This document shows positions 1-64,000 of a stretch of 64,000 nt of DNA, piece by piece. Positions within the stretch are counted from its first letter, which is position 1. Every line of letters starts with the position of its first letter. Position numbers and translations under genes: made by a program. Where the stretch lies: the NCBI GenBank assembly GCA_963783305.1, contig CAWAMW010000002.1:416001-480000 (forward strand). The letters are read 5' to 3'. Below the pieces are notes generated by a model. It was given only the letters and a program-made list of their open reading frames with translations. It was not told the DNA's origin and did no database searches. Origin of the DNA: an uncultured Gemmatimonadales bacterium (lineage in GTDB: Bacteria; Gemmatimonadota; Gemmatimonadetes; Longimicrobiales; RSA9).

Positions 1-893
1 GCTGTGGACTCCCGCAGGACCGCCACCTCCACGGCCTCCGCGCCCCCCACACGGGAGATGGTCTCCCGCTCCGACGCATCACGGGTCACCACGGCCACGT
101 CCGCCAGACGGACCGGCTGACCATTGACCGTCCCGACCACGACGTTCCGGATGTCGCCCACGTCCGCGAACTCGTTCACCGTCCGCACCACGTACTCGGC
201 CTCGGCCTCCTCGAGCACGCCGCCGGCCAGGTTGACGTTCTCCGCCTCCAGCCGCTGGGCGATCTGCTGGAACGGCAGGCCGAGGGCGGCGACTCGACCC
301 TCATCCACGTCGACCCGGATCTCCTCCTCGAGGCCACCCGTCACGCGCACTCCGGCCACGCCCTCGATCCCTTCCAGCGCCCGTCGGACCTGCTCCTCCG
401 CGAGCCATCGGAGCTCCGTGAGCGCGCGACGGTCGGTCTCGAGGCCGGCCTCCAGCGGGCGGGAGGACGTCAGCGCGAAGCGGAGCACCGGCTCGGTGTT
501 GGGATCGTAGCGAGCGATGGTCGGCCGGGTCGCCGCGGGCGGCAGGTTCAACAGGTCGAGACGCTCGCGCATGTCCAGCGCCGCGAAGTCCATATCGGTC
601 CCCCATCGGAACGCCACCGTCACGTCGGAGCGTCCGGGCCGCGACCGGCTGGTCACCTCCTGGACGCCCTGGACGATGGACACCGCCTCTTCCACCGGGC
701 GAGAGAGCAGCGTCTCGATCTCCTGGGGTCCCACCCCGGCATACTCCGTCTCGATGGTGACCGTGGGAAAGGCGACGTCCGGCAGGAGATCGAGGGGCAG
801 CCGAGTGAACGAGACGATACCGAAGACGACGACGGCCAGATAGGCCATCGCCACCGCTACCGGCCGACGGATCGCGAAGTCGACGACCTTCAT
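1..893 (-). CDS. RND efflux permease subunit (AcrB/SwrC family), runs off the left edge
   Basis: Manual translation from ATG at 893: MKVVDFAIRRPVAVAMAYLAVVVFGIVSFTRLPLDLLPDVAFPTVTIETEYAGVGPQEIE, a typical RND N-terminus. ATGA overlap with the adaptor stop codon. Confidence 0.93.
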   Translation of the reverse strand, partial: MKVVDFAIRRPVAVAMAYLAVVVFGIVSFTRLPLDLLPDVAFPTVTIETEYAGVGPQEIETLLSRPVEEAVSIVQGVQEVTSRSRPGRSDVTVAFRWGTDMDFAALDMRERLDLLNLPPAATRPTIARYDPNTEPVLRFALTSSRPLEAGLETDRRALTELRWLAEEQVRRALEGIEGVAGVRVTGGLEEEIRVDVDEGRVAALGLPFQQIAQRLEAENVNLAGGVLEEAEAEYVVRTVNEFADVGDIRNVVVGTVNGQPVRLADVAVVTRDASERETISRVGGAEAVEVAVLREST

Positions 894-2128
894 TGAGAGG
901 AGGTCGTCGACGGCTCCGGCTGGTTCGCCATGGCGCCACCGGGTCGGGAAACAGGTTCACCGTCGAGCTCCAGCAGGTTCACTGCGACCCCCGGCTGGAG
1001 GTTGTCCTGTCCGACCACCACGACCGTGTCCCCGGGCTCCACTCCGCTCCGGATCTCCACGCGCTCCGCCTGGTTCACGCCCAGCTCCACCTCCCGCTCC
1101 AGGGCGCGACCGTCGAGGATGGTGAACACGCGGGGCACCGCGCCATCCACCAGCACCGCCGTGCGCGGCACCGTGAGGCGCTCGTCCAGTGTCTCGGTGA
1201 CGATATCGACGTTCACGAACTGGCCCGGCCGGAGTCCGCCGCCCTGGTTCGGCTCGACCTCCACCACCACCTGCACGGTGCCGCTCTCCGGGTCCACCAC
1301 CGGACGGATCCTCGCGACCTCGCCCTGTGCCGTGCCCCGGCCCTCCACCCGGATCTGAGCCGGCTGGCCCACCCGGATCCGGTTCGCCTCCCGCTCCGGG
1401 ACGCCCACCAACGCCTCGAGTCGGGAGATGTCCGCTACCCGGAAGGCGGGCGTGCCGCTGTTCACCAGCTGGCCCCGCTCGATGAGACGGTGCGTCACCA
1501 CACCCGATATGGGCGCGACGATCACCGCGTTGCGCACCCGGAGGAGCGCGAGTCCGAGGTCCGCCTTCGCCACCTGTGCCTCGGATTCCAGCCGCTGGAC
1601 CTCCTGGTCGGAGATCATCCCGCGCTCCTGGAGCTGCGCGGCACGCGCCGCGGCATCGCCGGCGGCCGTGGCCCGCGCCTCGGCCTGCCGCGCCTGCAGC
1701 ACCCACTCCTCGCTCTCCAGTCTCGCCAGCGGCTGGCCCGCCCGGACTTCCGCACCCTCCTCCACCGCGATCTGCGCAATGACGCCCGTCTGCTTCGGCA
1801 GGACTTCCACCTGCTGACGCGCCCGCAGGTTCGCGGATCCGCGCAGCGTCACCTGCATCTCGCGCGGCGTGGCCACCTCGGCCGCCACGGGCACCGCGCG
1901 GCCATCACCGGGTCCGGCGCCCGGGGGGCCGCCCGGGCCGCCCCGGCCCGGCGGGCCGCCGCCGTCCGCACTCTGACCGCTCGAGTCGCCGCCGCACGCC
2001 GCGACGATCAGGAGCACCGGCAGGACGGCCGCGCCGGCTCCGAGGCGGGTGAGGATCCGGCCGTGTCGCCCCGTTCGGCGGCTCGGCGTCGGCAGTGTTG
2101 GGTGGTCGGGTGTGCTCAATAGGGCCAT
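890..2128 (-). CDS. RND efflux periplasmic adaptor (membrane fusion protein), probable lipoprotein
   Basis: Lipoyl-like/barrel-sandwich segments (VEEGAEVRAGQPLARL, IVAPISGVV, LRPGQFVNV); IVAAC lipobox-like motif; lies between TolC and RND genes. Start trimmed to MALLS at 2128. Confidence 0.92.
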   Translation of the reverse strand: MALLSTPDHPTLPTPSRRTGRHGRILTRLGAGAAVLPVLLIVAACGGDSSGQSADGGGPPGRGGPGGPPGAGPGDGRAVPVAAEVATPREMQVTLRGSANLRARQQVEVLPKQTGVIAQIAVEEGAEVRAGQPLARLESEEWVLQARQAEARATAAGDAAARAAQLQERGMISDQEVQRLESEAQVAKADLGLALLRVRNAVIVAPISGVVTHRLIERGQLVNSGTPAFRVADISRLEALVGVPEREANRIRVGQPAQIRVEGRGTAQGEVARIRPVVDPESGTVQVVVEVEPNQGGGLRPGQFVNVDIVTETLDERLTVPRTAVLVDGAVPRVFTILDGRALEREVELGVNQAERVEIRSGVEPGDTVVVVGQDNLQPGVAVNLLELDGEPVSRPGGAMANQPEPSTTSSQ

Positions 2129-2132
2129 CGGC

Positions 2133-3662
2133 TCAGCGCAGCGTCGTGCCCACGAGCGCCTCGAGCGCCGCGAGCGACTGGTGGTAGTCGTGGACCGCCG
2201 CGATCTCCGCGCGCTCGGCCTCACTCAGGTTGGCCTGCGCGTCCGTCACCTCGACGGACGTTGCGAGGCCGGAACGGTACTGCTCTTCGGCGAGTCTGAG
2301 CTCGTCGGCCGCCGTTTCCCGCACGACGGCCTGGAGCCGCGCGGTGCGGTATGCGGCGGAAACCGCCCGCAGGAGTGTCTCCGCCTCCGCCCTCACGCGC
2401 AGCTGCTCGCTTCGAACGGCAAGGCGCGCGTCCTGCGCGCCCACCTTCGCCTCCTGGATCCGCTGCTCCCGGTCCAGGCCGGAGAAGAGCGGCAGCGAGA
2501 TGCTCAGGCTCGCCGACCATGGCTGAGATCGCCAGTCGAACGGGAACCCGCTGTTCTCCTCGCGGTAGCGATCCTCCAGCTGCGCACGAACGGCCGGGTT
2601 GCCCGGATCGACACACGTCTGGATGGGGAGCCCCGCCGCCTGCCGGATCTGGTTCTCCTCCAGGCACGCCTCACGGCTCGACGCCATCCGGAGCAGGTCG
2701 CCCTCGACCAGCGGATCGATGCTCGCCGCCTGGGCGAGGTCCCCCCGCAGCCCCATGCTGGCGCTCAGGCTGGGCAGATAGCTCGAACGGGCCACCGTCA
2801 CCATGGTCTCGCTGGCATCCTCCTGCGCCCGCGCCGCCCTCAGTGTGGGGTTGTTGTCCAGCGCCAGCGCCACCACTTCCGCCTGATCCCAGGTCGGCTC
2901 GAACAGCGGGAACTCCGTGGTCAGTTGGACGTCCTCGTCCAGCGCCACTCCCAGCAGCTGCCCAAGCGCCAGGCGCTCCGCCGCGCGGGTGTTCTCCGCC
3001 TGGACCACCCGGACCTCCGCCTGCCCCTGCTGCACCTCGGCCCGGCGCACGTCCAGCACCGTCCCGGTTCCCACCTCGAGTCGCGCCTCCGCCAGCTCGA
3101 CGTGCTTGCCCGTGCGCGCCACCTCCTGCCCCGCCTGCACCAGCGCCGCGTCCGCCTGCAGCACCGCCAGGTACCCCTGACTCACGTCCGCTTCCAGCTG
3201 GCTACCCGCACCCCGCACCCGGGCCTCCACCGCGCGCTCCTGCGCCCGTGCCCGGGTCGGCTCCAGCAGTGTGGCACCGCTCAGTGAATAGCTCAGGCCC
3301 AGGTTATAGCTCGACGAGTACATCGCCGGCTGCACGCCCAGCCCCACCGTCCCGAAGCGGCGCTCACCCGAAGCCGAGTACCCCATCCCCATGGACGCCG
3401 ACGCCGATGGCAGCAGGTCGCCGTACGCCGAGCGCACGCTCCACCGTGCCGATACCAGATCGTTCTCCTGGCTCAGGTACGTGGGGTTGTTCTCCCGCGC
3501 CATCGCCACGGCCTCCTCGAGCGTCAGACGGCTCGGCACCTCCTGCGCGGACACGGCGGGAGCGAGCCCGATGAGCGCGACCAGCAGGGCCATGCCCGCC
3601 CATGCCGGCGTTCTGCCCGTCCGGGTCGGCGTCTGCCGACGCTGTGTGATGAACCGTTTCAT
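2133..3662 (-). CDS. TolC family outer-membrane efflux protein
   Basis: Signal peptide, LTLEEAVAMARENNP, two OEP repeats, YRSGLATSVEVTDAQ. Start MKRF at 3662 has a purine-rich RBS. Confidence 0.92.
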   Translation of the reverse strand: MKRFITQRRQTPTRTGRTPAWAGMALLVALIGLAPAVSAQEVPSRLTLEEAVAMARENNPTYLSQENDLVSARWSVRSAYGDLLPSASASMGMGYSASGERRFGTVGLGVQPAMYSSSYNLGLSYSLSGATLLEPTRARAQERAVEARVRGAGSQLEADVSQGYLAVLQADAALVQAGQEVARTGKHVELAEARLEVGTGTVLDVRRAEVQQGQAEVRVVQAENTRAAERLALGQLLGVALDEDVQLTTEFPLFEPTWDQAEVVALALDNNPTLRAARAQEDASETMVTVARSSYLPSLSASMGLRGDLAQAASIDPLVEGDLLRMASSREACLEENQIRQAAGLPIQTCVDPGNPAVRAQLEDRYREENSGFPFDWRSQPWSASLSISLPLFSGLDREQRIQEAKVGAQDARLAVRSEQLRVRAEAETLLRAVSAAYRTARLQAVVRETAADELRLAEEQYRSGLATSVEVTDAQANLSEAERAEIAAVHDYHQSLAALEALVGTTLR

Positions 3663-3781
3663 CCTGCCTCTCGATGCTCGATGATGTGATACCAGCGCAC
3701 GGACGGGCCTACACCGTCCCTCTCCACCGTGTTTCACGGGGGACGGCGAGGCCCGAGGCCCTCAGCGCACGCGTCCGGAGG

Positions 3782-4303
3782 TCAGCCCATGGGGCTGCTC
3801 CCACCCGCGGCGTCCGCCGGGGCCTGATACGCCCTGCCGTCGGGCAGCTTGCCGGTGGCGTTCAGCACCCAGCGGATGCATCGGTGCGCCACGTCCACCG
3901 GCTCCAGGAACATCATGGGGCAACCTCCATCCAGCACGGCCACGCCCGCCTCTCTACATAAGACGGCTGCCTCCTCCGAAACGCTGCCTGTGCCGAAAGA
4001 ACGGTGCATCCAGACGCGCGGCACGCCCGCCTCGATGCACTCCCGCGCCACCTCGACCGCCACCGCTGGATGGGTGGCGATGACCACTCCGTCCGGCCGC
4101 TCCGGCATCGCCGCGACGGACGGGTAGCACACGTCACCCTCCACTTCAGCCGCGCTCGGGTTCACCGGCACCACCTGGTACCCCGCCTGCCGCAGCTTCC
4201 GGTAGATGGCGTTCGCCGCCTGCTTCGGGTCTCGGGACACACCGGCCACCGCGATCCGCTCCTGAGCCAGGAACTCTTCCGCCGCTGTGCGCATCTCCTC
4301 CAT
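3782..4303 (-). CDS. CoA-binding protein (YccU-like)
   Basis: IAVAGVSRDP...VVPVNP...RVWMH...GGCPMM; AAAGGAGG RBS before ATG 4303. Confidence 0.88.
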   Translation of the reverse strand: MEEMRTAAEEFLAQERIAVAGVSRDPKQAANAIYRKLRQAGYQVVPVNPSAAEVEGDVCYPSVAAMPERPDGVVIATHPAVAVEVARECIEAGVPRVWMHRSFGTGSVSEEAAVLCREAGVAVLDGGCPMMFLEPVDVAHRCIRWVLNATGKLPDGRAYQAPADAAGGSSPMG

Positions 4304-4422
4304 GATCGTCCTCCTTTCGTGCCAACGCGACCCCGCACCCACCGCATTCCCGCCCCTTTCGAACGGTACTGCCGGGAGTTGGACGATGCTGTGGGGAAAT
4401 GGAGGATTCTGACGCGACCCGG

Positions 4423-5217
4423 CTACGACGGCTGACAGCCCGGGCACCAGTACGTGCTCCGGCCCATGTCCCCCTGGAGGAACCGTTCGATGGCCGTGCC
4501 GCAGTCGAGGCACGGCTTGCCCGCCCGCCCATACACCCAGAGCCGCTGGCTCGACGGCGTGGGCCGGCGGCGGAGCGGCACGCTCGTCCTGCGCCGGGTG
4601 AGCAGGTTGAGCCGCATGAGGTGCGCGGCCTTCTCCATCAGCGACCGCACCCCCTCCGGGTCGAGGTTGCCCACGGGCGTGCGAGGATGCACCCGGCACT
4701 CGAAGAGGACCTCGCTCTTGTAGACGTTGCCGATCCCCGCAGCCACCCGCTGGTCGAGCAGCAGGTCGCCGATCTCGCGACCGGCGTACCCCGGCTGGAG
4801 CGCTCGCCGGACTGCCTCATCGATCTCCGGCGGGTCCGCCAGCAGGTCCGGGCCCAGGCGCGCCAGCTTCGGGTGTCTCGCGGCGTCGGCCGTACGGACC
4901 ATCTCCGCGCGATAGGCGCCCTCGCAGGCGTACACCGTCGGTCCGACCACCAGCGTGACCGTGGCCCGCGCCGGGCGACGCTGCCGCACGTGGAGCCGCC
5001 GCCATCTCCCGTTCATCCCCAGGTGGATCCGCACGCTCCAGCCGCCCGCCAGGTGGACGAGCATGTGCTTGCCCACCGCCTCCACGCCCTCGACCTCCCG
5101 GCCCGCCAGCTCCGCGATCTCGCCCGCGTCGTGCAGCGCCAGGCTGTCGACGCGCTTCCCCGTGATCTCCCGGCCCAGGATACGGGCGACCCGGTGGACG
5201 GTATCTCCCTCGGGCAC
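4423..5217 (-). CDS. nei: Fpg/Nei family DNA glycosylase/AP lyase
   Basis: GTG start then PEGDTV (catalytic Pro-Glu), GKHML, HLGMNG, H2TH motif LLDQRVAAGIGNVYKSE, C-terminal zinc finger CLDC...WCPGCQ. Start overlaps the lhr stop by one base (TAGTG). Confidence 0.93.
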   Translation of the reverse strand: MPEGDTVHRVARILGREITGKRVDSLALHDAGEIAELAGREVEGVEAVGKHMLVHLAGGWSVRIHLGMNGRWRRLHVRQRRPARATVTLVVGPTVYACEGAYRAEMVRTADAARHPKLARLGPDLLADPPEIDEAVRRALQPGYAGREIGDLLLDQRVAAGIGNVYKSEVLFECRVHPRTPVGNLDPEGVRSLMEKAAHLMRLNLLTRRRTSVPLRRRPTPSSQRLWVYGRAGKPCLDCGTAIERFLQGDMGRSTYWCPGCQPS

Positions 5218-8200
5218 TATCGATCTCCGCTGATCCGCACGTACCGGTAGTCCGGCGTGAACCCGGCGGCCTCCATGGCCCCCAGGAGCGGGGACCGGAA
5301 CGCCGCCTCGCCGTCCACCGTCTCCAGGGAGAGCACCCGCCGCGCCTGCCGCGCGGCCACGGCGCGCAGCAATGGCAGCGCCCGGGCCACCCGGTCCGGC
5401 TCCACGCCCGCAAACGTCCTCAGGCGACGGCCGCGCCGGTCCAGGTAGAGCACCGGCGCGCCGTCCACCAGCACTACCACCGAGCCGGTGGAGCGCGTCG
5501 GGGCCCGACCGCTCGACTCGGTCAGCTCGGGCCACGGCAGCAGCCAGCCGTACGGGTTCGCCGGGTCGGTGGCCGCCAGCGCCACCACCTCCCCCTCCGC
5601 CTCCCCGTCGCGGACGCGCCGCAGCCGGTCCACCAGACCGGGGTAGGCGAACTGCGCGCCGCCCAGTCCCTCGACGAAGTAGCCGCGACGCACCTTCCCC
5701 TGCTCCTCCAGCGACCGCAGCACCCGGTACACGCTCGAGAACCCGCCGCCCAGCGCTTCCACCGACGCCGTCTCCCGCGCCACGACGCCGTGCCGGTCGA
5801 GCAGCGTCATCGCCCACGCGGCCGCCCGCTCCGTGGAGCTCACGGGCTGCCGGACCAGGTCCCGGACCAGCGACCAGCGACCGCCGGGGCCCGCCGACCC
5901 CGCACCGCTTCCGCCCGCCCGCCCCAGCACCTTGCCGGGACGCGGGAGCCCGGCGCGCGGCCGCCCGCCAGGTCGTCCCGGCCGGCCGGCCCGGCCGCTC
6001 CGCCTCGAGCTCCCGCGCCGGGAGGACGGCTGCGACAGATGGCGGAGTGCCGCGAAGGTGTCGTTCGTCACGAGCCCGCCCCACACGAGGTCCCAGACCG
6101 CCTCGAGGAGCCGGTCCGGGGACACGTCCGGCAGCGCGGCCGCGAGCTCGCCGTGAAACGAGGCGCCCCGGCCGTCGAGGTGCTCCAGGACGCGGCGGTG
6201 CCGGTCGTCGAACGTCTCCACCAGCTCGGCGGCGTCGTCCAGCGCGGGCGGCACGAGGAGGCGGTCCACTCGATCCCGCCGGTAGAGCAGGACCCGGCCG
6301 TCGTCGCTCCGGAGCGGGGAGTGGCCGACCCAGACCAGCCACCCCAACGACCCCAACTCGTCCAGCATGGCCGGGTGGAAGTCGCGCACCCGGGATGGCA
6401 GGATCATCCGCACCAGCTCGCGGTAGCTGAGCGGGATCCCCTCGAGCTGGATGAGGGCGTCCTCGACACTGTCATGGAGGTCCCCACTCACCCGGTGCCA
6501 CGACGGGAGGAACCGCGCGAGCACCTCCGGGTCCACCGGCGCCACCTGGCCCCGCAGCTTCGCAATGGTCCACCGCTTGACCTGACGCAGCACCTCCGGG
6601 TCCACCCACTCCTCGCCCTCCGCGCCCGGGCGGAACTCGCCCCGGAGGAGCCGACCGTCATCGGCGAGACCCTTCAGCAGCGACCGCACCTGCGCCGGCA
6701 CCAGACCGTAGCGCTCCGCGAGCTCCCCGGCGGTGAACGGGCCGTGCGTCCGGGCGTAGCGACCCAGCAGCTGCTCCACCGGGTCCGCCGCGGGCTCCAG
6801 GAACGCCGACGCCACCCCCGCCGGTGGCGCCACTCCCAGCGCGTCCCGATAGAGCGCCACGTCCTCCACGGCCACCCATGCGTCCCGCCCCGCCACGCGC
6901 ACGCGCGCCGCCCGGCGAGCGGAGCGCAGCTCCGCGAGCCAGCCCTCGAGTGTGCGTCGGGCCGCGTCGGCATCGATGTCGCTCTCCGCGGCAGTGGTCG
7001 CTGTTCCGCCCTCCACGCTCGACGATCGATGATCGAACCGCTCGAGCAGCTCTGCTTTCGTCAGGTCGCCCAACTCCCGCAGCACGTCGTGGAGCGCGTC
7101 CGGGTGCCGCGCCCGCCGACCTTCCGTCCGCCGCTGCAGCCGGTCCTCCACCTCGGTGATGACGTCGGCGTCCAGCAGCTCCCGCATGTCCGCCTCGCCC
7201 AGCAGCTCCCGGAGCAGCTCCATGTCCACCGAGAGCGCCTGCGCCCGCCTCTCCGCCGCCGGCGAGTCCCCCTCGTAGAGATAGGCGGCGACGTAGGCGT
7301 ACACGAGCGAGCGGGCGAACGGGGACGCGCTCGACGTCTCCACCTCGTGGACCCGGATCTCCCGGCTCCCGATCCGCCGCAGCACGTCCCGCAGCGCGGG
7401 CACATCGAAGACGTCCTGGAGGCTCGAGCGGTAGGTCTCCATGACGATGGGGAAGCTCGGGTACTGCATGGCCACGCCCATGAGCTTCTGGGCCCGGAGC
7501 CGCTGGGCGAACAGCGGCGTGCGGTGCCCGGGCCGGCGTCTCGGCAGGAGGAGCGCGCGGGCGGCGTTCTCCCGGAACTGGCTGGCGAAGAGCGGGCTCC
7601 GGGCCAGCTCGTCGATCACCCGGTCCTCGATCTCGTCCGGATCAGGGATGAGGCGGTCGAGCTCCGGCGGCTCATCGCCGGCGGCCAGGGTCAGGACGAT
7701 GCCGTCGTCGGACCAGACGGTCTGGACGTCATAGCCCACGCGCTCGCTGACCAGCCCGCGGATGGCCAGCGCCCACGGCGCATGCACCCGCGAGCCGAAC
7801 GGCGTCAGGATGCAGACGCGCCAGTCACCGAGCTCGTCGCGGAACCGCTCGAGCGTGATGTCGCGGTCGGTGGGCAGGGTGCCCGTCGCGTGCTCCTGGT
7901 CGGCCACGTAGTCCACCAGGTTGCGGGCCGCCCATTCGTCCAGGCCGAACTCCTGCCGGAGCCGCGACACCGCCGCCTCCTCGTCCCCGGCCACGACGCG
8001 GTCGCCGATCTCGCGGGTGAACGCGCCCAGCGCACGACCCAGCTCCAGCGGACGGCCGGGACCCTCACCCTTCCAGAACGGCAGCCGCCCCGGCTCGCCG
8101 GGCGCCGGCTCCACGATCACGCGGTCGCGGGTGATATCCTGGATCCGCCAGGTCGTGGCGCCCAGCGTGAACGTCTGCCCCGGCTGCGACTCGTGCACCA

Positions 8201-9824
8201 TCTCCTCGTCCAGCTCGCCCACCCGCGGGCCGTCCTCCCCCAGGTAGACGGCGAACAGACCGCGGTCGGGGATGGTGCCGGCGTTCACCGCGGCCAGCAT
8301 CCGCGCGCCGCGCCGGCCGCTGATGACGTCGCGTTCCCGGTCCCAGTGGATCCGGGGCCGGAGCTCGCTGAACTCGTGCGACGGGTACAGCCCCGACAGC
8401 ATGTCGAGCACACCTGTCAGCGCCGACTCCGGCAGCTCCCGGAAGTTGGCCGACCGGCGGACCAGCTTCGCGAGGTCGTCGACCGGCCAGTCCTGAACCG
8501 CCGCCATGGCGACGATGTGCTGGGCCAGCACGTCCAGCGGGTTGGTCGGGACGCGGAGCGGCTCGATGGCACCCTCCCGCATCCGCTGCGCGACAATGGC
8601 CGCCTCCAGCAGGTCGCCCCGGTGCTTGGGGAAGACGCGGCCTATGCTGGGCTCACCCACCTGGTGACCCGCGCGACCCACACGCTGGAGCCCGCTCGAT
8701 ACCGACCCCGGGCTCTCCACCAGGATCACCAGGTCCACCGCGCCCATGTCGATCCCCAGCTCCAGTGAGCTGGTAGCCACGATCGCAGGCAGCGACCCGG
8801 CCTTGAGCGCCTCCTCCACCTCCCGCCGCTGCTCGTGCGCAAGGCTCCCGTGATGCGACCGCACCAGCTCCTCGCCCGCCTGCTCGTTCAGCCGCTGCGC
8901 CAGCCGCTCCGCCAGGCCCCGGCTGTTCACGAAGATGATGGTCGTGCGATGCGAACGGATCAGCCTCAGGATCCGCGGATAGACCGCCGGCCAGATCCCG
9001 TACTGCCGCGTCACCTCCTCTTCCTCCGCCAGCATCAGCGACCCCGGCGGCTCCTCCCCCTCCTCGATTACGGCGAAGTCCCCGTCCTCCGTCTCCACCA
9101 CCGGCCGCGTCATGTCCTCCACCGGGACGATGACCTGCAGGTCCAGCAGGGGCGGGACGTGGGCGTCGATGACGGTGACCGGGCGGTCGCCGGCGAGGAA
9201 GCGCGCGACCTCGTCCGCCGGCCGGGCTGTGGCGCTCAGGCCGATCCGCTGCGGATCCTCGTCCGCCACCCGGCTCAGCCGCTCCAGCGACAGCGACAGG
9301 TGCGCCCCGCGCTTCGTGGCCGCCATGGCGTGGATCTCGTCCACGATCACCCACTTCACGCTCCGGAACGTCTCCCGCGCCTGCCCGCCCAGCAGCAGGT
9401 AGAGCGACTCCGGCGTGGTCACCAGGATCTCGCCCGGGTCCCGGATCTGACGACGGCGGTCGCTCTGCGGCGTGTCCCCCGTCCGCACGTCCACACGCGG
9501 ATGACGGTAGTGCTCCCCCAGCCGCGCGGCCGCCCGCTCGATCCCCGCCAGCGGTGTCCGCAGGTTCCGCTCGATGTCATAGACCAGCGCCTTCAGCGGC
9601 GACACGTAAACGACCCGGACCCCCGGCTCCGCGTCGTCCTCCAGCCGACCCAGCCGGTCCAGCGCGTACAGAAACGCCGCCAGTGTCTTTCCGCTCCCGG
9701 TCGGCGCGATCAGTAGCGTGTTCTCCCCAGCCGCGATGCGCGGCCAACCCTCGCCCTGCACCTCCGTGGGCGCGGCGAAGGCGCGGTCGAACCAGTCGCG
9801 GGTGGCGGGCGTGAAGTAGTCCAT
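5217..9824 (-). CDS. lhr: Full-length Lhr-family SF2 ATP-dependent helicase
   Basis: APTGSGKT, DEIH, LSAT, HHGSL, ATSSLELGIDMG, QRVGRAGH, plus Lhr C-terminal region (RRGYFVEGLGGAQF, DPANPYG); 1535 aa. Confidence 0.95.
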   Translation of the reverse strand: MDYFTPATRDWFDRAFAAPTEVQGEGWPRIAAGENTLLIAPTGSGKTLAAFLYALDRLGRLEDDAEPGVRVVYVSPLKALVYDIERNLRTPLAGIERAAARLGEHYRHPRVDVRTGDTPQSDRRRQIRDPGEILVTTPESLYLLLGGQARETFRSVKWVIVDEIHAMAATKRGAHLSLSLERLSRVADEDPQRIGLSATARPADEVARFLAGDRPVTVIDAHVPPLLDLQVIVPVEDMTRPVVETEDGDFAVIEEGEEPPGSLMLAEEEEVTRQYGIWPAVYPRILRLIRSHRTTIIFVNSRGLAERLAQRLNEQAGEELVRSHHGSLAHEQRREVEEALKAGSLPAIVATSSLELGIDMGAVDLVILVESPGSVSSGLQRVGRAGHQVGEPSIGRVFPKHRGDLLEAAIVAQRMREGAIEPLRVPTNPLDVLAQHIVAMAAVQDWPVDDLAKLVRRSANFRELPESALTGVLDMLSGLYPSHEFSELRPRIHWDRERDVISGRRGARMLAAVNAGTIPDRGLFAVYLGEDGPRVGELDEEMVHESQPGQTFTLGATTWRIQDITRDRVIVEPAPGEPGRLPFWKGEGPGRPLELGRALGAFTREIGDRVVAGDEEAAVSRLRQEFGLDEWAARNLVDYVADQEHATGTLPTDRDITLERFRDELGDWRVCILTPFGSRVHAPWALAIRGLVSERVGYDVQTVWSDDGIVLTLAAGDEPPELDRLIPDPDEIEDRVIDELARSPLFASQFRENAARALLLPRRRPGHRTPLFAQRLRAQKLMGVAMQYPSFPIVMETYRSSLQDVFDVPALRDVLRRIGSREIRVHEVETSSASPFARSLVYAYVAAYLYEGDSPAAERRAQALSVDMELLRELLGEADMRELLDADVITEVEDRLQRRTEGRRARHPDALHDVLRELGDLTKAELLERFDHRSSSVEGGTATTAAESDIDADAARRTLEGWLAELRSARRAARVRVAGRDAWVAVEDVALYRDALGVAPPAGVASAFLEPAADPVEQLLGRYARTHGPFTAGELAERYGLVPAQVRSLLKGLADDGRLLRGEFRPGAEGEEWVDPEVLRQVKRWTIAKLRGQVAPVDPEVLARFLPSWHRVSGDLHDSVEDALIQLEGIPLSYRELVRMILPSRVRDFHPAMLDELGSLGWLVWVGHSPLRSDDGRVLLYRRDRVDRLLVPPALDDAAELVETFDDRHRRVLEHLDGRGASFHGELAAALPDVSPDRLLEAVWDLVWGGLVTNDTFAALRHLSQPSSRRGSSRRSGRAGRPGRPGGRPRAGLPRPGKVLGRAGGSGAGSAGPGGRWSLVRDLVRQPVSSTERAAAWAMTLLDRHGVVARETASVEALGGGFSSVYRVLRSLEEQGKVRRGYFVEGLGGAQFAYPGLVDRLRRVRDGEAEGEVVALAATDPANPYGWLLPWPELTESSGRAPTRSTGSVVVLVDGAPVLYLDRRGRRLRTFAGVEPDRVARALPLLRAVAARQARRVLSLETVDGEAAFRSPLLGAMEAAGFTPDYRYVRISGDR

Positions 9825-9856
9825 GGGAGGCGATGCTACCCGCGCGGCGCGGGACG

Positions 9857-9959
9857 GTTCACAGGGCGGCTGCGCCGCCGTTCACGGTTCACGGTTCACG
9901 GTTCACGGTTCACGGGCCGGCGCCGTTCACGGTGCATGGTGCATGGTTCACGGTTCACG
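9857..9959. repeat. Heptamer tandem repeat (GTTCACG)n with GTGCATG variants
   Basis: Five perfect copies at 9880-9914; a second block of five heptamers at 9925-9959 (GTTCACG, GTGCATG x2, GTTCACG x2); a variant at 9857. Confidence 0.9.
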
Positions 9960-10013
9960 GGCCGGCGAGAACGCCGTGGCGATTGGCGGCTGGGCCTGGT
10001 GGACGGCCTGACC

Positions 10014-10215
10014 ATTCCGGGGAACTCCCCAACCAACGGGGGTTTCACGGTTCATTGGGGACTCGACCGGACATATTCCGGGGAAGTCCCCGAGGGATCA
10101 TGGGTTGGCGCAATTCGTTGGGGAGTTCTCCGGAGTATGTCCGGGGAAGTCCCCAGATTTCGCACCACCCACCGTTGTTTGGGGACTTGACCGGGTACCG
10201 CACCGGGAAGTGGGG
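10014..10215. repeat. Array of 35-bp imperfect palindromes with 26-28-nt unique spacers (REP/BIME-like)
   Basis: Half unit at 10014-10030; GGGGACTCGACCGGACATATTCCGGGGAAGTCCCC at 10057-10091; GGGGAGTTCTCCGGAGTATGTCCGGGGAAGTCCCC at 10120-10154; degenerate unit at 10181-10215. Confidence 0.85.
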
Positions 10216-10233
10216 GCGGCCGGCCACGGCCGC

Positions 10234-10305
10234 CCTCCTCTCGGCCCCCTCCTCTCGGCCGCTCTCCGCTCGGCCGCTCTCCGCTCGACCGCCCCCACTC
10301 GGCCG
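10234..10305. repeat. Degenerate 14-15-nt tandem repeat (GCTCTCCGCTCGGCC-like)
   Basis: About five adjacent copies: CCTCCTCTCGGCC twice, GCTCTCCGCTCGGCC, GCTCTCCGCTCGACC, GCCCCCACTCGGCC. Confidence 0.75.
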
Positions 10306-10331
10306 CCCAGCTCCCATCGCACCTGCGTGGC

Positions 10332-11321
10332 TCACCGGACCAGCGCCTGGGCCAGCTTCACCAGGAGTTGGCGCGGCTCCCGAACGATCTGCCGCCAGGT
10401 GACCCGCATGGTCCGATATCCCGCCGCCATGAGTACGGCGTCCCGGTTCCGATCGGCCTCGAAGGCATGATCCCCGTCGTGGTATGCGCGGCCGTCGACT
10501 TCGACGATCAGACGTTCATCGGGCCAGAGGGAGTCCACCTCGAAACCCTCGACGACGACGTTGGTTTTCGGCCGGGGCAGCTCGGCGCCGCGGACCAGGT
10601 CGTGGAACCGGCGCTCGGCCTCGGACCGGAGGAAGGCGGGTTCACCGTCGGCGTCCAGGAGCGCCCGCAGCCGACCGCGTCCCGCGCGGCGCTGATAGCG
10701 GTCGAGGAGCACCTCGAAGTCCCCTGGAGTGACCATGTCCCGCCGGAGCGCGGTCGCCAGCGCGCGTTCGAGATCCCTGCCGCCACAGACGCCGTCCCTG
10801 CCGCCACAGACGCCGGCGAGGTCGAGGATGGTCCGGGCGGCAGAGGTCAGGGGGAGCCCCTCCCGAGCCGTCACTTCGTCGGCCCCGAGGGCGCTCACCC
10901 GATGGATCCGGATCGCCGAACCTCCGATTCGCACGTCCCGGATCGTGCTGATCTCCACGGGCGCGTCCGCGGCCAGCGGCGGCAGGAGCTCGAGAACCGC
11001 GGCGGCCGCACGGTGGCTGACGAAACAACCATCGCCCGTGGCCAGAACCGCGGCGAGCTCCCGCGCCCGTGGCCCGGCCACGGCCCGGACTGCATAGACG
11101 CCCCGATACACCGACGTCAGCACCCCGCACTCGAGCCGGTACTCGATCCGGTTCCCGGAAATCCCGGCCGCGATCAGCTGCGACCGCGCCACTACCCCAT
11201 GCTGCCGAGCCGCGATCTGATGAATCGCCGCGTCGGCCCGGGCGCTCCCGGACACCGTGCGATGGCTCCCACACGTTCTCTCCACCCGTCGAAGCTCACG
11301 CGTGGGACGGGGCAACACCAT
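10332..11321 (-). CDS. AbiEi-like N-terminal domain plus DUF559 (Vsr/PD-(D/E)XK-like) endonuclease-domain protein
   Basis: IAARQHGVVARSQL and VYRGVY (AbiEi-type), VSHRAAA, LTSAARTILDLA, then RSEAERRF...FEVDSLWPDERLIVEVDGRAYH...DRNRDAVLMAAGYRTMRVTW (DUF559). Start uncertain (11321 or a GTG near 11255). Confidence 0.85.
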   Translation of the reverse strand: MVLPRPTRELRRVERTCGSHRTVSGSARADAAIHQIAARQHGVVARSQLIAAGISGNRIEYRLECGVLTSVYRGVYAVRAVAGPRARELAAVLATGDGCFVSHRAAAAVLELLPPLAADAPVEISTIRDVRIGGSAIRIHRVSALGADEVTAREGLPLTSAARTILDLAGVCGGRDGVCGGRDLERALATALRRDMVTPGDFEVLLDRYQRRAGRGRLRALLDADGEPAFLRSEAERRFHDLVRGAELPRPKTNVVVEGFEVDSLWPDERLIVEVDGRAYHDGDHAFEADRNRDAVLMAAGYRTMRVTWRQIVREPRQLLVKLAQALVR

Positions 11322-11376
11322 GGCGGAGCGGGACGGGCCCGTAGATTCCGACGCCCCCCGCCATCGCGAAGGACCC

Positions 11377-11405
11377 TTGACATGATATATCGGCGATCTA
11401 TATGT
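11377..11405 (+). promoter_or_regulatory. Putative promoter (-35 TTGACA) with overlapping palindromic operator for the PadR operon
   Basis: TTGACA at 11377-11382; ATATA-N9-TATAT at 11385-11403 in an AT-rich patch just upstream of padR. No perfect -10 seen. Confidence 0.6.
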
Positions 11406-11442
11406 ATAGGAACACACACTCACATGGACACCGAGCCACGGC

Positions 11443-11811
11443 ATGACCTTCGACGCGCAGTCCCTGCCGAAACGGCTGAACGAGCTGCTCATACTCCAGG
11501 AGCTGGATCGAGGCCCGCTGCATGGCTATCAGATCGCACTGGCGGTGGAGGACCGGAGCGAGGGGTATTTCGCGTTCAGCCACGGCACGCTCTACCCGAT
11601 CCTGCACCGCCTGGAGAAGGACGGTCTGATCGCGGGCCGGTGGTCTGACCCGGCGGAAGGTCGTCCGCGCAAGGAATATGAGATGACGGAGGCGGGTCGG
11701 ATCCATCTGGGGGCGCTGATCAGCGATTGGAGGAAGCTGAACGCCCGGGTCGAGACATTCCTGGAAATGGGGGAGGCGACGGATGGAGAGATTCGCACCG
11801 GCGCTGCGTAG
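11443..11811 (+). CDS. PadR family transcriptional regulator
   Basis: LHGYQIA...GTLYPILHRLEKDGLI...RPRKEYEMTEAG. Confidence 0.93.
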   Translation: MTFDAQSLPKRLNELLILQELDRGPLHGYQIALAVEDRSEGYFAFSHGTLYPILHRLEKDGLIAGRWSDPAEGRPRKEYEMTEAGRIHLGALISDWRKLNARVETFLEMGEATDGEIRTGAA

Positions 11812-12580
11812 GCTGTCCGGGGAGCTCGACCTTCCGAGGAGGGAGCGTGCGGCGGTGCTGACGGAGCTCGCCGCGGACCTCGAGGCGACGTACGAGCACC
11901 ACCTCCGCAGCGGCGCATCTCAGGAGGAGGCGGCGCGGAAGGCGGAGGCGCTGGTTCTCGGTACGCCGGAGGTGATCCGCTGCCTCGGCCGGATTCACCG
12001 TGCGCCGTGGCGCGGCTGGTCGGAGGATCTGGGGGCGAGCCTGAGCGGCGGCCTGGACCTCGCTCTGCTGATCGGAGCTGTCCTGCCCATGGGGATCGCC
12101 GCGGCGGCGGTGGCCGTCATGACGCTGGTGCGAGCGGCGGGTCCGGCCGCCTGGCTGCTCGCGGGTCTGGGAGCGCTGATCGCGGTCCTGATCGTGAAGG
12201 AGTCTGTCCGGCTCGCGCGTGGCATGCCCGCCCGGCCCGGGAGCCTCTCTACGCTCCTGGGGCTTGCCGCCCTCTCCCCGGCCGTGGGTCTGCTCGCCCT
12301 GGTCGTGGGAGCGTCCGAGGCGGCCCTTGATCTGTCTGCGGCGGCGGGCGATGGCCCGGCGGTGCTGGTGGCGACGATGGACACCCTCGCCGTCGCCGGA
12401 TCGACGTTCCTCTTCGGGCTGCTCCTCGGCATGACCGGCTCACTCTCGTGGTTCATCCTGCTGAGCCGCTCCTCTGCCCGGGTCATGGGCGAGGTGGAGG
12501 CGATGCTGGCGGACCCGATGGACGGCGGGGTCGACGATCCCCGCCATACCCTTTCACTCGTATCCGGAGGTATGAAATGA
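11783..12580 (+). CDS. PadR-associated membrane protein (N-terminal HAAS-like helical domain plus several TM helices)
   Basis: ERAAVLTELAADLEATYEHHLRSGASQEEAARKA followed by about 4 hydrophobic helices; overlaps padR. Confidence 0.7.
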   Translation: MERFAPALRRLSGELDLPRRERAAVLTELAADLEATYEHHLRSGASQEEAARKAEALVLGTPEVIRCLGRIHRAPWRGWSEDLGASLSGGLDLALLIGAVLPMGIAAAAVAVMTLVRAAGPAAWLLAGLGALIAVLIVKESVRLARGMPARPGSLSTLLGLAALSPAVGLLALVVGASEAALDLSAAAGDGPAVLVATMDTLAVAGSTFLFGLLLGMTGSLSWFILLSRSSARVMGEVEAMLADPMDGGVDDPRHTLSLVSGGMK

Positions 12581-12963
12581 TCGATCGATTTCTCAGCGGC
12601 GGAGTCATGATGTGGCCCCTCCTGTTCGTCGCCGTCGGTGTGGCGGCTCTGGCGGTCCGGACGGCGCTCCACCTGCGAAGCGGGGCGAGCAGGCTGCCCA
12701 GGGCGCAGGCGACCATGAGGTCCATCCTGTTCTGGGGGGGGATGTCGCTGCTTCTCGGCCTGCTGGGTACCGTGGTGGGTATGCTCGTGATGGCCGACGC
12801 CATCCAGCGGGCCGGCGGCGCGAGTCCTGGCCTGGTCTGGGGGGGTGTGGGTGTCTCCCTCGTCAGCCTGATCTTCGGGATCGCGATCCTGCTGTTCTCC
12901 GGCCTCGTCTGGGCGGCCCTGCACCGCTGGAGCGAGCGGGTGCGGGAGAGCGCGGGCGTGTAG
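12577..12963 (+). CDS. Short MotA/TolQ/ExbB-like membrane protein
   Basis: MIDRFLSGGVMMWPLL, LLGLLGTVVGM, GGVGVSLVSLIFG; ATGA coupling with the upstream gene. Confidence 0.75.
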   Translation: MIDRFLSGGVMMWPLLFVAVGVAALAVRTALHLRSGASRLPRAQATMRSILFWGGMSLLLGLLGTVVGMLVMADAIQRAGGASPGLVWGGVGVSLVSLIFGIAILLFSGLVWAALHRWSERVRESAGV

Positions 12964-12969
12964 CGCTCG

Positions 12970-13542
12970 ATGGAGATCACCGAGACCCTACAGCCCTCGA
13001 CCCGCGAGGAGTGGCGCGACTGGCTCGCCGGACACTACCAGGATCGCTCGGAGATCTGGCTGGTGACGCCCCGCAAGGCGACCGGCCGGCCCGGGGTCGC
13101 CTACAACGACGCCGTGGAGGAGGCGCTCTGCTTCGGCTGGATCGATGGGATCCGCAAGTCGCTGGGTGAGGACCGCCTGGCGCAGCGGTTCACGCCCCGC
13201 CGGGACGGGAGCGGGTTCTCGCAGCTCAACCGCGAGCGCCTGGCGCGGATGATCGCGGAGGGGAAGGTGGCGCAGCCGGTCCTCGACGCGGTCGCCACGC
13301 TGGACGATATCTCACCGGAATCGTACCAGGTCCCGACGGAGATCCAGGACGTGCTACGGGCGACGCCGGAGGCCTGGCGCCACTGGCAGGGCTTCTCCCC
13401 GGCGTACCGTCGGATCCGGGCCGCGTACGTGGACACGGCCCGGGAGCGCGACGAGGCGGAGTACCGGAAGCGGCTGGACCACCTCGTGCGGAAGACGGCC
13501 GCGGGAAAGCAGTTCGGCTACGGCATCGAGTCCTACTACTGA
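12970..13542 (+). CDS. YdeI/OmpD-associated family protein
   Basis: TREEWRDWL...YNDAVEEALCFGWIDG...QRFTPRR...SQLNRER. Confidence 0.88.
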   Translation: MEITETLQPSTREEWRDWLAGHYQDRSEIWLVTPRKATGRPGVAYNDAVEEALCFGWIDGIRKSLGEDRLAQRFTPRRDGSGFSQLNRERLARMIAEGKVAQPVLDAVATLDDISPESYQVPTEIQDVLRATPEAWRHWQGFSPAYRRIRAAYVDTARERDEAEYRKRLDHLVRKTAAGKQFGYGIESYY

Positions 13543-13585
13543 CGGAGCGCCATGTCGGTTGGGTGACGCGCGGCCCGCGCTCGGG

Positions 13586-14521
13586 TCAGCCGCCTTCGCC
13601 CGTCGCCGTGATGTGATACACCGGCTGCTGCCGCTCCAGCGTCACCAGGACCTCACCCCGCGACTGCGCCTCCCGCATCACCTCGCCCAGGATCGCCTGG
13701 AGCTCCCGCGACTTCCGCGCAGCCATCCGCTCCAGGAACGTCCGGGCGACCAGGTCGAGCGCGGCCTCCTCCCCGGCCGGAAGGGACCGGTCGGTGGCGA
13801 CCACGCCCTCCGGCAGATCCGCCGGCGCCGGGTACGCCTCGTACACGACGTCCACGGTGGTCCCGAACTCGTGCGCGCTGGTGCCCGCCGCGGCGTTCGA
13901 GTTGCTGCGCCGGAGCCGCGCCTGCTGGGCGGGAGTCCGGAGCACACTCGAGATCTCGTAGCGGAAGCGGGGCAGGCCCATCCCCTCCAGCCGGTCCTGG
14001 AACGCCGCGCCGATCCGCTCGAGGAGCGCGCGCGTGTCGGGCGTCACGTACGGCTGCACGCCGTCCCGCAGGACCCAGTGCTCGGTGCTGTCCTCGAGCG
14101 TCACCAGCCGGCCGTCCTCCACCGCGGCGCGGAGATCCGCCTCGTCCGCCGGGTGGAACCCGACCCGCCGCGCCACCCGCACGTTCTCGTCGTTCGACCA
14201 GCGACGCAGCGACTCCTCATCCTCGGGGCGCATGAGCGCGACCGGCCGGAGCAGGTCCTCCACGGAGTCGGCCATCGCCATGGCGCGGCGGATCGTGGCG
14301 AGCAGCGCGCCACCGTCGCTCGTCCCACCCTGCCCCGCGTCCGCGTCGGCGGCGTCCCGAACGGCGGTCCCGGCGGGCTCGCCGTCCCCCTGCACTTCGG
14401 GCGCGCACCCGCCGAGGAGCGCGAGCGTGGAGAGGAAGAGGACGGCGAGGGGGATCGGGGAACGCCGGACTGCCGCGCGTCGGGCGCGCTGCGGGCTGCG
14501 AAGTCGTCGTAGAGTGGTCAT
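13586..14521 (-). CDS. Lipoprotein, DUF5715-like (peptidase M15-like fold)
   Basis: LLGGC lipobox; ISSVLRT..QQ, SAHEFGTTVD (SxHxxGxxxD), ERQQPVYHIT. Confidence 0.7.
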   Translation of the reverse strand: MTTLRRLRSPQRARRAAVRRSPIPLAVLFLSTLALLGGCAPEVQGDGEPAGTAVRDAADADAGQGGTSDGGALLATIRRAMAMADSVEDLLRPVALMRPEDEESLRRWSNDENVRVARRVGFHPADEADLRAAVEDGRLVTLEDSTEHWVLRDGVQPYVTPDTRALLERIGAAFQDRLEGMGLPRFRYEISSVLRTPAQQARLRRSNSNAAAGTSAHEFGTTVDVVYEAYPAPADLPEGVVATDRSLPAGEEAALDLVARTFLERMAARKSRELQAILGEVMREAQSRGEVLVTLERQQPVYHITATGEGG

Positions 14522-14692
14522 GCCGGAAAGCGGCTGGAAGATCGGTGCCACTCCGAGAGCGTCGTGAAGCCGGATCTTCCACCCTACGATTCGCGCTCCG
14601 TCCTCCCGCACCCGTGCCCCGGCCGCTTGTCACGGCCCGGACCCCCGACCAAGTTTGGGCAGGCACGCTACCCGATACCCGAGGGCCCTCGC

Positions 14693-17569
14693 ATGACACC
14701 GACGTCCGCCTGCCGGTCGATCGTTCTGCCCGCACTCCTCCTCGCGGCCGTAGCCGCCGCCGCGCCCGCCGCGGCTCAGACCCTCTCCCACACCCGGGCA
14801 GACTGGAAGCAGGTCGAGACGGAGCACTTCCTCTTCCTCTACCCCGAGGAGCTCTCCGACTGGACGCTGGACATGGCGGCCCGGATGGAGGCGGTACACG
14901 CGGCCGTGGAGGAGATGGTGGGGTTCGCACCCGAGGACCGGGTGACCGTGCTCGTAGACGATCCGGGGAACGTGTCGAACGGGTCCATGAACCCGGGGCC
15001 GCTCCTCTACATGTGGCCCACACCGCCGAACCCGCGGTCCGTCATAGGGGAGAACCGCGGCTGGGGGGAGATCCTGGCGGTGCACGAGTTCACGCACGCC
15101 GCCCACCTCACGCGCCCCTCGCGGAACCCACTCGGCCGTCTGGTCGAGTCGGTGCTCCCTCTCCCCGTCACCAACCTCATGTGGACCACCCCTCGCTGGG
15201 CCACGGAGGGATACGCCACGTACATCGAGGGTCGCCTGACCGGCAGCGGCCGACCCCACGGCGTCTGGCGTCCGGCCGTGCTGCGGACCTGGGCGCTGGA
15301 AGGACAGCTGCCGACGTACGGCCAGGTGAGCGGGAGCTCCGGCTTCTTCGGCGGCTCCATGGCCTACCTCGTCGGGTCCGCGTACCTGGAGTGGCTGGTG
15401 GAGCGCGAGGGCGGGGACGAGGCGCTGCTGCCGAACGTATGGCGGCGGCTCACAGCCCGGCAGAAACGCTCCTTCGACGGCGCGTTCACCGGCGTGTTCG
15501 GTGCGCCGCCCGCCGAGCTCTATGGCCACTTCACCGTCGATGTCACGGAGCGGGCCCTGGCCGTTGGCGACGCGGTGGAGGCGGCCGGCGGCGTGGTCGA
15601 TGGCGAGCTCTTCCAGCGGCTGAGCTGGTACGTCGGCGACCCGGCCGTCTCGCCGGATGGCGCGAGCCTGGCCATCCAGCTGGACTCCCGGGACGGACCG
15701 TCGCGCCTGGTGGTCATGGCCACCACGCCGGACACGCTCACCACAAAGGCGCGGGAGCGGTACGAGGAGATCTTCGAGGCCGACCCCGAAGACGTGGAGC
15801 CCGTCCAGCGGCGTCCCCGCCCGCAGTCCCCGAAAGCCACCCTGCACCCGACCCTGGGCCAGTCGTACCGCGCGCCGGCGTGGATGCCGGACGGCGGGGG
15901 CATCCTGGTGATCCGCAACGACGTGGAGGACAACGGCCGCCTGAGGCCCGACCTCTTCCTGTGGCGCTGGGACGACGGCGGCGTCCAACGGATCACCCGC
16001 GGCGCCGCCATCCGCGAGGCCGCGCCCGCCCCCGACGGGACCTGGGCCGTGGGGCTCCGCTGCCTCCACGCCGCCTGCGACATCGTGCGCATCGAGCTGG
16101 ACGACGGCGCGGTCACACCCCTCACCCACACCGATCCGCTCCGGCCGTACTACCACCCCCGGGTGTCACCCGACGGTCGCACGATCGTCGCCAGCGTCCA
16201 GCAGGAAGGCGCGTGGCGGCTCGTGGCCATGAACGCCGATGGCTCCGGCGAGCACCCCATCGGGCCCGATGATGGCGCCGCCCGCTTCGACGCCGAGTTC
16301 CTGGCGGACGGGCGCCTCGTGGTCACCAGCACGCTCGGCGGGATCCACGACATCGAGCTGCTGGACCCGGCCACCGGCGATCTTGCACCGGTTACGCGTG
16401 TGGTCGGGTCGGCCGTGGCGCCGACTGCCGGGCTCCAGGAGCCGTCCGACATCTTCTTCCTGTCGCTCCACAGCCGCGGCTGGGACCTCCGCCGCCTGCC
16501 CCTCGACGCGCCGCCCGCCGCGCCCGTGGTCCGCACGGACCCCGCGCTCTCCCCCGCCGCGATGGTCCCCACCGCCCCCGCCGACACCTTCCCGGCCGCG
16601 CCGCTGGGGGCCGTCCGACCCTACGGCCTGGGGCCGCGATCGCGGATCCTCCTGCCCATGGGGTACGCCGGGCCCGACGGGTACGCCGCGGGGCTCGGCC
16701 TGGGCGGCACCGATCCCATCGGCCGCTTCTCATGGCAGCTCCAGGGCATGCTGGGAACCGACCGCTCCCCCACGGGCGGCGCTCTCCGGCTGCGCTATCG
16801 AGGGCTCCGGCCGTGGATCCACCTCGAGGGCTTCTGGACCCGCGAGGCTCTCACCACCCCTGCGCTGACTCCGGACGACGAGGACGAATTCTACGGCGGG
16901 TTCGCCGCCCTCGAGCTCCAGGCCAGGCGCCTGGCCATGGACCACGCGCTCCGCATGGGGGGCTCGGCCGCCAGGGTGGCTACCCACGACGGCGACCGCC
17001 TGCTGGGGTTCGGGGAGTACGACCTCTCGCTCCGGCAGGGCCCGGGCTACTGGCGGGTGACGGAATCCGTCGGCGCCCACGGCGCCCTCGGCCGCACGGA
17101 CGCCACCGACTGGAACCGGTGGGTCGTCACCGGCGCTTTCGGCCTCTGGTTCGGCGACCGCGGTCTCGATCTCGCCGCGACGCTGGGCGGAACCGACGCC
17201 GCGCCCGGATCGCTGGAGGCGTTCTCCGTCGGCGGGATCGAGCCGATGTTATTCGACCCCGCCGTGCTCTCCCAGCGCATCGCCATGCCAGCGTTGGAGC
17301 GCGGCACGCTCCACGGCGATCGGGTCACCACCTTCACGGCCGAGCTCCACGAGGTGCTGCCCGTGACCGCCTTCTACTGGACCGCTGACGCGGTGGGAGA
17401 CGGGCTCGGCTGGTACCGTCTGGCGGGCCTCCGGCTGGACCTGGAGACTCCCACCATCGCGTTCGTGCGGCTCCCCGCCGTCCGCATGAGAGCCGGACTG
17501 GCACGGCTCCTCGACAACCCTGGTGAGGGAGATTGGCGCGCGTGGCTCATGCTCGGATACCTGCCCTGA
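14693..17569 (+). CDS. Secreted/outer-membrane protein: gluzincin-type metallopeptidase, TolB-like beta-propeller and C-terminal beta-barrel
   Basis: Signal peptide; ETEHFLFLY; HEFTH with downstream WATEGYATY; PAVSPDG/PAWMPDG/PRVSPDG propeller repeats; amphipathic beta-strands ending LMLGYLP. Confidence 0.75.
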   Translation: MTPTSACRSIVLPALLLAAVAAAAPAAAQTLSHTRADWKQVETEHFLFLYPEELSDWTLDMAARMEAVHAAVEEMVGFAPEDRVTVLVDDPGNVSNGSMNPGPLLYMWPTPPNPRSVIGENRGWGEILAVHEFTHAAHLTRPSRNPLGRLVESVLPLPVTNLMWTTPRWATEGYATYIEGRLTGSGRPHGVWRPAVLRTWALEGQLPTYGQVSGSSGFFGGSMAYLVGSAYLEWLVEREGGDEALLPNVWRRLTARQKRSFDGAFTGVFGAPPAELYGHFTVDVTERALAVGDAVEAAGGVVDGELFQRLSWYVGDPAVSPDGASLAIQLDSRDGPSRLVVMATTPDTLTTKARERYEEIFEADPEDVEPVQRRPRPQSPKATLHPTLGQSYRAPAWMPDGGGILVIRNDVEDNGRLRPDLFLWRWDDGGVQRITRGAAIREAAPAPDGTWAVGLRCLHAACDIVRIELDDGAVTPLTHTDPLRPYYHPRVSPDGRTIVASVQQEGAWRLVAMNADGSGEHPIGPDDGAARFDAEFLADGRLVVTSTLGGIHDIELLDPATGDLAPVTRVVGSAVAPTAGLQEPSDIFFLSLHSRGWDLRRLPLDAPPAAPVVRTDPALSPAAMVPTAPADTFPAAPLGAVRPYGLGPRSRILLPMGYAGPDGYAAGLGLGGTDPIGRFSWQLQGMLGTDRSPTGGALRLRYRGLRPWIHLEGFWTREALTTPALTPDDEDEFYGGFAALELQARRLAMDHALRMGGSAARVATHDGDRLLGFGEYDLSLRQGPGYWRVTESVGAHGALGRTDATDWNRWVVTGAFGLWFGDRGLDLAATLGGTDAAPGSLEAFSVGGIEPMLFDPAVLSQRIAMPALERGTLHGDRVTTFTAELHEVLPVTAFYWTADAVGDGLGWYRLAGLRLDLETPTIAFVRLPAVRMRAGLARLLDNPGEGDWRAWLMLGYLP

Positions 17570-17577
17570 GAGCCGCC

Positions 17578-18438
17578 ATGCGGCCCCTCGCGGTGGGCAC
17601 GCTCGTCCTCGCGCTGATCGTGCCGCTCGCCCGCCCGGCGAGCGCTCAGGGCGCGGCGGCGTACTCGGGTTGGCTGTTCCCGGAGCGCTCGCTCCTTCCC
17701 GACCTCCTCGCGGCGCCGCGGGAGCCGGCCACCCGCGGGCAGCTCGTCTATTCGGACCCGGACCCCACCGCGTTCGGGCCCGGGACGTCGGGCGAAGTGG
17801 TCGTTTCCGGCACCATCCCGCTGGTCCTGCTGGCGGGCCATGACCCCGGCGACGCCGTGGTCCTCGGCGTCACCGGGGCGGCGTTCGCTCGCTTCTCCTT
17901 CGAGGTCGTGACGCGGGAGCTGGTGAACACCGACTGGGTCTTCGCGGTCCCGCTCGTGTGGCACCGTGGCCCCCACTGGGTACAGCTCCGGTACTACCAC
18001 ACCAGCAGCCACCTGGGCGACGAGTACCAGCGCCGGTTCGGGCCGTCCAGCATCAACTTCTCCCGGGACGGCGCAGACCTGACGCTGTACGCCCGACCCG
18101 CCGCCACCAGGGAGATCGGGCTCGGCCTCTACGCCGGCGGCCTCTGGTCCCTCAACTCGCACCCGGAGGAATCGCGACGCTGGCGCGGCCGTGCGGGGTT
18201 GGAGCTGGACCCGTGGGAAGGCGCGCTCTGGCGCCCATTCGCCGCGGTCGACCTCGAGCTGGAGGAGGGCACCGCCCACGGCCCCCGCACCACGGTGCAG
18301 GCCGGCCTGTGGCTCCCCCGCGCCAACGACCGGCCGCTCCGCCTTGCAGTCGAGCTCATCAGCGGGCCCTCCGCCATGGGCCAGTTCACCCGCTACCGAA
18401 CTCGCCGCGCCGCCCTCGGCCTGCACTGGAACCCCTGA
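17578..18438 (+). CDS. DUF1207-like putative outer-membrane beta-barrel protein
   Basis: Signal peptide, LLAAPREP, LVNTDW, RYYHTSSHLGDEY, terminal GLHWNP. Confidence 0.7.
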   Translation: MRPLAVGTLVLALIVPLARPASAQGAAAYSGWLFPERSLLPDLLAAPREPATRGQLVYSDPDPTAFGPGTSGEVVVSGTIPLVLLAGHDPGDAVVLGVTGAAFARFSFEVVTRELVNTDWVFAVPLVWHRGPHWVQLRYYHTSSHLGDEYQRRFGPSSINFSRDGADLTLYARPAATREIGLGLYAGGLWSLNSHPEESRRWRGRAGLELDPWEGALWRPFAAVDLELEEGTAHGPRTTVQAGLWLPRANDRPLRLAVELISGPSAMGQFTRYRTRRAALGLHWNP

Positions 18439-18606
18439 CAGGTCGCTGAAAAAGGCAGTGGGCGGGAGCGAACGGCCGCTTGCCGCCAGGGTACGCACAG
18501 GTACGGGCCCGGTACCTTCGACGCCGCGCCAGCGGGTCCCGCAGGGAGCGGAGCGACCGGAGGGATCGACCCCGACCCGCCTCCCCCCGCCGTTTCAGCG
18601 ACGCGC

Positions 18607-18641
18607 AAAGAGAAAGCGCCGGGCCCTTTCGGACCCGGCGC
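18607..18641 (-). terminator. Intrinsic terminator of the hexaheme cytochrome gene
   Basis: On the minus strand, hairpin GCGCCGGGTCC-GAAA-GGGCCCGGCGC followed by TTTCTCTTT, about 55 nt after the stop at 18695. Confidence 0.8.
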
Positions 18642-18694
18642 CTCTCGCTCCCCTCCCAGGAATCTACTCCAGGGAGATCAGCTTTTCAGCGGAC

Positions 18695-19825
18695 TTACTC
18701 GCAGACCGCCGAGTTCGCCTGCATGTACTGCAGCGTGTTCTCCAGCATGGCCACCGTGAAATTCGGGTGGTGCACGCCATGGCTGCCGTCGTAGTGGAAC
18801 AGCTCGAAATTCACCATCGCCGCTGCGAACGGCTCCGGGTACGTACCGACGATCGGGTGACCCGTCTCGTCGAGCAGCCCCTCGGCCTGGAGACAGACCT
18901 CGAGCTCGTGCAGCAGGCCCTCGACCGTCGTGGCGATGCCATTCAGATCGAAGTCGGTGCCCGAAGCCGTCGAGTGACAGTCCTCACACACCCCGGCCGT
19001 GACATTGAAGCTGTGGCTGCCGGTCGTGGGCGAGACATTGTCCCAGTCCATGTGGCAGCCCGTGCAGGTGTACGTGTTCCCGTGCGTCATCTTGCCCGTC
19101 GGGATCGTACGGTCGCCGTCGAACATCATCTCGTCCGGGACCGCCGCCGCCAGCACGTTCCCCTGCGTCCCGTAGTGCGGGCCGAAGTGGGTGCTGGTGA
19201 CATTGAATGTAGCCTCCATCGACGCGCTCGCCGACGGCCATTCGCTGTCGCGGCCCTGGTGACAGGTGGCGCACAGGTTGCCCTGGTACGTCTCGCCGTC
19301 ACGGGTACCGTTGAAGTCCACCGTGGTGCCCGTGAGGCGGACCTCGACCGGGTCGGTGGTCATCAGCGCGTAATCGCCGATCTCGAAATCGCCGTCGCCA
19401 TCCACATCGCTATGAACGTTGTGACAGGTGCGGCAGTTCATCGTGGTGTAGCCATGCGTCCAGTCGGCTTCCATGTCCGTCGTGAACTCCACGAAGCCCT
19501 GGTGCGTATGGCACATCACGCACGAGCCGCCGGCGTAGTCCGGCCCGCGCAGCTCGTAGTTGCCCGGTCCATGGGCGGACTGATCGAACTGGAACTCGAC
19601 CGCGACAATGGTCGCGTCCGAGCTATGACAGTCCGAACAGGTGTTGAGGGCGTTCTGACCCGGCTCGCCCGGTGCTCCCGGTGCTCCAGGTGTGCCTGGC
19701 GCTCCCGGTGCGCCCGGCTCACCCTCCGGACCAGTCGGACCCTGCGGTCCCTCGGGGCCCTCACAGGCCACCATGGAAAACGCAAGGAACGTCGCCCCCA
19801 CTAGAAGGGGTAGCTTTTTGATCAT
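18695..19825 (-). CDS. Hexaheme c-type cytochrome lipoprotein with collagen-like N-terminal linker
   Basis: SMVAC lipobox; about 11 Gly-X-Y triplets (GPEGPQGPTGPEGEPGAPGAPGTPGAPGAPGEPG); six CXXCH motifs (CSDCH, CVMCH, CRTCH, CATCH, CTGCH, CEDCH); GGAGG RBS. Confidence 0.9.
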   Translation of the reverse strand: MIKKLPLLVGATFLAFSMVACEGPEGPQGPTGPEGEPGAPGAPGTPGAPGAPGEPGQNALNTCSDCHSSDATIVAVEFQFDQSAHGPGNYELRGPDYAGGSCVMCHTHQGFVEFTTDMEADWTHGYTTMNCRTCHNVHSDVDGDGDFEIGDYALMTTDPVEVRLTGTTVDFNGTRDGETYQGNLCATCHQGRDSEWPSASASMEATFNVTSTHFGPHYGTQGNVLAAAVPDEMMFDGDRTIPTGKMTHGNTYTCTGCHMDWDNVSPTTGSHSFNVTAGVCEDCHSTASGTDFDLNGIATTVEGLLHELEVCLQAEGLLDETGHPIVGTYPEPFAAAMVNFELFHYDGSHGVHHPNFTVAMLENTLQYMQANSAVCE

Positions 19826-20079
19826 GTGTGTCTCGCCTCCCTGACGGGTGCTTGAAATGAGGATGCTGCATCCTGCGCCCGTTTCCCATCGTGACCCGCT
19901 GCGCACGTCCTCCTGAACGTGTCAACCGTAAGGCGTTGGAGGCGTCCTCACCCCCTGCCGATGCCATGCGGCGAGTTCTCACGCCCTGGGTTCGGGACGT
20001 GCCACAACCTAGGATTCGCGCACCGGCGGCGCTATACGGGATCGATTGACTCTTTGGGTGGGGGATCGCCCTACAGCAC

Positions 20080-20760
20080 CTAAAACGCGCGCCAGCTCAG
20101 CCCCGCCGTCCAGCTCACGTCGTGCTGAGTGTCGTCCCAGTAGTCGCTCACCGCGTCCCGCGCCTGGAGGTCCAGCCGCAGCCGGCGCATGAGCGGGATC
20201 ACCGCCCCGCCCCCGACGTTCACCACCAGCGACGTGCCATCCTCCGGCGCCACCACCGCGTCGGGGGCACCCTCGAGGGCGCTGTTGTCGAACGCGTAGA
20301 TCTTCCCGCCGAGCCCGGCGGTGGCGTACGGTTGCACGCCGAGAGGGAGCCGGAGTCGGGTCGGAAAGGCCACGTCCAGGCTGACGATAGTGATGTCGGT
20401 GGGCACCCACCAGTACCGGCGCACCACGTTGGGCGGCGTGAACGGGCCGGAGTTCAGGATGGCGAAGGCGAGGTAGGTGTCGGTGTCGAGGGTGCGGAGC
20501 ACGGTGCCGCGGATCCAGACCCCGGTATCGCCCACCTCCAGCTCGGCTGTCAGCCCCACCACGCTGGTCCGGAGCACCGCCGCCTCCGTCCACTCCATCG
20601 GCCCCTCGCCCAGCTGGGTGACCTCGTAGTAGAACCAGTCGGCGGGCGTCAGCACCCCCGCCTGCGGCGTGAGCCGAAGCTTCAGGTCGACCTGCCCGGC
20701 GCCGGCGGAGGGAAACAGCAGTAGAGCGGCCAGGGCCGCCGTCGCGATCCGTGGTGTCAT
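20080..20760 (-). CDS. Small outer-membrane beta-barrel protein
   Basis: Signal peptide MTPRIATAALAALLLFPSAGAG; amphipathic strands (QPYATAGLGG, VNVGGG, LRLDLQARD); terminal AGLSWRAF. Confidence 0.7.
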   Translation of the reverse strand: MTPRIATAALAALLLFPSAGAGQVDLKLRLTPQAGVLTPADWFYYEVTQLGEGPMEWTEAAVLRTSVVGLTAELEVGDTGVWIRGTVLRTLDTDTYLAFAILNSGPFTPPNVVRRYWWVPTDITIVSLDVAFPTRLRLPLGVQPYATAGLGGKIYAFDNSALEGAPDAVVAPEDGTSLVVNVGGGAVIPLMRRLRLDLQARDAVSDYWDDTQHDVSWTAGLSWRAF

Positions 20761-20881
20761 TGTCGTGCGCGGCTCGGGTGTCTGAACGTTCTGCTCGGTT
20801 CGTGTTCCGGGAAGGTATCCGAACGCCGCGCCGTTGGGAATCGGGGTTTTCCCCACTTCGTGAAGGGTACATCTTGGTACC

Positions 20882-21403
20882 ATGAGACCCTCACCCGACC
20901 CCATCGCCCTCGCCTCGCTCGAATCGCCGCTCGGCACACTGCTGGCCGGCGCCACTCCCAGCGCCCTGGTCCTTCTGGTCTTCGAGCGGCCCGAGGAGGG
21001 CGAGCGCCAGCTGGCGGAGCTCACCCGCATGGCGGGATGTCCCACCGTACCGGGGGAGAACGCGGTAACCCGTCGAGTGGGCGCGGAGCTCACGGAGTAC
21101 TTCAACGGCGAGCGGCGCGACTTCACGGTCCCGCTTCAGCTGCGTGGCACCCCGTTCCAGGCGGCTGTCTGGGAATCGCTGCGACGGATCCCGTACGGGG
21201 AGACCTGGAGCTACGGTCAGCAGGCGCGGAGCATCGGGCGGCCACGGGCGGTCCGAGCGGTGGCGCAGGCGAACGGCGCGAACCGCATCAGCCTCATCGT
21301 GCCCTGCCACCGCGTCATCGGCGCGGATGGAAGTCTGACGGGCTACGGCGCGGGCGTCTGGCGGAAGGAGAAGCTGCTGGAGCTGGAGCGGGGCGTCGCC
21401 TGA
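20882..21403 (+). CDS. ogt: Methylated-DNA--protein-cysteine methyltransferase
   Basis: GTPFQAAVW..LRRIPYGET.SYG, VRAVAQANGAN, active-site PCHRV. Confidence 0.93.
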   Translation: MRPSPDPIALASLESPLGTLLAGATPSALVLLVFERPEEGERQLAELTRMAGCPTVPGENAVTRRVGAELTEYFNGERRDFTVPLQLRGTPFQAAVWESLRRIPYGETWSYGQQARSIGRPRAVRAVAQANGANRISLIVPCHRVIGADGSLTGYGAGVWRKEKLLELERGVA

Positions 21404-21406
21404 ACG

Positions 21407-22885
21407 CTACTCGCCCTCGGCGACCGAGCCCACCATCCTCCGACTGCTCCCGTTCTCGATCCCGGAGAGGAGGTAGTCGATCACCTCGTCGGCGGTGTAG
21501 TGGGTGCGGCCCTCCGTGAAGCGCTGGATCCGCTCGAGGTCGTCGCCACTGGTGACGATGGGTCGCTCCGGACCGTCCTTCCGCATCTGCGGGTGCCCCA
21601 CATCCGCCATGAGCGCGTTGCACAGACACTTCCGACCCACCGTGTCCTCTTCCCTGCCGCCCTTCTTCGTGAACGTCTTCACCGGCTCGGCCGCGCAGCG
21701 ATAGTCCACCCGGCCATCATCGCGCTTGTACGCCGTCCGCAGGTACCCCAGGTCGCACACTCTCTTGCGCCTCTCGTACTGCTCGGGGCTCGCGTTCGTG
21801 CCCTGGATCTGGACTACCTTGAACGGGAACCCGGTGGGTGACGCCCGCAGGTCGGTCTTCACGTCGATCTCACCCGCGTGCACCTGCTCCAGCACCGTCT
21901 TCTTCACCCCGTCCTCGATCCCGCTCTCGTCCGCGTACGCGAACAACGTCCCGACCTGGACGCCGGCCGCACCCGCCGCGAGCGCCTCCTCCAGGTGCTC
22001 GGGCGACCCCGTGCCGCCGGCGAGCCAGAACGGGAGCCCGATCTCAGCCATGGCCGCCGGGTCCACCAGGTCCCGCTCGCCGTACACCGGCTCGCCCCGC
22101 TCGTCTACCTGCAGCTGCCCCCGGGGCGGCGCGTTGTGCCCGCCCGCCGTGGGCCCCTCCACTACGAAGCCGTCCACCCGTCCCGTTGCCTTCCGCACCA
22201 GCATGGACGCCAGCACGTGCGAGGACACGATGGGCAGGAAGCGCGGCCGCTTCAGCTCCGGCGGTGTGTCGAAGTGATCCCCCGGATCGAACGTCAGGTG
22301 CTCCGACTCACCCTTCCCGAGTCCCTCCACCGAGAGCTTCATCTGCGCCTGCCGACCTTCCGCGAACGCGTCCAGGGCGCCCGGAATCTCGCGAGGGATC
22401 CCGGCTCCCATCAGCACGTAGTCGACGCCGGCCATCATGGCACCATAGAGCGTGGCGAGGTTGGGCATCTCGACCTTGGTCAGCAGGTTGATCCCCACCG
22501 GCCCGTCGTGCCCTTCCTTCGCCAGGTAGACCTCTGCGAAGCTGGCGAGCATGGTGATCTGCTCCCGCGCCTTCGAGACGGTCTGTCGCCACATCGAGAG
22601 GAGCTTGTAGGAGGCGCCCTCCTCGAGGCCGTCGGGCAGGAAATACTCCCTCAGCGCCTCCGCGCTCACCTCCGGCATCGGGAACGCCTCCATGGCCCGG
22701 CGCATGTGCCCACCCGGATCGCCATCCTGGAGCCGGCGAACGAAGAGCGAATCGATGCATGTGCCCGAGACCACGCCCATCTGACCGCGTAGAGCGACCG
22801 CGCGCGCCAACACCCAGTTGGAGACGCCGATGCCCATGCCCCCCTGAATGATCGGAGGGTAGGAGTACGCAGCCGTTGCTGTCAT
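21407..22885 (-). CDS. Nitronate monooxygenase / FMN-dependent oxidoreductase family protein
   Basis: IIQGGMGIGVS, VLMGAGIP, VEGPTAGGHNAPPRG, GAAGVQVGTLF; start MTATAA at 22885. Confidence 0.85.
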   Translation of the reverse strand: MTATAAYSYPPIIQGGMGIGVSNWVLARAVALRGQMGVVSGTCIDSLFVRRLQDGDPGGHMRRAMEAFPMPEVSAEALREYFLPDGLEEGASYKLLSMWRQTVSKAREQITMLASFAEVYLAKEGHDGPVGINLLTKVEMPNLATLYGAMMAGVDYVLMGAGIPREIPGALDAFAEGRQAQMKLSVEGLGKGESEHLTFDPGDHFDTPPELKRPRFLPIVSSHVLASMLVRKATGRVDGFVVEGPTAGGHNAPPRGQLQVDERGEPVYGERDLVDPAAMAEIGLPFWLAGGTGSPEHLEEALAAGAAGVQVGTLFAYADESGIEDGVKKTVLEQVHAGEIDVKTDLRASPTGFPFKVVQIQGTNASPEQYERRKRVCDLGYLRTAYKRDDGRVDYRCAAEPVKTFTKKGGREEDTVGRKCLCNALMADVGHPQMRKDGPERPIVTSGDDLERIQRFTEGRTHYTADEVIDYLLSGIENGSSRRMVGSVAEGE

Positions 22886-23114
22886 GATTCCGAGGGTAGG
22901 GGGATTGTAACGCGGTACTGTCCAGTGCTTTCGCACCTCAACCATAACCGCCGTCCACTGGCCCGGCAACGGAGATAACCTGCCAGACCCGTGCCTGTTC
23001 CACCGGATGAGCGTGCAGACGCGCGCGCCGAACGGGGAAAGGGCCGGCGAGCGGCTGGCTCGTCGGCCCTCTCGAGTTCTGGAAGCGGCCGGACCAGCGC
23101 CGCTCGGACGTTGC

Positions 23115-23594
23115 TCAGCCGCCGGTGGTCGTCGGCATGGCAGCGCTGTCGCCCATCGGCATCGTCGGGTGTCCCTGGGGCATGCCCGGCGCACGCGCGG
23201 TGCTGTCTGTGGCCGCCTCGTGCATCCGGCCGAGCCCCGGCGAGAGCTCCTCGGAACGTGCCAGCGCCTCGGCGGCCGCCTCCTCGTTGCCCATGGCACG
23301 CTCCGCCATGGACAGACCGAACCAGGCCACCCCCAGCTCCGGCTGCTCTTCCGTGATGGACCGGAAGATGTCCGCGGCCTCCTGGTAATCGCCCGCCGCA
23401 TAGGCGGTGTTCGCGTCATCCACGCGCGCCGTCAGCTCCGGCGACCAGTTCGCCCGCGCGTCGGCCCGCTCCTGCTGCTGCGGCGCGCCCAGCTCCACGC
23501 GCTCCCCCTCTTCTCCACCGCACGCCACCACGCCCGCCAGCGCCACGGTCCAGACCAAGCTCGAAAATTTCACGCTACGACTCCTCATTTCCAT
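23115..23594 (-). CDS. TPR-repeat lipoprotein downstream of the cytochrome operon
   Basis: VVAC lipobox; ANTAYAAGDYQEAADIF and AWFGLSMAERAMGNEEAA TPR-like helices; C-terminal MPQGHP. Confidence 0.7.
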   Translation of the reverse strand: MEMRSRSVKFSSLVWTVALAGVVACGGEEGERVELGAPQQQERADARANWSPELTARVDDANTAYAAGDYQEAADIFRSITEEQPELGVAWFGLSMAERAMGNEEAAAEALARSEELSPGLGRMHEAATDSTARAPGMPQGHPTMPMGDSAAMPTTTGG

Positions 23595-23607
23595 GATATG
23601 AACCCGA

Positions 23608-25059
23608 TCAGCCGATCGGATCCGTAATGTGACAGGCGAAACATATCGCCGGGTTCCGCTCCTGCGCACGCCTCGGGTCGAACCCTTCACCGTGGGGGCT
23701 CACCTTGAACGCGCCCACGGTGGAGTGGCACTGGAGGCAGTCCGTCTGCTGATGGCAGCTGGCGCAGCTTTCGAGCGCCTGCCGCGCCGGGCGGCCATGC
23801 CGGAGCAGCCAGTTCGGCTCCGCGTCGTGGTAGCCCTGACCGAGGGCGCCCACGGTCTCGAAGCCCGCCTCCTGGTGGCACTCCCGGCAGAACGCCGCCG
23901 TGTCGTGGCAGCTGCTGCACTCCAGCTGTCGGCCGTACGCCTCCGCCGAGTGCCGTGCCATGAAGTTCGGCGGGTGGAAGACCGGTCCGGCCAGCGCCCT
24001 CGGCATCACCGCCTGCACCGATGAGGCCTCGTGACAGTCGCTGCACTCGTTGCGAACGTGGCACGAGGTACACGACGACGCGTCCGCCGCGGCCAGCGCG
24101 CCGTGCTCGGTCGTGAAGGACGGGGTCGTATGCGACGGGGGCAGGCGCGGCTCCAGGAGCACGCCCGGCGCCCGCACACGTGATGCGTCCGGCAGTCGTG
24201 CGGCCACGTCCGGCAGCCGAACGGAGTGGCAGGCCGCGCAGTCGTTCTGCGTGTGGCAGGTGGAGCAGCTCTGCACGCTGGCCATGTCGCCGTGGACCTC
24301 GAGGAAGTCCGGGGCCTGGTGGCTGGGCGGGAGGAAGTAGTGTGCGGCATAGCGCGGCAGCTCCAGCGACTCGGGCGCCCGGGGTATGCGCGCGATCTCC
24401 GGCACCACTTCCGCGTTCACGTGGCAGCTCGTGCACCGCTCCTGCGTGTGGCAGGTGGAGCACCGGGCCGGCTCCGTCGCCGCCAGCCGGCCGTGCGTCT
24501 CCCGGAGGAACTCGCCGGTGGCGTGGTCGGCCGGGTAGGGCAGCGAGGCGAGCCAGGGGCTGCCCATCTCCGTCTCCGCGGCGGGACCGTGACATACGGC
24601 GCAGGGCGCGTCCACCAGGTGATCCTCCGCCGGGTGCCCGTGACAGGAAAGGCACTGCGGCAGCACCAGCTCACCCCGCACCTGCATCCGCCCGGCACCC
24701 TCGGGGATGTGGCACGCCTCGCACTCCAGCGCCCCTTCGCCGGCCCGCTGTGCGGCGGCCATGTGCGCCGGGTGCGTGAACCGCATCGGCTCCGGCTCGT
24801 CCACCGCAGGGGGCGTCCAGTCAACGCTGTCCATGTCCACGCCGTCGTGGCAGCCGGCACACAGCTGCGGCTCAGGGTAGAAGGCCGCGAGGTTCCCCTC
24901 GGGGACGCCCTCGTGACAGCCCACGCAGAAGGGGAACAGCCCCGCGTGCTCCGAATGCGGGAAAGCCTCCTCCTGTCCGCCCCGCGCGCTCATGGCGAGG
25001 ACGAGGACGGCCAGCGCGGCGGCCGCCACCACGCCCAGGCCCAGCGCCAGACGCTTCAT
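23608..25059 (-). CDS. 16-heme c-type cytochrome (exported)
   Basis: N-terminal signal/anchor and sixteen CXXCH motifs counted in the translation; ATGA overlap with the upstream beta-barrel gene. Confidence 0.92.
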   Translation of the reverse strand: MKRLALGLGVVAAAALAVLVLAMSARGGQEEAFPHSEHAGLFPFCVGCHEGVPEGNLAAFYPEPQLCAGCHDGVDMDSVDWTPPAVDEPEPMRFTHPAHMAAAQRAGEGALECEACHIPEGAGRMQVRGELVLPQCLSCHGHPAEDHLVDAPCAVCHGPAAETEMGSPWLASLPYPADHATGEFLRETHGRLAATEPARCSTCHTQERCTSCHVNAEVVPEIARIPRAPESLELPRYAAHYFLPPSHQAPDFLEVHGDMASVQSCSTCHTQNDCAACHSVRLPDVAARLPDASRVRAPGVLLEPRLPPSHTTPSFTTEHGALAAADASSCTSCHVRNECSDCHEASSVQAVMPRALAGPVFHPPNFMARHSAEAYGRQLECSSCHDTAAFCRECHQEAGFETVGALGQGYHDAEPNWLLRHGRPARQALESCASCHQQTDCLQCHSTVGAFKVSPHGEGFDPRRAQERNPAICFACHITDPIG

Positions 25060-26561
25060 GGGCGCCCCCTCAGACCGGGATCGGCGCCGAAAGGGACCGA
25101 GAGGATCGTGTACATGCGGACCTGGTTCCAGTCCGCCTGTCCCGGTCGATTCTCGGACGCCTGGTGGTACAGGTCCGCGCCCGCATTCAGCCGCGCCCGC
25201 CACGGCAGCTCGGCCGTGCCTCCCACACCCATCCCCAACACCATGTTCTCTCCCACCCGGAACTGCTCGATCTGCTGGAATGCGCTCGCCCGCGCCATGA
25301 GCGACCACTCCGCCGTCGGTGCCCAGCGCACGTTCACGTCACCGGAGCTCAGGAACGCGCCGAAGCCCGTCTCGAGCCGGTACTCCCCCGTGGCCAGCCA
25401 CGGGCCGTCGGACCACCGGGCCCCGATACCGTACCGCTCCGAACGGTCCGTGATGGGCGGCCCGATCACGTTGATCTCCGGGTCGCCGTACTCCCGCCAT
25501 CCGGCCGAGGCCCACATGGTAAGCGGCGCGTACCGGGCCACCTTCACCTCCACCTCCGCCTCGTCGTAGGGCGTCGGTGAGAAGAATCCCCAGATCGTCG
25601 ACAGCTCGAAGTAGGGGAGGTAGCGACGGCCCGTCAGCTCGACCCATCCCCACTCGCCCGGCAGGCGGGACTGCAGCGTGAGGTGCGCCTTCCCGACCCG
25701 ATCGAAGGCCCAGTCGTAATCGAGGGAGCCGTCCATGCGAAGCGATCCCGGAAGCTCGGAGCGGACGTCCAGCGACGCCCGCTCGGAGATCAGGCCATCG
25801 TGGTCCGCCCAGATCTCGCGTTGATAGCGCGCCCCCACCGAGGTGCCGCGCCGCGGCGACAGCTCCACGAACGCGCCCACCAGCTGCGCATCCTGGTCCA
25901 GCACGAAGCTTTCGATCCCCTGGAGCGCCTCGTGACGCGGCTCACTGAGCCCGCGCGCCAGGCTCCGGCCGCCGTACGCCTCCACTCGCACCCAGTGTAC
26001 CGGGTCCAGTGCCAGCTCGACGCCGTCGAACCCGGAGAAGCCGAGTCCGGAGGCCGTGCGCTGCCGCCCCACCCGGACGCGGACGAAGTCGCGCTGGAGC
26101 TGCGCGTAGGCGAGGATCGCATCGAAATCGTCGTCGCTGCCGGGCCAGACCAGCTCACCGCCGCTCAGGTCCGCCCGGGCGCGCAGAAGGACGGTGGCGC
26201 TCAGCCCCCGCAACCCGAGGCCCCATGCCGTGGCGGAAAGGTCCTGCGTGGCCACCACCCCGTGAGCAACGTCCGCGGATCGGTAACGCACACAGTCGCC
26301 GCCGCCGGGGAGGCAGTACACGGGATCGCCGTCGAAGCTGGTGGCGCCATCCTCGCCGAACAGAACATCGGCAAGCGCCACGGTGTCCAGCCCGATGGGC
26401 CGCAGGGTGAGGTATCGCACGTTCGTCACGGCCGTGCCCCGCACCCCCTGCGCGTGGAGCGCAGTCGGCAGTGCGGCGGCCAGTCCGAGCCACAGGGCCA
26501 GGAGCGGCACTGCGCCAGCTCCCGGGACCTTCCACGATTGGGTTCGCATCACGCTGTGCAT
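25056..26561 (-). CDS. Putative large outer-membrane beta-barrel (porin-like) protein
   Basis: Signal peptide ending LHA; VRVGRQ..SGLGFSGFDG; long run of amphipathic beta-strands; last strand ILSVPFG; sits between two multiheme cytochrome genes. Confidence 0.7.
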   Translation of the reverse strand: MHSVMRTQSWKVPGAGAVPLLALWLGLAAALPTALHAQGVRGTAVTNVRYLTLRPIGLDTVALADVLFGEDGATSFDGDPVYCLPGGGDCVRYRSADVAHGVVATQDLSATAWGLGLRGLSATVLLRARADLSGGELVWPGSDDDFDAILAYAQLQRDFVRVRVGRQRTASGLGFSGFDGVELALDPVHWVRVEAYGGRSLARGLSEPRHEALQGIESFVLDQDAQLVGAFVELSPRRGTSVGARYQREIWADHDGLISERASLDVRSELPGSLRMDGSLDYDWAFDRVGKAHLTLQSRLPGEWGWVELTGRRYLPYFELSTIWGFFSPTPYDEAEVEVKVARYAPLTMWASAGWREYGDPEINVIGPPITDRSERYGIGARWSDGPWLATGEYRLETGFGAFLSSGDVNVRWAPTAEWSLMARASAFQQIEQFRVGENMVLGMGVGGTAELPWRARLNAGADLYHQASENRPGQADWNQVRMYTILSVPFGADPGLRGRP

Positions 26562-26569
26562 CCCCCGGG

Positions 26570-28072
26570 CTAACGTGCCGCGGACCGAGCGGAAGCCCCG
26601 CCGTAGCGGGCTCGCATGGCGTCAATGCTCTCCTGCAGCAGCGCGCGGATCAGCGCCGGGTTGTGCGTGGCCGTCCCCGCCAGCGCCCGCTGGAGCGCCT
26701 CCGTGCTCGACGGGAACCCGTCCGGGTGCACCGCCAGCGACAGGTTGAACAACGCACCCTCCGCCACGGTGAAGATCCGGTCGTCATTGTCGATCTCGCC
26801 GCCATCGCCGGTGAGGTTGGGATCGGCGGCCAGCAGCAGCCCCCGGAGCTCGCGGACCAGCGCCACCAGCTCCAGCGTGGTCGCACGCAGCTTCTCAGCC
26901 GCCTCCTCCTCGCTGGCGTGGCACTCCGCGCACCCCTTGAAGCTGCGGGCCTCCACCGTAAGCGCGCACTCGTCGGCGCCCGACGGCAACCCGTTCGCCC
27001 CCACGCACGGGGCCGCCCGGAAGCCGTGCCCCGCCGTGTGGAACTCCGTGCCGGTCAACGTGTCCTCAACCGTGTACGGCACCACGTGGCAGCTGCCGCA
27101 CATCCGCGCATTGGACGCGCCGCCGTGCGGACCCTCCACCTCACCCGGCTCCAGCGGTGCGGCGGGCGGGAACCACCCGGCCGTACCTGCCAGCAGCCCC
27201 GTCTCCGGCGAGTGCGGGCCCAACCACTCCTGGACTCCCTGTGTGTCCGGGTTGGCGTGTCGGTCGTGGCACTGCGCGCACAGCGTCTGCTCCACGGCCA
27301 CACCTCCCAGCGGGAAGCGCAACTGGCCCTCGTTGCGCGCGCTGTGCGGGTCGTGGCAGACGGCGCAGGTAATCTGGGCGTCGTGGGAGGCGCTCGACAG
27401 CAGCTCCTGCTTGCCCAGGTAGTCCGCGGTCACGCCCAGCCGCAGCAGCGCGCCCTCGCCCGTGTGGCAGCTCGCGCACTCCGGCGCCCGGATCGCAGGC
27501 GGAAGGGTGACCTCCGCGTGGGGTGAGCTCTCCCACTCCTCCACGAACGGGTGATGCGCGCCCTGGTGGCACTCGCCACACCCGAAGGACAGGTCTATGC
27601 CCACGTCCACCGGCGCCAGCGGCACGTTGCCCGGGCCGGGCGCCATGACGTGCTCCAGCCCCGGACCGTGGCAGCTCTCGCACTGCACGTCCAGGTAACG
27701 GCCGTCCTCCGTGGTCACCGCGGCATGGCCGCCCTGGACCTCACCATCCTCCTCCGCCACGATATTGCCCAGGGAGTTGACCGTGTGGCACGCCTCGCAG
27801 AACTCACGCGCGCCGCCGCTCGCCTGCAGACCCTCCCACGCAGACGCGTGCGCCGTCTGCTGCCACTGCGCCTGGTAGTCGCCATGGCAGGCGCCGCAGA
27901 CCGTCAGCTTGTCATCGCTCGGCGGATCCAGGTAGCCGACGAAGCCGCCCGCGTCCCCGATCGCTCCGCTGAAGATCGGACGATCGTCGTAGACCACACC
28001 CTCGTCGACGCACGAACCCAGCGCCAGCGCTCCCGCGACGACCAGAAGGACTTCGGCCGCACGCTTGCCCAT
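26570..28072 (-). CDS. Nonaheme c-type cytochrome lipoprotein
   Basis: LALGSC lipobox; nine CXXCH motifs (CGACH, CEACH, CESCH, CGECH, CASCH, CAVCH, CAQCH, CGSCH, CAECH); c554-like W..TAHASA and CESCHGPG segments. Start 28072 or 28081. Confidence 0.9.
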   Translation of the reverse strand: MGKRAAEVLLVVAGALALGSCVDEGVVYDDRPIFSGAIGDAGGFVGYLDPPSDDKLTVCGACHGDYQAQWQQTAHASAWEGLQASGGAREFCEACHTVNSLGNIVAEEDGEVQGGHAAVTTEDGRYLDVQCESCHGPGLEHVMAPGPGNVPLAPVDVGIDLSFGCGECHQGAHHPFVEEWESSPHAEVTLPPAIRAPECASCHTGEGALLRLGVTADYLGKQELLSSASHDAQITCAVCHDPHSARNEGQLRFPLGGVAVEQTLCAQCHDRHANPDTQGVQEWLGPHSPETGLLAGTAGWFPPAAPLEPGEVEGPHGGASNARMCGSCHVVPYTVEDTLTGTEFHTAGHGFRAAPCVGANGLPSGADECALTVEARSFKGCAECHASEEEAAEKLRATTLELVALVRELRGLLLAADPNLTGDGGEIDNDDRIFTVAEGALFNLSLAVHPDGFPSSTEALQRALAGTATHNPALIRALLQESIDAMRARYGGASARSAAR

Positions 28073-28296
28073 CGTTCTCATTCCGCCCCCGTTCGACATC
28101 TGGCTGAAGGCTCCGGCATGGCTCGCAGCGCCCCCGTTTTCAGCATCCGAAAGAGGCGCCCGGGCTCGTTGGAAGTCAAGTCGGGCCGATCCCTGAATCG
28201 GCGTCCGGGTTTTCCCCACGGTGCTGCGCCGCCACCAAAGCACCCGGGCGTCCCGGCAACTGGACCGCCCACCCCCGCGCAGGGTAGGATCTTTCC

Positions 28297-29520
28297 ATGC
28301 CGACCGATCCCCCCGACATCACGCACGCGCTCAAGCGCCGCGCCACCCTCGAGGGGTTCAACCTCGTCGGTGTGGCCGCGCTCCAGGCCAGTGATCATGG
28401 GTCGTTCTATCGCTGGTGGCTGGAGCACGGACTCCACGGCTCCATGGAATACCTGGCTCGCGACGACGCCGTCGAGGCCCGGTTGGACCCGCTCGCCCGC
28501 TGGCCCGAGCTGCGCTCCGCGCTGGTCGTGGCCCACGAGTACGGCACCGCCGAGCCGGGCGATGCCGTCGACCCGCCCGACCGCGGCACCATCGCCCGCT
28601 ACGCCCGCGGCCGCGATTACCACAAGGTCGTGAAGAAGAAGCTGCTCCGGCTCCTCGGCTGGCTCGAGGCGGAGGTCGGACGCGATCTTCCCCACGCGCA
28701 CGCGTATGTGGACACCGGTCCTATCCTCGAACGCGACCTGGCCCGCCGGGCGGGAATCGGCTGGCAGGGCCGCAACACCATGCTCATCAACCCGCGCCGC
28801 GGCTCCTACTTCTTCCTCGGCTCCCTCCTGCTCCCACTCGAGCTGGAGCCCGACGAGCCGTTCACCGCCGACCACTGTGGCACCTGCACCGCCTGCCTCG
28901 ACGCCTGCCCCACCGGCGCACTGCTGGGCCGCGACGAGACCGGCGCGCCGGTCATGGACGCCACCCGCTGCATCTCGTACCTCACCATCGAGAACCGGGG
29001 CGCGATCCCGGAGGAGCTCAGGCCGCTCACGGGCAACCGCATCTACGGGTGCGACATCTGCCAGGAGGTGTGTCCGTTCAACCGTAAGTTCTCACCACCA
29101 GGGGTTGAGCCGGCGTATGCGGCGCGATCCCCGGGAGAATCGCCGTTCGGCGTGCAGCGGGCGCCAGGCTCGTCGTCCTCCCATCCCGGGACGGAGGCGC
29201 CATCATTGATCGCGCTGCTGGAGACTGCACTCGATGAGTCTGCATGGAACTCGTTCTCGAGGGGCTCGGCCATTCGCCGAGCCGGCCGGGCCGGCTTCGC
29301 GCGCAACGTCTGCTTAGCGCTCGGCAACTGGGGATCAGTCGACGCGGTACCGGTGCTGACTCGGGCGCTGTCTGACCCGGAGCCGCTTGTCCGCGCGCAC
29401 GCTGCCTGGGCGCTCGGCCGGATCCCGTCCAGTTCCGCTGCATCCGCACTCGAGGTGCAGGCTGCGAGCGAGTCGGATCCATCGGTCTCGAAGGAGGTCG
29501 CGGCCGCGCTTGGGAGCTGA
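28297..29520 (+). CDS. queG: Epoxyqueuosine reductase QueG
   Basis: ARYARGRDYHKV, VDTGPILERDLARRAGIGWQGRN, CGTCTACLDACPTGA, RCISYLTIE, GCDICQEVCPFN, C-terminal HEAT-like PLVRAHAAWAL. Confidence 0.96.
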   Translation: MPTDPPDITHALKRRATLEGFNLVGVAALQASDHGSFYRWWLEHGLHGSMEYLARDDAVEARLDPLARWPELRSALVVAHEYGTAEPGDAVDPPDRGTIARYARGRDYHKVVKKKLLRLLGWLEAEVGRDLPHAHAYVDTGPILERDLARRAGIGWQGRNTMLINPRRGSYFFLGSLLLPLELEPDEPFTADHCGTCTACLDACPTGALLGRDETGAPVMDATRCISYLTIENRGAIPEELRPLTGNRIYGCDICQEVCPFNRKFSPPGVEPAYAARSPGESPFGVQRAPGSSSSHPGTEAPSLIALLETALDESAWNSFSRGSAIRRAGRAGFARNVCLALGNWGSVDAVPVLTRALSDPEPLVRAHAAWALGRIPSSSAASALEVQAASESDPSVSKEVAAALGS

Positions 29521-29566
29521 CGGCCCAACGGGAAATACAGGCGCATGGGCAGCCTCTTCAGCCAGA

Positions 29567-30652
29567 CTACCCCCGTCTTGTTGTTGGCGCGCTTTCCACT
29601 GGCGATCCCGCATGCGATACCCGCATGCCTCGCTCCACGACGACGTCAGCCATGTCTGCGCCGTCGACGACAATGTCGGCGAAGCGGACCGGCAGGCCCA
29701 TCGCGGAATAGAAATCGGGGCGATCCTGCAGATGGAAATGCAGATGCGGCTCCGTGGAATTACCGGAGAACCCGCAGCGTCCGATGATGTCGCCCTGGCT
29801 GACGCTGTCTCCGACCTCCACCGGTATCGAGCCGGGGATGAGGTGCGCGTAGAAACCGTATTCGCCGTCGGCGTGCCGGATGATGACGTGATTGCCCGCC
29901 AGCTGTGTGGCGAGAAAATCCGGCATGAAGTACCCCGTGAACGGCGACTCGTGGTGCCCGTCGTGGAGCGCCACGATCTCTCCGCCCGCGGCGGCGAGGA
30001 CCGGCTCATCGTAGCAGTGGTAGTCCTCCAGGCGACGTCCGCTGCCGCGGTGCCGCGAGAACGCGGGATCTGCCTTCACGAAGTCATACGCGTAGCGCTG
30101 ATTCAGCACCTGCCATGAGTGGGACGTCTCGGGGCTGTGCCCGCCATGGTATACGAGCCATTCACCTTCCAGTGGAAGGCGATAGGTCACGCGCGTCCGG
30201 TAGTTCGCCACGTCTGTCCCGGCTCCGGCAAGGCGCCGTGACGCGGCCATCTGACCGAACGTGATTCGCAGCTGCTGCACCAGGAGGAACGGGTTGAACA
30301 CCGACAGGAACGTCGATGTGAGGAACGCGGCGGCCTGGCCTGGTCTGCCCGCTCTTCGGATGGGACCCGGCACCGGCCAGTCCAGCGCGGGGTGGCGCGT
30401 CGCCGCGATGGTATCGCTCCTGAAGACGTAGCGCTTGAAGATCCAGTTGCAGACCAGGTACAGGCCGAAATAGAGCGACCAGGAGTAAGCCGCCCCCCAT
30501 TGTACCTGCGCGAAGTGAACGAGGACGTACTGGATCGCCGTCGCTCCGGCCAGCGCGATCGACAAGGGATAAAGCCAACTCCAGAACGAACCGGCACGTC
30601 CGGCTCCCTTTGCGGGACCGGCCGTCGGGCTCTTCTTTCGGTTGGCGTCCAT
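29567..30652 (-). CDS. Membrane-anchored M23 family metallopeptidase
   Basis: N-terminal TM helices; QRYAYDF, VLAAAGGEIV, GNHVIIRH, YAHL, GNSTEPHLHF. Confidence 0.85.
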   Translation of the reverse strand: MDANRKKSPTAGPAKGAGRAGSFWSWLYPLSIALAGATAIQYVLVHFAQVQWGAAYSWSLYFGLYLVCNWIFKRYVFRSDTIAATRHPALDWPVPGPIRRAGRPGQAAAFLTSTFLSVFNPFLLVQQLRITFGQMAASRRLAGAGTDVANYRTRVTYRLPLEGEWLVYHGGHSPETSHSWQVLNQRYAYDFVKADPAFSRHRGSGRRLEDYHCYDEPVLAAAGGEIVALHDGHHESPFTGYFMPDFLATQLAGNHVIIRHADGEYGFYAHLIPGSIPVEVGDSVSQGDIIGRCGFSGNSTEPHLHFHLQDRPDFYSAMGLPVRFADIVVDGADMADVVVERGMRVSHAGSPVESAPTTRRG

Positions 30653-30759
30653 GATCGTCATGTCCCGGGAGTGAGTTGCGGCGCGCGAGGGCAGGTGCGG
30701 GCGGGAGGAATGTCGGGGCTGTTTCGGAGATGAGCAACGCCGTAACGGAAAAGCCGACG

Positions 30760-30936
30760 TGGGACGTCTGGTCGCGCGGCTCTGCGATCCGGCGGGCCGT
30801 CGCGATCGGGAACTGGCTCGCTTCGGTGGACGAGCCGCCGGAAGAGGCGGTGGCGGTGCTGCGGGAGGCGCTGGAGAACGAGGAGGCGCTGGTGCGGGAC
30901 CACGCGGCGTGGGCGCTGGAGCGGGTCGTCGATTGA
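30760..30936 (+). pseudogene. queG 3'-end relic 1
   Basis: WDVWSRGSAIRRA-VAIGNWLASVDEPPEEAVAVLREALENEEALVRDHAAWALERVVD* aligns by eye with QueG WNSFSRGSAIRRA...ALGNW...PLVRAHAAWAL, with an internal deletion. Confidence 0.85.
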
Positions 30937-31302
30937 GCCGAAAACGCATGTGCGGTGTGCACCCCGAGTCTGGCCACGCCCCGCCGGTGCGGAGCGACCC
31001 GGTGCGCCAGGCTCCCGAAGCCCGGTCGCCCCCGTGCGGTCAATGTTCCGGACCTCAGGGCGATGAAGGTCTTCGATCGTCACGGCTTTGGGGTTCCTGC
31101 GATAGGATCCAGTCGGAGCTGTAATGGGAAAGGATGCCGGAATGGACCACCACGATGGTCTCGACAGGCTGGAAGCGACCGACCCCGGCTGGATCGCCTG
31201 CGCGGAGGGGCTGTCGTGAGCCGCGGTTTGTAGGCCCGGGAATCTCGCCCGGGCTCGGGACGCGGCATTCGCGGCCTCGAACCGAACGGTCGAGCGGGTG
31301 GA

Positions 31303-32610
31303 TCAACCCGTCTCGGCCGCCGCCACCGGAATCGTAAAGGAGAAGGTCGTACCCCGCCCAACCTCGCTCTCCACCTCGATCGAGCCCGCGTGTGCCTCCA
31401 CGATGCCGCGCGTGATGGCGAGGCCGAGCCCTGCCCCGCCTCGGCGGACTTCGCTGGATTGCCAGAATCGGTCGAAGAGGTGCGCGAGGTCAGGTGTCGC
31501 GATCCCCGGGCCGTCGTCGGAGACGGTGACTCGCGCTACCTGGCCTTCGCGCATCACCCCGATGGAGATGGTGCCGTCTTCGGGCGTGAACTTGACGGCA
31601 TTGCCCACCAGGTTGGCGAGGACCTGCAGCAGCCTGGCCCGGTCGGCCTGCACGACCAGCCCCTCGCCTTCATCGAAATAGAACTCGTGCTGCGCCGCGG
31701 GGGTGCCCGCGCCGAACATGTCCCGGACCTCCTCGAGTACCGAGCCGATATCGACAGCCTCCAACTGTACCGAGAGCTTTCCCGCCTCGATGCTACTTAC
31801 GTCCAGCAGGTCAGCGACCAGCCGGTTCATCCGGTCCGCTGAGCGGACGATGAGTTGCAGGCTGCGACGCCCTTGATCTTCGACCAGGCCCGCTTCTGCA
31901 ATGAACTCCGCCGCCATCCTGATCGTAGCCACCGGATTGCGGAGGTCATGAGCGACGATACCCATGACTTCATCCCGCATCCGGATGGCGTCTCGCGCCT
32001 GCTGGTAGAGCTGAGCGTTGTCGATGGCGACGGCCGCGCGGCGACCGAGCTCCTCGGCAAGCGCCAGATCCTCAGAGCCGTAGGCCCGTCCGGACTCGGC
32101 TGAAATGAAGCTGATCGCCCCGAGCAGCCGCTCGCGCACAGCGAGCGGAACCGTCATGGATGAGCGAATGTCCGCACTTCGGAGCATTTTGAGGTGAGCG
32201 TCATCCTGCGCCATCTCCACCAGCATCTCGTCCGGGAAGTGCGGTAGCAGCTCCGATCGGCCGGTGCGCAGTACCTCGAAGGGAGAGCGAGGCAGTGCGT
32301 CGATGGACGAGTATTCTCCCAGCGCGGTCCGAGCCCGCTCGGCAGACTCGGCATCGACATGGGCGATCGTCGCTACCCGGACCCCCCGTGCCTCGTCCAC
32401 CAGAAAGATTACACACCAGTCGGCGAGCGCTGGAATGAACAGCCCGAGGCCCTGGCGGATGGTTGCTTCGTAGTCGAGCGTAGACGCCAGGACCCGCCCG
32501 GCTTCGACGAGGAGGTCGGTCGCGGACCGCTTAGGGTGGGATTCTGAGCCGTCGTCGTGAGACGCCTGCATGCCTCCCGCGGAGGCGACCGGACGCTCTC
32601 CCAACTCCAT
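31303..32610 (-). CDS. GAF-domain sensor histidine kinase
   Basis: GAF domain (ASTLDYE, LADWC, RRAAVAIDNAQLY), H-box VAHDLRNP, NLVGNAVKF, DDGPGI, GAGLGL. Confidence 0.93.
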   Translation of the reverse strand: MELGERPVASAGGMQASHDDGSESHPKRSATDLLVEAGRVLASTLDYEATIRQGLGLFIPALADWCVIFLVDEARGVRVATIAHVDAESAERARTALGEYSSIDALPRSPFEVLRTGRSELLPHFPDEMLVEMAQDDAHLKMLRSADIRSSMTVPLAVRERLLGAISFISAESGRAYGSEDLALAEELGRRAAVAIDNAQLYQQARDAIRMRDEVMGIVAHDLRNPVATIRMAAEFIAEAGLVEDQGRRSLQLIVRSADRMNRLVADLLDVSSIEAGKLSVQLEAVDIGSVLEEVRDMFGAGTPAAQHEFYFDEGEGLVVQADRARLLQVLANLVGNAVKFTPEDGTISIGVMREGQVARVTVSDDGPGIATPDLAHLFDRFWQSSEVRRGGAGLGLAITRGIVEAHAGSIEVESEVGRGTTFSFTIPVAAAETG

Positions 32611-32919
32611 CCCCCTCTTGCTGATTGACGTTCCGCCTCTGGCGGCCGGGGCCGTATAGCTTCTGCCTGCACAATGCGATGGCCGGACCGCCCCGGCAAT
32701 GCTGCCAGCCCCCGCTCGCTCTACCTACTGCAGCCTCAGCTGTCTTCCCTCAGTCTCGTTGTGTCGTTGCCGAATCTCGGCCCCACCCAACCCGAGCCCG
32801 AACCGTTCATGGACGCACCAGGACCGGTGCAGCCCCAGAACACGGCGAGTCGCGCCCCCTCGGCCACGGCTGCGGATTCCGTGGGCGCGGCAATGGCGTG
32901 AGGCGGCGATTCGTAGGCC

Positions 32920-33062
32920 TCGGTCGCCGCGCTCGACCGCGCCGGTGTGACGCTGCTGGCGGCCAGCGGCCCGCCGACGGGGAACGTCGTGCACGGCGTC
33001 GGCCTGCTGCAGGAGTTCGAACTGCTGATCCAGGCCGGGCTGACCCCTGCCGAGGCGCTGAG
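32920..33062 (+). pseudogene. Amidohydrolase C-terminal fragment
   Basis: SVAALDRAGVTLLAASGPPTGNVVHGVGLLQEFELLIQAGLTPAEAL resembles the AGV.ILAGTD...LH.EL.LLV.AGLTP.EAL motif; the rest of the gene is absent. Confidence 0.7.
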
Positions 33063-33149
33063 TTCCGCGATGCGCTGGAGGATCCGGAGCCGCTGGTGCG
33101 GGAGCACGCGGAGTGGGCTCTGGGGGAAGCTGGAGCAAGCCTCGAGTAG
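33063..33149 (+). pseudogene. queG 3'-end relic 2
   Basis: FRDALEDPEPLVREHAEWALGE versus QueG TRALSDPEPLVRAHAAWALGR. Confidence 0.75.
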
Positions 33150-33239
33150 TCGCTTTATGGCCTCTCGGTGCTCTCGCCGGCCCGCCCGCCCCACCCATCG
33201 AGCCGCGCGGCCTCCGCCTCGCCCCGGCTCGCGCATCCG

Positions 33240-33800
33240 CTACACCATGGACGCGACGATCTGCGACCGGTAGTGCCCCGGCTCAACGGCGGCCACCGCC
33301 ACCCCGAACCCACTCAGTTCCGCCGCCAGGCCATCCGTGTACGTTTCGAGGCCGTGCTTGCTCATGCTGTACGCCCGCCGAGCGGCCCGGTCACGATGCC
33401 GGCGATCGACGTCACGTTCAGGACCCCGACCCCGGCTGTCCAGGAGCAGGTCGGCGAACCCCTTCGTGACCCGGTACGGCCCCATGAGGTACACGTCGAG
33501 CTGGTAGTCCACGACCTCTTCCGGCATTTCGATCAGCTGCTCCATGGTGGAGATTCCGGCGTTGTTGGTCAGGCCGTAGAGGCCCCTGCCCTGCTCCTCC
33601 ACGAAGGCGACGGCCGCGTCGATGTCGCCCAGGACGGTCACGTCCAGCCGGACCGCCGGCACGTTCGGCATGGCGTCCATCCGCGCCATCTCCTCAGGCG
33701 TGCGAGCGCCCGCGTACACGTGAAAGCCGCTCCGGGAGAGGATCTCGGTCATCTTCAGGCCGATGCCGGACGTGGAGCCCGTGACCAGGACCGCCCGCTC
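33240..33800 (-). pseudogene. Short-chain dehydrogenase/reductase, degraded
   Basis: RAVLVTGSTSGIG, NNAGI, YSMSK, VEPG; no start upstream of the Rossmann motif, two compensating frameshifts near 33375-33430, early TAG at 33240. Confidence 0.8.
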
Positions 33801-33855
33801 AGCGCCTCAGGGTCGGCCATCGCCACCGGCTCACCAACTTCGTCGAGCGCCGCTT

Positions 33856-34479
33856 CTACCGGAACGGGTATAGGGAGAGCCCGATATGGAGGCGGACGCC
33901 GGCCAGGCCAATGTCCACGTCGACGGTGCTACCGGCGACCTCGCGCTCCATCAGGCTTCCGGCCGTGAACGACGCAGCACCTTCCACCGCGATGCTCGGG
34001 GCGAGGAAGTACAGCATACCGCCCCCCAGCGAAGCACTGATTCCGCCATAGGTGACCTCGTCCTTATTGAGATCGTCGAACCAGAGTCCGACAATGTTCG
34101 CCTCGGCCTCGAGAAACGGCACCCAACGGCTCTCCCGGCGGAAGTGGAACCTGCCACCCGCGTCGATGAGCAGGAGCCCGTAGCTCTCGCCGGTGGGCAG
34201 GCTCTCGAAGCCGTCGCCTTCCGATATGGACGCGCCCCCCACGCCAATGTAGGCCGTGAACCGCTCCGAGAACCCGTAGCCGGCGCGCACGCCGAATCCT
34301 TCACCCGTGCCATCGCCGCCGCCCTTGTACGCAATGCCGTAGCCGCCCGTTCGTGCGCTCAGATACACGCCCTCCGTGTTGGATGCGTCCGAAACGGCCT
34401 GGGCACCGACGGCCGTCGGCAGGGAGAGCATGGTCAGCAGGATCGCCAGTCGGGCCGTCCAACTCGTTCGTGTTCTCAT
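33856..34479 (-). CDS. Outer-membrane beta-barrel protein (8-stranded type)
   Basis: AAAGGAG RBS, signal peptide, GFGVRAGYGF, RWVPFLE, terminal GLSLYPFR. Confidence 0.78.
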   Translation of the reverse strand: MRTRTSWTARLAILLTMLSLPTAVGAQAVSDASNTEGVYLSARTGGYGIAYKGGGDGTGEGFGVRAGYGFSERFTAYIGVGGASISEGDGFESLPTGESYGLLLIDAGGRFHFRRESRWVPFLEAEANIVGLWFDDLNKDEVTYGGISASLGGGMLYFLAPSIAVEGAASFTAGSLMEREVAGSTVDVDIGLAGVRLHIGLSLYPFR

Positions 34480-34591
34480 TGTGCAGATCTCCTTTGGTTG
34501 AGTTCGAGGGAAATCTGCGTCGATCCTGCACCGGCCGGATGGGCCCGGAGGTGTATTCGGGGGTGTAAATCGAGTGTGCAGCCTCGCCCTC

Positions 34592-37270
34592 TCAGAGCAG
34601 GCGGAGCGCGTTGGCCTTCGCCACCGCCTCCGTCCGGTGCGTGGCGCCGAGCTTGGCGTAGATGTTGGCGACGTGTCGCTTCACGGTGGACGTGCTGATG
34701 AAGAGCTGGTCCGCTATCTCCCTGTTCTTGAGGCCGGCCGCGACGAGGCGCATGACCTCCACCTCCCGAGGAGTGAGCGGGCTTTCGAGCTGCTGTGCCA
34801 GACGGGGGGTGTTCTCCGACCCGACCACGGCCGAGTGCAGTCGCCGGGCGATCGCGCGGCGGGCTCCTCGAGCGACGACCTCACGCAGCCACGGCCTCAG
34901 CGGGGAACCGTCGCGCATGAACACGCCGTGGAAGCGTTCGGCCGCGCCAAGCTCCAGCGCCCGGTCCAGGCAGGCGCTGGCGGCCCCGTCGTCCTGGTGG
35001 AACGCGTGAAATCGGGTCTGGAGGATCAGGATCTCGATCTGACTGCCGACGCGGTCGCCCGACTCGGCGGCTTCGAGCAGCCGGTCGAGCAGCCGGGCGA
35101 TCTGGTCACCGGGCACCTCGCCGCGCTCGAGGCGAGCCAGCCAGAGTCGCGCCAGCGTGATGAGCTCGTACTCGCGGAGGAACTCCGCGTCGTCCTGCAG
35201 CGAAAGCCCGTGCTCTTCCGCCCACGCCTCCACCTCTTCGAGACGGCCGAGGCCGATCAGGATCCGCGCCCGGCGTGCAGGCACGGGCACGGTCTCGGGA
35301 ATCTGGGTGTGCTGGTAGCGACGATCCGCCTTCGCGAGCCACTCGAGCGCGCTTTCGGGATCGCCGCGCGCTTCAGCGAGGGCGGCCATGGCCATGCACC
35401 AGCGGTAGGATCGTTCCTCTTCCGGCGCTTCGGAACAGGCCAGCAACTGGGCCTCGGCGTCCTCCTCCTCCCCTCGCTCCAGCAGGACCTCGGCGAGTCC
35501 GCAGCGAGCTTCCATCATCCTCGACGGGCTCTCGTGCTCGAATCCGAGGGCGTGCTCGTAGCGGGCCGCCGCTTCGGACAACCTTCCCTGGGCGTACAGG
35601 ATCTCCGCGATCGCGTACGTCGCTCTGTGCTGGTACGGTATGTTGCCGGCCAGGCGGTAGCTGTGGAGGGCCTCGTCGAACGACCGGCGAGCGTCGGCCA
35701 ACTCTCCCCGTGACCACTGGGCGAGCCCGAGGATCACGGCAGGGATCCCGTGGAAGAACGGGTCGTCTTTCGGAAGCAGGTCGAGAGCCCGGCGCGCATG
35801 CCGTTCGGTCGCTTCCCTGTCGCCCCTCGCCTGTGCGACATAGGCGCGGGCGGCGGCGAGGGTGCCGGCCAGCGACCGGAACTGCTCGGCGTCGGCCACG
35901 ATCATCCCATTCGTTTCCGCAGGGTCCAGCCAGCGTTCGGCGGAGTCAAGGTAGGGCTCACCCTCGTTGAACCGGCCGGCGTCCAGGAGTGCCCAGCCGT
36001 AGCCGAGACTCAGGACCGGCCTGTGCGGGAGCACGTCCGGGGGAAGAGCTTCGGCCCACCCGAGCCACGTCCCGGGCTGGAACCGCCGATCCATGACCCT
36101 CCACGCCCGCTCGACCGTATCCGCCGCCCGATCGACATCGCCGGATTGCAGGGCGTGGCGAACGGATTCCGGGATGAACCCGTTCGCCTCGTACCATCCG
36201 CTCGCGTGCACGTGCAGGTCCTGAACGAGAGCTGGATCATCGCGGATCAACCGCGCGCGTAACACGTCCGCGAACAGGTGGTGGTAGCGGTACCACTCGC
36301 GCCGCTCGTCCAGCCGGACGATGAACAGGTGCCCCCGCTCCAGCTCTTCCAGGACCGCGGCACTCCGGCGCCCGCCCGTTACCGCGTCGCACAAAGGGCC
36401 GCACATCCGCTCCAGTATGGACGTGCGCAGCAGGAAGTCCTGGACCTCCTGCGTCTGTCGGTGGAGCACTTCCTCGACCAGGACATCGGCAATGTGGCGG
36501 TGGTCTCCCGAGAAGGAGCCGACGAAGCTGCCCATGTCCTCCCGTCCCCGCATGGAGAGCGCCGCGAGCTGCAGCCCGGCGATCCAGCCCTCCGTCCGCC
36601 GCTCGAGGGCGTCGACGGCATCGGCAGGGACATCCAGCCTCATCAAGTCGTTGAGGAAGGCCGCGGCTTCGGTTGCGGTGAAGCGAAGGTCGGCGGGAGT
36701 GACCTCCACCAGTCGACGCTGCCCGCGGAGTCGGCCCAGCGGGAACGGTGGCTCCGAGCGGGACGCGATCACGAGGTGGACCTGGGGCGGGACGTTGTCC
36801 ACGAAGAAGGCCATGCCGTCATGGATTCGCCGATCCTCAATGACGTGGTAGTCATCGAGGAGGATTGTGACGTCGTCGCCGAGCGTGGCCAGCTCGTTGA
36901 TCAGCGCCGTCAGAATGGTCTGGAGCGGAGGAGGCTCCGGAGCGAACAGCATGGCGAGTGGCCGATCGCCGACGTTCGGATCCAACCGTTGCAGGGCCGT
37001 GAAGAAGTAGGCCCAGAAGATCGTCGGGTCGTTGTCAGCCCGGTCGAGCGAGACCCAGCCGGCGGGGCCGTCGCGCTGCGACAGCCATTCGGTCAGCAGC
37101 GTGGTCTTGCCGAACCCCGTCGGCGCCGTCACCAGCGTCAGTGGCTGACGAGCTCCTTCGTCCAGTCGGGCGATGAGCCGTGAGCGCATGAGGTGCGCGG
37201 AGTCCTGTGTCGGGGCGAAGAGCTTCGTCGAGAGAAGCTGGGCCCTCTCTGCGGCCGCGGTCGTGGGCAT
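34592..37270 (-). CDS. MalT-like STAND ATPase / LuxR-family transcriptional regulator
   Basis: [40 protein letters not shown] region, C-terminal LuxR HTH (LTPREVEVM...[14 protein letters not shown]). Confidence 0.93.
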
Positions 37271-37402
37271 CAGCGTGGGCGGGTTCAGGCGTGGCCGAGC
37301 AATGAACTGAAGGACTTCCGGACCTTACGAGTGGACGACGGTTGCAGCAAGCCGAGCCCGGATTGATCGGGCGCGGTTGCCTCACCCGCCGGTGCGGAGA
37401 GC

Positions 37403-37888
37403 TCATCCCGGACCCCTGAGGGCCTGCTGACGGCGACCTTGCGGCCGGCGCACCGGGGGCGAGGCAGGCTTCAGCCCGTGCGCCGGATTCGCCCAGGCGA
37501 GCACCGCCGCCATCCCGGCAGCCAGTACCAGCAGCCAGATCTTCGGGTTCACCGTCATGAAGTTCAGGAACAAGCCGGCATGGCTTAGCAGATACACGCC
37601 GATCAGGGCCAGCCCCCAGCGCCTGCGCCAGAGCTGGGCCACGGCGCCCACGCTGATCGTAGCGCCCATGAACAGGATGAAGACGAAATAGGAGAGGGGG
37701 GTGAAGCCGAGGATATTGGTGTCGCGCTCGGCGATGAATCGCTGCGTTTCGGCCAGCGCGAGGGCTGCCTCCCCCTCGACGACCCACCAGCCGGAGGCCT
37801 GTCCGATCATCAGCGCGCTCACGCCTGCCCGGATCAGGCCCGAGGCGAAAAAGAGCAGACAAATGACGATGGCGAGCTTGCGTCTCAT
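37403..37888 (-). CDS. Hypothetical membrane protein (about 4 TM helices)
   Basis: MRRKLAIVICLLFFASGL and further hydrophobic helices; start uncertain. Confidence 0.6.
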   Translation of the reverse strand: MRRKLAIVICLLFFASGLIRAGVSALMIGQASGWWVVEGEAALALAETQRFIAERDTNILGFTPLSYFVFILFMGATISVGAVAQLWRRRWGLALIGVYLLSHAGLFLNFMTVNPKIWLLVLAAGMAAVLAWANPAHGLKPASPPVRRPQGRRQQALRGPG

Positions 37889-38270
37889 GAGGCGCCGTGC
37901 CAGGTAGAGGGATGCGAGCCAGAGTGGCGTGGTCGGGATCTCGGGGCGGGAGGACTGGACCCTGGGCACCGTACGCGGCACCGGCCCCTCCGTCAACCTC
38001 CGGACCTCGCCGCATCACGCCTGGTGATCTGCCGCCGGGCGACGTGACGAACACACTCGGCACCGGGCGGTAACAGCTAACGTAAGTGTCAACTGAAATA
38101 TGGGCGTGGACCAATGCTGCAGCCTGTTCGAGGTGGAGCTCATGGTCGAGCTCGAGGCCACCGCAGTAGCGTAGGTCACGCGCTCTCGCTCCTGCGGCAG
38201 GGAGGTCTCGGTTCGCGCAGGCACGGTGGAGATGAAGGATGAGTGGATTTCTCGCGGTGACACCCAATTC

Positions 38271-38389
38271 GTCTGCCCCTGGAACCGCGAGCGGTGGCCA
38301 TGGGCAACTGGGTGGCGGCCGTGGCGGTGCTGAGGGACGCGCTGGAGGACGAGAGCGAGCTGGTGGGGGAGCGTGCGGCGTGGGCGTTG
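38271..38389 (+). pseudogene. queG 3'-end relic 3
   Basis: GTC TGC CCC TGG AAC CGC (VCPWNR), then after a deletion AVAMGNWVAAVAVLRDALEDESELVGERAAWAL. Confidence 0.85.
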
Positions 38390-38436
38390 ACGGTTGTGTC
38401 CTCAGGCTCCCTCGTGACATCGGTGGCACGAGCGGA

Positions 38437-38590
38437 AGGCGGATCACCGGTGTGGCGGCCGAGGAGGAGGTGCCGATCCTGTCGGGCACCAACACGCCCA
38501 ACACCTGATTCTTCCCCGACTTCGGGCTGCACGACGAGATCGAGCTGCTGGTGGAGACGGGGCTCACACCGCTGCGGGCGCTTAGAGGTG
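38437..38590 (+). pseudogene. Second amidohydrolase C-terminal fragment with in-frame stop
   Basis: EEVPILSGTNTPNT*FFPDFGLHDEIELLVETGLTPLRAL; TGA at 38506-38508. Confidence 0.72.
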
Positions 38591-38699
38591 GCCGACTGCT
38601 GACGCGGGCCGGATTAGACCGGCTCCTCGAGGGCGTCGAGCGGGGTTTCGCAGCTGGAGGGCCGGGTCGCCAGCGACGGCTCGGGGCACTGCGCGGGAT

Positions 38700-41600
38700 C
38701 TACGGACGGCCGTGGGGTCCGGTCGTGCCGGAAGGCCAGTCGAGGAGCACCAGCTCGACGCGCCGGTTCCGGGCCCGTCCCGCCGCCGTGTCGTTGTCGG
38801 CCAGCGGCGCGCTCTCCCCGCTCCCGACAGCGGTGAGCCGTGACGGCGCCAGCCCCGTGCGAATCAGCGCGGACCGGACCGCCTCGGCCCGCCGCAGGGA
38901 AAGATCCATGTTCACGGCGGTGGGGCCGGTGGCGTCCGTATGCCCTTCCATCAGGAGCTCGGACTCGGGCCCGGTCCGAAGCAGCGTGCCGATCCGTTCC
39001 ACCGCGGCGAGCGCACTGCCACCCAGCGTGGCGGAACCCACGGCGAACATGCCGCCTCCGAGTATGACTTCGAGGCCCCGATCGGAGCTTCGCACCGCCA
39101 GCACGTCAGGGAGGCTGCCGACCAGCTCCTCGAGGTCGCGCCGCACGTCCGCGTACTCCCGCTGGCGCGCGGCCGCCGCCCCCCGCTCATCCGCTTCGCG
39201 GGACACCGCCCGCTCCAGCGATGTCAGGCGGGAGAGCAGCTCCGCCCGGGTCCGCGCCGCCGCAGAGTCAACCGGAGCTTCCGCGACGACGGCCGCGCCC
39301 CCGGCGCCCCTGGTGGAGTCGACGGCCGCGGAGTCGGCGACCATCGCGTCGCGGGCGGTGTCCGGCGGGGGCGGAGCGAGCTCCGCCACCGCGGCCGTGG
39401 GAATGCCCGTCCCGGCGGGCCGCCGCGTTGCCAGGGGCAGCCTGATTCCACCCTCGAGCGCCCACCGGGACCGCGATCCGGCCATCAGGCGGCTCAGGGC
39501 CGCCGTGACCAGGAACCGGCTGCCCGGGCGCTGCCAGCCGACGTGGACGCCCACGTCGGCCCCCAGACGGAATCCCTCGTAGATCCGGTCCATGAGCTCT
39601 TCGTCCTGGTCGGTGTCGCCGCTCACCGAGCCGCCGACGGCGGTCACCGCCAAGGACAGCGAAGGCAGGAAGTCGTCGAACCGCGGACCATCGACGTAGG
39701 CCCCGACGCTGGCACCCACGTTTCGCACCGTGCCGAACACGGACGACTCGGCGAGGGTGGTGCGCACCCCGGACCGGCTGGCCTCGATCCCCAGGAAGGG
39801 GCGCACCATGGCCGGACCGGGGCTGCGGAACGAGAGGTCGATGGCGGCGCCCACGCCGAGGCGCCCATCCCGGATGGTGGCGGGCCCGACCCGACCCTCC
39901 ACCGCCTGGATGAGCGACGAGCGGGGCGGAATCGCCGTCGTCGTGGCCCGGTCCGGGCCCGACACGGCGGACGGAGTCACCACGGTCACCGGCGTACGGA
40001 GCGACGGCTCCCGGGCCACGTCCTCGCGGACGATCCGGGTCAGCTCCCGGACTTGTTCCTGGAGGGCCACCAGCCTCTCATTCTCGCCCGTCGGGGCGGG
40101 CGCGGCGGGCTGGGCCCTCACCGGCGGCTGAGCCGCGGCCGCGACCGCCGTGTCCATGCGCGCCGCCCACCGCGCGAGCTCGGCGCGAATGAGCGCAGCG
40201 ATGGCGGCGGAATCGGGCACCACCGGGGCGGGCGTAGCCGCAACCGCCGCGGCCGCCGGAGTCTGCGGCTCGGGCACCGCGCGGCCCGCCCGCTCGGGCG
40301 GGGGCCCGTACCGTACGTACAGCTCCCCCACGGCCGGGACCGGGAGTGTGACGACCCGGTCGGACTGGTAGCTCTCCACCTTGCCCGGCACGGCCGTATC
40401 GGGCGCCGCCGCGGCCGGGACAGGGACGGCCGTATCGGGCGCCGCCGCGACCGCGACAGGGACGGCCGGCCCCGCGGCCGCGGCAGGGACGTCCGGCCCG
40501 GCGGCAGCGGTGTCGGCCGCCACGGCCGGCGGGGCCGCCACCGGCTCCACGACCTCGGCCTGCGCCCCCTCCTCCCGGGACGGCTCTCGCGCCGCCACCG
40601 TAACGGGCGTCCGCCCGCCTCGTTGTTTGAACAGGAGGAACGAGACCCCGACGTCCAGCGACAGGTTGTGGCGCAGGTCCGAGGCCTTCGACGCATCCGC
40701 GAGGTCGCCCAGCGTTGTGACATGGTCGCGGAACGTGGCGAGGACGCGCATCCGGTCCCATATCGGGAATCCGACGCCGGCGCCCAGGATGACCGCGTTC
40801 TGGTCCGGGACCGCCAGGCCGGAGTCGTTGACCATGGCATCGTCGAAGAGGGTCTGGCCGTACCCCACGAGCAGGAACGGCGAGAGGCCGGTCACGCGCC
40901 CCAGGTCGAACTGCGCCTCTCCGGCCCAGCCCCACACGTCCTCGAAGGCGTCGAACCCGTCCTGGACTCCGTGCCAGTAACTGCCACGCAGCCCGAAGTA
41001 GGAGCCCAGGTCCACGCCGGCGCGGGCGCCGATCCGGGCCTGGTCGTCCAGCGCCAGCGCGTCGTCGAAGCGGATCAGGCCGCCGAAGACCTCCACCGGC
41101 ACCAGGAGTCCGTCGGTGCCGCCATGGCGAACTTCCTCCACGCTCCGATCCACGACGTCGGCCCGCGGGCTCGGCCGTCCTCCGACCCTGAGCCCCACCT
41201 GGAGCGTGGCCATCAGGTTCCCCCGCAGGTCCTCGGCGGCCGGATCGGCCGGCGACGCCCCGTCCGGGGTCAGCAGCGAGCGATCCATCCGGAGCAGGAC
41301 GTCATGGACCAGGAGGCTCCCCTCCACGCGACGATTCAGGCGGAGCCCCAGCCCCCCACCCCACGCGGCGAAGACGTGGTCCGTCCGGTCACGGCCGTCG
41401 GGGCGGAAGCGCACCACGCCACCGCCCCCCGCCAGGATCGGGGCCAGCGGGGCGGAGCCGAGCCGCAGAAGGACGTCCAGCGACGCGAACGTCGCGTCGA
41501 CCTGGTTCTCGCCTCCGGCGTAGTCGATCTCGCCGAAGCGGGTGTCGACCAATGGCGCGTGCTGCAATCCTGCCTGGAGACGCACGTAGCGTCCGAACCC

Positions 41601-41795
41601 CAGCGTCCCGAGGGCGCCGTAGAGCGGCCCGTCCTCGAGCCCCAGGTCGCTGTTCCACCAGAGGTACGAGCCGGCCGGCGCCAGCCCGAGCTCCAACCCC
41701 TGGCCACCGACGGGGGCCGCTCCCGCCAGCAGGGCCGCAATCGCCGTGAGATACCCTGCAGCCCGGAGCCGGGCCCAGCGATCGATGATGGACAT
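38700..41795 (-). CDS. Large OmpA-family protein with several beta-barrel-like domains
   Basis: Signal peptide, two tandem barrel-like domains, Ala/Pro-rich linker, a third strand-rich domain, and C-terminal OmpA-like domain (EGHTDATG, LSLRRAEAV, GRARNRRVE). Confidence 0.85.
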   Translation of the reverse strand: MSIIDRWARLRAAGYLTAIAALLAGAAPVGGQGLELGLAPAGSYLWWNSDLGLEDGPLYGALGTLGFGRYVRLQAGLQHAPLVDTRFGEIDYAGGENQVDATFASLDVLLRLGSAPLAPILAGGGGVVRFRPDGRDRTDHVFAAWGGGLGLRLNRRVEGSLLVHDVLLRMDRSLLTPDGASPADPAAEDLRGNLMATLQVGLRVGGRPSPRADVVDRSVEEVRHGGTDGLLVPVEVFGGLIRFDDALALDDQARIGARAGVDLGSYFGLRGSYWHGVQDGFDAFEDVWGWAGEAQFDLGRVTGLSPFLLVGYGQTLFDDAMVNDSGLAVPDQNAVILGAGVGFPIWDRMRVLATFRDHVTTLGDLADASKASDLRHNLSLDVGVSFLLFKQRGGRTPVTVAAREPSREEGAQAEVVEPVAAPPAVAADTAAAGPDVPAAAAGPAVPVAVAAAPDTAVPVPAAAAPDTAVPGKVESYQSDRVVTLPVPAVGELYVRYGPPPERAGRAVPEPQTPAAAAVAATPAPVVPDSAAIAALIRAELARWAARMDTAVAAAAQPPVRAQPAAPAPTGENERLVALQEQVRELTRIVREDVAREPSLRTPVTVVTPSAVSGPDRATTTAIPPRSSLIQAVEGRVGPATIRDGRLGVGAAIDLSFRSPGPAMVRPFLGIEASRSGVRTTLAESSVFGTVRNVGASVGAYVDGPRFDDFLPSLSLAVTAVGGSVSGDTDQDEELMDRIYEGFRLGADVGVHVGWQRPGSRFLVTAALSRLMAGSRSRWALEGGIRLPLATRRPAGTGIPTAAVAELAPPPPDTARDAMVADSAAVDSTRGAGGAAVVAEAPVDSAAARTRAELLSRLTSLERAVSREADERGAAAARQREYADVRRDLEELVGSLPDVLAVRSSDRGLEVILGGGMFAVGSATLGGSALAAVERIGTLLRTGPESELLMEGHTDATGPTAVNMDLSLRRAEAVRSALIRTGLAPSRLTAVGSGESAPLADNDTAAGRARNRRVELVLLDWPSGTTGPHGRP

Positions 41796-41814
41796 GGGGA
41801 GGCCTGTGCCTTTC

Positions 41815-42342
41815 TCAGGGAGCCGGGTCGAAGATCACGAGCAGCTGGCCCGGTACGGGATCCAGCAGCTGCTCCGTCTGCCACTCCGGGACCAGCGCGA
41901 GCAGGGCCGACCGGGACACCGTCGTGGAGTCGTCCAGGACCAGCGACCCGCCCGCGGAGACCTCGTAGGTGGAGCGCCGCGGGAGGACCAGTGCGCCGTA
42001 GGCGCTGCCGCTCTCGAACGAGATGGCGACGCCCGCGGGCGTGGTTCGGAACGAGCCATCCACCAGCCGAAGCAGACGCGAGGAGGGGTCCTCGAAAAAG
42101 AGCTGGAGCGTGCCGTCGGGAAGGAGGTTCAGCGAAGCGTCCGGCTTGTCCAGGTCCACCAGCCGCTGGTGGATATCGGCGGCGGGGAGTATGCCCAGCG
42201 GATCGAAGGACAGCTGCGTGAGCCGGTAGGTCCCCACCACGTCCTCGCGCGGGATGTTCGGCTCGACGGGCCCATCGTCCCCACAGGCCCCGAGGAAAAG
42301 GGCCGACACGGCCAGGGCAGCGACCCCGCGAATCCGTTTCAA
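41815..42342 (-). CDS. Hypothetical lipoprotein
   Basis: TTG start after GAGGAGG; LFLGAC lipobox; VVGTYRL lipocalin-like start; directly upstream of the OmpA gene. Confidence 0.7.
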   Translation of the reverse strand: MKRIRGVAALAVSALFLGACGDDGPVEPNIPREDVVGTYRLTQLSFDPLGILPAADIHQRLVDLDKPDASLNLLPDGTLQLFFEDPSSRLLRLVDGSFRTTPAGVAISFESGSAYGALVLPRRSTYEVSAGGSLVLDDSTTVSRSALLALVPEWQTEQLLDPVPGQLLVIFDPAP

Positions 42343-42617
42343 CGCGACCTCCTCGTTTGATGACACCCGTCGCGACCGGACGGCTCTGCGGTGATCGCCG
42401 ACGACCTCACTCCGTCTGCAATATACCCTGTGCCTCCCGGGAGGAGGCATGTCATGTATGCGCCAGTGGGGCGCCCCCTCCTGCTTACGGAAGTGGGCAA
42501 CAAAGTGGGCACCGACCTGGTTGCGCGCCCACCCGCCCCGATACACGTTGGGCCGGGTTGCCGCGGACGGACCGTCCCGGGGACCGACTTCCAGCGCCCA
42601 CCGGTGAGGGGCACCCC

Positions 42618-43220
42618 GTGAGCACCTTCGAGTACCTGTCCGTTCTGTTCTCCGTGGTGGTGGGCCTCGCCGTGGCCCAGACCCTTCAAGGGCTGCTGCG
42701 CGTGGTACGGCACTGGCGCACCGTCCGGATCTACTGGCCGGCCCTGATCTGGACTGCGGCCATCATGCAGTGGACCATCGTCTTCTGGTGGTTCTCGGGG
42801 TCCGGGCTGGGCGGGCTCTCCGAATGGCAGCTGCCGGGCCTTCTGTTCGTCCTTGCCTACGGGTCGGCGCTGTTCTTCCTCCTGGGGCTCCTCTATCCGG
42901 ACGACATGGGAGCGACCTTCGACATGCGGGGTCATTTCTGGGAGATTCGCTCCTGGTTCTTCGGTATCTTCCTGGGGCTGGGCCTTCTGGAGCTGGCCGA
43001 CACCTACCTCAAGGTCCTGCAGGGAACGTCGGCTCTGCGGGATACCGGAGCGGCCGCGTACCTGGGTTTCATGGCCGTGTGGATCGGGGGCGCCGCCGTG
43101 TGCCTGCGCTCCCGGGACGGGCGGCTGGTGTCCGCCATCGGCATCCTGTTCCTCCTGGCCAGCCTCTACGTGGCGTACCGATACGGCTGGGCCATGGGAG
43201 CGGATCTGAATCTCACCTAG
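42618..43220 (+). CDS. Hypothetical multi-pass membrane protein
   Basis: GTG start, STFEYLSVLFSVVVGLAV, about 6 hydrophobic helices. Confidence 0.75.
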   Translation: MSTFEYLSVLFSVVVGLAVAQTLQGLLRVVRHWRTVRIYWPALIWTAAIMQWTIVFWWFSGSGLGGLSEWQLPGLLFVLAYGSALFFLLGLLYPDDMGATFDMRGHFWEIRSWFFGIFLGLGLLELADTYLKVLQGTSALRDTGAAAYLGFMAVWIGGAAVCLRSRDGRLVSAIGILFLLASLYVAYRYGWAMGADLNLT

Positions 43221-43344
43221 ACAGGGTGTGGTTCAGGCGTCGTGCGCGCTGAAGATGGGCGCCGTTGCCATACCGCGACCATATATGCCGAGTCGGCGGT
43301 GGAGACGTAGCGGCCCGACCGTGCACCGTTCGGCAGCCAGGGGG

Positions 43345-45156
43345 CTAGACCAACCCATCCGGCCGCTCCGGCTGCTCCACGTCCAGCAGGGGGTCCTCGA
43401 CGAAATAGCCGCCCGCCTCCCGGGTCGCGGCCGCCACGGCCCGACGACGGTCGTCCACCGCCTCCCCCCCGGCGCCGAGGCCTTCCCGCCCTCGACGGAA
43501 TCGGCGGCCGGCCTCGACGCAGAACAGATCGCAGAGCGCGATCTCCCGTCGGGACGCCGCCTCCCCGTTCTCCTCGATCAGACGCTGTGTCCGCGCAATG
43601 GTGCACGCCGTGGCGTAGAGCTCGATCCCCATCCACGCCAGCCGCTCCAGCACGAGCTGTCGCTCGAGGATCTCCCGCCGATGCTCCATCACCGCCCGCT
43701 CCGCCGCCTGCGCCAGCTCCGCCACGTGCTTCTCGAAGTAGCGGACGTGATCCTCGATCGACGCGTGGACGTCCGTCGGGAGGCGATCCTTCGCACCCAC
43801 CGCCGTGCGCACGCGCCCGGCCGCCCAACCCGTGATGAGGCCCATGTTCCGGAGCGGCGCCCTGAGCGCCGAGCCCAGGGCCTGGAGACGCTCCCCGGAA
43901 TCTCGCACGCCGTTCAGCGCAATGAACAGGAGCAGTACCTCGTTGCCACCCTCGAAGATACGGTTGATTCGCGCGTCCCGGAGCCAGCGCTCGTACGGGT
44001 ACGGCGGCCACTTCTTCGACCCGCCCCGGACGTAGCCCCGCCCACCCGCGAGCTGGACCATGTCATCGGCCGTCTTCCAGAGCAGCTCGCTGGCGAACAC
44101 CTTGGCGGCCGCCGCCTCCAGCGATACGTCCGCGTCGGTCTCGTCCATGGCGGTCGCCAGGTGCCCCACCATGGCGTCCGCCGCGTAGGCCCGGGAGGCC
44201 GCTTCCGCGATCTTGCGCTGCGTGATCTCGAAGTCCGCAAGCGGCCGCTCGAACTGCACTCGGTGCTCGCCGTAGCGGACCAGTTCCCCGGTCAGCCGCC
44301 GCGTCCCCGCAACGCACCCCGAGGCCAGTGACAGCCGGCCCCCGTTCAGGACGTTTACCGCCACGGTGAACCCCTTGCCGGGCTGACCCAGCAGGTGGTC
44401 GTCGGGGACCCTCAGGTCGTCGTACAGCAGGCGCGCCTGCGACGACCCGCGGATCCCCATCTTCCGCTCCGTGTCCTCAACCACGAAGCCCGGCATGTCC
44501 GGCCGCACCAGGAACGCGCTGATCCGGCGCTTCCCCGCCGGTGTGGTGGTCTGGGCGAACGTCGTCAACACGCCCGCCATGTGACCCAGGCCGATCCAGA
44601 TCTTCCGGCCGTTCAGCACCCAGCCGCCATCCCGGCCCCGGACCGCCGTCGTCGTGAGGCTGCGCACATCGCTGCCGGTGGCCGGTTCGGTCAGGGCATA
44701 GGCGGCGTACATCTCGCCCGTGGCCAGCTCCGGCAGGTAGCGGGATCTCTGCTCCTCGTTCCCGTACAGCACGATGGCCTTGCTGCCGAGTCCGCAGTGC
44801 ACGCCCACGATGACCCCCAGCGACGCGTCCAGCGCCGCGACTTCACCGAACACCCGGGCGTACCCGCTGTGGGACAGGCCGAGGCCGCCATACTCCCGGG
44901 GGATGGTGAGGCCGAACAGTCCCGCCTCCCCGAAGGCCGCCAGAACTTCGTCCGACACGGACTCTTCCGCGTCGAACCGGGGCGGATCGATGATGCCGTC
45001 GTGCCGCAGCTCACGGAGCCGCCGGACCAGACGCTCCACCGTCCGGGCTTCGTCGGGGTTGCGCTCACTCAGCGGGGCGGGGAACGGGAAGAGCACCGGC
45101 GCCTCGATTTCGCCGTTGAACAGCTCCCGCAGAAAGGACGGTCTACGCTGCTGCAT
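43345..45156 (-). CDS. Acyl-CoA dehydrogenase (ACAD9/VLCAD-like)
   Basis: YALTEPATGSD, LNGRKIWI, KMGIRGS, RVQFERPL, RDARINRIFEGGNE. Confidence 0.93.
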   Translation of the reverse strand: MQQRRPSFLRELFNGEIEAPVLFPFPAPLSERNPDEARTVERLVRRLRELRHDGIIDPPRFDAEESVSDEVLAAFGEAGLFGLTIPREYGGLGLSHSGYARVFGEVAALDASLGVIVGVHCGLGSKAIVLYGNEEQRSRYLPELATGEMYAAYALTEPATGSDVRSLTTTAVRGRDGGWVLNGRKIWIGLGHMAGVLTTFAQTTTPAGKRRISAFLVRPDMPGFVVEDTERKMGIRGSSQARLLYDDLRVPDDHLLGQPGKGFTVAVNVLNGGRLSLASGCVAGTRRLTGELVRYGEHRVQFERPLADFEITQRKIAEAASRAYAADAMVGHLATAMDETDADVSLEAAAAKVFASELLWKTADDMVQLAGGRGYVRGGSKKWPPYPYERWLRDARINRIFEGGNEVLLLFIALNGVRDSGERLQALGSALRAPLRNMGLITGWAAGRVRTAVGAKDRLPTDVHASIEDHVRYFEKHVAELAQAAERAVMEHRREILERQLVLERLAWMGIELYATACTIARTQRLIEENGEAASRREIALCDLFCVEAGRRFRRGREGLGAGGEAVDDRRRAVAAATREAGGYFVEDPLLDVEQPERPDGLV

Positions 45157-45403
45157 GGTCTCGGTGGCTCAGGGGGGGCTCGTCCGGACGCACCAGTATA
45201 GCGCATTCTCAGGTCAGTGGCCCGCGCCCTGAGCCACCCTGCAGCCTGGCAGTGAACACCGAGCTCACTCGGGCGCGTGAGGGCCGGTGTCGGGTCTATC
45301 GGCGACGTCGTCCAGCCCTCCCTGGAGGAAGAGCGCCAACGGAACCCGCCAGTGGCCATCGGAGTTGCAGCGCTCTGGCTCCTGGACCGTCCCCGGGATC
45401 CGG

Positions 45404-47254
45404 CTACCGCTCGACCACCACGATGGGCCGGCTGGTGACCACGGGCTCCCGCCCGATCGTTCCGAGGCGCAGGTGGAGCGTGTACTGGCCCGGCTCGAGA
45501 TCCGGCAGCTCGAGCGCCATCGCCCGGAAGGCCGAGCCCACCTGGTCGGGGGCGGTATCGCTGAACGAGACCTCCACGGGGCGGTCCGGCTCCAGGATCC
45601 CCAGGAACTCGCCGACGCGGGCGAGGAAGCCCGGTCGGCCGCGAGTGAAGCCGAGGGTCACCTGGACCGGCTCGCGGACCCCGAGCCCGTAGGCCTCCCA
45701 GACGACCACGAACCGCTCGGCGGCGCCAACCTCGATGCCCGGACGGACGTGTGGAATGGCCTCCTCCAGGCTCTCGGGGAACGGGGCACCAGGGGCGAGG
45801 ATCAGGAGATCGGAGACATCGACGGCGCCCGGCTCGAGCGGGTCCTGGCGCACGCCCTGCCGGGCCCTCCACGCGCGCTGGCCGGCGCGGTCCAGCACCT
45901 CCAGGCCGCTCACGTAGCGCCCCGGCGCGGCCCGCAGCGTGAGCACGCCGTCCACTGCGTCGCTGCGAGCGGCCGTCATGGGGCCGCCGCCCACGGGCAC
46001 CAGGAACAGCCCCGACTCGACGGCCCCGGCGAAGGCGCGGGTGTCTGGCCCGCCGTCGGGCGCGTCCTGCCCGGCGGGCGGACCCGGTCGGTACGCGCCC
46101 ACCACGAGCATGGCGTCGCCGCGCCGGAATCGACCCACCTGCGTCTCCAGCGCCCGCATGTCGGGCGCGTACGGCGGGGCGTACCACGTCCTGGCCTCCC
46201 GCGGGGCGCTGATCCAGCTTTCCGGCGGGATATCGGCCGGCGACTCCAGGAAGGCCTCGGGGAAGAGGTACCCCCGGCTCCCGGGGTGGTGGTGGCCGCG
46301 CAGCGTGCGCGTGTCCGCTGGCAGACGCCCGCTGCCGAGTTGCGGGCGGACCGGCGAGCTCGTCTTGCTCCAGCCGATGATCCGGCCGTAGCGGACCAGC
46401 GTCTCCTCGAGGTCTACCTCCCAATCCAGCCCCTGCGGGTGCTCGGCGTCCTGGTGGTTCCGGGCCTCCACGAGCCGGGCGAAGTGGTCGGTGAGACGGT
46501 CGTTGCCACGGACCAGGAACAGCGGGTCGGAGAGCCGCCAGAACAGTTCCGTGACCCGTTCCCGGGACGCGGGCTCCAGCGCCTGGAGCGTGGCTGCGGC
46601 CTCATCCGACAGCACGTACCGGAGCCCGGTCCACCGCTGCCGCTCGGCCTCGGGCATAAGGTCCAGGCTCTGGCGGAACGCCGACTCTGCCCCGACGAAA
46701 TCGCCGCGCACGTGGAGCGAATACCCCAGCAGCGCCACGCACCACCACGTCGCCTCGATGCCGCACACAGACGCGACCTGCTCCGCCGCGTCGTGCTCCC
46801 CCGCCTCCACCATGTAGTGGACCAGCTGCCCCACGACCCAGGGGTCGGCGACCTGATGGCGTACCCGCAGCAGTCGCCCGATCAGGCTTCTCCGCGCCTT
46901 CTCGATCTCGGCCGGCTCCGCCGGGAACTCGGTCTCCCCTTCCCCACCGAACCAGATGCAGATCCGACCGATGAGCTGGTCGCACACCCCGCCCCCTGGA
47001 TCCCGCTCGACCGGGGTCCGGTGCTGCCGCAGGTGCTCGAAGTCGACCTGCGCCTGCCGCGCCTCCGCGACCAGCGCCGCGGAGTCGGCCGGCGCTGCGG
47101 ACTGTCCGGACAGAGCCGCGGGGGCCAGCAGGCCGGCGGGGGCCAGCAGGAGGGAGAGGCACAGCAGCGCACCGGCCGAAGGAAGGCGACGGACACGGTG
47201 GACAGGGTGGACAGGGTGGGCAGCGTGGAGAGGGTGGAGAGGGTGGACTCGCAT
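45404..47254 (-). CDS. Hypothetical secreted protein (TPR-like and GWxTD-like segments)
   Basis: Signal-like segment; WWCVALLGYSLH helix; FWRLSDPLFL..GNDRLTDHFAR; Ig-like C-terminus LEPGQYTLHL. Confidence 0.7.
   Translation of the reverse strand: MRVHPLHPLHAAHPVHPVHRVRRLPSAGALLCLSLLLAPAGLLAPAALSGQSAAPADSAALVAEARQAQVDFEHLRQHRTPVERDPGGGVCDQLIGRICIWFGGEGETEFPAEPAEIEKARRSLIGRLLRVRHQVADPWVVGQLVHYMVEAGEHDAAEQVASVCGIEATWWCVALLGYSLHVRGDFVGAESAFRQSLDLMPEAERQRWTGLRYVLSDEAAATLQALEPASRERVTELFWRLSDPLFLVRGNDRLTDHFARLVEARNHQDAEHPQGLDWEVDLEETLVRYGRIIGWSKTSSPVRPQLGSGRLPADTRTLRGHHHPGSRGYLFPEAFLESPADIPPESWISAPREARTWYAPPYAPDMRALETQVGRFRRGDAMLVVGAYRPGPPAGQDAPDGGPDTRAFAGAVESGLFLVPVGGGPMTAARSDAVDGVLTLRAAPGRYVSGLEVLDRAGQRAWRARQGVRQDPLEPGAVDVSDLLILAPGAPFPESLEEAIPHVRPGIEVGAAERFVVVWEAYGLGVREPVQVTLGFTRGRPGFLARVGEFLGILEPDRPVEVSFSDTAPDQVGSAFRAMALELPDLEPGQYTLHLRLGTIGREPVVTSRPIVVVER
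47191..47248. repeat. 9-nt tandem repeat encoding (His-Pro-Leu/Val)n
   Basis: GGACAGGGT/GGAGAGGGT units; minus-strand translation VHPLHPLHAAHPVHPVHRV. Confidence 0.7.
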
Positions 47255-47421
47255 GGGCGCTCCGGCGGCGGGCGTGGAGACCCGGGCGACGCCGCGTCGT
47301 CGGTCCGGGCAGGCTCGGGCAGGCTCGAGCCTGCCCTGATGACGTACACGCGACCCCACCGCCGGGGTTCCTCGCCGCCCAGGCGCTCGGCGAACGAACC
47401 GGGTGGCCTACCGTGGCCGAT

Positions 47422-47484
47422 TGTCAAGATACCTTGACACACTCACTCCGGCGCCTTACCTATCGATGTCAAGACTTCTTTACA
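47422..47484 (+). promoter_or_regulatory. Two palindromic operators, the first overlapping a TTGACA -35
   Basis: TGTCAAG-ATAC-CTTGACA at 47422-47439 (perfect) and TGTCAAG-ACTT-CTTTACA at 47467-47484, upstream of the XRE operon. Confidence 0.8.
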
Positions 47485-47502
47485 GGAACGGAGCGGTTGG
47501 CC

Positions 47503-47937
47503 ATGGTGGACACGGAACGAGGATCGAGGCGGGCCTGGTGGTGGAACGACATGACGGCGACGGACTGGCGCAACCTGCGGCGGTTCCTGGTGGCGGTGGC
47601 CGCGTGGGCGGTGAGCTTCGTGGGTGGGGAGTACCTGCTGCGGGGAGGTGTCGTGAGCGGCGCGGTCGTTTCGTGGGTGGTGGCGGCGCTCCCGGGCGTC
47701 CTCGGGATCCTGGCGATCGTGGCCTACGCCCGGTACCTGCGGCAGACGGACGAGCTGCAGCGACAGACCCACCTGAGTGCGCTGGCTCTGGGATTCGGAG
47801 GTGGCTGGCTCGCCGTCGCCGGGTACCGGCTGTTCGAGTTTCTGGGTGCGCCGGTGATGGATCGGGGCGGCGTCATGGTGGTGATGGCGGTGGTGTTCAC
47901 GGCGGGGCTGCTGCTCGCGAGAAGGCGGTACGTGTGA
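47503..47937 (+). CDS. Membrane protein coupled to an XRE regulator
   Basis: Four hydrophobic helices; YLRQTDELQRQ motif; GTGA overlap with the HTH gene. Confidence 0.78.
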   Translation: MVDTERGSRRAWWWNDMTATDWRNLRRFLVAVAAWAVSFVGGEYLLRGGVVSGAVVSWVVAALPGVLGILAIVAYARYLRQTDELQRQTHLSALALGFGGGWLAVAGYRLFEFLGAPVMDRGGVMVVMAVVFTAGLLLARRRYV

Positions 47938-48131
47938 GGAACCGGGTGCGCGAGCTGCGCTCGGCGAGTGACTGGACGCAGGCGGAGCTCGCGCGGAGGC
48001 TCGAAGTGTCGCGGCAGAACATCAACGCGATCGAGAACGGGAAATGGGATCCGAGCCTGTCGTTGGCCTTCCGGATCGCCGGCCTCTTCGCCCTGCGCGT
48101 AGAGGACATCTTTGAACCCGACGAGGAATAA
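47934..48131 (+). CDS. XRE-family helix-turn-helix regulator
   Basis: NRVRELR...WTQAELARRLEVSRQNINAIENGKWDPSLSLAFRIA. Confidence 0.92.
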   Translation: MRNRVRELRSASDWTQAELARRLEVSRQNINAIENGKWDPSLSLAFRIAGLFALRVEDIFEPDEE

Positions 48132-49639
48132 TGATCATGACGACGACGAACCGTATCCGAGCCTGTTTCGTGACAGCGCTCATCCTGGGCTCTGCCATGG
48201 TGGCGGCTCTTCCAAGCGATGGGGTCGCGGCGGTCCAGGAGCCCGGGCCGGGGGCCCGAAGCGACGGCCCCTGGGTCGGCGCCTGGGAGGGCGCACTCGA
48301 CGTGGGCGGGCAGGAGCTCAGGATCGTGATCCACGTGAGGGCGTCGGGCGGCGGGGGTCTCGAGGCGAGCATGGACAGCCCGGACCAGGGTGCGACGGGC
48401 ATCCCGGTAGCATCGGTGGCCACGGCCGGTGATTCGATCCGGCTGGACCTGTCCGGGATCGGCGCCTCGTACACGGGCCGGCTGCTGGCCGACGGGTCGA
48501 AGATAGAGGGCGAATGGCGGCAGGGCGGCGCGGCCCTGCCGCTGGTCCTCGAGCGAGGCGACGGGACGGTCGAGCCCCGCCGGCGTCCCCAGGAGCCCGA
48601 GGCCCCGTACCCCTACGGCGAGGAGACGGTGACGATCGACGTCGCGGGCGCTACGCTGGAGGGCACGCTGACGCTCCCGCCCGGCGACGGTCCCGTGCCG
48701 GCGGTCGTGCTGGTGTCGGGCTCCGGGGCCCAGGACCGGGACGAGTTCCTGGCGGGACACCGGCCGTTCCTGGTCCTGGCCGATCGTCTGACGCGGAGCG
48801 GCATAGCGGTGCTCCGCATGGACGACCGTGGCGTCGGCGGCTCGACCGGGTCGACCTTCACGGGCACGATCGGCGAACGCGCCGACGACGTGCTCGCCAT
48901 GGTGCGGTTCCTCGCCGGCCGCCCCGACATCGACGCGGCGCGCATCGGGCTCCTCGGCCACAGCGAAGGCGGCTGGGTCGTTCCGGTGGCCGCGGTTGAG
49001 GCGGGTTCCGAGATTTCGTTTCTGGTGCTGATGGCCGGCCCCGCGCAGAGCCCCCGCGAGCTTATCCTGTCGCAGCAGCGCGTCATCCTGGGCGCGGGCG
49101 GTGCCACAGAGGAAACGATCCTCGCGGTCCAGGCGCTCAACGAGGCGGTGTTCCGGGTTCTCCTCGACACGCCGGACGACGTGGAGGCCGCCGCGCGTAT
49201 CCAGGGGCTGGAGGCGAAGCTGCTGCGCGAGCTGCCGGAGGACCGGGCCCGCGCCCTCGAAGCGTACCTGGCCAGCCAGCCGGAGGCGGCCCGGGCGCAG
49301 CAGCGCCAGGTCTCCACGACCCCCTGGTTTCGCGACCTCGTCGCCTTCGACCCCGATCCGTGGCTGCGGGACGTACGTCAGCCCGTGATCGCGCTCTTCG
49401 GCGAGCGAGACGTGCAGGTTCCGCCCGCTGAGAACGCGGCGCCCATGGCCCGGATCCTCGACGTCGACCATCGCTCGGATCGCACAGTGACGGTGCTGCC
49501 CGGACTGAACCACCTGTTGCAGCCGAGCGAGACCGGCCTGCCGTCGGAGTACGGGCGGATCGAGACGACGATCGCGCCAGCGGCGCTCGAGCTGATCCGC
49601 GCGTGGATCGTGGACACCACCGGCGCTCTGGCGCCATGA
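48131..49639 (+). CDS. Secreted alpha/beta hydrolase
   Basis: Signal peptide, SGSGAQDRDE, DDRGVGGS, nucleophile GHSEGG, GERDVQV, LNHL. Confidence 0.9.
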   Translation: MIMTTTNRIRACFVTALILGSAMVAALPSDGVAAVQEPGPGARSDGPWVGAWEGALDVGGQELRIVIHVRASGGGGLEASMDSPDQGATGIPVASVATAGDSIRLDLSGIGASYTGRLLADGSKIEGEWRQGGAALPLVLERGDGTVEPRRRPQEPEAPYPYGEETVTIDVAGATLEGTLTLPPGDGPVPAVVLVSGSGAQDRDEFLAGHRPFLVLADRLTRSGIAVLRMDDRGVGGSTGSTFTGTIGERADDVLAMVRFLAGRPDIDAARIGLLGHSEGGWVVPVAAVEAGSEISFLVLMAGPAQSPRELILSQQRVILGAGGATEETILAVQALNEAVFRVLLDTPDDVEAAARIQGLEAKLLRELPEDRARALEAYLASQPEAARAQQRQVSTTPWFRDLVAFDPDPWLRDVRQPVIALFGERDVQVPPAENAAPMARILDVDHRSDRTVTVLPGLNHLLQPSETGLPSEYGRIETTIAPAALELIRAWIVDTTGALAP

Positions 49640-49719
49640 CCCTCCGGGGTGGCCCTGCTCGGGTCGCTGCTCGAGCGGGCCGTCGGCTCACACGCCCGCC
49701 GGCACGCCCAGGACCGGCG

Positions 49720-49866
49720 GAGGCCTTCTTCTCCGGAGCCGCGACCTGCTTCCCGGATCTCGGGCTCACCCTGGTGATCACGGCCGAGAACTTTGGCCGG
49801 GGCGATGCCCACGACCTCACCGACCGAATGGTCGGTTCGTTCATCCTGCCGGCCGCGGGACGGTAG
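49720..49866 (+). pseudogene. Possible C-terminal scrap of a serine hydrolase (beta-lactamase fold)
   Basis: CFPDLGLTLVITAENF resembles the last strands of this family; the rest is absent. Confidence 0.4.
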
Positions 49867-49873
49867 TTGAGCT

Positions 49874-50410
49874 TCAGCCGTCCCGGGGGCGCCCGTCCTG
49901 GTAGGACGTGAGGGTGCTCCTGGGCATCATGAACATGAACCAGTTCATTACGGTGTACATGATGCGCGTGCCGGTGGGGAGCGTTCCGGTCTCCAGGTCC
50001 TGCTTCAGGAGACCCAGGATCTCCTTCCACCCCGCGGAGACCTTCTCCGGCTTGCGGTGCTCGGTGGTGAAGCCCGCGTGAGTCACAGTAACCCGGCAGC
50101 CGCCCGCCTCTTCCTCCAGCTCCCAGGTTACAAGCGTGGCCCCGCCGCTCTTCCACGTGGTGAAGTGATACGTGTAGGCGAACTTCCGCGGCGCGTCCAC
50201 CTCCACCACCTCGCCCACGATGAAGACCCGCTTTCGATCCGGGCTGTAGTAGCGCAGTCGGCTGCCCGGCTCCAGCTCACACTCCATCACCGTGTTGTAC
50301 AGGGCCCGCTGGACGCGGCCCGTCTTGGTGATCTCGTCCCACACGCGCTCCCGCGGGACGGCTATGTAGATGGAATTCACGTGGGTGGGTAGCTCGGTGG
50401 CCTCGACCAT
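49874..50410 (-). CDS. SRPBCC/AHSA1-domain protein
   Basis: IYIAVPRERVWDEIT, GEVVEVDAPRKFAY, TLVTWELE, GWKEILGLLK. Confidence 0.88.
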   Translation of the reverse strand: MVEATELPTHVNSIYIAVPRERVWDEITKTGRVQRALYNTVMECELEPGSRLRYYSPDRKRVFIVGEVVEVDAPRKFAYTYHFTTWKSGGATLVTWELEEEAGGCRVTVTHAGFTTEHRKPEKVSAGWKEILGLLKQDLETGTLPTGTRIMYTVMNWFMFMMPRSTLTSYQDGRPRDG

Positions 50411-50441
50411 GGGCAGCGCTCTCCTTGGGGGGGATCGGGGA

Positions 50442-50807
50442 TCAGGCGCGCTCGGTGCGCGCCTCCGTCTCCAATTGGTCCTTGAGGCTCACGAGCGCCT
50501 CGGTCCAGGGTTTCGTGTAACGGGACACCCAACGGTCGTAGACCTGCTGGATGGGCACGGGGTTGAGGTGGTTGTAGCGCGTGCGGCCCTCCCGACGCGG
50601 CACCACCAGCCCCGCCTCCGTCAGGACTTTGAGGTGCTGCATGATGGCAAACCGCGTCAGCTCCGAAAAACGCTCCGCCAGCTCACCGGTAGGGAGCGGA
50701 CCGTCCCGGAGATGATCCAGGATGGACCGTCGCACAGGGTTGGCGAGCGCTTTCCAGACCGCCTCCGTCCCCTGCGGGTCCCCCGCCCCACCGCGATCCT
50801 GTTGCAT
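50442..50807 (-). CDS. ArsR/SmtB family regulator
   Basis: WKALANPVRRSILDHL, AIMQHLKVLTEAGLV, REGRTRYNHLNPVP. Confidence 0.92.
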   Translation of the reverse strand: MQQDRGGAGDPQGTEAVWKALANPVRRSILDHLRDGPLPTGELAERFSELTRFAIMQHLKVLTEAGLVVPRREGRTRYNHLNPVPIQQVYDRWVSRYTKPWTEALVSLKDQLETEARTERA

Positions 50808-50829
50808 ATGTGATAATACTGTCACATAT
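50806..50829. promoter_or_regulatory. Palindromic operator, probable ArsR autoregulatory site
   Basis: Perfect ATATGTGA-N8-TCACATAT overlapping the arsR start codon, between divergent genes. Confidence 0.8.
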
Positions 50830-50871
50830 TGCGCGCGTCAAGGTGTTTCCCCCCGGATTCCGGAGGCAGCG

Positions 50872-51267
50872 ATGGGCAGGATGATCATTGCGGTTGTGGC
50901 GGGCGCGGTGGTGTGGGCCGCGCTCTGGCTGGGTGGCAATCAGGCCGCCATGGCGGCGTTCCCGGCAGCCATGCAGCCGGAGACGGCCATCACGAGCGTG
51001 GGCGTGCTCCTCGGGCTCATCCTCTACGGCGGCGTGCTCCTGTCGCTGCTGGCGGGCTGGACCACGGGGAAGATCTCGCGGGCCATGAAGCCTGTGTGGG
51101 TACTGGCGGGTGTCCAGCTTATGTTCGGCATCATTGCCGAGGTGAGCTACTGGAGCCTGACGCCGGTATGGTACCACGTGGTCTTCCTGGCGCTCATCGT
51201 GCCCATGACGGTGTTGGGCGGACGCAGGGCGGTGGGTGGCGCCCCTCCGCCCCCCGTCAGTCCGTGA
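50872..51267 (+). CDS. Hypothetical membrane protein (4 TM helices)
   Basis: GGAGG RBS; hydrophobic helices; PVWYHVVF. Confidence 0.75.
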   Translation: MGRMIIAVVAGAVVWAALWLGGNQAAMAAFPAAMQPETAITSVGVLLGLILYGGVLLSLLAGWTTGKISRAMKPVWVLAGVQLMFGIIAEVSYWSLTPVWYHVVFLALIVPMTVLGGRRAVGGAPPPPVSP

Positions 51268-51530
51268 GTGTCTGGAGGTAGGTATGGAGCGCGGCGATCT
51301 CCCCCTCGTGGAGACGGCTGATCCGCCCCGTGGCGATCTCGCTCATGAGCCCCTTTTCCAGGCCCTCATCGCTGACGTTGGCGAACATGGCGGAGGGCAT
51401 GATCACCACACTCGACCCATCCGGTCGGACGCCGTGGCGAATGACCGCTTCCAGCTCCTGGTCAGAATACTCGTGCACGATCCGTGTCAGGTTCGGGGCG
51501 ACGATCCGGTCCCCCACCGGCGAGGTGAAG
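51257..51530 (-). pseudogene. Internally deleted cytochrome c fragment
   Basis: APNLT...YSDQELEAVIRHGVRPDG...MPS and EIAALHTYLQTL resemble diheme cytochrome c segments, but no CXXCH remains. Confidence 0.6.
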
Positions 51531-51830
51531 AACCAGGCCGAGCCGAATCACGCAAGGATCGCGTGGTCCGGGGGGGATTTTGGGGTACCGGGTTGGGATG
51601 GGCACGTGGGCCTCTCACCCCGGGGCTCCTCAACACGGCCGTGGGGCCCGAAATTGCAGGCTTCCTGCGGGGATCCTCGCCATGAGTGTGGGCGCCATCT
51701 ACGGGGTCCTGCCGTGGGCCGGATCCCTCGTGCCCGCGGTCGGCGTGGTGGCGATCGTATTCGGGCTCGCCCTCACCGTGCGCGCGGTGATGAGATAGGA
51801 GCTGCGGTACAGTGATCAGGAGAGTGAGGG

Positions 51831-52337
51831 ATGCGGACAACGTTTATTTTGATTCTCGCGATCGCCGCTGGCGCGTGCGGCAATGAACCGGAGTCCGCCG
51901 CGGCAGAGGCGGGTGCCGAAGACTCCGACTTTGCGGCCCTCCAGGAGCGCGGCGCCGCACCGCAGGGGATGGGAGTCGACCAGTACAGATCGATGCACAC
52001 CTTCGATGATCTGCCCGACGGGGGCCGGATCGAGCTTCAGGACACGGCGGGCGATGACGACGCCGTGGAGCGGATCCGGACGCACCTGCAGGGGATCGCG
52101 GCCGATTTCGCGAGCGGGGACTTCAGCACCCCCGGCTTCGTTCACGCAATGGACGAGGTTCCCGGTACGCGCGTGTTGGCCCAGCGGAAGGACGCCATCC
52201 GTTACACGTACCATCCACTCCCTCGAGGTGGTATGGTCCGGATCGAGACGGAGGACGCGGCGGCCGTCCGGGCCGTCCACGAGTTCCTGGCCTTCCAGCG
52301 TCTCGATCACCGGGCCATGGGGCACGACGGGCCCTGA
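51831..52337 (+). CDS. Hypothetical lipoprotein
   Basis: AGAC lipobox; MGVDQY.SMHTFDDLPDGGRIEL, RTHL, AVHEFLAFQRLDH. Confidence 0.8.
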   Translation: MRTTFILILAIAAGACGNEPESAAAEAGAEDSDFAALQERGAAPQGMGVDQYRSMHTFDDLPDGGRIELQDTAGDDDAVERIRTHLQGIAADFASGDFSTPGFVHAMDEVPGTRVLAQRKDAIRYTYHPLPRGGMVRIETEDAAAVRAVHEFLAFQRLDHRAMGHDGP

Positions 52338-52385
52338 TGCCGTCACCGGGCGCCGCCCCCGTGGTGGTGAGCGGAAGCCTGCGCG

Positions 52386-52450
52386 TGGATCTTTCCGGTC
52401 GTCCGTGGAACATCCGGGCCGCTGCGACCGTTGCCAATCCGGCGCTTTGC
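52386..52450 (+). pseudogene. Possible further queG relic (weak)
   Basis: TGG ATC TTT (WIF) followed closely by CGT CCG TGG AAC ATC CGG (RPWNIR), like QueG WIFGCD...CPWN; short and degraded. Confidence 0.35.
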
Positions 52451-52520
52451 CTCTGGATCGTGCTGACGCTGGCCTAGCCGGCGCCGGCTCGAGCCGGATA
52501 CAGGACGGACAGGCCGATCG

Positions 52521-53516
52521 CTACGGCTTCCGTTGCTCCTCGATGAACCGTCTCGCGCTCTCCGGCAGCAGCAGATCGTCGGAGATGGCCGCCACCTCCT
52601 CGGCGGCCTCCCACGCGCGCTCCAGACGCCAGAGCTCGCCCTCCAGCGCCCGCCGCTCCTGCTCCTCGTGCAGCGCCATCTCCACCGCCAGCTTCGTGAC
52701 CGTCGGCATCTTGTTGACGTAGCCGGGAATCCCCTTCTTGTCCGCGAACCGGTCGCCCTGGGCGATCAGGCGCAGGAACTCGTCGGGGTGGCGGTGGTCC
52801 TCGATCTGGTGCACGGCCTCCTGCACCGTTTGCCGCTTCCCGCCCCTTGAGTTCATTTTCGGCAGCACCAGCCCCGCCACTCGCCGCGCCTCCTCCCCCT
52901 CGAACCACCTCTTCTGTCGCTTCTTCCGAATCTCGATTCCGAACCCGAGCTCGTCATCCGTGGCCCGCAGCCGCGTGCCCAGGAGGTCGGGGTTCTTGAG
53001 CTTGAGGACGTCGCCGTCCTCCGTCCGGAGCTTCAGGCGGGTCCGGCCCTGGGACCACAGATTCACGAAGTTGCCGGTCTGGGCGAACAGGCCAGCGCTG
53101 ATGGCGCCCGTGACCGCCCCGCCGATGACCACGGCCCCGATTACCACGACCCCGCCCACGCCGTACACGATCGCCCGCTTTCGACGCCGCCCGAACTGGT
53201 CGCCATAGCGCCATGCGGCGAATTCGGGCCGCTGGGGCCGCCCGATCCGCACCAGCTCCAGCCCCTCGGCATGCCGCGCGATCCCGATGTTCTCCGTGGA
53301 GGCGCGCACGCGTGTACCGCGGAAGATCCGCTCCAGCGTCTCCACCGCCTCCCAGCGCTCTTCGATGGGGCTCAGGTTCCACCGCTCGCACGATCGGCAG
53401 ACGACCCAGAGCCGGCCCCGCTCCGGGTCGAACGCCAGCCGTCGACCCACGGGGAATGTCTCCACCACCTCGTTGGCTCCGAGCGGGCGGCTACAGAAGA
53501 TGCAGGTGCGGTACAT
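52521..53516 (-). CDS. Hypothetical protein with N-terminal zinc ribbon and a central TM segment
   Basis: CIFC...CRSC; hydrophobic GVGGVVVIGAVVIGG; GGAG RBS; coding-like composition. Confidence 0.8.
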   Translation of the reverse strand: MYRTCIFCSRPLGANEVVETFPVGRRLAFDPERGRLWVVCRSCERWNLSPIEERWEAVETLERIFRGTRVRASTENIGIARHAEGLELVRIGRPQRPEFAAWRYGDQFGRRRKRAIVYGVGGVVVIGAVVIGGAVTGAISAGLFAQTGNFVNLWSQGRTRLKLRTEDGDVLKLKNPDLLGTRLRATDDELGFGIEIRKKRQKRWFEGEEARRVAGLVLPKMNSRGGKRQTVQEAVHQIEDHRHPDEFLRLIAQGDRFADKKGIPGYVNKMPTVTKLAVEMALHEEQERRALEGELWRLERAWEAAEEVAAISDDLLLPESARRFIEEQRKP

Positions 53517-53732
53517 GGGGCTCTCCTACGGTTCCGGTGGCTTCTGCCGAATACGCACCGACCCCGCGGGAGGCTTCAACGCCCGCGCTGGCCGCGGTCG
53601 ACTGAGCGGGCGCTGGACCGGCCCCTTCCGTCGGCGCATGAGCGGGACTGAATTCGAGGGACCCCCGCGCCGGGAGGCCCGGGGGTAGGGTAGCGACACA
53701 CCGCCGCCGCGTTGTCCGGTTGAGCCGCCGCG

Positions 53733-56249
53733 CTACTCGTGGCGGAGTGCCTCCATGGGGTCCACCCGGGAAGCCCGGAAGGCCGGAACGTACCCGGCGC
53801 CGAACGCCACGCCCGCCAGCAGCATCACCGCGGCCACGAATACCATGGGGTCGTGGCCATCGAGCTCGTAGAGGAGCGACCCTGCGGCCCGGCCGAGGCC
53901 CAGGGCGGCCGCGATACCGATCACGCCGCCGACCCCGAGCATCCCGGCCACCTGGCGGAGGACCATCCCCCGCACCTTCGCCGTGTCGGCGCCCAGCGCC
54001 ATCCGGAGCCCGATCTCACGGGTCCGAAGCGCCACCGTATAGGCCAGCACGCCGTAGAGCCCGATGGCGGCGAGGAGTGTGGCCAGGACCGCGAACGCCG
54101 TGGTCAGGATGCTGATGAAGCGGTCCATGAACACGCTCTCCGCGGCCTGCTGCTCCAGCGTCATCAGCCCGCTGACCGGCATGTTGGGGTCGAGCCGACG
54201 GAGCACGCCGGGCACGGCCTGGAGGATGGGCCCCGGGTCGCCGGCCGTCCGGATGTAGAAGTTCATGAAGCCCACGTCGGCGTCCTGTGCGTGCGCGAGC
54301 AGGAACACCGGCGGCATCTCGTCCTTCACGCTGTTGTACTTGGCGTTCTGGGCGAGGCCCACGATCTGGATGGTCAACGAGTCGGCGCTGGTGCGGCTGT
54401 TCAGCGCCATGAACGAGCCCACCACCTCGCCGCGCGCCAGCCCGAACTTGTCGGCGAACGCCTCGTTCACGATGGCCGCCGTGTACCCGCCGCCGGGGCC
54501 GTCACGCCGGTCGAACTCACGCCCCGCGATGAGGGGGATCCCGAGGGTGCTCAGGTAGTCCGCCCCGACCTCGTTGTAGTACGAGGTCTGGTCCACGTCC
54601 GGCCCGCCCTCGAACCCCTGCACGGCCACGCCCGCGATATTGGCGCTCCCCTCGAGGGCCGGGATTATGCTGGACGTCACGCCTTCCACGCCGGGCAGCG
54701 ACAGGAGCTCCTCGCGCAACCGCTCGAAGAGGATGCGCGACCGCTCGCCGTCGTAGCCGTTGAGCATGGGCGCGATCGCGAACTTCGCCACGTTGTCCGT
54801 GCGGACGCCCAGCTCCACGCGGCTGATGTTGCCCAGGCTCCGGATGAACAGCCCTGCGGCCACCAGCAGGGTGACGGAGAGCGCGATCTGGACGGTGACC
54901 AGCCCCTGCCGGAACCGGGCGGCCGACCGGGACCCCGACGTCTGACCACTGCCACTCCTGATCGCCGTGACCAGCGTGGCCCGCGTCGCGTGCCACGCCG
55001 GGTAGAGTCCGAACAGGATACCGGTGCCGAGGGCGACAGCCGCCGTGAACCCGATCATGGACGGGCTCAGCTGGAGGTTCAGGATCGCGCTCTGCTGGTC
55101 CGGCAGGATCGATGCGATTCCCCAGAGCGTGGCCCGGGCCACGGCCAGGCCCGCGAGCCCACCGACCACGGCCAGCACCATCGCTTCCGTCAGCAGTTGA
55201 CGCAGGAGCTGGCCGCGGGTGGCCCCCATGGACCCGCGCACCGCCATCTCGGTGTTCCGGCTGGCGCCCCTGGCCAGGAGCAGGTTCGCGATGTTCGCGC
55301 ACGCGATCAGGAGAACCAGCGCCGTGATGCCGAGCAGGAGCACCAGCGGTGTGCGGGATTCCTCGTGCACGCTGCTCTGTCCCTGCTGCCCCGGCTCCAG
55401 CACCACCCGCTTCTCCTGGAACTGGGCCAGCGTCTGCTCACTCAGCCCCTCCTGGAGCGGCGCTTCGACCTCGTTGATGATCGACGCGTACACCCGGTTG
55501 GTCCTCGCCGAGGCCTGCTCCAACGTGACCCCCGGCTCCAGACGGCCGAAGACGTAGATCCAGTACGAGCGACGGTTCTCGAAGTCGTTTCCGGACCACG
55601 GCTCCATCTGGCCACGCAGCGTCAGCGGAACGAACACGGCGGGCTGCGGCCCCAGCGTGGTGCCATCGAAACCCCGGGGCGCCACGCCCACCACCGTCAA
55701 CGTCACGCCGTTCACCACCATGGCACGGTTGAGCACGCCCGGGTCGCCGCCCAGGTTGTTCTGCCAGAACCGGTGGCTCAGGACCGCCACCGTGTAGTCG
55801 CCGCCCACCTCGTCGTCCGCCGGCTGAAGAAGGCGCCCCAGCGCCGGCCGCAGACCCAGCAGCGAGAAGTACGACCCCGACACCATCACACCCTCTCCAT
55901 CCACCGTCCGGTCACCCTGTGCGATGTTAGCGCCAAAGGTCCGGTGGCCGGCCAACCCGGCGAACCCGGTCTCCTCGGCGGCCTGCAGGTCCCGGAACAT
56001 CGGGTAGCTGAATACGGTCTCGCAGCCGCCGGCCTGGTTGCACGTCGACCCCCCCGGCTTCGGCCCCGGCGCCTCCAGGTTCACCAGCCGGTCCGGCTCC
56101 GCGACCGGCAGTGGCCGCAGGAGGATCTGGTCGAAGATGGAGAAGATCGCCGCGTTCGCGCCGATCCCCAGCGCCAGCGAGAGCAGGGCGATCACGGTGA
56201 TGAACGGCGTCTTCACGAGCTTCCGGACGGCGAGCCTGATGTTGGTCAT
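53733..56249 (-). CDS. ADOP-type duplicated MacB/FtsX ABC permease
   Basis: LALGIGANAAIFS, LLIACANIANLLLARG, RTREIGLRMALGA, RASRVDPMEALRHE. Confidence 0.93.
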   Translation of the reverse strand: MTNIRLAVRKLVKTPFITVIALLSLALGIGANAAIFSIFDQILLRPLPVAEPDRLVNLEAPGPKPGGSTCNQAGGCETVFSYPMFRDLQAAEETGFAGLAGHRTFGANIAQGDRTVDGEGVMVSGSYFSLLGLRPALGRLLQPADDEVGGDYTVAVLSHRFWQNNLGGDPGVLNRAMVVNGVTLTVVGVAPRGFDGTTLGPQPAVFVPLTLRGQMEPWSGNDFENRRSYWIYVFGRLEPGVTLEQASARTNRVYASIINEVEAPLQEGLSEQTLAQFQEKRVVLEPGQQGQSSVHEESRTPLVLLLGITALVLLIACANIANLLLARGASRNTEMAVRGSMGATRGQLLRQLLTEAMVLAVVGGLAGLAVARATLWGIASILPDQQSAILNLQLSPSMIGFTAAVALGTGILFGLYPAWHATRATLVTAIRSGSGQTSGSRSAARFRQGLVTVQIALSVTLLVAAGLFIRSLGNISRVELGVRTDNVAKFAIAPMLNGYDGERSRILFERLREELLSLPGVEGVTSSIIPALEGSANIAGVAVQGFEGGPDVDQTSYYNEVGADYLSTLGIPLIAGREFDRRDGPGGGYTAAIVNEAFADKFGLARGEVVGSFMALNSRTSADSLTIQIVGLAQNAKYNSVKDEMPPVFLLAHAQDADVGFMNFYIRTAGDPGPILQAVPGVLRRLDPNMPVSGLMTLEQQAAESVFMDRFISILTTAFAVLATLLAAIGLYGVLAYTVALRTREIGLRMALGADTAKVRGMVLRQVAGMLGVGGVIGIAAALGLGRAAGSLLYELDGHDPMVFVAAVMLLAGVAFGAGYVPAFRASRVDPMEALRHE

Positions 56250-56503
56250 GGTGTACCCGGTCGAATGGGAACGGACGTCGCACAGTTGGACGGCCCGGAC
56301 GGGCCGACGGTTGTATCGGCGGTGCGGGGCCCGCGTGCCGGTGCCCGTGCCCGGGACTGAACGCACTCCGGGCGAACCCGCTCCGAGCGCTGCGGCCGGG
56401 GCCGGGGGTGACCGGGACCGGGTCGGGCCCCATATTGGTCCCGCTCTGAACCGATCCATGACATCCCGGCCAGGGTCCGGGACCTCGAGGAGGATTCGTC
56501 ACG

Positions 56504-57556
56504 ATGAGACCGCTGATGCTCGCCGCCACCACTCTGGCCCTAGGCTTCGCCGGGTCGCTCGCCGCCCAGGACGCCGCGCCCGACACGGCGTACGCGCCGG
56601 GCGACTACGCGGTCTTCACCGGGGCCGGCGAGCGCGCGACCCTGGAGGACGTCATCGCCGCCATGGCGGACGTGGGGGTGGTCTTCATCGGCGAGACCCA
56701 CGACGACCCGACGGGCCACGCCCTCGAGGCGGAGCTGCTGGAGCGGGCGGTGGAGACGGCCGGCCGGCCTGTCGCCCTCTCACTGGAGTTCTTCGAGCGC
56801 GACGTCCAGCCGGTGCTGGACGAGTACCTGGCGGGGTGGATCAGCGAGTCGTCGTTCACCGATGCGAGCCGGCCGTGGCCCCGCTACGACTCGGACTACC
56901 GCCCGCTCATCGAGCTCGCGAAAGAGCGTGGAATCGACGTGGTCGCGGCCAACGCCCCGCGGCGCTACGTGAGCCGGGTCACGGCCCACGGCCGGGAGGC
57001 GCTGGACAGCCTGCCTCCGTCCGCGCTCGAGCACCTTCCACCCCTCCCCTACGGCCAGCCCTCGCCCGAGTACCGGGACCAGTGGATCGGCGTCATCTCC
57101 GCGGTGATGGAGCAGGAGGGGACGCGGTGCGGGCTGCCCGTCGCCGACTCCCAGGCTGTGGCGCCCATGGGCACCCACGCGAACATGGGCAATCAGCTCC
57201 ACGCCCAGGCGCTCTGGGACGCGTCCATGGCGTGGTCCGTCGCCGGGTACCTCCGGGCGCACCCCGACGCCCTCGTCCTCCACATGGTCGGCGGGTTCCA
57301 CGTGGCCCGCGACACGGGAATCCCGGAGCATCTGCGCGCCTACCGGCCGGACACCCGGGCGCTCATCGTCATGCTCCGGCCCGTCCACGACATCGGCGCG
57401 TTCGAGCCCGCCCCCGCCGGGGAGTGGGGCGATTTCGTGATCCAGACGGACGTGGCGCGCACCCTCGAAGCCATCGAATGCCGCGCCTACCGCTGCCCTA
57501 CGGCCAGCCCTCGCCCGTGTACCGGGACCAGTGGATCGGCGTCATTTCCGAGGTGA
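56504..57556 (+). CDS. ChaN-family exported protein; C-terminus altered by a downstream duplication
   Basis: Signal peptide, VVFIGETHDD, LSLEFFERDVQPVLDEYLAG, DYRPLIE, QALWDASMA, VGGFH. Confidence 0.85.
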   Translation: MRPLMLAATTLALGFAGSLAAQDAAPDTAYAPGDYAVFTGAGERATLEDVIAAMADVGVVFIGETHDDPTGHALEAELLERAVETAGRPVALSLEFFERDVQPVLDEYLAGWISESSFTDASRPWPRYDSDYRPLIELAKERGIDVVAANAPRRYVSRVTAHGREALDSLPPSALEHLPPLPYGQPSPEYRDQWIGVISAVMEQEGTRCGLPVADSQAVAPMGTHANMGNQLHAQALWDASMAWSVAGYLRAHPDALVLHMVGGFHVARDTGIPEHLRAYRPDTRALIVMLRPVHDIGAFEPAPAGEWGDFVIQTDVARTLEAIECRAYRCPTASPRPCTGTSGSASFPR

Positions 57557-58017
57557 TGGAGCAGGAGGGGACCCGGTGCGGCCTGCCCGTGGCCGATTCG
57601 CAGGCGGTGGCACCCGTGGGCGCCCACGGGAACATGGGCAACCAGCTCCAGGCCCAGGCGCTCTGGGACGCGTCCATGGCGTGGTCGGTCGCCCAGTACC
57701 TCCGGGCCCATCCGGACGCCCTCGTCCTCCACATGGTCGGCGGGTTCCACGTGGCCCGCGATACGGGCACTCCGGAGCACCTGCGCGCCTACCAGCCGGA
57801 CGCCAGGACGCTGATCGTCATGCTCCGGCCCGTGGACGACATCGCTGTGTTCGAGCCCGCGCCGTCCGGGGAGTGGGGCGACTTCGTGATCCAGACAGAC
57901 GCAGCGCGGACCCTCGAGGCCATCGAGTGCCGCGCCTACCGCGCGGAGCGGGCCGGCGCGCCGGCCACCAGCGGCGGCGGGGGCGAAATACGGCAGGGGC
58001 TGCGGGCGCCAGGGTGA
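57490..58017 (+). pseudogene. Diverged tandem duplicate of the 3' half of the ChaN gene
   Basis: 57490-57942 repeats 57041-57493 (offset 449 nt, out of frame) with many substitutions, and has its own stop at 58017. Confidence 0.85.
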
Positions 58018-58049
58018 TCCGGATCATGCGCGCTCCGCGTCGATCACTC

Positions 58050-58490
58050 AATAACGAGCGGTTCGTCCAGGTCACGGACGAGCGGGACTACCAGGCGGAG
58101 TGCCGGAAGGCGGAGATCCACTGAGGCGCCGATGGACCTGCCGGGGGCGCCGACGGACCTGCCTGAGGCGCCGACGGACCTGCCGGGGGCGCCGACGGAC
58201 CTGCCGGGGGCGCCGACGGACCTGCCGGGGGCCGAGTCGCTGTCACTCGCCGAGTTGATCCAGCTGACGCGGGAAAAGTAAGAGATCTGAGGCAGGGGTC
58301 GGCGATCGCCTGCGGGGTACACGGGCTTCGAACGCAATATCGCGGTGGCGATGGGATCCACGAGGTGATCGCGGGGGTGGTCCGGCGACCTGGCTGACCC
58401 CGGTGAACGAGCCGTCGGACAGGCGGTGGCTGCGCTACGCGAGGTGCTGGAGGACGAGAGCGTGCGTGTACGGGAGCGCGCGGCGTGCCG
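58050..58490 (+). pseudogene. queG 3'-end relic 4 (longest)
   Basis: NNERFVQVTDERDYQA...DLPGAESLSLAELIQLTREK*EI*...GSAI..AGYTGFERNIAVAMG...WLTPVNEPSD.AVAALREVLEDESVRVRERAA, with stops and frameshifts. Confidence 0.85.
58125..58229. repeat. 21-nt tandem repeat x5 (GGCGCCGACGGACCTGCCGGG)
   Basis: Units at 58125, 58146, 58167, 58188 and 58209, three of them identical; reads APTDLPG in the relic frame. Confidence 0.92.
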
Positions 58491-58575
58491 CTTCGGCAAG
58501 AAAGGATCGATCGGGAGTAGCCGTCGGCGTTTTCGGGCTAGCGTGTCTCATCGGCGGGTTGTGCGTGCGTCGCCC

Positions 58576-58750
58576 GGTGTTCGCAGCCATGGTCGGCCGG
58601 TGTGAGGCGAAGGGCTGCAAAGGCCATGAGTATCCTGGTGTTCGCAGCCACGGATGTGCCTCCGGGCATCCGCGGCGGCAGACTCCATGACCCTCATGGG
58701 GTTCGCAGCACTGGGTCCCCGGGCGGACCACCCGGGCTGCGTCCACCACG
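58576..58750. repeat. Array of 37-bp imperfect palindromes with 24-nt spacers (period 61)
   Basis: Half unit GGTGTTCGCAGCC at 58576-58588; GGCTGCAAAGGCCATGAGTATCCTGGTGTTCGCAGCC at 58613-58649; GGCGGCAGACTCCATGACCCTCATGGGGTTCGCAGCA at 58674-58710; half unit GGCTGCGTCCACCACG from 58735. Confidence 0.75.
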
Positions 58751-58788
58751 TGGCCGAAAGCCGCGCGGGAGTGCTCCCAGCTTCCCGA

Positions 58789-58925
58789 CACGAGCCCAGT
58801 TCGGCCCTGTCTACCCTTCGCGACCGCCCGTGATGCTCCGCTCATCCGACTGCTGACCACGTTCGTTCTCGTGCAGGAAGACATGCTTCGGGAGCCAATC
58901 CTCTATCTCTCGATCTTCTTCAGCG
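58789..58925 (+). pseudogene. Fic/DOC family fragment
   Basis: RLLTTFVLVQEDMLREPILYLSIFF matches the helix following the Fic HPFxDGNGR motif, which is degraded upstream. Confidence 0.6.
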
Positions 58926-59080
58926 CCATCGGCAGAGCTACTCCGATCGGTTGCACGGCCAATGATAGGGAGAATGGCAGGAATGCTTCCGCAACGTGCG
59001 GCATATGGTCTCCATGGTGGGAGCACCCCGGGGCTGAGAACGGCCCGCTCCGGTCGTCCTCTCTCGATGGCCGGTGCTCA

Positions 59081-59160
59081 GGCGGCACATCCAGCCGGGA
59101 GGTGTATCCGTGGAACGCGCCGAAGCTGGTGGCGCTGACGCGGGACCCGGACTCCCACCG
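59081..59160 (+). pseudogene. queG relic 5 (spans the CPWN junction)
   Basis: GGCGGCACATCCAGCCGGGAGGTGTATCCGTGGAAC aligns with queG GGGTGCGACATCTGCCAGGAGGTGTGTCCGTTCAAC; reads EVYPWNAPKLVALTRDPD. Confidence 0.7.
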
Positions 59161-59197
59161 CGGGACCTCGGATCGTCGACTCGTCCCCGACCGTCGA

Positions 59198-59551
59198 TCA
59201 GACCTCGCGGAGCCAGGCGCGTGCCTCCGCAGCCCGGGGCGTTTCGAAGAAGCGCACGTCTGCCTTGAAGAAGGGCTTCGACAGCTTCGTGCCCCACTCC
59301 TCCCACCGGGTCCTGCCGACGATGGCGATCCGCTCCATCGCGTCCTGGTGCGTCGCGTCGAATTTCACGTCCTGCCAGAGACCCTCCGGATCCCAGCCAC
59401 GGAAGTCCTCGAGCTCGATGTACAGCCGGAGCGCGCCCCGCTCGGCCGCGAGGCGCTCCAGCTCTGGCACCAGGCGATCGTAGTCCTCTCCGGTCAGCTT
59501 GCCGCTCGCGTGGATCTCCACGAGGTCCGGCTGTGCCTTCAGCTCGATCAT
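59198..59551 (-). CDS. SpoIIAA-like (STAS/SEC14) domain protein
   Basis: GKLTGEDY, LEDFRGW, WQDVKF, ERIAIVG, VRFF, EARAWL; GGAGG RBS. Confidence 0.88.
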   Translation of the reverse strand: MIELKAQPDLVEIHASGKLTGEDYDRLVPELERLAAERGALRLYIELEDFRGWDPEGLWQDVKFDATHQDAMERIAIVGRTRWEEWGTKLSKPFFKADVRFFETPRAAEARAWLREV

Positions 59552-59701
59552 TTCCGCCTCCCTTGCGTTGTTTGCCTGCCCCTACTCACCTCGCGCGCAA
59601 GCGCCACACCATCTTCTGCGCCGGTGAGCAACGGTCGCCCGACGCCGCGCGTCTAAGGAGACGCTACCGAAGATCGGGCCCACCCGAGTGCCGACGACGC
59701 C

Positions 59702-62149
59702 ATGAACGCGCTGCTGTCCGACCTCCGTTTCGCTTTCCGCGGCCTGCTCCGGAGCCCTGGCTTCACGGCGGTGGCGGTGCTGACCATCGTGCTGGGGATC
59801 GGCGCGACCACCGCGGTCTTCACCCTGGTCGACGGGGTGCTGCTGAGTCCGCTGCCGTTCCCGGACGCGGACCGGCTGGTGTCGATCCGGCACGTGGGGC
59901 GGGACGGGCAGGATGAGCTTCCGATGTCGCCGGGGCTGTACCTGCTCTACGGCGAGCAGGCGCCCGCGCTCGGGGCGGTGGCGATGTACGGGAGTGCGGC
60001 GGCCAACGTGGTGGTGGAGGGCCGGCCGCAGCGGGTGCCGGCGCAGGCGGTGACGCCGGCCTTCTTCGGGGTGCTGGGCGCGAAGGCGGCGCTGGGGCGG
60101 ACGTTCCTGGAGGAGGAGGGGCTGCCGGAAGGTGCGCGGGTGGTGCTCCTGAGCGACGGCTACTGGCGCGGCGAGCTCGGGGGAGATCCTGCAGTCGTCG
60201 GCGGGACGCTGGACGTGAACGGGGTCGCGCGGACGATCGTGGGGGTCATGCCAGCGGACTTCGGCTTCCCGGACCGGGAGGCGCGGCTCTGGGTCCCCAT
60301 GGTGGTGGACCCGGCGAACGCGCCGCTGGCGAACTTCGGCGCCGGCGGGATCGGCCGGTTGGCCGAGGGGACGACGGTGGAGGGGCTGAGCGCGCAGCTG
60401 GAGGGGCTCATCGGTCGCCTGGACGAGCTGTTCCCGGAGAGCCAGGCGCCGGCGTTTCTGGCGGAGGTGAAGCTGCGGAGCCGGGTGCAGCCGCTGAAGA
60501 CGGCGCTGGTGGGCGACCTGAGCACCACGCTGTGGATTCTGCTGGGCACGGTGGCGTTCGTGCTGCTGATCGCGGCGGCCAACGTGGCGAACCTGCTGCT
60601 GGTACGGGCCGAGACCCGGCAGCGGGAGCTGGCGCTGCGGAGCGCGCTCGGCGCCGGTCGGCTCCAGGTGATCCGGTGGTTCCTCACCGAGAGCGCGCTG
60701 CTGGCGGTGGCCGGGGGCGTGCTCGGAACGGCGCTGGCGGCCGTGGCCGTACGCACGTCGCTCCGGCTGGTGCCGACGGAGATCCCGCGCCTCGACGAGC
60801 TCGGCGTGGACCTTCGGGTGATCGGGTTCGCGGCCGTAATCACGGTCCTGGCCGCCCTGCTCTCCGGGCTGTTCCCGATCCTGCGTACGCGGGGTGCGTC
60901 GCTCGCGGACCAGCTCCGTGAGGGGAGCCGGGGCGGAACCAGCGGGCGCGAGCGGCACCGGCTCCGGAACGGCCTGGTCGTCGCCCAGGTCGCCCTCGCC
61001 CTGGTCCTGCTCATTGGCTCCGGGCTCATGTTCCGGAGCTTCCGCGCGCTCCGGGCCGTGGACCCGGGCTTCGACTCCCGCTCCTTCCTCACGGCCGAGG
61101 TGATCGTTCCGGCGGCTGAGCTGGAGGGGTGGGAGGAGACCGACGCCTTCTTCCGTCAGCTCGGCGACGCGCTCGCCTCGAATCCCGGCGTGGACGCCGT
61201 CGGCTTCGGGCAGACGCTACCCATCGATGGCGGGACGCCGTTCTTCACCATCGAGGTGGAAGACCACCCCCGCGGCCCGACCGAGCTCCCGATCCTGTCC
61301 AGCAACGTGCAGGTGGGGTCCGGCTGGTTCGAGGCCCTCGGCATCCCGCTCGTCGAGGGACGCACCCTCCGACGGGGCGACGGCGCCACCGGCGCCCGCT
61401 CGGTGGTGGTCTCCCGCGCCTTCGCCCGCCGCTGGTGGCCGGACCGGAGCCCCATCGGCCGGCACATGCGGCTCGGGTTCGAGGGCGAGGAGTGGTACAC
61501 CGTGGTCGGCGTGGTGGGCGACGTCCACTACCAGGGGCTGCAGAGCCCCGCCGAGGAGCTCGTCTACTGGCCGACCGTCGTTGGCGCCACCGCCGAGCCG
61601 GTCCCGAGCCGCGCGCTGACGGCGGTCATCCGGACTTCCGGCGACCCGCTGGCCCTCGTCCCGGTGCTCCGCCGCGAGGTCACCGAGCTGAGCCCACGGA
61701 TCCCGGTCTCGAACCCGCGGACCAGCGACGAGCTGCTCGGCGCCGCGACCGCCCGGACCTCCTTCACCATGGCGCTCCTTGGCGCCGCGTCCGTGATCGC
61801 CCTGGTGCTCGGACTGGTCGGGATCTACGGCGTGATTTCCTACGTGGTGTCCCAGCGTACGCGGGAGATCGGGATCCGCATGGCCGTCGGCGCCAGCGGG
61901 GGCGCCGTCCGGGGCATGGTCGTGCGCCACGGCCTCGCGCTCTCCGGCGCCGGAGTGGTCATCGGGCTCGGTGCCGCCGCGGTCCTGAGCCGCACCATGA
62001 GCACCGTGCTCTACGGCGTCGGCGCCCTCGACCCCCTCACCTACGGCGCCGTGGCCGCGCTCCTGGTGGGTGTCGGCGCGCTGGCCAGCTGGATCCCCGC
62101 CCACCGGGCGTCACGAGTGGACCCCAGCAACGCGCTGCGGTCGGAGTAG
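59702..62149 (+). CDS. ADOP-type duplicated MacB/FtsX ABC permease
   Basis: DLRFAFRGLLRSPGF, LGIGATTAVF, ANVANLLLVRAE, RTREIGIRMAVGA, RASRVDPSNALRSE. Confidence 0.93.
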   Translation: MNALLSDLRFAFRGLLRSPGFTAVAVLTIVLGIGATTAVFTLVDGVLLSPLPFPDADRLVSIRHVGRDGQDELPMSPGLYLLYGEQAPALGAVAMYGSAAANVVVEGRPQRVPAQAVTPAFFGVLGAKAALGRTFLEEEGLPEGARVVLLSDGYWRGELGGDPAVVGGTLDVNGVARTIVGVMPADFGFPDREARLWVPMVVDPANAPLANFGAGGIGRLAEGTTVEGLSAQLEGLIGRLDELFPESQAPAFLAEVKLRSRVQPLKTALVGDLSTTLWILLGTVAFVLLIAAANVANLLLVRAETRQRELALRSALGAGRLQVIRWFLTESALLAVAGGVLGTALAAVAVRTSLRLVPTEIPRLDELGVDLRVIGFAAVITVLAALLSGLFPILRTRGASLADQLREGSRGGTSGRERHRLRNGLVVAQVALALVLLIGSGLMFRSFRALRAVDPGFDSRSFLTAEVIVPAAELEGWEETDAFFRQLGDALASNPGVDAVGFGQTLPIDGGTPFFTIEVEDHPRGPTELPILSSNVQVGSGWFEALGIPLVEGRTLRRGDGATGARSVVVSRAFARRWWPDRSPIGRHMRLGFEGEEWYTVVGVVGDVHYQGLQSPAEELVYWPTVVGATAEPVPSRALTAVIRTSGDPLALVPVLRREVTELSPRIPVSNPRTSDELLGAATARTSFTMALLGAASVIALVLGLVGIYGVISYVVSQRTREIGIRMAVGASGGAVRGMVVRHGLALSGAGVVIGLGAAAVLSRTMSTVLYGVGALDPLTYGAVAALLVGVGALASWIPAHRASRVDPSNALRSE

Positions 62150-62217
62150 TCGGCGTTACCGGTACTGCAGCTCCAAGAGGTCCCACAGCAGGCCCCGCGC
62201 ATCACCCGCTCGATGCT

Positions 62218-62475
62218 CTACGAAGCTGTGGCACCCTCCGAACTCAGCAGTTTCTTCACCTGGCCCACCGACAGCAGGTGTCCGGACGACTTCACCTGCC
62301 CGTCCACGGCGAGGGCCGGGGTCATGGCGACGCCCATCCGGGCGATGTCCGCGATCTTCTCCACCTTCTCGATCTCGGCCGTGATGCCGAGCTCCGCAAT
62401 GGCCTGCTCCGCGTTGGCCGTGAGCGCCTTGCACTTGGCGCAGCCCGTTCCGAGGATCTGTACCTTCATCATCAT
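62218..62475 (-). CDS. Small thioredoxin-like redox-active disulfide protein (MTH895-like)
   Basis: MKVQILGTGCAKC, IEKV, GVAMTPALAVDG. Confidence 0.9.
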   Translation of the reverse strand: MMMKVQILGTGCAKCKALTANAEQAIAELGITAEIEKVEKIADIARMGVAMTPALAVDGQVKSSGHLLSVGQVKKLLSSEGATAS

Positions 62476-62515
62476 CTCCGTGCTCGTGTCGTGTCGTCGA
62501 GTGCGTCGCGCCGCA

Positions 62516-63936
62516 TCAGGCGATCGCGCCGTAGATCATCCCGGCTGTGGTGGCCATGACCACGGTCAGGGCCAGGAAGGCCAGCGTCTTCTTCGTCCCG
62601 GTGAAGCTACGGATCACCAGGATGCTCGGGAGCGACAGCGCGGGTCCCGCCAGGAGCAGGGTGAGGGCGGGGCCGTCGCCCATCCCGGCGCCCATGAGGC
62701 CCTGGAGGATCGGGACCTCCGTGAGCGTGGCGAAATACATGAACGCTCCCGCCACCGACGCGAACAGGTTGGCGCCCAGCGAGTTGCCTCCCACCGCCTC
62801 CGCCACCCACGTCGATGGGATCAATCCCTCGTGCCCCGGACGCCCGAGGAGCAGCCCGGCGGCAAGGATGCCGATGAACAGGAGCGGAAAGATCTGCTTC
62901 GCAAACCCCCACGACGCGCTGAACCACTCTCCCGCCTCCCCGCCGCTCGTGCTCGCGATGAGCGAGAGCCCCACCGCCGCCGCCGCGAACGGAACGAGGG
63001 GCTCGTGGGGGAAGAGGAGCGCGAGCAGCGCCGTGACGACGACCGTCGCCCCACCTCGATGGCGCTCATCCCGATCCACCGGACCAGCGCATACGCCAAG
63101 ACCAGCGCCGATGCCGCCGTCAGCTTCCACTTGGCCGCGTAGATGGCGTGCCAGAAGCCTGCGGTGCTCTCGGGAGCGCCCGAGTTGGCCAAAACCAGGA
63201 CGGCCACCATGGCGCCGAAGAAGGTGGCGGTCTGCCAGAGCGGGCGGCCGTCGCCGGCGTCGTCGTCGGGCCCGGCCAGCCACTGGCCCGACCGCTCCAT
63301 CTCGGAGCGTCGGAAGATCAGGTGCATGAAGAGCCCGATCAGCAGGGCGAACACGACGGCGCCCACCGCCCGGGCGATCCCGATCTCCACCCCCAGCACG
63401 TTCGCCGTCAACACGATGGCGAGGACGTTGATCGCCGGGCCGGAATACAGGAACGCCGAGGCCGGACCGAGGCCGGCGCCGTTGGCGTAGATCCCGCCGA
63501 ACAGCGGCAGCACCGTGCACGAGCAGACCGCGAGCAGCGTCCCGGACACGGAGGCCACGCCATACGCCACCGGCTTCGGCGCCCGCGGCCCGAGGTACTT
63601 CAGCACCGCCTGCTGACTCAGGAACACCGAGATCGCCCCGGCGATGAAGAACGCCGGTACCAGGCAGAGCAGCACGTGTTCCTGCGCGTACCACTTCGTC
63701 AGCGCCAGCGCCTCCGTTACCGCCCCTTCGAAACGGGCATTGCCGACCGGGAGGAAGTAGAAGACGACGAAGACGCCGGCGATCCACGCCAGCGGCTTCC
63801 ACTCCGACCCCCACTCCGTCGCGCCCGGGGCCGCGCGCCTTCGAGCCCACCAGCCGGCAAGGCGACGGCCCGGGGCGATCCCGCCGATCCTACCCTCAGC
63901 CGACCGCGAGCCCGACGCCTCCTGTGCCGTTTCCAT
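62516..63936 (-). pseudogene. DUF318/ArsP-family permease split by a single frameshift
   Basis: N-half (HVLLCLVPAFFIAGA, AVCSCTVLPLF, FLYSGPAIN) and C-half (FMYFATLTEVP, LAGPALSLPS) lie in different frames; one base is missing in the C4 run at 63049-63052. Confidence 0.8.
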
Positions 63937-64000
63937 CACTGTGCCGCCCCTCCTCATACGGCCGCTGCCGCGGTTGCTCCGCTCCCCCGCCCACTGCACC

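Follow-up and report, generated by a model that had tools for sequence, protein, structure and literature searches.

I propose that a nuclease gene of an uncultured Gemmatimonadales bacterium and a 180-bp element beside it form a cognate pair, in which the protein would bind and cut the element in a competence-like state and recombination would copy and homogenise it. I put the probability of this reading at about 0.55. Both lie in the window, the 64,000-nucleotide stretch of DNA that was analysed; the genome it comes from is called G000 below, and its relatives are numbered likewise. The association of such genes with such elements is well supported by sequence comparison, which also bears out the view of a preliminary description that this is a nuclease-plus-repeat module resembling a REPtron: the closest homologues have a cognate element beside them, copies are dispersed, and the element co-varies with the protein. 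The findings point to an undescribed enzyme-and-repeat partnership; a search of the open literature, with subscription journals largely outside its coverage, found no description of DUF559/AbiEi genes with cognate repeats. New here are a geometry fixed at three units, evidence that speaks against selection for hairpins, the concerted evolution at old sites and the shared promoter motif of competence type.

The element and its neighbouring gene

The element (type A, 10015..10196) is dyad-symmetric and of fixed length, about 182 bp, and runs half-site, palindrome, palindrome, half-site with a period of 61-63 bp. Its terminal half-sites lie at 10015..10030 on the plus strand, extending about 9 nt into the first spacer, and at 10181..10196 on the minus strand. 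The inner 35-bp palindromes are at 10057..10091 (palindrome A: a 15-bp arm, a 5-bp AT-rich centre and a 15-bp arm) and, 63 bp from it, at 10120..10154 (palindrome B); the second matches the first best as its reverse complement, with 6 mismatches, as had been noted. Four units with gaps of 26, 28 and 26 nt had been described, and their coordinates and sizes hold, except that the fourth, thought to be a degenerate unit, is the terminal half-site; the remainder of that unit (10197-10215) falls outside the element. Nor are the spacers, correct though their lengths were, free sequence. The half-sites, whose real size is ~23 bp, take up about 9 nt at the spacer ends and leave ~8-11 nt variable.

The whole is thus six alternating ~23-bp half-sites, or three tandem units of 61-63 bp. 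The copies of a relative, G004 (11 copies, with a consensus 80% self-complementary about its centre), have five symmetry centres, and both ends fall no more than 1 nt from the expected start of a further 5-bp centre, so that the element is three tandem units truncated at a centre position on either side. When a matrix of the half-site, derived from three loci of G000, was run over the 4.35 Mb of that genome, it found clusters at only those three places, each with six half-sites in identical geometry: the one beside the gene and two more on another contig (C16:129140-129322 and C16:138265-138447), near which no homologue of the gene was found. The repeat is not due to chance, and since its half-sites cluster at just three places, always six and with the same spacing, it is a fixed element and not a growing array. 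Type A has a strong AT periodicity of ~10.2 bp (0/1000 shuffles), which derives in part from the 61-bp repeat as its harmonic; a second type of element, type B, lacks it (810/1000 shuffles).

Four tandem repeats of 14-15 bp, flanking slippage repeats, lie between the gene and the element (10227..10290), and a tandem repeat with a 7-bp unit, which recurs elsewhere in the genome, lies on the element's other side (9873..9962). Short tandem repeats and duplications of the element's own ends are likewise frequent beside copies in relatives. The former adjoin 48 of 100 element sides against 34 of 300 post-stop controls, an excess that is only a hint because the controls include coding DNA.

It had been suggested that the array might be transcribed and processed to structured or guide RNAs for the nuclease. 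The element does lie on the gene's likely transcript, and the downstream strand is more stably folded than 100 shuffled versions (z -3.99), but any palindrome array folds well. The number of units is fixed, the free part of each spacer is short, the element may stand upstream or downstream of the gene, and a search of Rfam over 9800-11450 gave nothing near threshold and no intron match. Moreover, at none of the five centres do the two arms of one copy pair better than arms taken from different copies (permutation p 0.15-0.99), a comparison of limited power with 11 copies. The lack of compensatory pairing gives the symmetry the look of protein sites on duplex DNA and not of a selected hairpin. 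The copies favour putative double-stranded binding sites over hairpins or guide RNAs, and I consider the RNA proposal very improbable.

The gene (10332..11285, minus strand) has its stop at 10332, 136 nt from the element, which lies downstream. Its start had been placed at an ATG at 11321, but this falls within a conserved promoter-like motif (GTCCC-N5-GCCAT-N6-GCCCC; 11306..11340, minus strand), and a GTG at 11285 or 11255 is more likely; the former is 55 nt after the start of the motif, as in other genes led by it. An in-frame 21-nt duplication lies inside the gene (10774-10815). The original identification as an AbiEi/DUF559 gene stands, since Pfam matches AbiEi_4, DUF559 and MTES_1575; PADLOC calls AbiEi (E 9.7e-25), and no NCBIfam family was found for the protein. 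An AbiEii toxin partner is indeed absent: the neighbours are lhr and padR, and the sole AbiEii match in the genome is on contig C7. Directly downstream of the element (4423-9824) are the lhr helicase gene and then a gene for an Fpg/Nei-like glycosylase, co-directional with the nuclease gene, so that read-through from the motif-led promoter is possible.

A structure model of the protein (mean pLDDT 88.8) divides its 307-aa form into an AbiEi-fold part, a winged helix plus C-terminal domain (residues 6-207; 10635..11240, minus strand), and a Vsr/I-Bth0305I-like nuclease domain (residues 208-307; 10335..10634, minus strand). The first compares with AbiEi 6y8q at Z 14.0 (rmsd 4.0, 187 aligned) and with Rv2827c (1zel) at Z 10.9, the second with I-Bth0305I 3r3p at Z 13.1 and with Vsr 1cw0 at Z 11.6. 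S211, E214, N232, D241, E252, H259 and D268 are invariant in 32 sequences, and D241, H259 and D268 align with D196, H213 and D222 of I-Bth0305I, which are catalytic (PMC3239194, in the available text). As modelled, then, the protein joins a complete AbiEi fold to a nuclease of the Vsr/I-Bth0305I type, with the predicted active site conserved. I-Bth0305I is a dimer with a ~60-bp footprint that cleaves at the centre of a pseudopalindrome (PMC3239194), and monomers of AbiEi sit on 23-bp inverted repeats and bend the DNA (PMC7319586). These sizes match the unit period and the half-site of the element, an agreement by analogy only.

Genes, elements and copies among relatives

Homologues (E < 1e-40) occur in 49 of the 73 genomes of the family, up to 7 in each, and of 200 other genomes sampled across the phylum only 5 gave a match. 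A tree was made of 112 distinct loci (103 from the numbered genomes and 9 distant), taking in most, though not all, of the matches listed. In it the protein forms one clade with genes of G003, G004 and G006, and the element lies just downstream in all four; the element profile was trained on these four loci, the clade itself being independent of the training. A period test blind to sequence put the best lag at 60-63 bp for 31 of 205 flanks of homologues and for 0 of 599 controls. Paired 35-bp palindromes 60-63 bp apart were found in 54 of 215 flanks, belonging to 48 of the 112 genes, against 4 of 299 control flanks. The controls were flanks of long open frames in G000; they include coding DNA and are unmatched in intergenic length. 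The element scan found none beside 50 of the 83 homologues with both flanks of at least 600 nt. Sequence collections searched with the protein as single query yielded distant relatives only, 32-39% identical where the match was near full length, and the element scan detected none beside the 9 of these that it included.

It had been proposed that the array should be checked for co-variation with the protein, and it does co-vary. Arm identity grows with protein identity, from 0.37 below 42% to 0.63 above 60%; the Mantel value (rho 0.37, p 0.0005, on the 39 genes left after removal of 11 flank matches that were plain tandem duplications or off-centre calls) is overstated, since kin share gene and element by descent. 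Paralogues in the same genome have an arm identity of only 0.44, so that element sequence tracks the protein, not the host, and G003 and G004 each have two paralogues that differ in element, one with type A and one with type B. There are exceptions. A locus of another clade, L072, has a type-A-like element by its gene, and the closest protein and the closest element disagree for several genes, the gene in the window ranking 11 of 38. Across element types, T is found at arm positions 7 and 8 in 82% and 77%, respectively, and A/T at the centre in 82%; these points are one helical turn apart.

The elements might instead be MITEs or REPs spread by another enzyme, a Y1 transposase-like protein or an integrase of the same regulon, that tend to land beside these genes. 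Two Y1_Tnp genes are present in the genome, both behind the same promoter motif, and G006 has 19 type-B matches, although its assembly, 95% complete, showed no gene of the type-B clade. Against this, the type-A copies of the genome are all away from the two Y1 genes, and within one genome the type of element follows the clade of nuclease (types A and B in G003 and G004). Y1 enzymes recognise single-strand hairpins, whereas no compensatory pairing is seen among the 11 copies compared here. I regard spread by another enzyme as distinctly unlikely.

The missing type-B gene of G006 had been predicted to lie between two direct type-B copies, and an Arc-like and PIN-like gene pair was found there instead. 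The copies are near-identical (L223:550-1940, G006:C94:52554-53933; the gene names were assigned by eye), and the arrangement resembles a composite transposon with a toxin-antitoxin cargo.

The position of the element relative to the gene varies within the family, upstream or downstream, and in several homologues it lies between the promoter motif and the gene. Such a place would suit arrays of operators, with the AbiEi part a repressor, the elements its operators for itself and its neighbours, and the nuclease domain incidental; 23-bp inverted repeats do serve AbiEi and Rv2827c for autoregulation, and Rv2827c has four of them in tandem (PMC7319586). It does not suit the clade of the gene in the window, where the element is downstream. 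Nor would a repressor account for catalytic residues that are invariant, or for whole 180-bp units, spacers included, multiplied in another genome (G064), and the neighbours of the copies, looked at informally, have no evident common function. The operator reading is unlikely.

Dispersed full-length type-A copies are found in the hosts of the three closest homologues, with 8 aligned in G003, 11 in G004 and 10 in G006. A model search gave 18, 23 and 21 matches in these genomes and 43 in G064 (both strands counted, 34 candidates scored per genome); 18 of the 73 genomes matched in all, G001 with two weak matches, and G002 and G005 had none. BLAST of the element against 40 relatives returned matches at chance level only, and a profile is required for finding copies. 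In G004, 11 of the 11 copies fetched are gap-free across 180 columns, with a top-base frequency of 0.75 inside against 0.48 in the flanks. In G064 19 of 19 are gapless at a mean identity of 0.85, spacers included, a young-looking expansion in one genome, which shows that whole elements do multiply. At no offset was a target-site duplication common to more than 4 of the 19 G064 copies or more than 2 of the 11 in G004; old copies may have lost any they had.

Within the genus the copies are old, since a number of those that stand alone are at sites orthologous between G003, G004 and G006. The description of the module as a selfish element that spreads is thus only partly borne out, by the young-looking expansion in G064 and not by these copies. 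Spacers at orthologous copies are mostly saturated (identity 0.25-0.50, with one pair at 0.79, on a background of ~0.34), and the motif columns tell another story. Those of the element in the window are 0.54 identical to the same site in G003 and 0.80 to the other copies of its own genome; likewise, G004 and G003 agree at 0.61-0.71 at the same site, and different sites within G004 at 0.78 (three partial copies were left out of these spacer and motif comparisons). On this sequence evidence the motif columns follow species and not site. That is concerted evolution, as would be expected if the resident protein selects or rewrites its sites.

The gene keeps one neighbourhood across the genus, with local rearrangements. 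G001 was considered as an empty site from before insertion, because it has neither gene nor element between the two genes that flank them in G003. It keeps a weak relic of the element at a site shared with G003, however, and with this relic and an assembly 74% complete, loss is as likely as insertion. A joint loss of gene and element in G005 was also rejected, as an internally deleted orthologue with a diverged pair of palindromes downstream survives there. That orthologue (L241:1300-2050, contig G005:C15) has lost most of the AbiEi C-terminal domain in frame, and its promoter motif is, by eye, intact.

Other elements are present in G000. A third type, C, with a 61-bp period, occurs at five loci, one of them in the window (58575-58710, or C2:474575-474710) and one directly downstream of a paralogue at C2:487855. 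Four elements with periods of 61-62 bp are single-copy and have no homologue of the gene nearby (C2:401070, C11:33059, C15:374426 and C17:211953); they are possibly relics of lost paralogues. A frameshifted paralogue lies at C2:104613-105488 and has a weak promoter motif (11.4 bits).

A promoter-like motif before competence genes

The motif is found upstream of 86 of 102 genes of the family, against 0 of 102 on the reverse strand and 1 of 98 downstream. A -10-like hexamer stands at a fixed offset from it in 24 cases, that of the gene in the window being weak. When a model of the motif, trained solely on the regions upstream of nuclease-family genes, is run over G000, 42 sites reach at least 18 bits (on contig C2, 14 in the real sequence against 1 in the shuffled), many of them 54-56 nt before a start codon. 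Pfam domains of 20 genes behind the motif, from which the gene names comM, comF, pilB, recQ and ssb used here were read, include a ComM-type Mg-chelatase, a ComF-type zinc ribbon/PRTase, two RecQ, two SSB, RecX and UPF0102, and also a PilB-type ATPase, an integrase, PDDEXK_3, two four-helix-bundle proteins, a methylase and a MiaB ahead of comEC. It also precedes radC, both Y1 transposase-like genes, genes of the GxxExxY type and, weakly (12.8), recA; it was not found before dprA or two comEA-like genes of G000. Among relatives it stands before comM in 21 of 28 and before comF in 18 of 27, with 0 in downstream controls, and at comM/comF it is kept in two of the three families of the order.

The gene set led by the motif overlaps that of the gamma-proteobacterial competence regulon (Sxy/CRP-S; PMC1635313, in the available text). 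I infer that the motif would be a promoter induced in competence. The site at 11306-11340 and the 41 others in G000 make up a candidate regulon for competence and recombination.

A promoter motif in common with comM, comF, recQ, ssb and radC, and copies kept at orthologous sites in three species at a fixed length while their spacers saturate, could also speak for a domesticated function, in which the protein binds and nicks its dispersed elements for the host during competence or repair and the gain of copies is a rare by-product. The elements might then be recombination hot spots, marks that tell self from non-self in incoming DNA, or organisers of the chromosome. But it is hard to see in that case why a genome should have up to 7 paralogues with different elements, or why the gene should be so patchy (those 49 of 73 genomes) with several copies broken. 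Besides, Y1 transposase-like, integrase, GxxExxY-type and four-helix-bundle genes stand behind the same motif, which is what selfish genes riding a host regulon would be expected to show. I judge a host function unlikely, if less so than the other alternatives.

I return to the cognate pair. According to this model, AbiEi-fold subunits would sit on the six ~23-bp half-sites of the DNA duplex and, by bending it, shape a complex whose geometry is fixed: three 61-62-bp units of about six helical turns each. The Vsr-type domains, by analogy probably dimers, would nick or cut at the 5-bp AT-rich centres of the palindromes, where the element also ends. The gene would be switched on jointly with those for DNA uptake and recombination. 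Repair of the cuts by host recombination would occasionally copy the whole element to a new intergenic site and would keep existing copies matched to the resident protein, and the pair would persist vertically, as a RAYT does with its REPINs.

A bolder version, which I offer tentatively, is that the fusion of an antitoxin fold with a homing-type nuclease would wrap a helically phased 180-bp element and cut only in a competence-like state, leaving transformation and recombination to copy and homogenise it; each paralogue would be a separately addressable nuclease co-evolving with its element, and the whole a widespread and undescribed class of replicator.

Relation to known systems

To my knowledge, no system other than RAYT-REPIN has been well described in which an enzyme kept by vertical descent maintains dispersed repeats of its own. 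A second, chemically unrelated solution would show that the arrangement arose twice, and it would give an independent handle on the role of such repeats, which is still open for RAYT-REPIN. It would provide a substrate for the large family of annotated but unexplained AbiEi_4/DUF559 proteins and dozens of natural protein-site pairs from which to learn a code of DNA recognition. The promoter motif, for its part, marks out a candidate competence regulon in a lineage where genetics is little developed. If all enzyme-plus-repeat partnerships are counted as one kind, then the present system is a variant and not a separate category.

The system belongs neither with AbiE pairs nor with intron homing endonucleases or CRISPR arrays. 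From CRISPR or guide-RNA arrays it differs in its fixed six half-sites, conserved spacer ends, ~8-11 free nucleotides and want of an Rfam match. With bacterial MITEs it has in common fixed length, terminal inverted symmetry and dispersed non-coding copies (PMC3733652), but no target-site duplication was found (19 copies in G064, 11 in G004), no DDE transposase partner was seen, and the internal repeated sites are conserved throughout.

The likeness to I-Bth0305I and Vsr lies in the catalytic fold and aligned catalytic residues, and in a ~60-bp footprint equal to the unit period (PMC3239194; PMC3424549). Unlike I-Bth0305I, however, the gene here stands free between intact lhr and padR, with no intron or intein (no Rfam intron in 9800-11450); its DNA-binding domain is another one, and its putative site is kept beside the gene and not interrupted by it. 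Unlike the case of Vsr, no cytosine methyltransferase gene is adjacent. The type IV antitoxins AbiEi and Rv2827c share the whole two-domain fold and inverted ~23-bp half-sites (PMC7319586; 6y8q, 1zel), but here a nuclease is fused, no adjacent gene encodes an AbiEii nucleotidyltransferase toxin, and the sites are downstream of the gene and at distant loci, not over its promoter as in the available account (PMC7319586).

As in the Sxy/CRP-S regulon, one motif stands before comM, comF, pilB, ssb, radC and an operon leading to comEC, but the motif looks unrelated to the one in the available description, dprA and comEA are outside the set, and several mobile-type genes are inside it (PMC1635313).

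RAYT-REPIN systems resemble the present one in several ways: the gene of the enzyme adjoins the palindromic repeat cognate to it, further copies are scattered in extragenic DNA, the arms are conserved around a variable spacer, the pair persists vertically, and genes within one genome are repeat-specific (bioRxiv 10.1101/2021.07.10.451892; PMC3733652). The enzyme here is different, an AbiEi fold with a Vsr nuclease and not an HUH/Y1 transposase: Pfam finds no Y1_Tnp in it, and the two Y1 genes of the genome are far from all three elements. The element is a fixed 180-bp unit of six sites in few copies (3 to ~25), there is no sign of selection for hairpin pairing (11 copies, limited power), and the promoter-like motif is common to competence genes. 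The best reading of these sequences is a system that would act as the RAYT-REPIN partnership does, on unrelated chemistry, expressed along with the genes of competence.

Follow-up and report, generated by a model that had tools for sequence, protein, structure and literature searches.

A probable queG-targeted gene-capture hotspot in Gemmatimonadota that seems undescribed and is linked to a large serine recombinase encoded antisense to the queG tail

Introduction

Precedents exist for each of the principles that bear on the locus described here, namely in the integrases of SSV, Mx8 and the rumA-targeting elements and in the accretion of CIMEs. As described in the sections of the sources drawn on here, rumA-targeting streptococcal ICEs and IMEs use single serine integrases with the att site inside the integrase gene and a C-terminus that is altered on integration (PMC4701971); rumA and the integrase gene exchange 3' parts with a change of frame, and rumA is counted as disrupted (PMC4701971, PMC5704250). 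The queG elements would share with this system a large serine integrase, an RNA-modification gene as target, an att site in the integrase gene and an integrase C-terminus that changes with integration. They differ in bringing a complete, in-frame substitute for the queG tail, encoded on the strand opposite to the integrase gene, so that QueG is regained, and in that the part lost by the integrase is a conserved peptide. The "suicidal" integrases of SSV are archaeal tyrosine recombinases with attP in the integrase ORF and a translated att site; they are split into two inactive pseudogenes, hybrid integrases are possible after tandem insertion, and the same sections report that identical tandems were not seen (PMC7253208). 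An attP within the integrase ORF and a translated att site probably also characterize the queG-associated large serine recombinase (LSR), which in contrast is a serine enzyme whose predicted folded core stays whole rather than being divided into two inactive halves, and for which tandem arrays are common.

In myxophages Mx8 and Mx9, integration replaces the integrase C-terminus and alters activity (PMC6070905, PMC4701971). With a C-terminus replaced in both cases they are a model for the switch proposed here, although theirs is a phage tyrosine integrase for which the cited sections describe neither replacement of a host coding tail nor double coding. During IME/CIME accretion the integrase and transfer genes are lost, attL and attR are kept, and new elements stack at the site (PMC5704250). 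The queG arrays resemble this in integrase decay and in stacking at one site but differ in having up to six same-strand arms in 17 kb, LSR-less modules found across species and a coding tail at each junction. Islands at dusA and trmE are likewise mobilizable and target tRNA-modification genes; SGI1, at trmE, has a tyrosine recombinase as its integrase, and the gene ends used are the 5' one in dusA and the 3' one in trmE (PMC8409611), whereas the queG elements have a serine integrase and cut about 60% into the gene, not at a gene end. A literature search found no paper on queG as a target or on a double-coded tail, and a queG-targeted gene-capture hotspot seems not to have been described before.

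Results

The window, i.e. the whole stretch of DNA analysed, comprises 64,000 nucleotides from an uncultured Gemmatimonadales bacterium. Its first-pass annotation had proposed repeated site-specific insertion at the second Fe-S motif of queG, with a swap of the C-terminus and older tails pushed downstream, and the comparison with related genomes supports this. The following features were delimited.

28297..29520, + strand: intact queG (epoxyqueuosine reductase; TIGR00276, Pfam), host 5' part plus element tail, i.e. the attL state
29043..29600, - strand: remnant of the LSR gene; its final ~27 core codons (29517-29600) share a frame with the antisense extension, which closes with a stop at 29043-29045
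29051..29074, + strand: attL core; imperfect 11-bp inverted arms flanking CA 29062-29063, the putative crossover, placed by base-frequency switch and palindrome centre
29062..29520, + strand: replacement 3' tail of queG, coding for QueG in sense and for the integrase extension in antisense (double coding)
29567..30949, - strand: module 1 cargo, M23 peptidase (Pfam); ORF limits, true start probably further in
30727..30936, + strand: relic 1, short-type tail without the initial ~250 nt; 30727-30758 may be what is left of an arm
31303..32610, - strand: module 2 cargo, GAF histidine kinase (Pfam)
33063..33149, + strand: relic 2, last HEAT repeat alone, fused to a gene fragment
33240..37996, - strand: module 3 cargo, short-chain dehydrogenase fragment, beta-barrel protein, MalT-like regulator and one further ORF (Pfam)
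38265..38436, + strand: relic 3, VCPWN joined via an internal deletion to the AVAMGNW..HEAT end (translation, blastn, profile)
38700..57556, strand unassigned: module 4 cargo, OmpA protein, acyl-CoA dehydrogenase, S15 peptidase, AHSA1/ArsR pair, MacB/FtsX permease, ChaN (Pfam); possibly several fused modules
57983..58500, + strand: relic 4, a decayed attR; element arm at 57983-58051, followed by a tail of the short type that carries stops and a 21-bp tandem repeat
59068..59160, + strand: relic 5, a decayed attR; inner arm, junction near 59095, ~20 tail codons (blastn to L094)
59198..63999, strand unassigned: further island cargo, SpoIIAA-like protein, MacB/FtsX permease, ArsP permease (Pfam)

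The resident QueG scores 327.8 bits against TIGR00276 (cut-off 200), and GC3 is 0.91 in its 5' part versus 0.76 in the tail, which is 78% identical in nucleotides to the LSR-adjacent tail of G004. As anticipated, the cargo downstream of queG differs between genomes. Parts of it recur elsewhere: 53722-56330 is 95% identical to cargo adjoining a G003 relic, 44222-45226 is 92% identical to DNA of an att locus in another genome (L090), and 62244-63870 is 82% identical to DNA 3' of queG in G003.

Relics were sought with a profile of 29 QueG C-termini (the resident gene included) in six frames of the 4.35-Mb genome. The four best non-self matches all lie on the + strand downstream of queG, the arrangement noted at first sight: relic 1 (30751-30945, 48.8 bits), relic 4 (58207-58563, 32.2 bits), relic 3 (38291-38425, 29.4 bits) and relic 2 (33063-33140, 23.2 bits). 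The next match is an Fe-S protein on another contig (22.3 bits), and HEAT-repeat-like matches in the genome reach at most 18.1 bits, which speaks against the relics being generic HEAT repeats. Relic 5 (59075-59131) was not picked up by this profile; it is 86% identical over 57 nt to the att arm and tail of another genome (blastn, E 9e-12). Relics 1-4 find their matches among the "short" queG tails of other genomes, with best local matches of 74-91% (79% amino acid identity to a G003 tail for relic 1, 91% over 57 nt to a G003 relic for relic 2), and are therefore not copies of the resident tail, as had been argued for relics 1, 3 and 4, which are 76-83% identical among themselves. In relics 1 and 2 the 5' part is missing. 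The arm of relic 4 gives an alignment score of 41 against a random maximum of 37 (60 windows), and the score of the possible arm of relic 1 lies inside the random range. Five of the six originally listed relics are decayed attR scars of a Gemmatimonadota LSR-element family. The weak sixth, at 52386, was discarded, having no blastn match in the fetched loci, an arm-HMM score of ~0 bits and an arm alignment that scores no better than random windows do.

Relics 3, 4 and 5 had been thought to start at or next to the GCDICQEVCP(W/F)N codons. GCDIC is absent from the relics, and the true boundary is at the CA of the next Gln codon; it is sharp and, as expected of a common 5' border, shared by relatives, with a conserved arm upstream. 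The crossover would thus fall on this CA (GCDIC|QEVCP, 29062-29063). At base +1, 105 attR sites have C99/G6/T0 versus C65/T22 in 87 genes, with frequencies agreeing from +2 on, and 55 arms outside the seed pattern have C52/G3. The palindrome peaks at +2/+3 with 7.9 of 11 pairs. Arm and gene cease to be identical one base to the left of CA, as would suit a 2-bp core of the serine type, and inverted arms around what would be a 2-bp crossover are as in serine integrase att sites. A single att pattern run over 185,579 species returned 60 stretches, 52 of them titled Gemmatimonadota; five others, without arm and queG, were dropped as chance. Scanned with a position-weight matrix, this genome yielded no intact arm. 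The incongruence predicted between the two parts of queG is also present, as the tail tree contradicts 10 of the 13 supported splits of the 5' part, compared with 1 of 10 between the two 5' halves; AU topology tests rejected their control too and were not used as evidence.

The window had been described as lacking a visible integrase, but it does hold a remnant, at 29517-29600. This scores 12.4 bits and is the best of 8,707,058 six-frame genome windows with a matrix built without this genome and G004; a broader full-length HMM did not detect it. The enzyme overlooked in the first reading is an LSR that overlaps the tail antisense and appears to have attP inside its own gene. Of 331 genomes of the order, 27 have LSR matches, 22 of which adjoin a queG tail convergently, giving the tail the dedicated recombinase that had been sought; one other is near a queG fragment, and four are paralogues (26-31%) with no queG within 1.5 kb. 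The LSR has a resolvase domain (PF00239, above cut-off) and a Recombinase domain (PF07508), with no match to PF13408. The catalytic Y-x-R-x-S residues (Y24, R26, S28) and a zinc ribbon (C332, C335, H356, C376) are invariant in 42 sequences, the predicted structure has a folded core at residues 1-564 with long coiled-coil helices at 401-511, and the top Foldseek matches are serine integrases. Serine integrases recombine attP with attB and depend on an RDF for excision; the LSR probably catalyses integration at queG. A class search with P0012 returned mostly antisense-queG matches and added a single intact element, that of G480. The LSR of G148 is preceded by an HTH_17-like ORF that scores below cut-off. 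An integrase resident in this genome, or acting in trans from it, was rejected: PF07508 has no match in the genome, and its three tyrosine recombinases are all on other contigs, PF00589 being absent from this one.

The LSR gene is convergent to the queG tail and its frame crosses the tail antisense; in this window no stop interrupts the frame between the LSR remnant and a point five codons past the junction, the whole tail included. Among LSR-adjacent tails, 15 of 16 are stop-free in this frame (1 stop versus 6.8±2.2 in synonymous shuffles), whereas 38 other tails contain 22 stops versus 24.0±4.0, these and the following counts being from arm, tail and LSR sequences that include kin and are not independent. 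As the frame is also open in 24 of the 38, openness alone is weak evidence. The junction motif is at the C-terminal end in 40 of 48 LSR homologues. On the other arm, the corresponding frame encodes a peptide that is conserved with synonymous variation in 97 non-redundant arms: Gly15 occurs in 88 via all four codons and Leu12 in 87, codons 1-16 contain 4 stops versus 47 and 39 in the other antisense frames, pN/pS is 0.35-0.6 versus 0.86-1.5, and 40 arms have a stop at codon 25 (TAG 29, TGA 8, TAA 3).

With an LSR frame that would end in this arm-encoded peptide, attP would lie inside the integrase gene and integration would swap both C-termini. The integrase frame does cross the att site, with different ends before and after integration, and the circular-form LSR may well end in a conserved 24-residue peptide from the other att arm. 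P0049 and P0046, of one 90% cluster, are nearly alike up to ..GQTSW and continue into a host-type and an arm-type end, respectively. P0046 is partial and its arm peptide has diverged. Among the 48 homologues there was no full-length LSR with an arm-peptide end, and an arm-peptide profile search for one gave just six short ORFs (82-113 aa). The antisense extension is predicted to be disordered, a single-sequence fold of a deleted G092 LSR with its peptide has an uninformative pLDDT of 40, and the predicted complex of LSR core and arm peptide scored 0.30 against a mark of 0.32, without folded controls. That the severed peptide tunes LSR activity or directionality is, by analogy to Mx8, an even bet.

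The same LSR-less modules, 1.6-2.6 kb long, are found over their full length in different species, with 90-99% identity, and build the arrays of up to six same-strand arms. They end exactly at the CA junction with arms intact, and their rank in the array differs between species. An LSR trace was found in only 6 of 52 junction-to-arm modules, and no LSR in 10 array-bearing genomes (mostly draft; no positive control). Between copies of a given module, cargo and arm agree at 94-95%, but the tail is less alike in its first part. Short-type tails, those of relics 1, 3 and 4 included, meet an antisense stop ~18 codons away from the junction and are not followed by an LSR, so that their carrier is not explained by the LSR model; no recombinase was found behind them in 73 family genomes (30 loci inspected). 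The G140 element encodes an LSR, a MobA/VirD2 relaxase and ParB, and that of G130 ParA/ParB; scanned ORFs of G090, G536 and G148 (crude ORF caller) had no relaxase match. An IME has an integrase of its own together with a relaxase or oriT but no mating pore; the modules of the window fit CIMEs, which have att sites only. A phage or plasmid carrier was rejected, with no att matches or LSR relatives in viral contigs and no matches in plasmids. A metagenome scan gave three partial loci, none an attP circle, and contigs of four runs on the attL of G090 showed no excised circle or empty-site joint (attP, attB), contigs being prone to drop rare forms.

Discussion

Taken together, we consider it likely, at roughly 0.87, that an LSR clade integrates IME-like elements into queG at the CA after GCDIC and that the window is an old array of displaced tails. 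This reading draws on the target position, the architecture, the double coding, the conservation of the peptide, the two natural LSR C-termini and the sharing of modules, as documented in the sequences compared; the circular attP form and the order of events are reconstructed from them. The attP of the circular element would consist of a 75-nt arm, CA and a ~400-500-nt queG 3' tail, followed by the LSR gene on the opposite strand, whose frame would run back through the tail to end in the arm-encoded 24-residue peptide and a stop. Integration would create attL, in which the host 5' queG and the element tail restore QueG and the LSR stops at or shortly past the junction, losing the peptide, and attR, in which the arm meets the displaced previous tail. 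As attL still resembles attB, the next element would enter at the same place and shove the previous tail and its cargo downstream. Integrases would later decay to leave arrays of CIME-like modules, the window being an old one that retains a 27-codon stump of the LSR and no fewer than five displaced tails.

Alternatively, the LSRs may have founded only the arm/tail design, while homologous recombination built most of the array, bringing LSR-less modules and the short tails of the window on transferred chromosomal DNA via the 5' part of queG and divergent tails, with no site-specific step. The 46 of 52 modules without an LSR trace, the 10 array genomes without an LSR, the lower similarity in the first part of the tail between module copies and the inability of a read-through integrase to fit short tails would all agree with this. 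Yet modules stop exactly at CA with intact arms and varying ranks across species, the tails are only 76-83% alike, and the arm, peptide and convergent LSR are left without explanation. An identity of 76-83% is low for RecA, and we regard this alternative as improbable. It is still less probable that a tyrosine recombinase, the Xer system or an IS91-/IS110-like transposase makes the junctions with the LSR as a passenger. Y2, IS110, IS21 and IS3-type transposases do occur in some modules, and a tyrosine recombinase in the G014 island, but none has a constant position, in contrast to the LSR, which adjoins the tail in 22 genomes with a frame common to the arm; the identity break left of CA also fits a serine-type core, and the tyrosine recombinases of this genome lie elsewhere. 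Relic 2, a single HEAT repeat, and the non-significant relic 6 could raise the suspicion of HEAT-repeat similarity arising by chance, of the resident gene having been duplicated locally in tandem, or of an assembly error. The comparative data refute these readings, whose likelihood we hold to be negligible: relics score above the HEAT-repeat-like matches of the genome and are closer to tails of other species than to the resident tail, and the architecture is present in the single-contig genomes G090 and G092 and the read-through protein in a cultured isolate (AHG89847.1).

Within the preferred reading of LSR-mediated integration, the arrays invite comparison with integrons. Integrons have a resident IntI tyrosine recombinase beside attI, and their attC hairpins are recombined as single strands. 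The queG arrays likewise have a fixed entry site, the newest module first and small, promoter-independent-looking modules shared across species, but the enzyme is a serine recombinase, the entry site is a coding gene and most arrays are without a resident integrase; no IntI-type gene accompanies the site here, given the lack of PF00589 on this contig. Perhaps, and only tentatively, the system is a serine-recombinase counterpart of the integron across Gemmatimonadota, with queG as entry site and LSR-less cassettes mobilised in trans by visiting LSR elements. The integrase would then regulate itself by amputation, the arm peptide being required for integration, lost on insertion and regained at every internal junction that joins a new arm to an older tail with its LSR. 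If so, the C-terminal third of QueG would be a horizontally circulating part under double-strand coding constraint.

The locus would represent a new protein-coding integration hotspot in a widespread, genetically little-studied phylum, and QueG phylogenies and annotations in Gemmatimonadota are chimeric. The overlap of queG tail and LSR is a natural long antisense gene overlap kept by selection. That attL resembles attB and attR resembles attP sits uneasily with the four-site logic by which the directionality of serine integrases is usually understood; for its control, the severed peptide offers a concrete and testable candidate. With a highly conserved natural target and a representative in a cultured strain, the LSR clade is a possible genome-engineering tool. 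The arrangement varies in G017: the sequence upstream of one relic is different, and a copy of the tail is located a long way from queG.

Relics of the queG 3' end

The queG feature of the window is real, and combines a serine integrase carrying attP in its gene, a gene-restoring and double-coded tail, and cassette-like arrays. Two genes of the window serve as landmarks:

28297-29520, + strand, queG, intact gene
56504-57556, ChaN-family gene, its 3' end followed by a diverged copy of that end

The first-pass annotation had described degenerate queG copies downstream of the gene and on its strand. This was borne out by searching the genome in six frames with a profile built from 29 QueG C-termini: relics at 30751, 58207, 38291 and 33063 outranked all other non-self matches, and all four are + strand and downstream of queG. 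The fifth relic (near 59081) is also real, given its DNA similarity to another genome's att site (E 9e-12), while the weak sixth copy near 52386 found no support. Relics 1, 3 and 4 are, as had been proposed, no simple copies of the resident gene, since they share 76-83% identity with one another and resemble 'short' tails from other genomes more closely than they do the resident tail (the 3' end of the intact queG). The intervening cargo does consist of unrelated genes; three stretches of it are found again, at 82-95% identity, within other genomes' queG islands or next to them. The island probably extends past the window's right edge.

By eye, the stretch 57400-58017 holds the ChaN-family 3' end followed by a second, diverged copy of it, directly before the arm (the conserved non-queG sequence upstream of a displaced tail) of relic 4. 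Two similar gene fragments, presumably amidohydrolase C-termini from their look, flank relics 2 and 3 (32947-33062, which had no NCBIfam match, and 38479-38580). Multiheme cytochrome c genes cluster at 18695-28243, on the strand opposite to queG and immediately upstream of it. Beyond the right edge, contig C2 contains a possible seventh relic of only 5.3 bits (window-equivalent 64480-64880), in which a 9-bp tandem repeat lies between PSLxELL-like and VREHAxW-like pieces.

Among 41 genomes, queG matches confined to the 3' part occur in addition to the gene, downstream of it and on its strand, in G011, G017, G013, G010, G028, G025, G032, G023, G005 and others. Many relatives' relics begin at one base behind a conserved arm, confirming the common 5' boundary that had been anticipated. 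Where an arm and an intact queG were fetched in one locus (20 arms), the arm was always same-strand and downstream, many loci having been fetched downstream on purpose; exceptions to the rule are an inverted arm (locus L086) and a distant tail copy (G017). The exact arm plus QEVCP pattern occurred in 60 stretches across 185,579 species genomes, 52 of them titled as Gemmatimonadota taxa; both arm and queG were present in three records of other bins that were short or unnamed. Five non-Gemmatimonadota stretches, with neither arm nor queG, were dropped as chance. A similar pattern was found in 9 of 401 genomes of a class sample (reversed control, 0), a floor because this pattern misses known sites. 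Records L066, L081 and L097, whose titles read Acidobacteriota, Tepidiformaceae and 'bacterium', contain an arm with a queG tail, reflecting either spread past the phylum or mis-binned contigs.

Probable crossover site and chimeric genes

The integration site is sharply bounded at the junction, the CA of the Gln codon in GCDIC|QEVCP. At position -1, 94 of 105 arms carry C where all 87 genes carry G; at +1 the arms have C (99) or G (6), never T, a base found there in 22 of the 87 genes. From +2 onward arms and genes have the same base frequencies, and inverted symmetry peaks around +2/+3. Because base frequencies switch at CA and the symmetry centres at +2/+3, we infer that exchange takes place there (29062-29063), as would be expected of a serine recombinase.

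Incongruence between 5' and tail trees, suggested earlier, was also found: among 49 genes, 10 of 13 supported 5' splits conflict with the tail tree, compared with 1 of 10 in a control using two 5' halves of queG; AU tests of topology were uninformative. Between two queG genes of one genus, divergence is 14% for the 5' part and 50% for the tail.

A large serine recombinase beside queG

No integrase turned up in a scan of 126 cargo ORFs, but in some of 54 genomes a PF07508 search placed a large serine recombinase (LSR) gene next to queG. With the intact LSR of G090 as query, 27 of 331 genomes of the order matched: 22 abut the queG tail on the opposite strand, one is near a fragment, and four are distant paralogues elsewhere. 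The LSR has resolvase and recombinase domains with an invariant catalytic motif, and residues 1-564 are predicted to adopt a serine-integrase fold. Elements bearing it are about 9-39 kb long, with genes for relaxase, partition and defence-type functions. The earlier statement that no integrase is visible in the window needs amending: the last ~27 LSR codons persist at 29517-29600 (- strand). With a matrix that excluded this genome and G004, the stump scored best among 8.7 million windows; a broader full-length HMM missed this short fragment.

Defence-type cargo of the young elements L171, L124, L227-L228 and L137/L224 includes HamA with a DEAD helicase, a subtilase with an AAA ATPase and Mrr, a SMODS nucleotidyltransferase, an N6 methylase, HerA and kinases.

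Double coding of the tail and the arm peptide

The LSR frame has no stop ahead of the queG tail and runs through it in the wobble-sharing antisense frame, stopping at or shortly past the junction. The junction motif was present in 40 of 48 database LSR homologues, one from cultured Gemmatirosa kalamazoonensis. Among 54 queG genes, double coding shows in LSR-adjacent tails: the antisense frame was stop-free in 15 of 16, with 1 stop where 500 synonymous shuffles gave 6.8+-2.2. Stops in the remaining 38 tails, counting one frameshifted LSR-adjacent tail, numbered 22, in line with their null (24.0+-4.0), and 24 of these tails were open.

The same antisense frame is carried across the attR junction, encoding E(M/V)CR...IPLxTGxRT. 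Of 97 non-redundant arms, 40 end this peptide at codon 25, between them using all three stop codons; its codons include four-fold Gly and mixed Leu. It is under selection at codons 9-19 (pN/pS 0.35-0.6 versus 0.86-1.5 in other antisense frames) and neutral at codons 20-24. Two LSR homologues of one 90% cluster, P0049 and P0046, have common sequence up to the junction Trp, and then continue as host-type versus arm-type. Neither a full-length LSR ending in the arm peptide nor a circle was recovered. The antisense extension is predicted to be disordered, and it is a toss-up whether the severed peptide regulates activity. Possibly the arm peptide represents the C-terminus of the ancestral LSR (cf. 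L210, L214).

In L210 and L214, distant LSR paralogues away from queG, the C-end is a hydrophobic strand followed by Gly/Arg, arm-peptide-like by eye.

Modules, arrays and proposed mechanism

Modules, from one junction to the next arm, numbered 52 (1.0-13.3 kb), with an LSR trace kept in 6. They are shared across species: three sets of LSR-less modules recur at 94-95%, 90% and 99% identity over cargo and arm. Arrays hold up to six same-strand arms within 17 kb, and can be likened to integrons. A search of 10 array-bearing genomes, run without a positive control, found no LSR. The short-type tails of L015, L016, L010, L045 and L032 group in one clade (support 0.978 for the first four) and pass between genera; about 18 codons from the junction they have an antisense stop, and no LSR lies behind them. 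Such modules and tails may be moved by an LSR acting in trans, may be co-excised with an autonomous neighbour, or may spread by homologous recombination.

The sequences establish the target site, the architecture, the double coding, selection on the peptide and the sharing of modules between species. Judging from sequence comparison, we consider it very probable (about 0.87) that LSR elements integrate in queG, stack and decay into CIME-like modules. The LSR would catalyse integration, attP would exist in the circular form of the element, and modules would accrete newest-first before decaying. The window would then be an old array retaining the stump of its last integrase.

A full-text literature search, which covered few subscription papers, found no description of queG as an integration site, and nothing on an LSR with epoxyqueuosine reductase, Gemmatimonadota genomic islands with a serine recombinase, or a serine recombinase with antisense overlap. 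Neither queG nor queuosine appears in the text of an LSR survey preprint (10.1101/2021.11.05.467528) or in eight supplements of the survey (PMC10083194), which may cover its target tables only in part. Integrases with attP in their gene and accretion are known in kind; for the queG target no earlier account was found. Precedents in earlier work are rumA serine integrases and Mx8 (PMC4701971; for Mx8 also PMC6070905), suicidal integrases (PMC7253208), accretion and CIME (PMC5704250), and dusA and trmE targets (PMC8409611).

Two diverged copies of one LSR-less module type lie within single arrays in L118 and L073. G010 has two full-length queG copies (C21, C89), and contig C29 of G074 has two queG matches extending upstream of the junction. 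A relic in G017 (L033:6245, - strand) retains GCDIC and is preceded, in place of an arm, by a stretch we take to be tRNA/tmRNA-3'-like, perhaps through the action of another integrase system or because it is chimeric.
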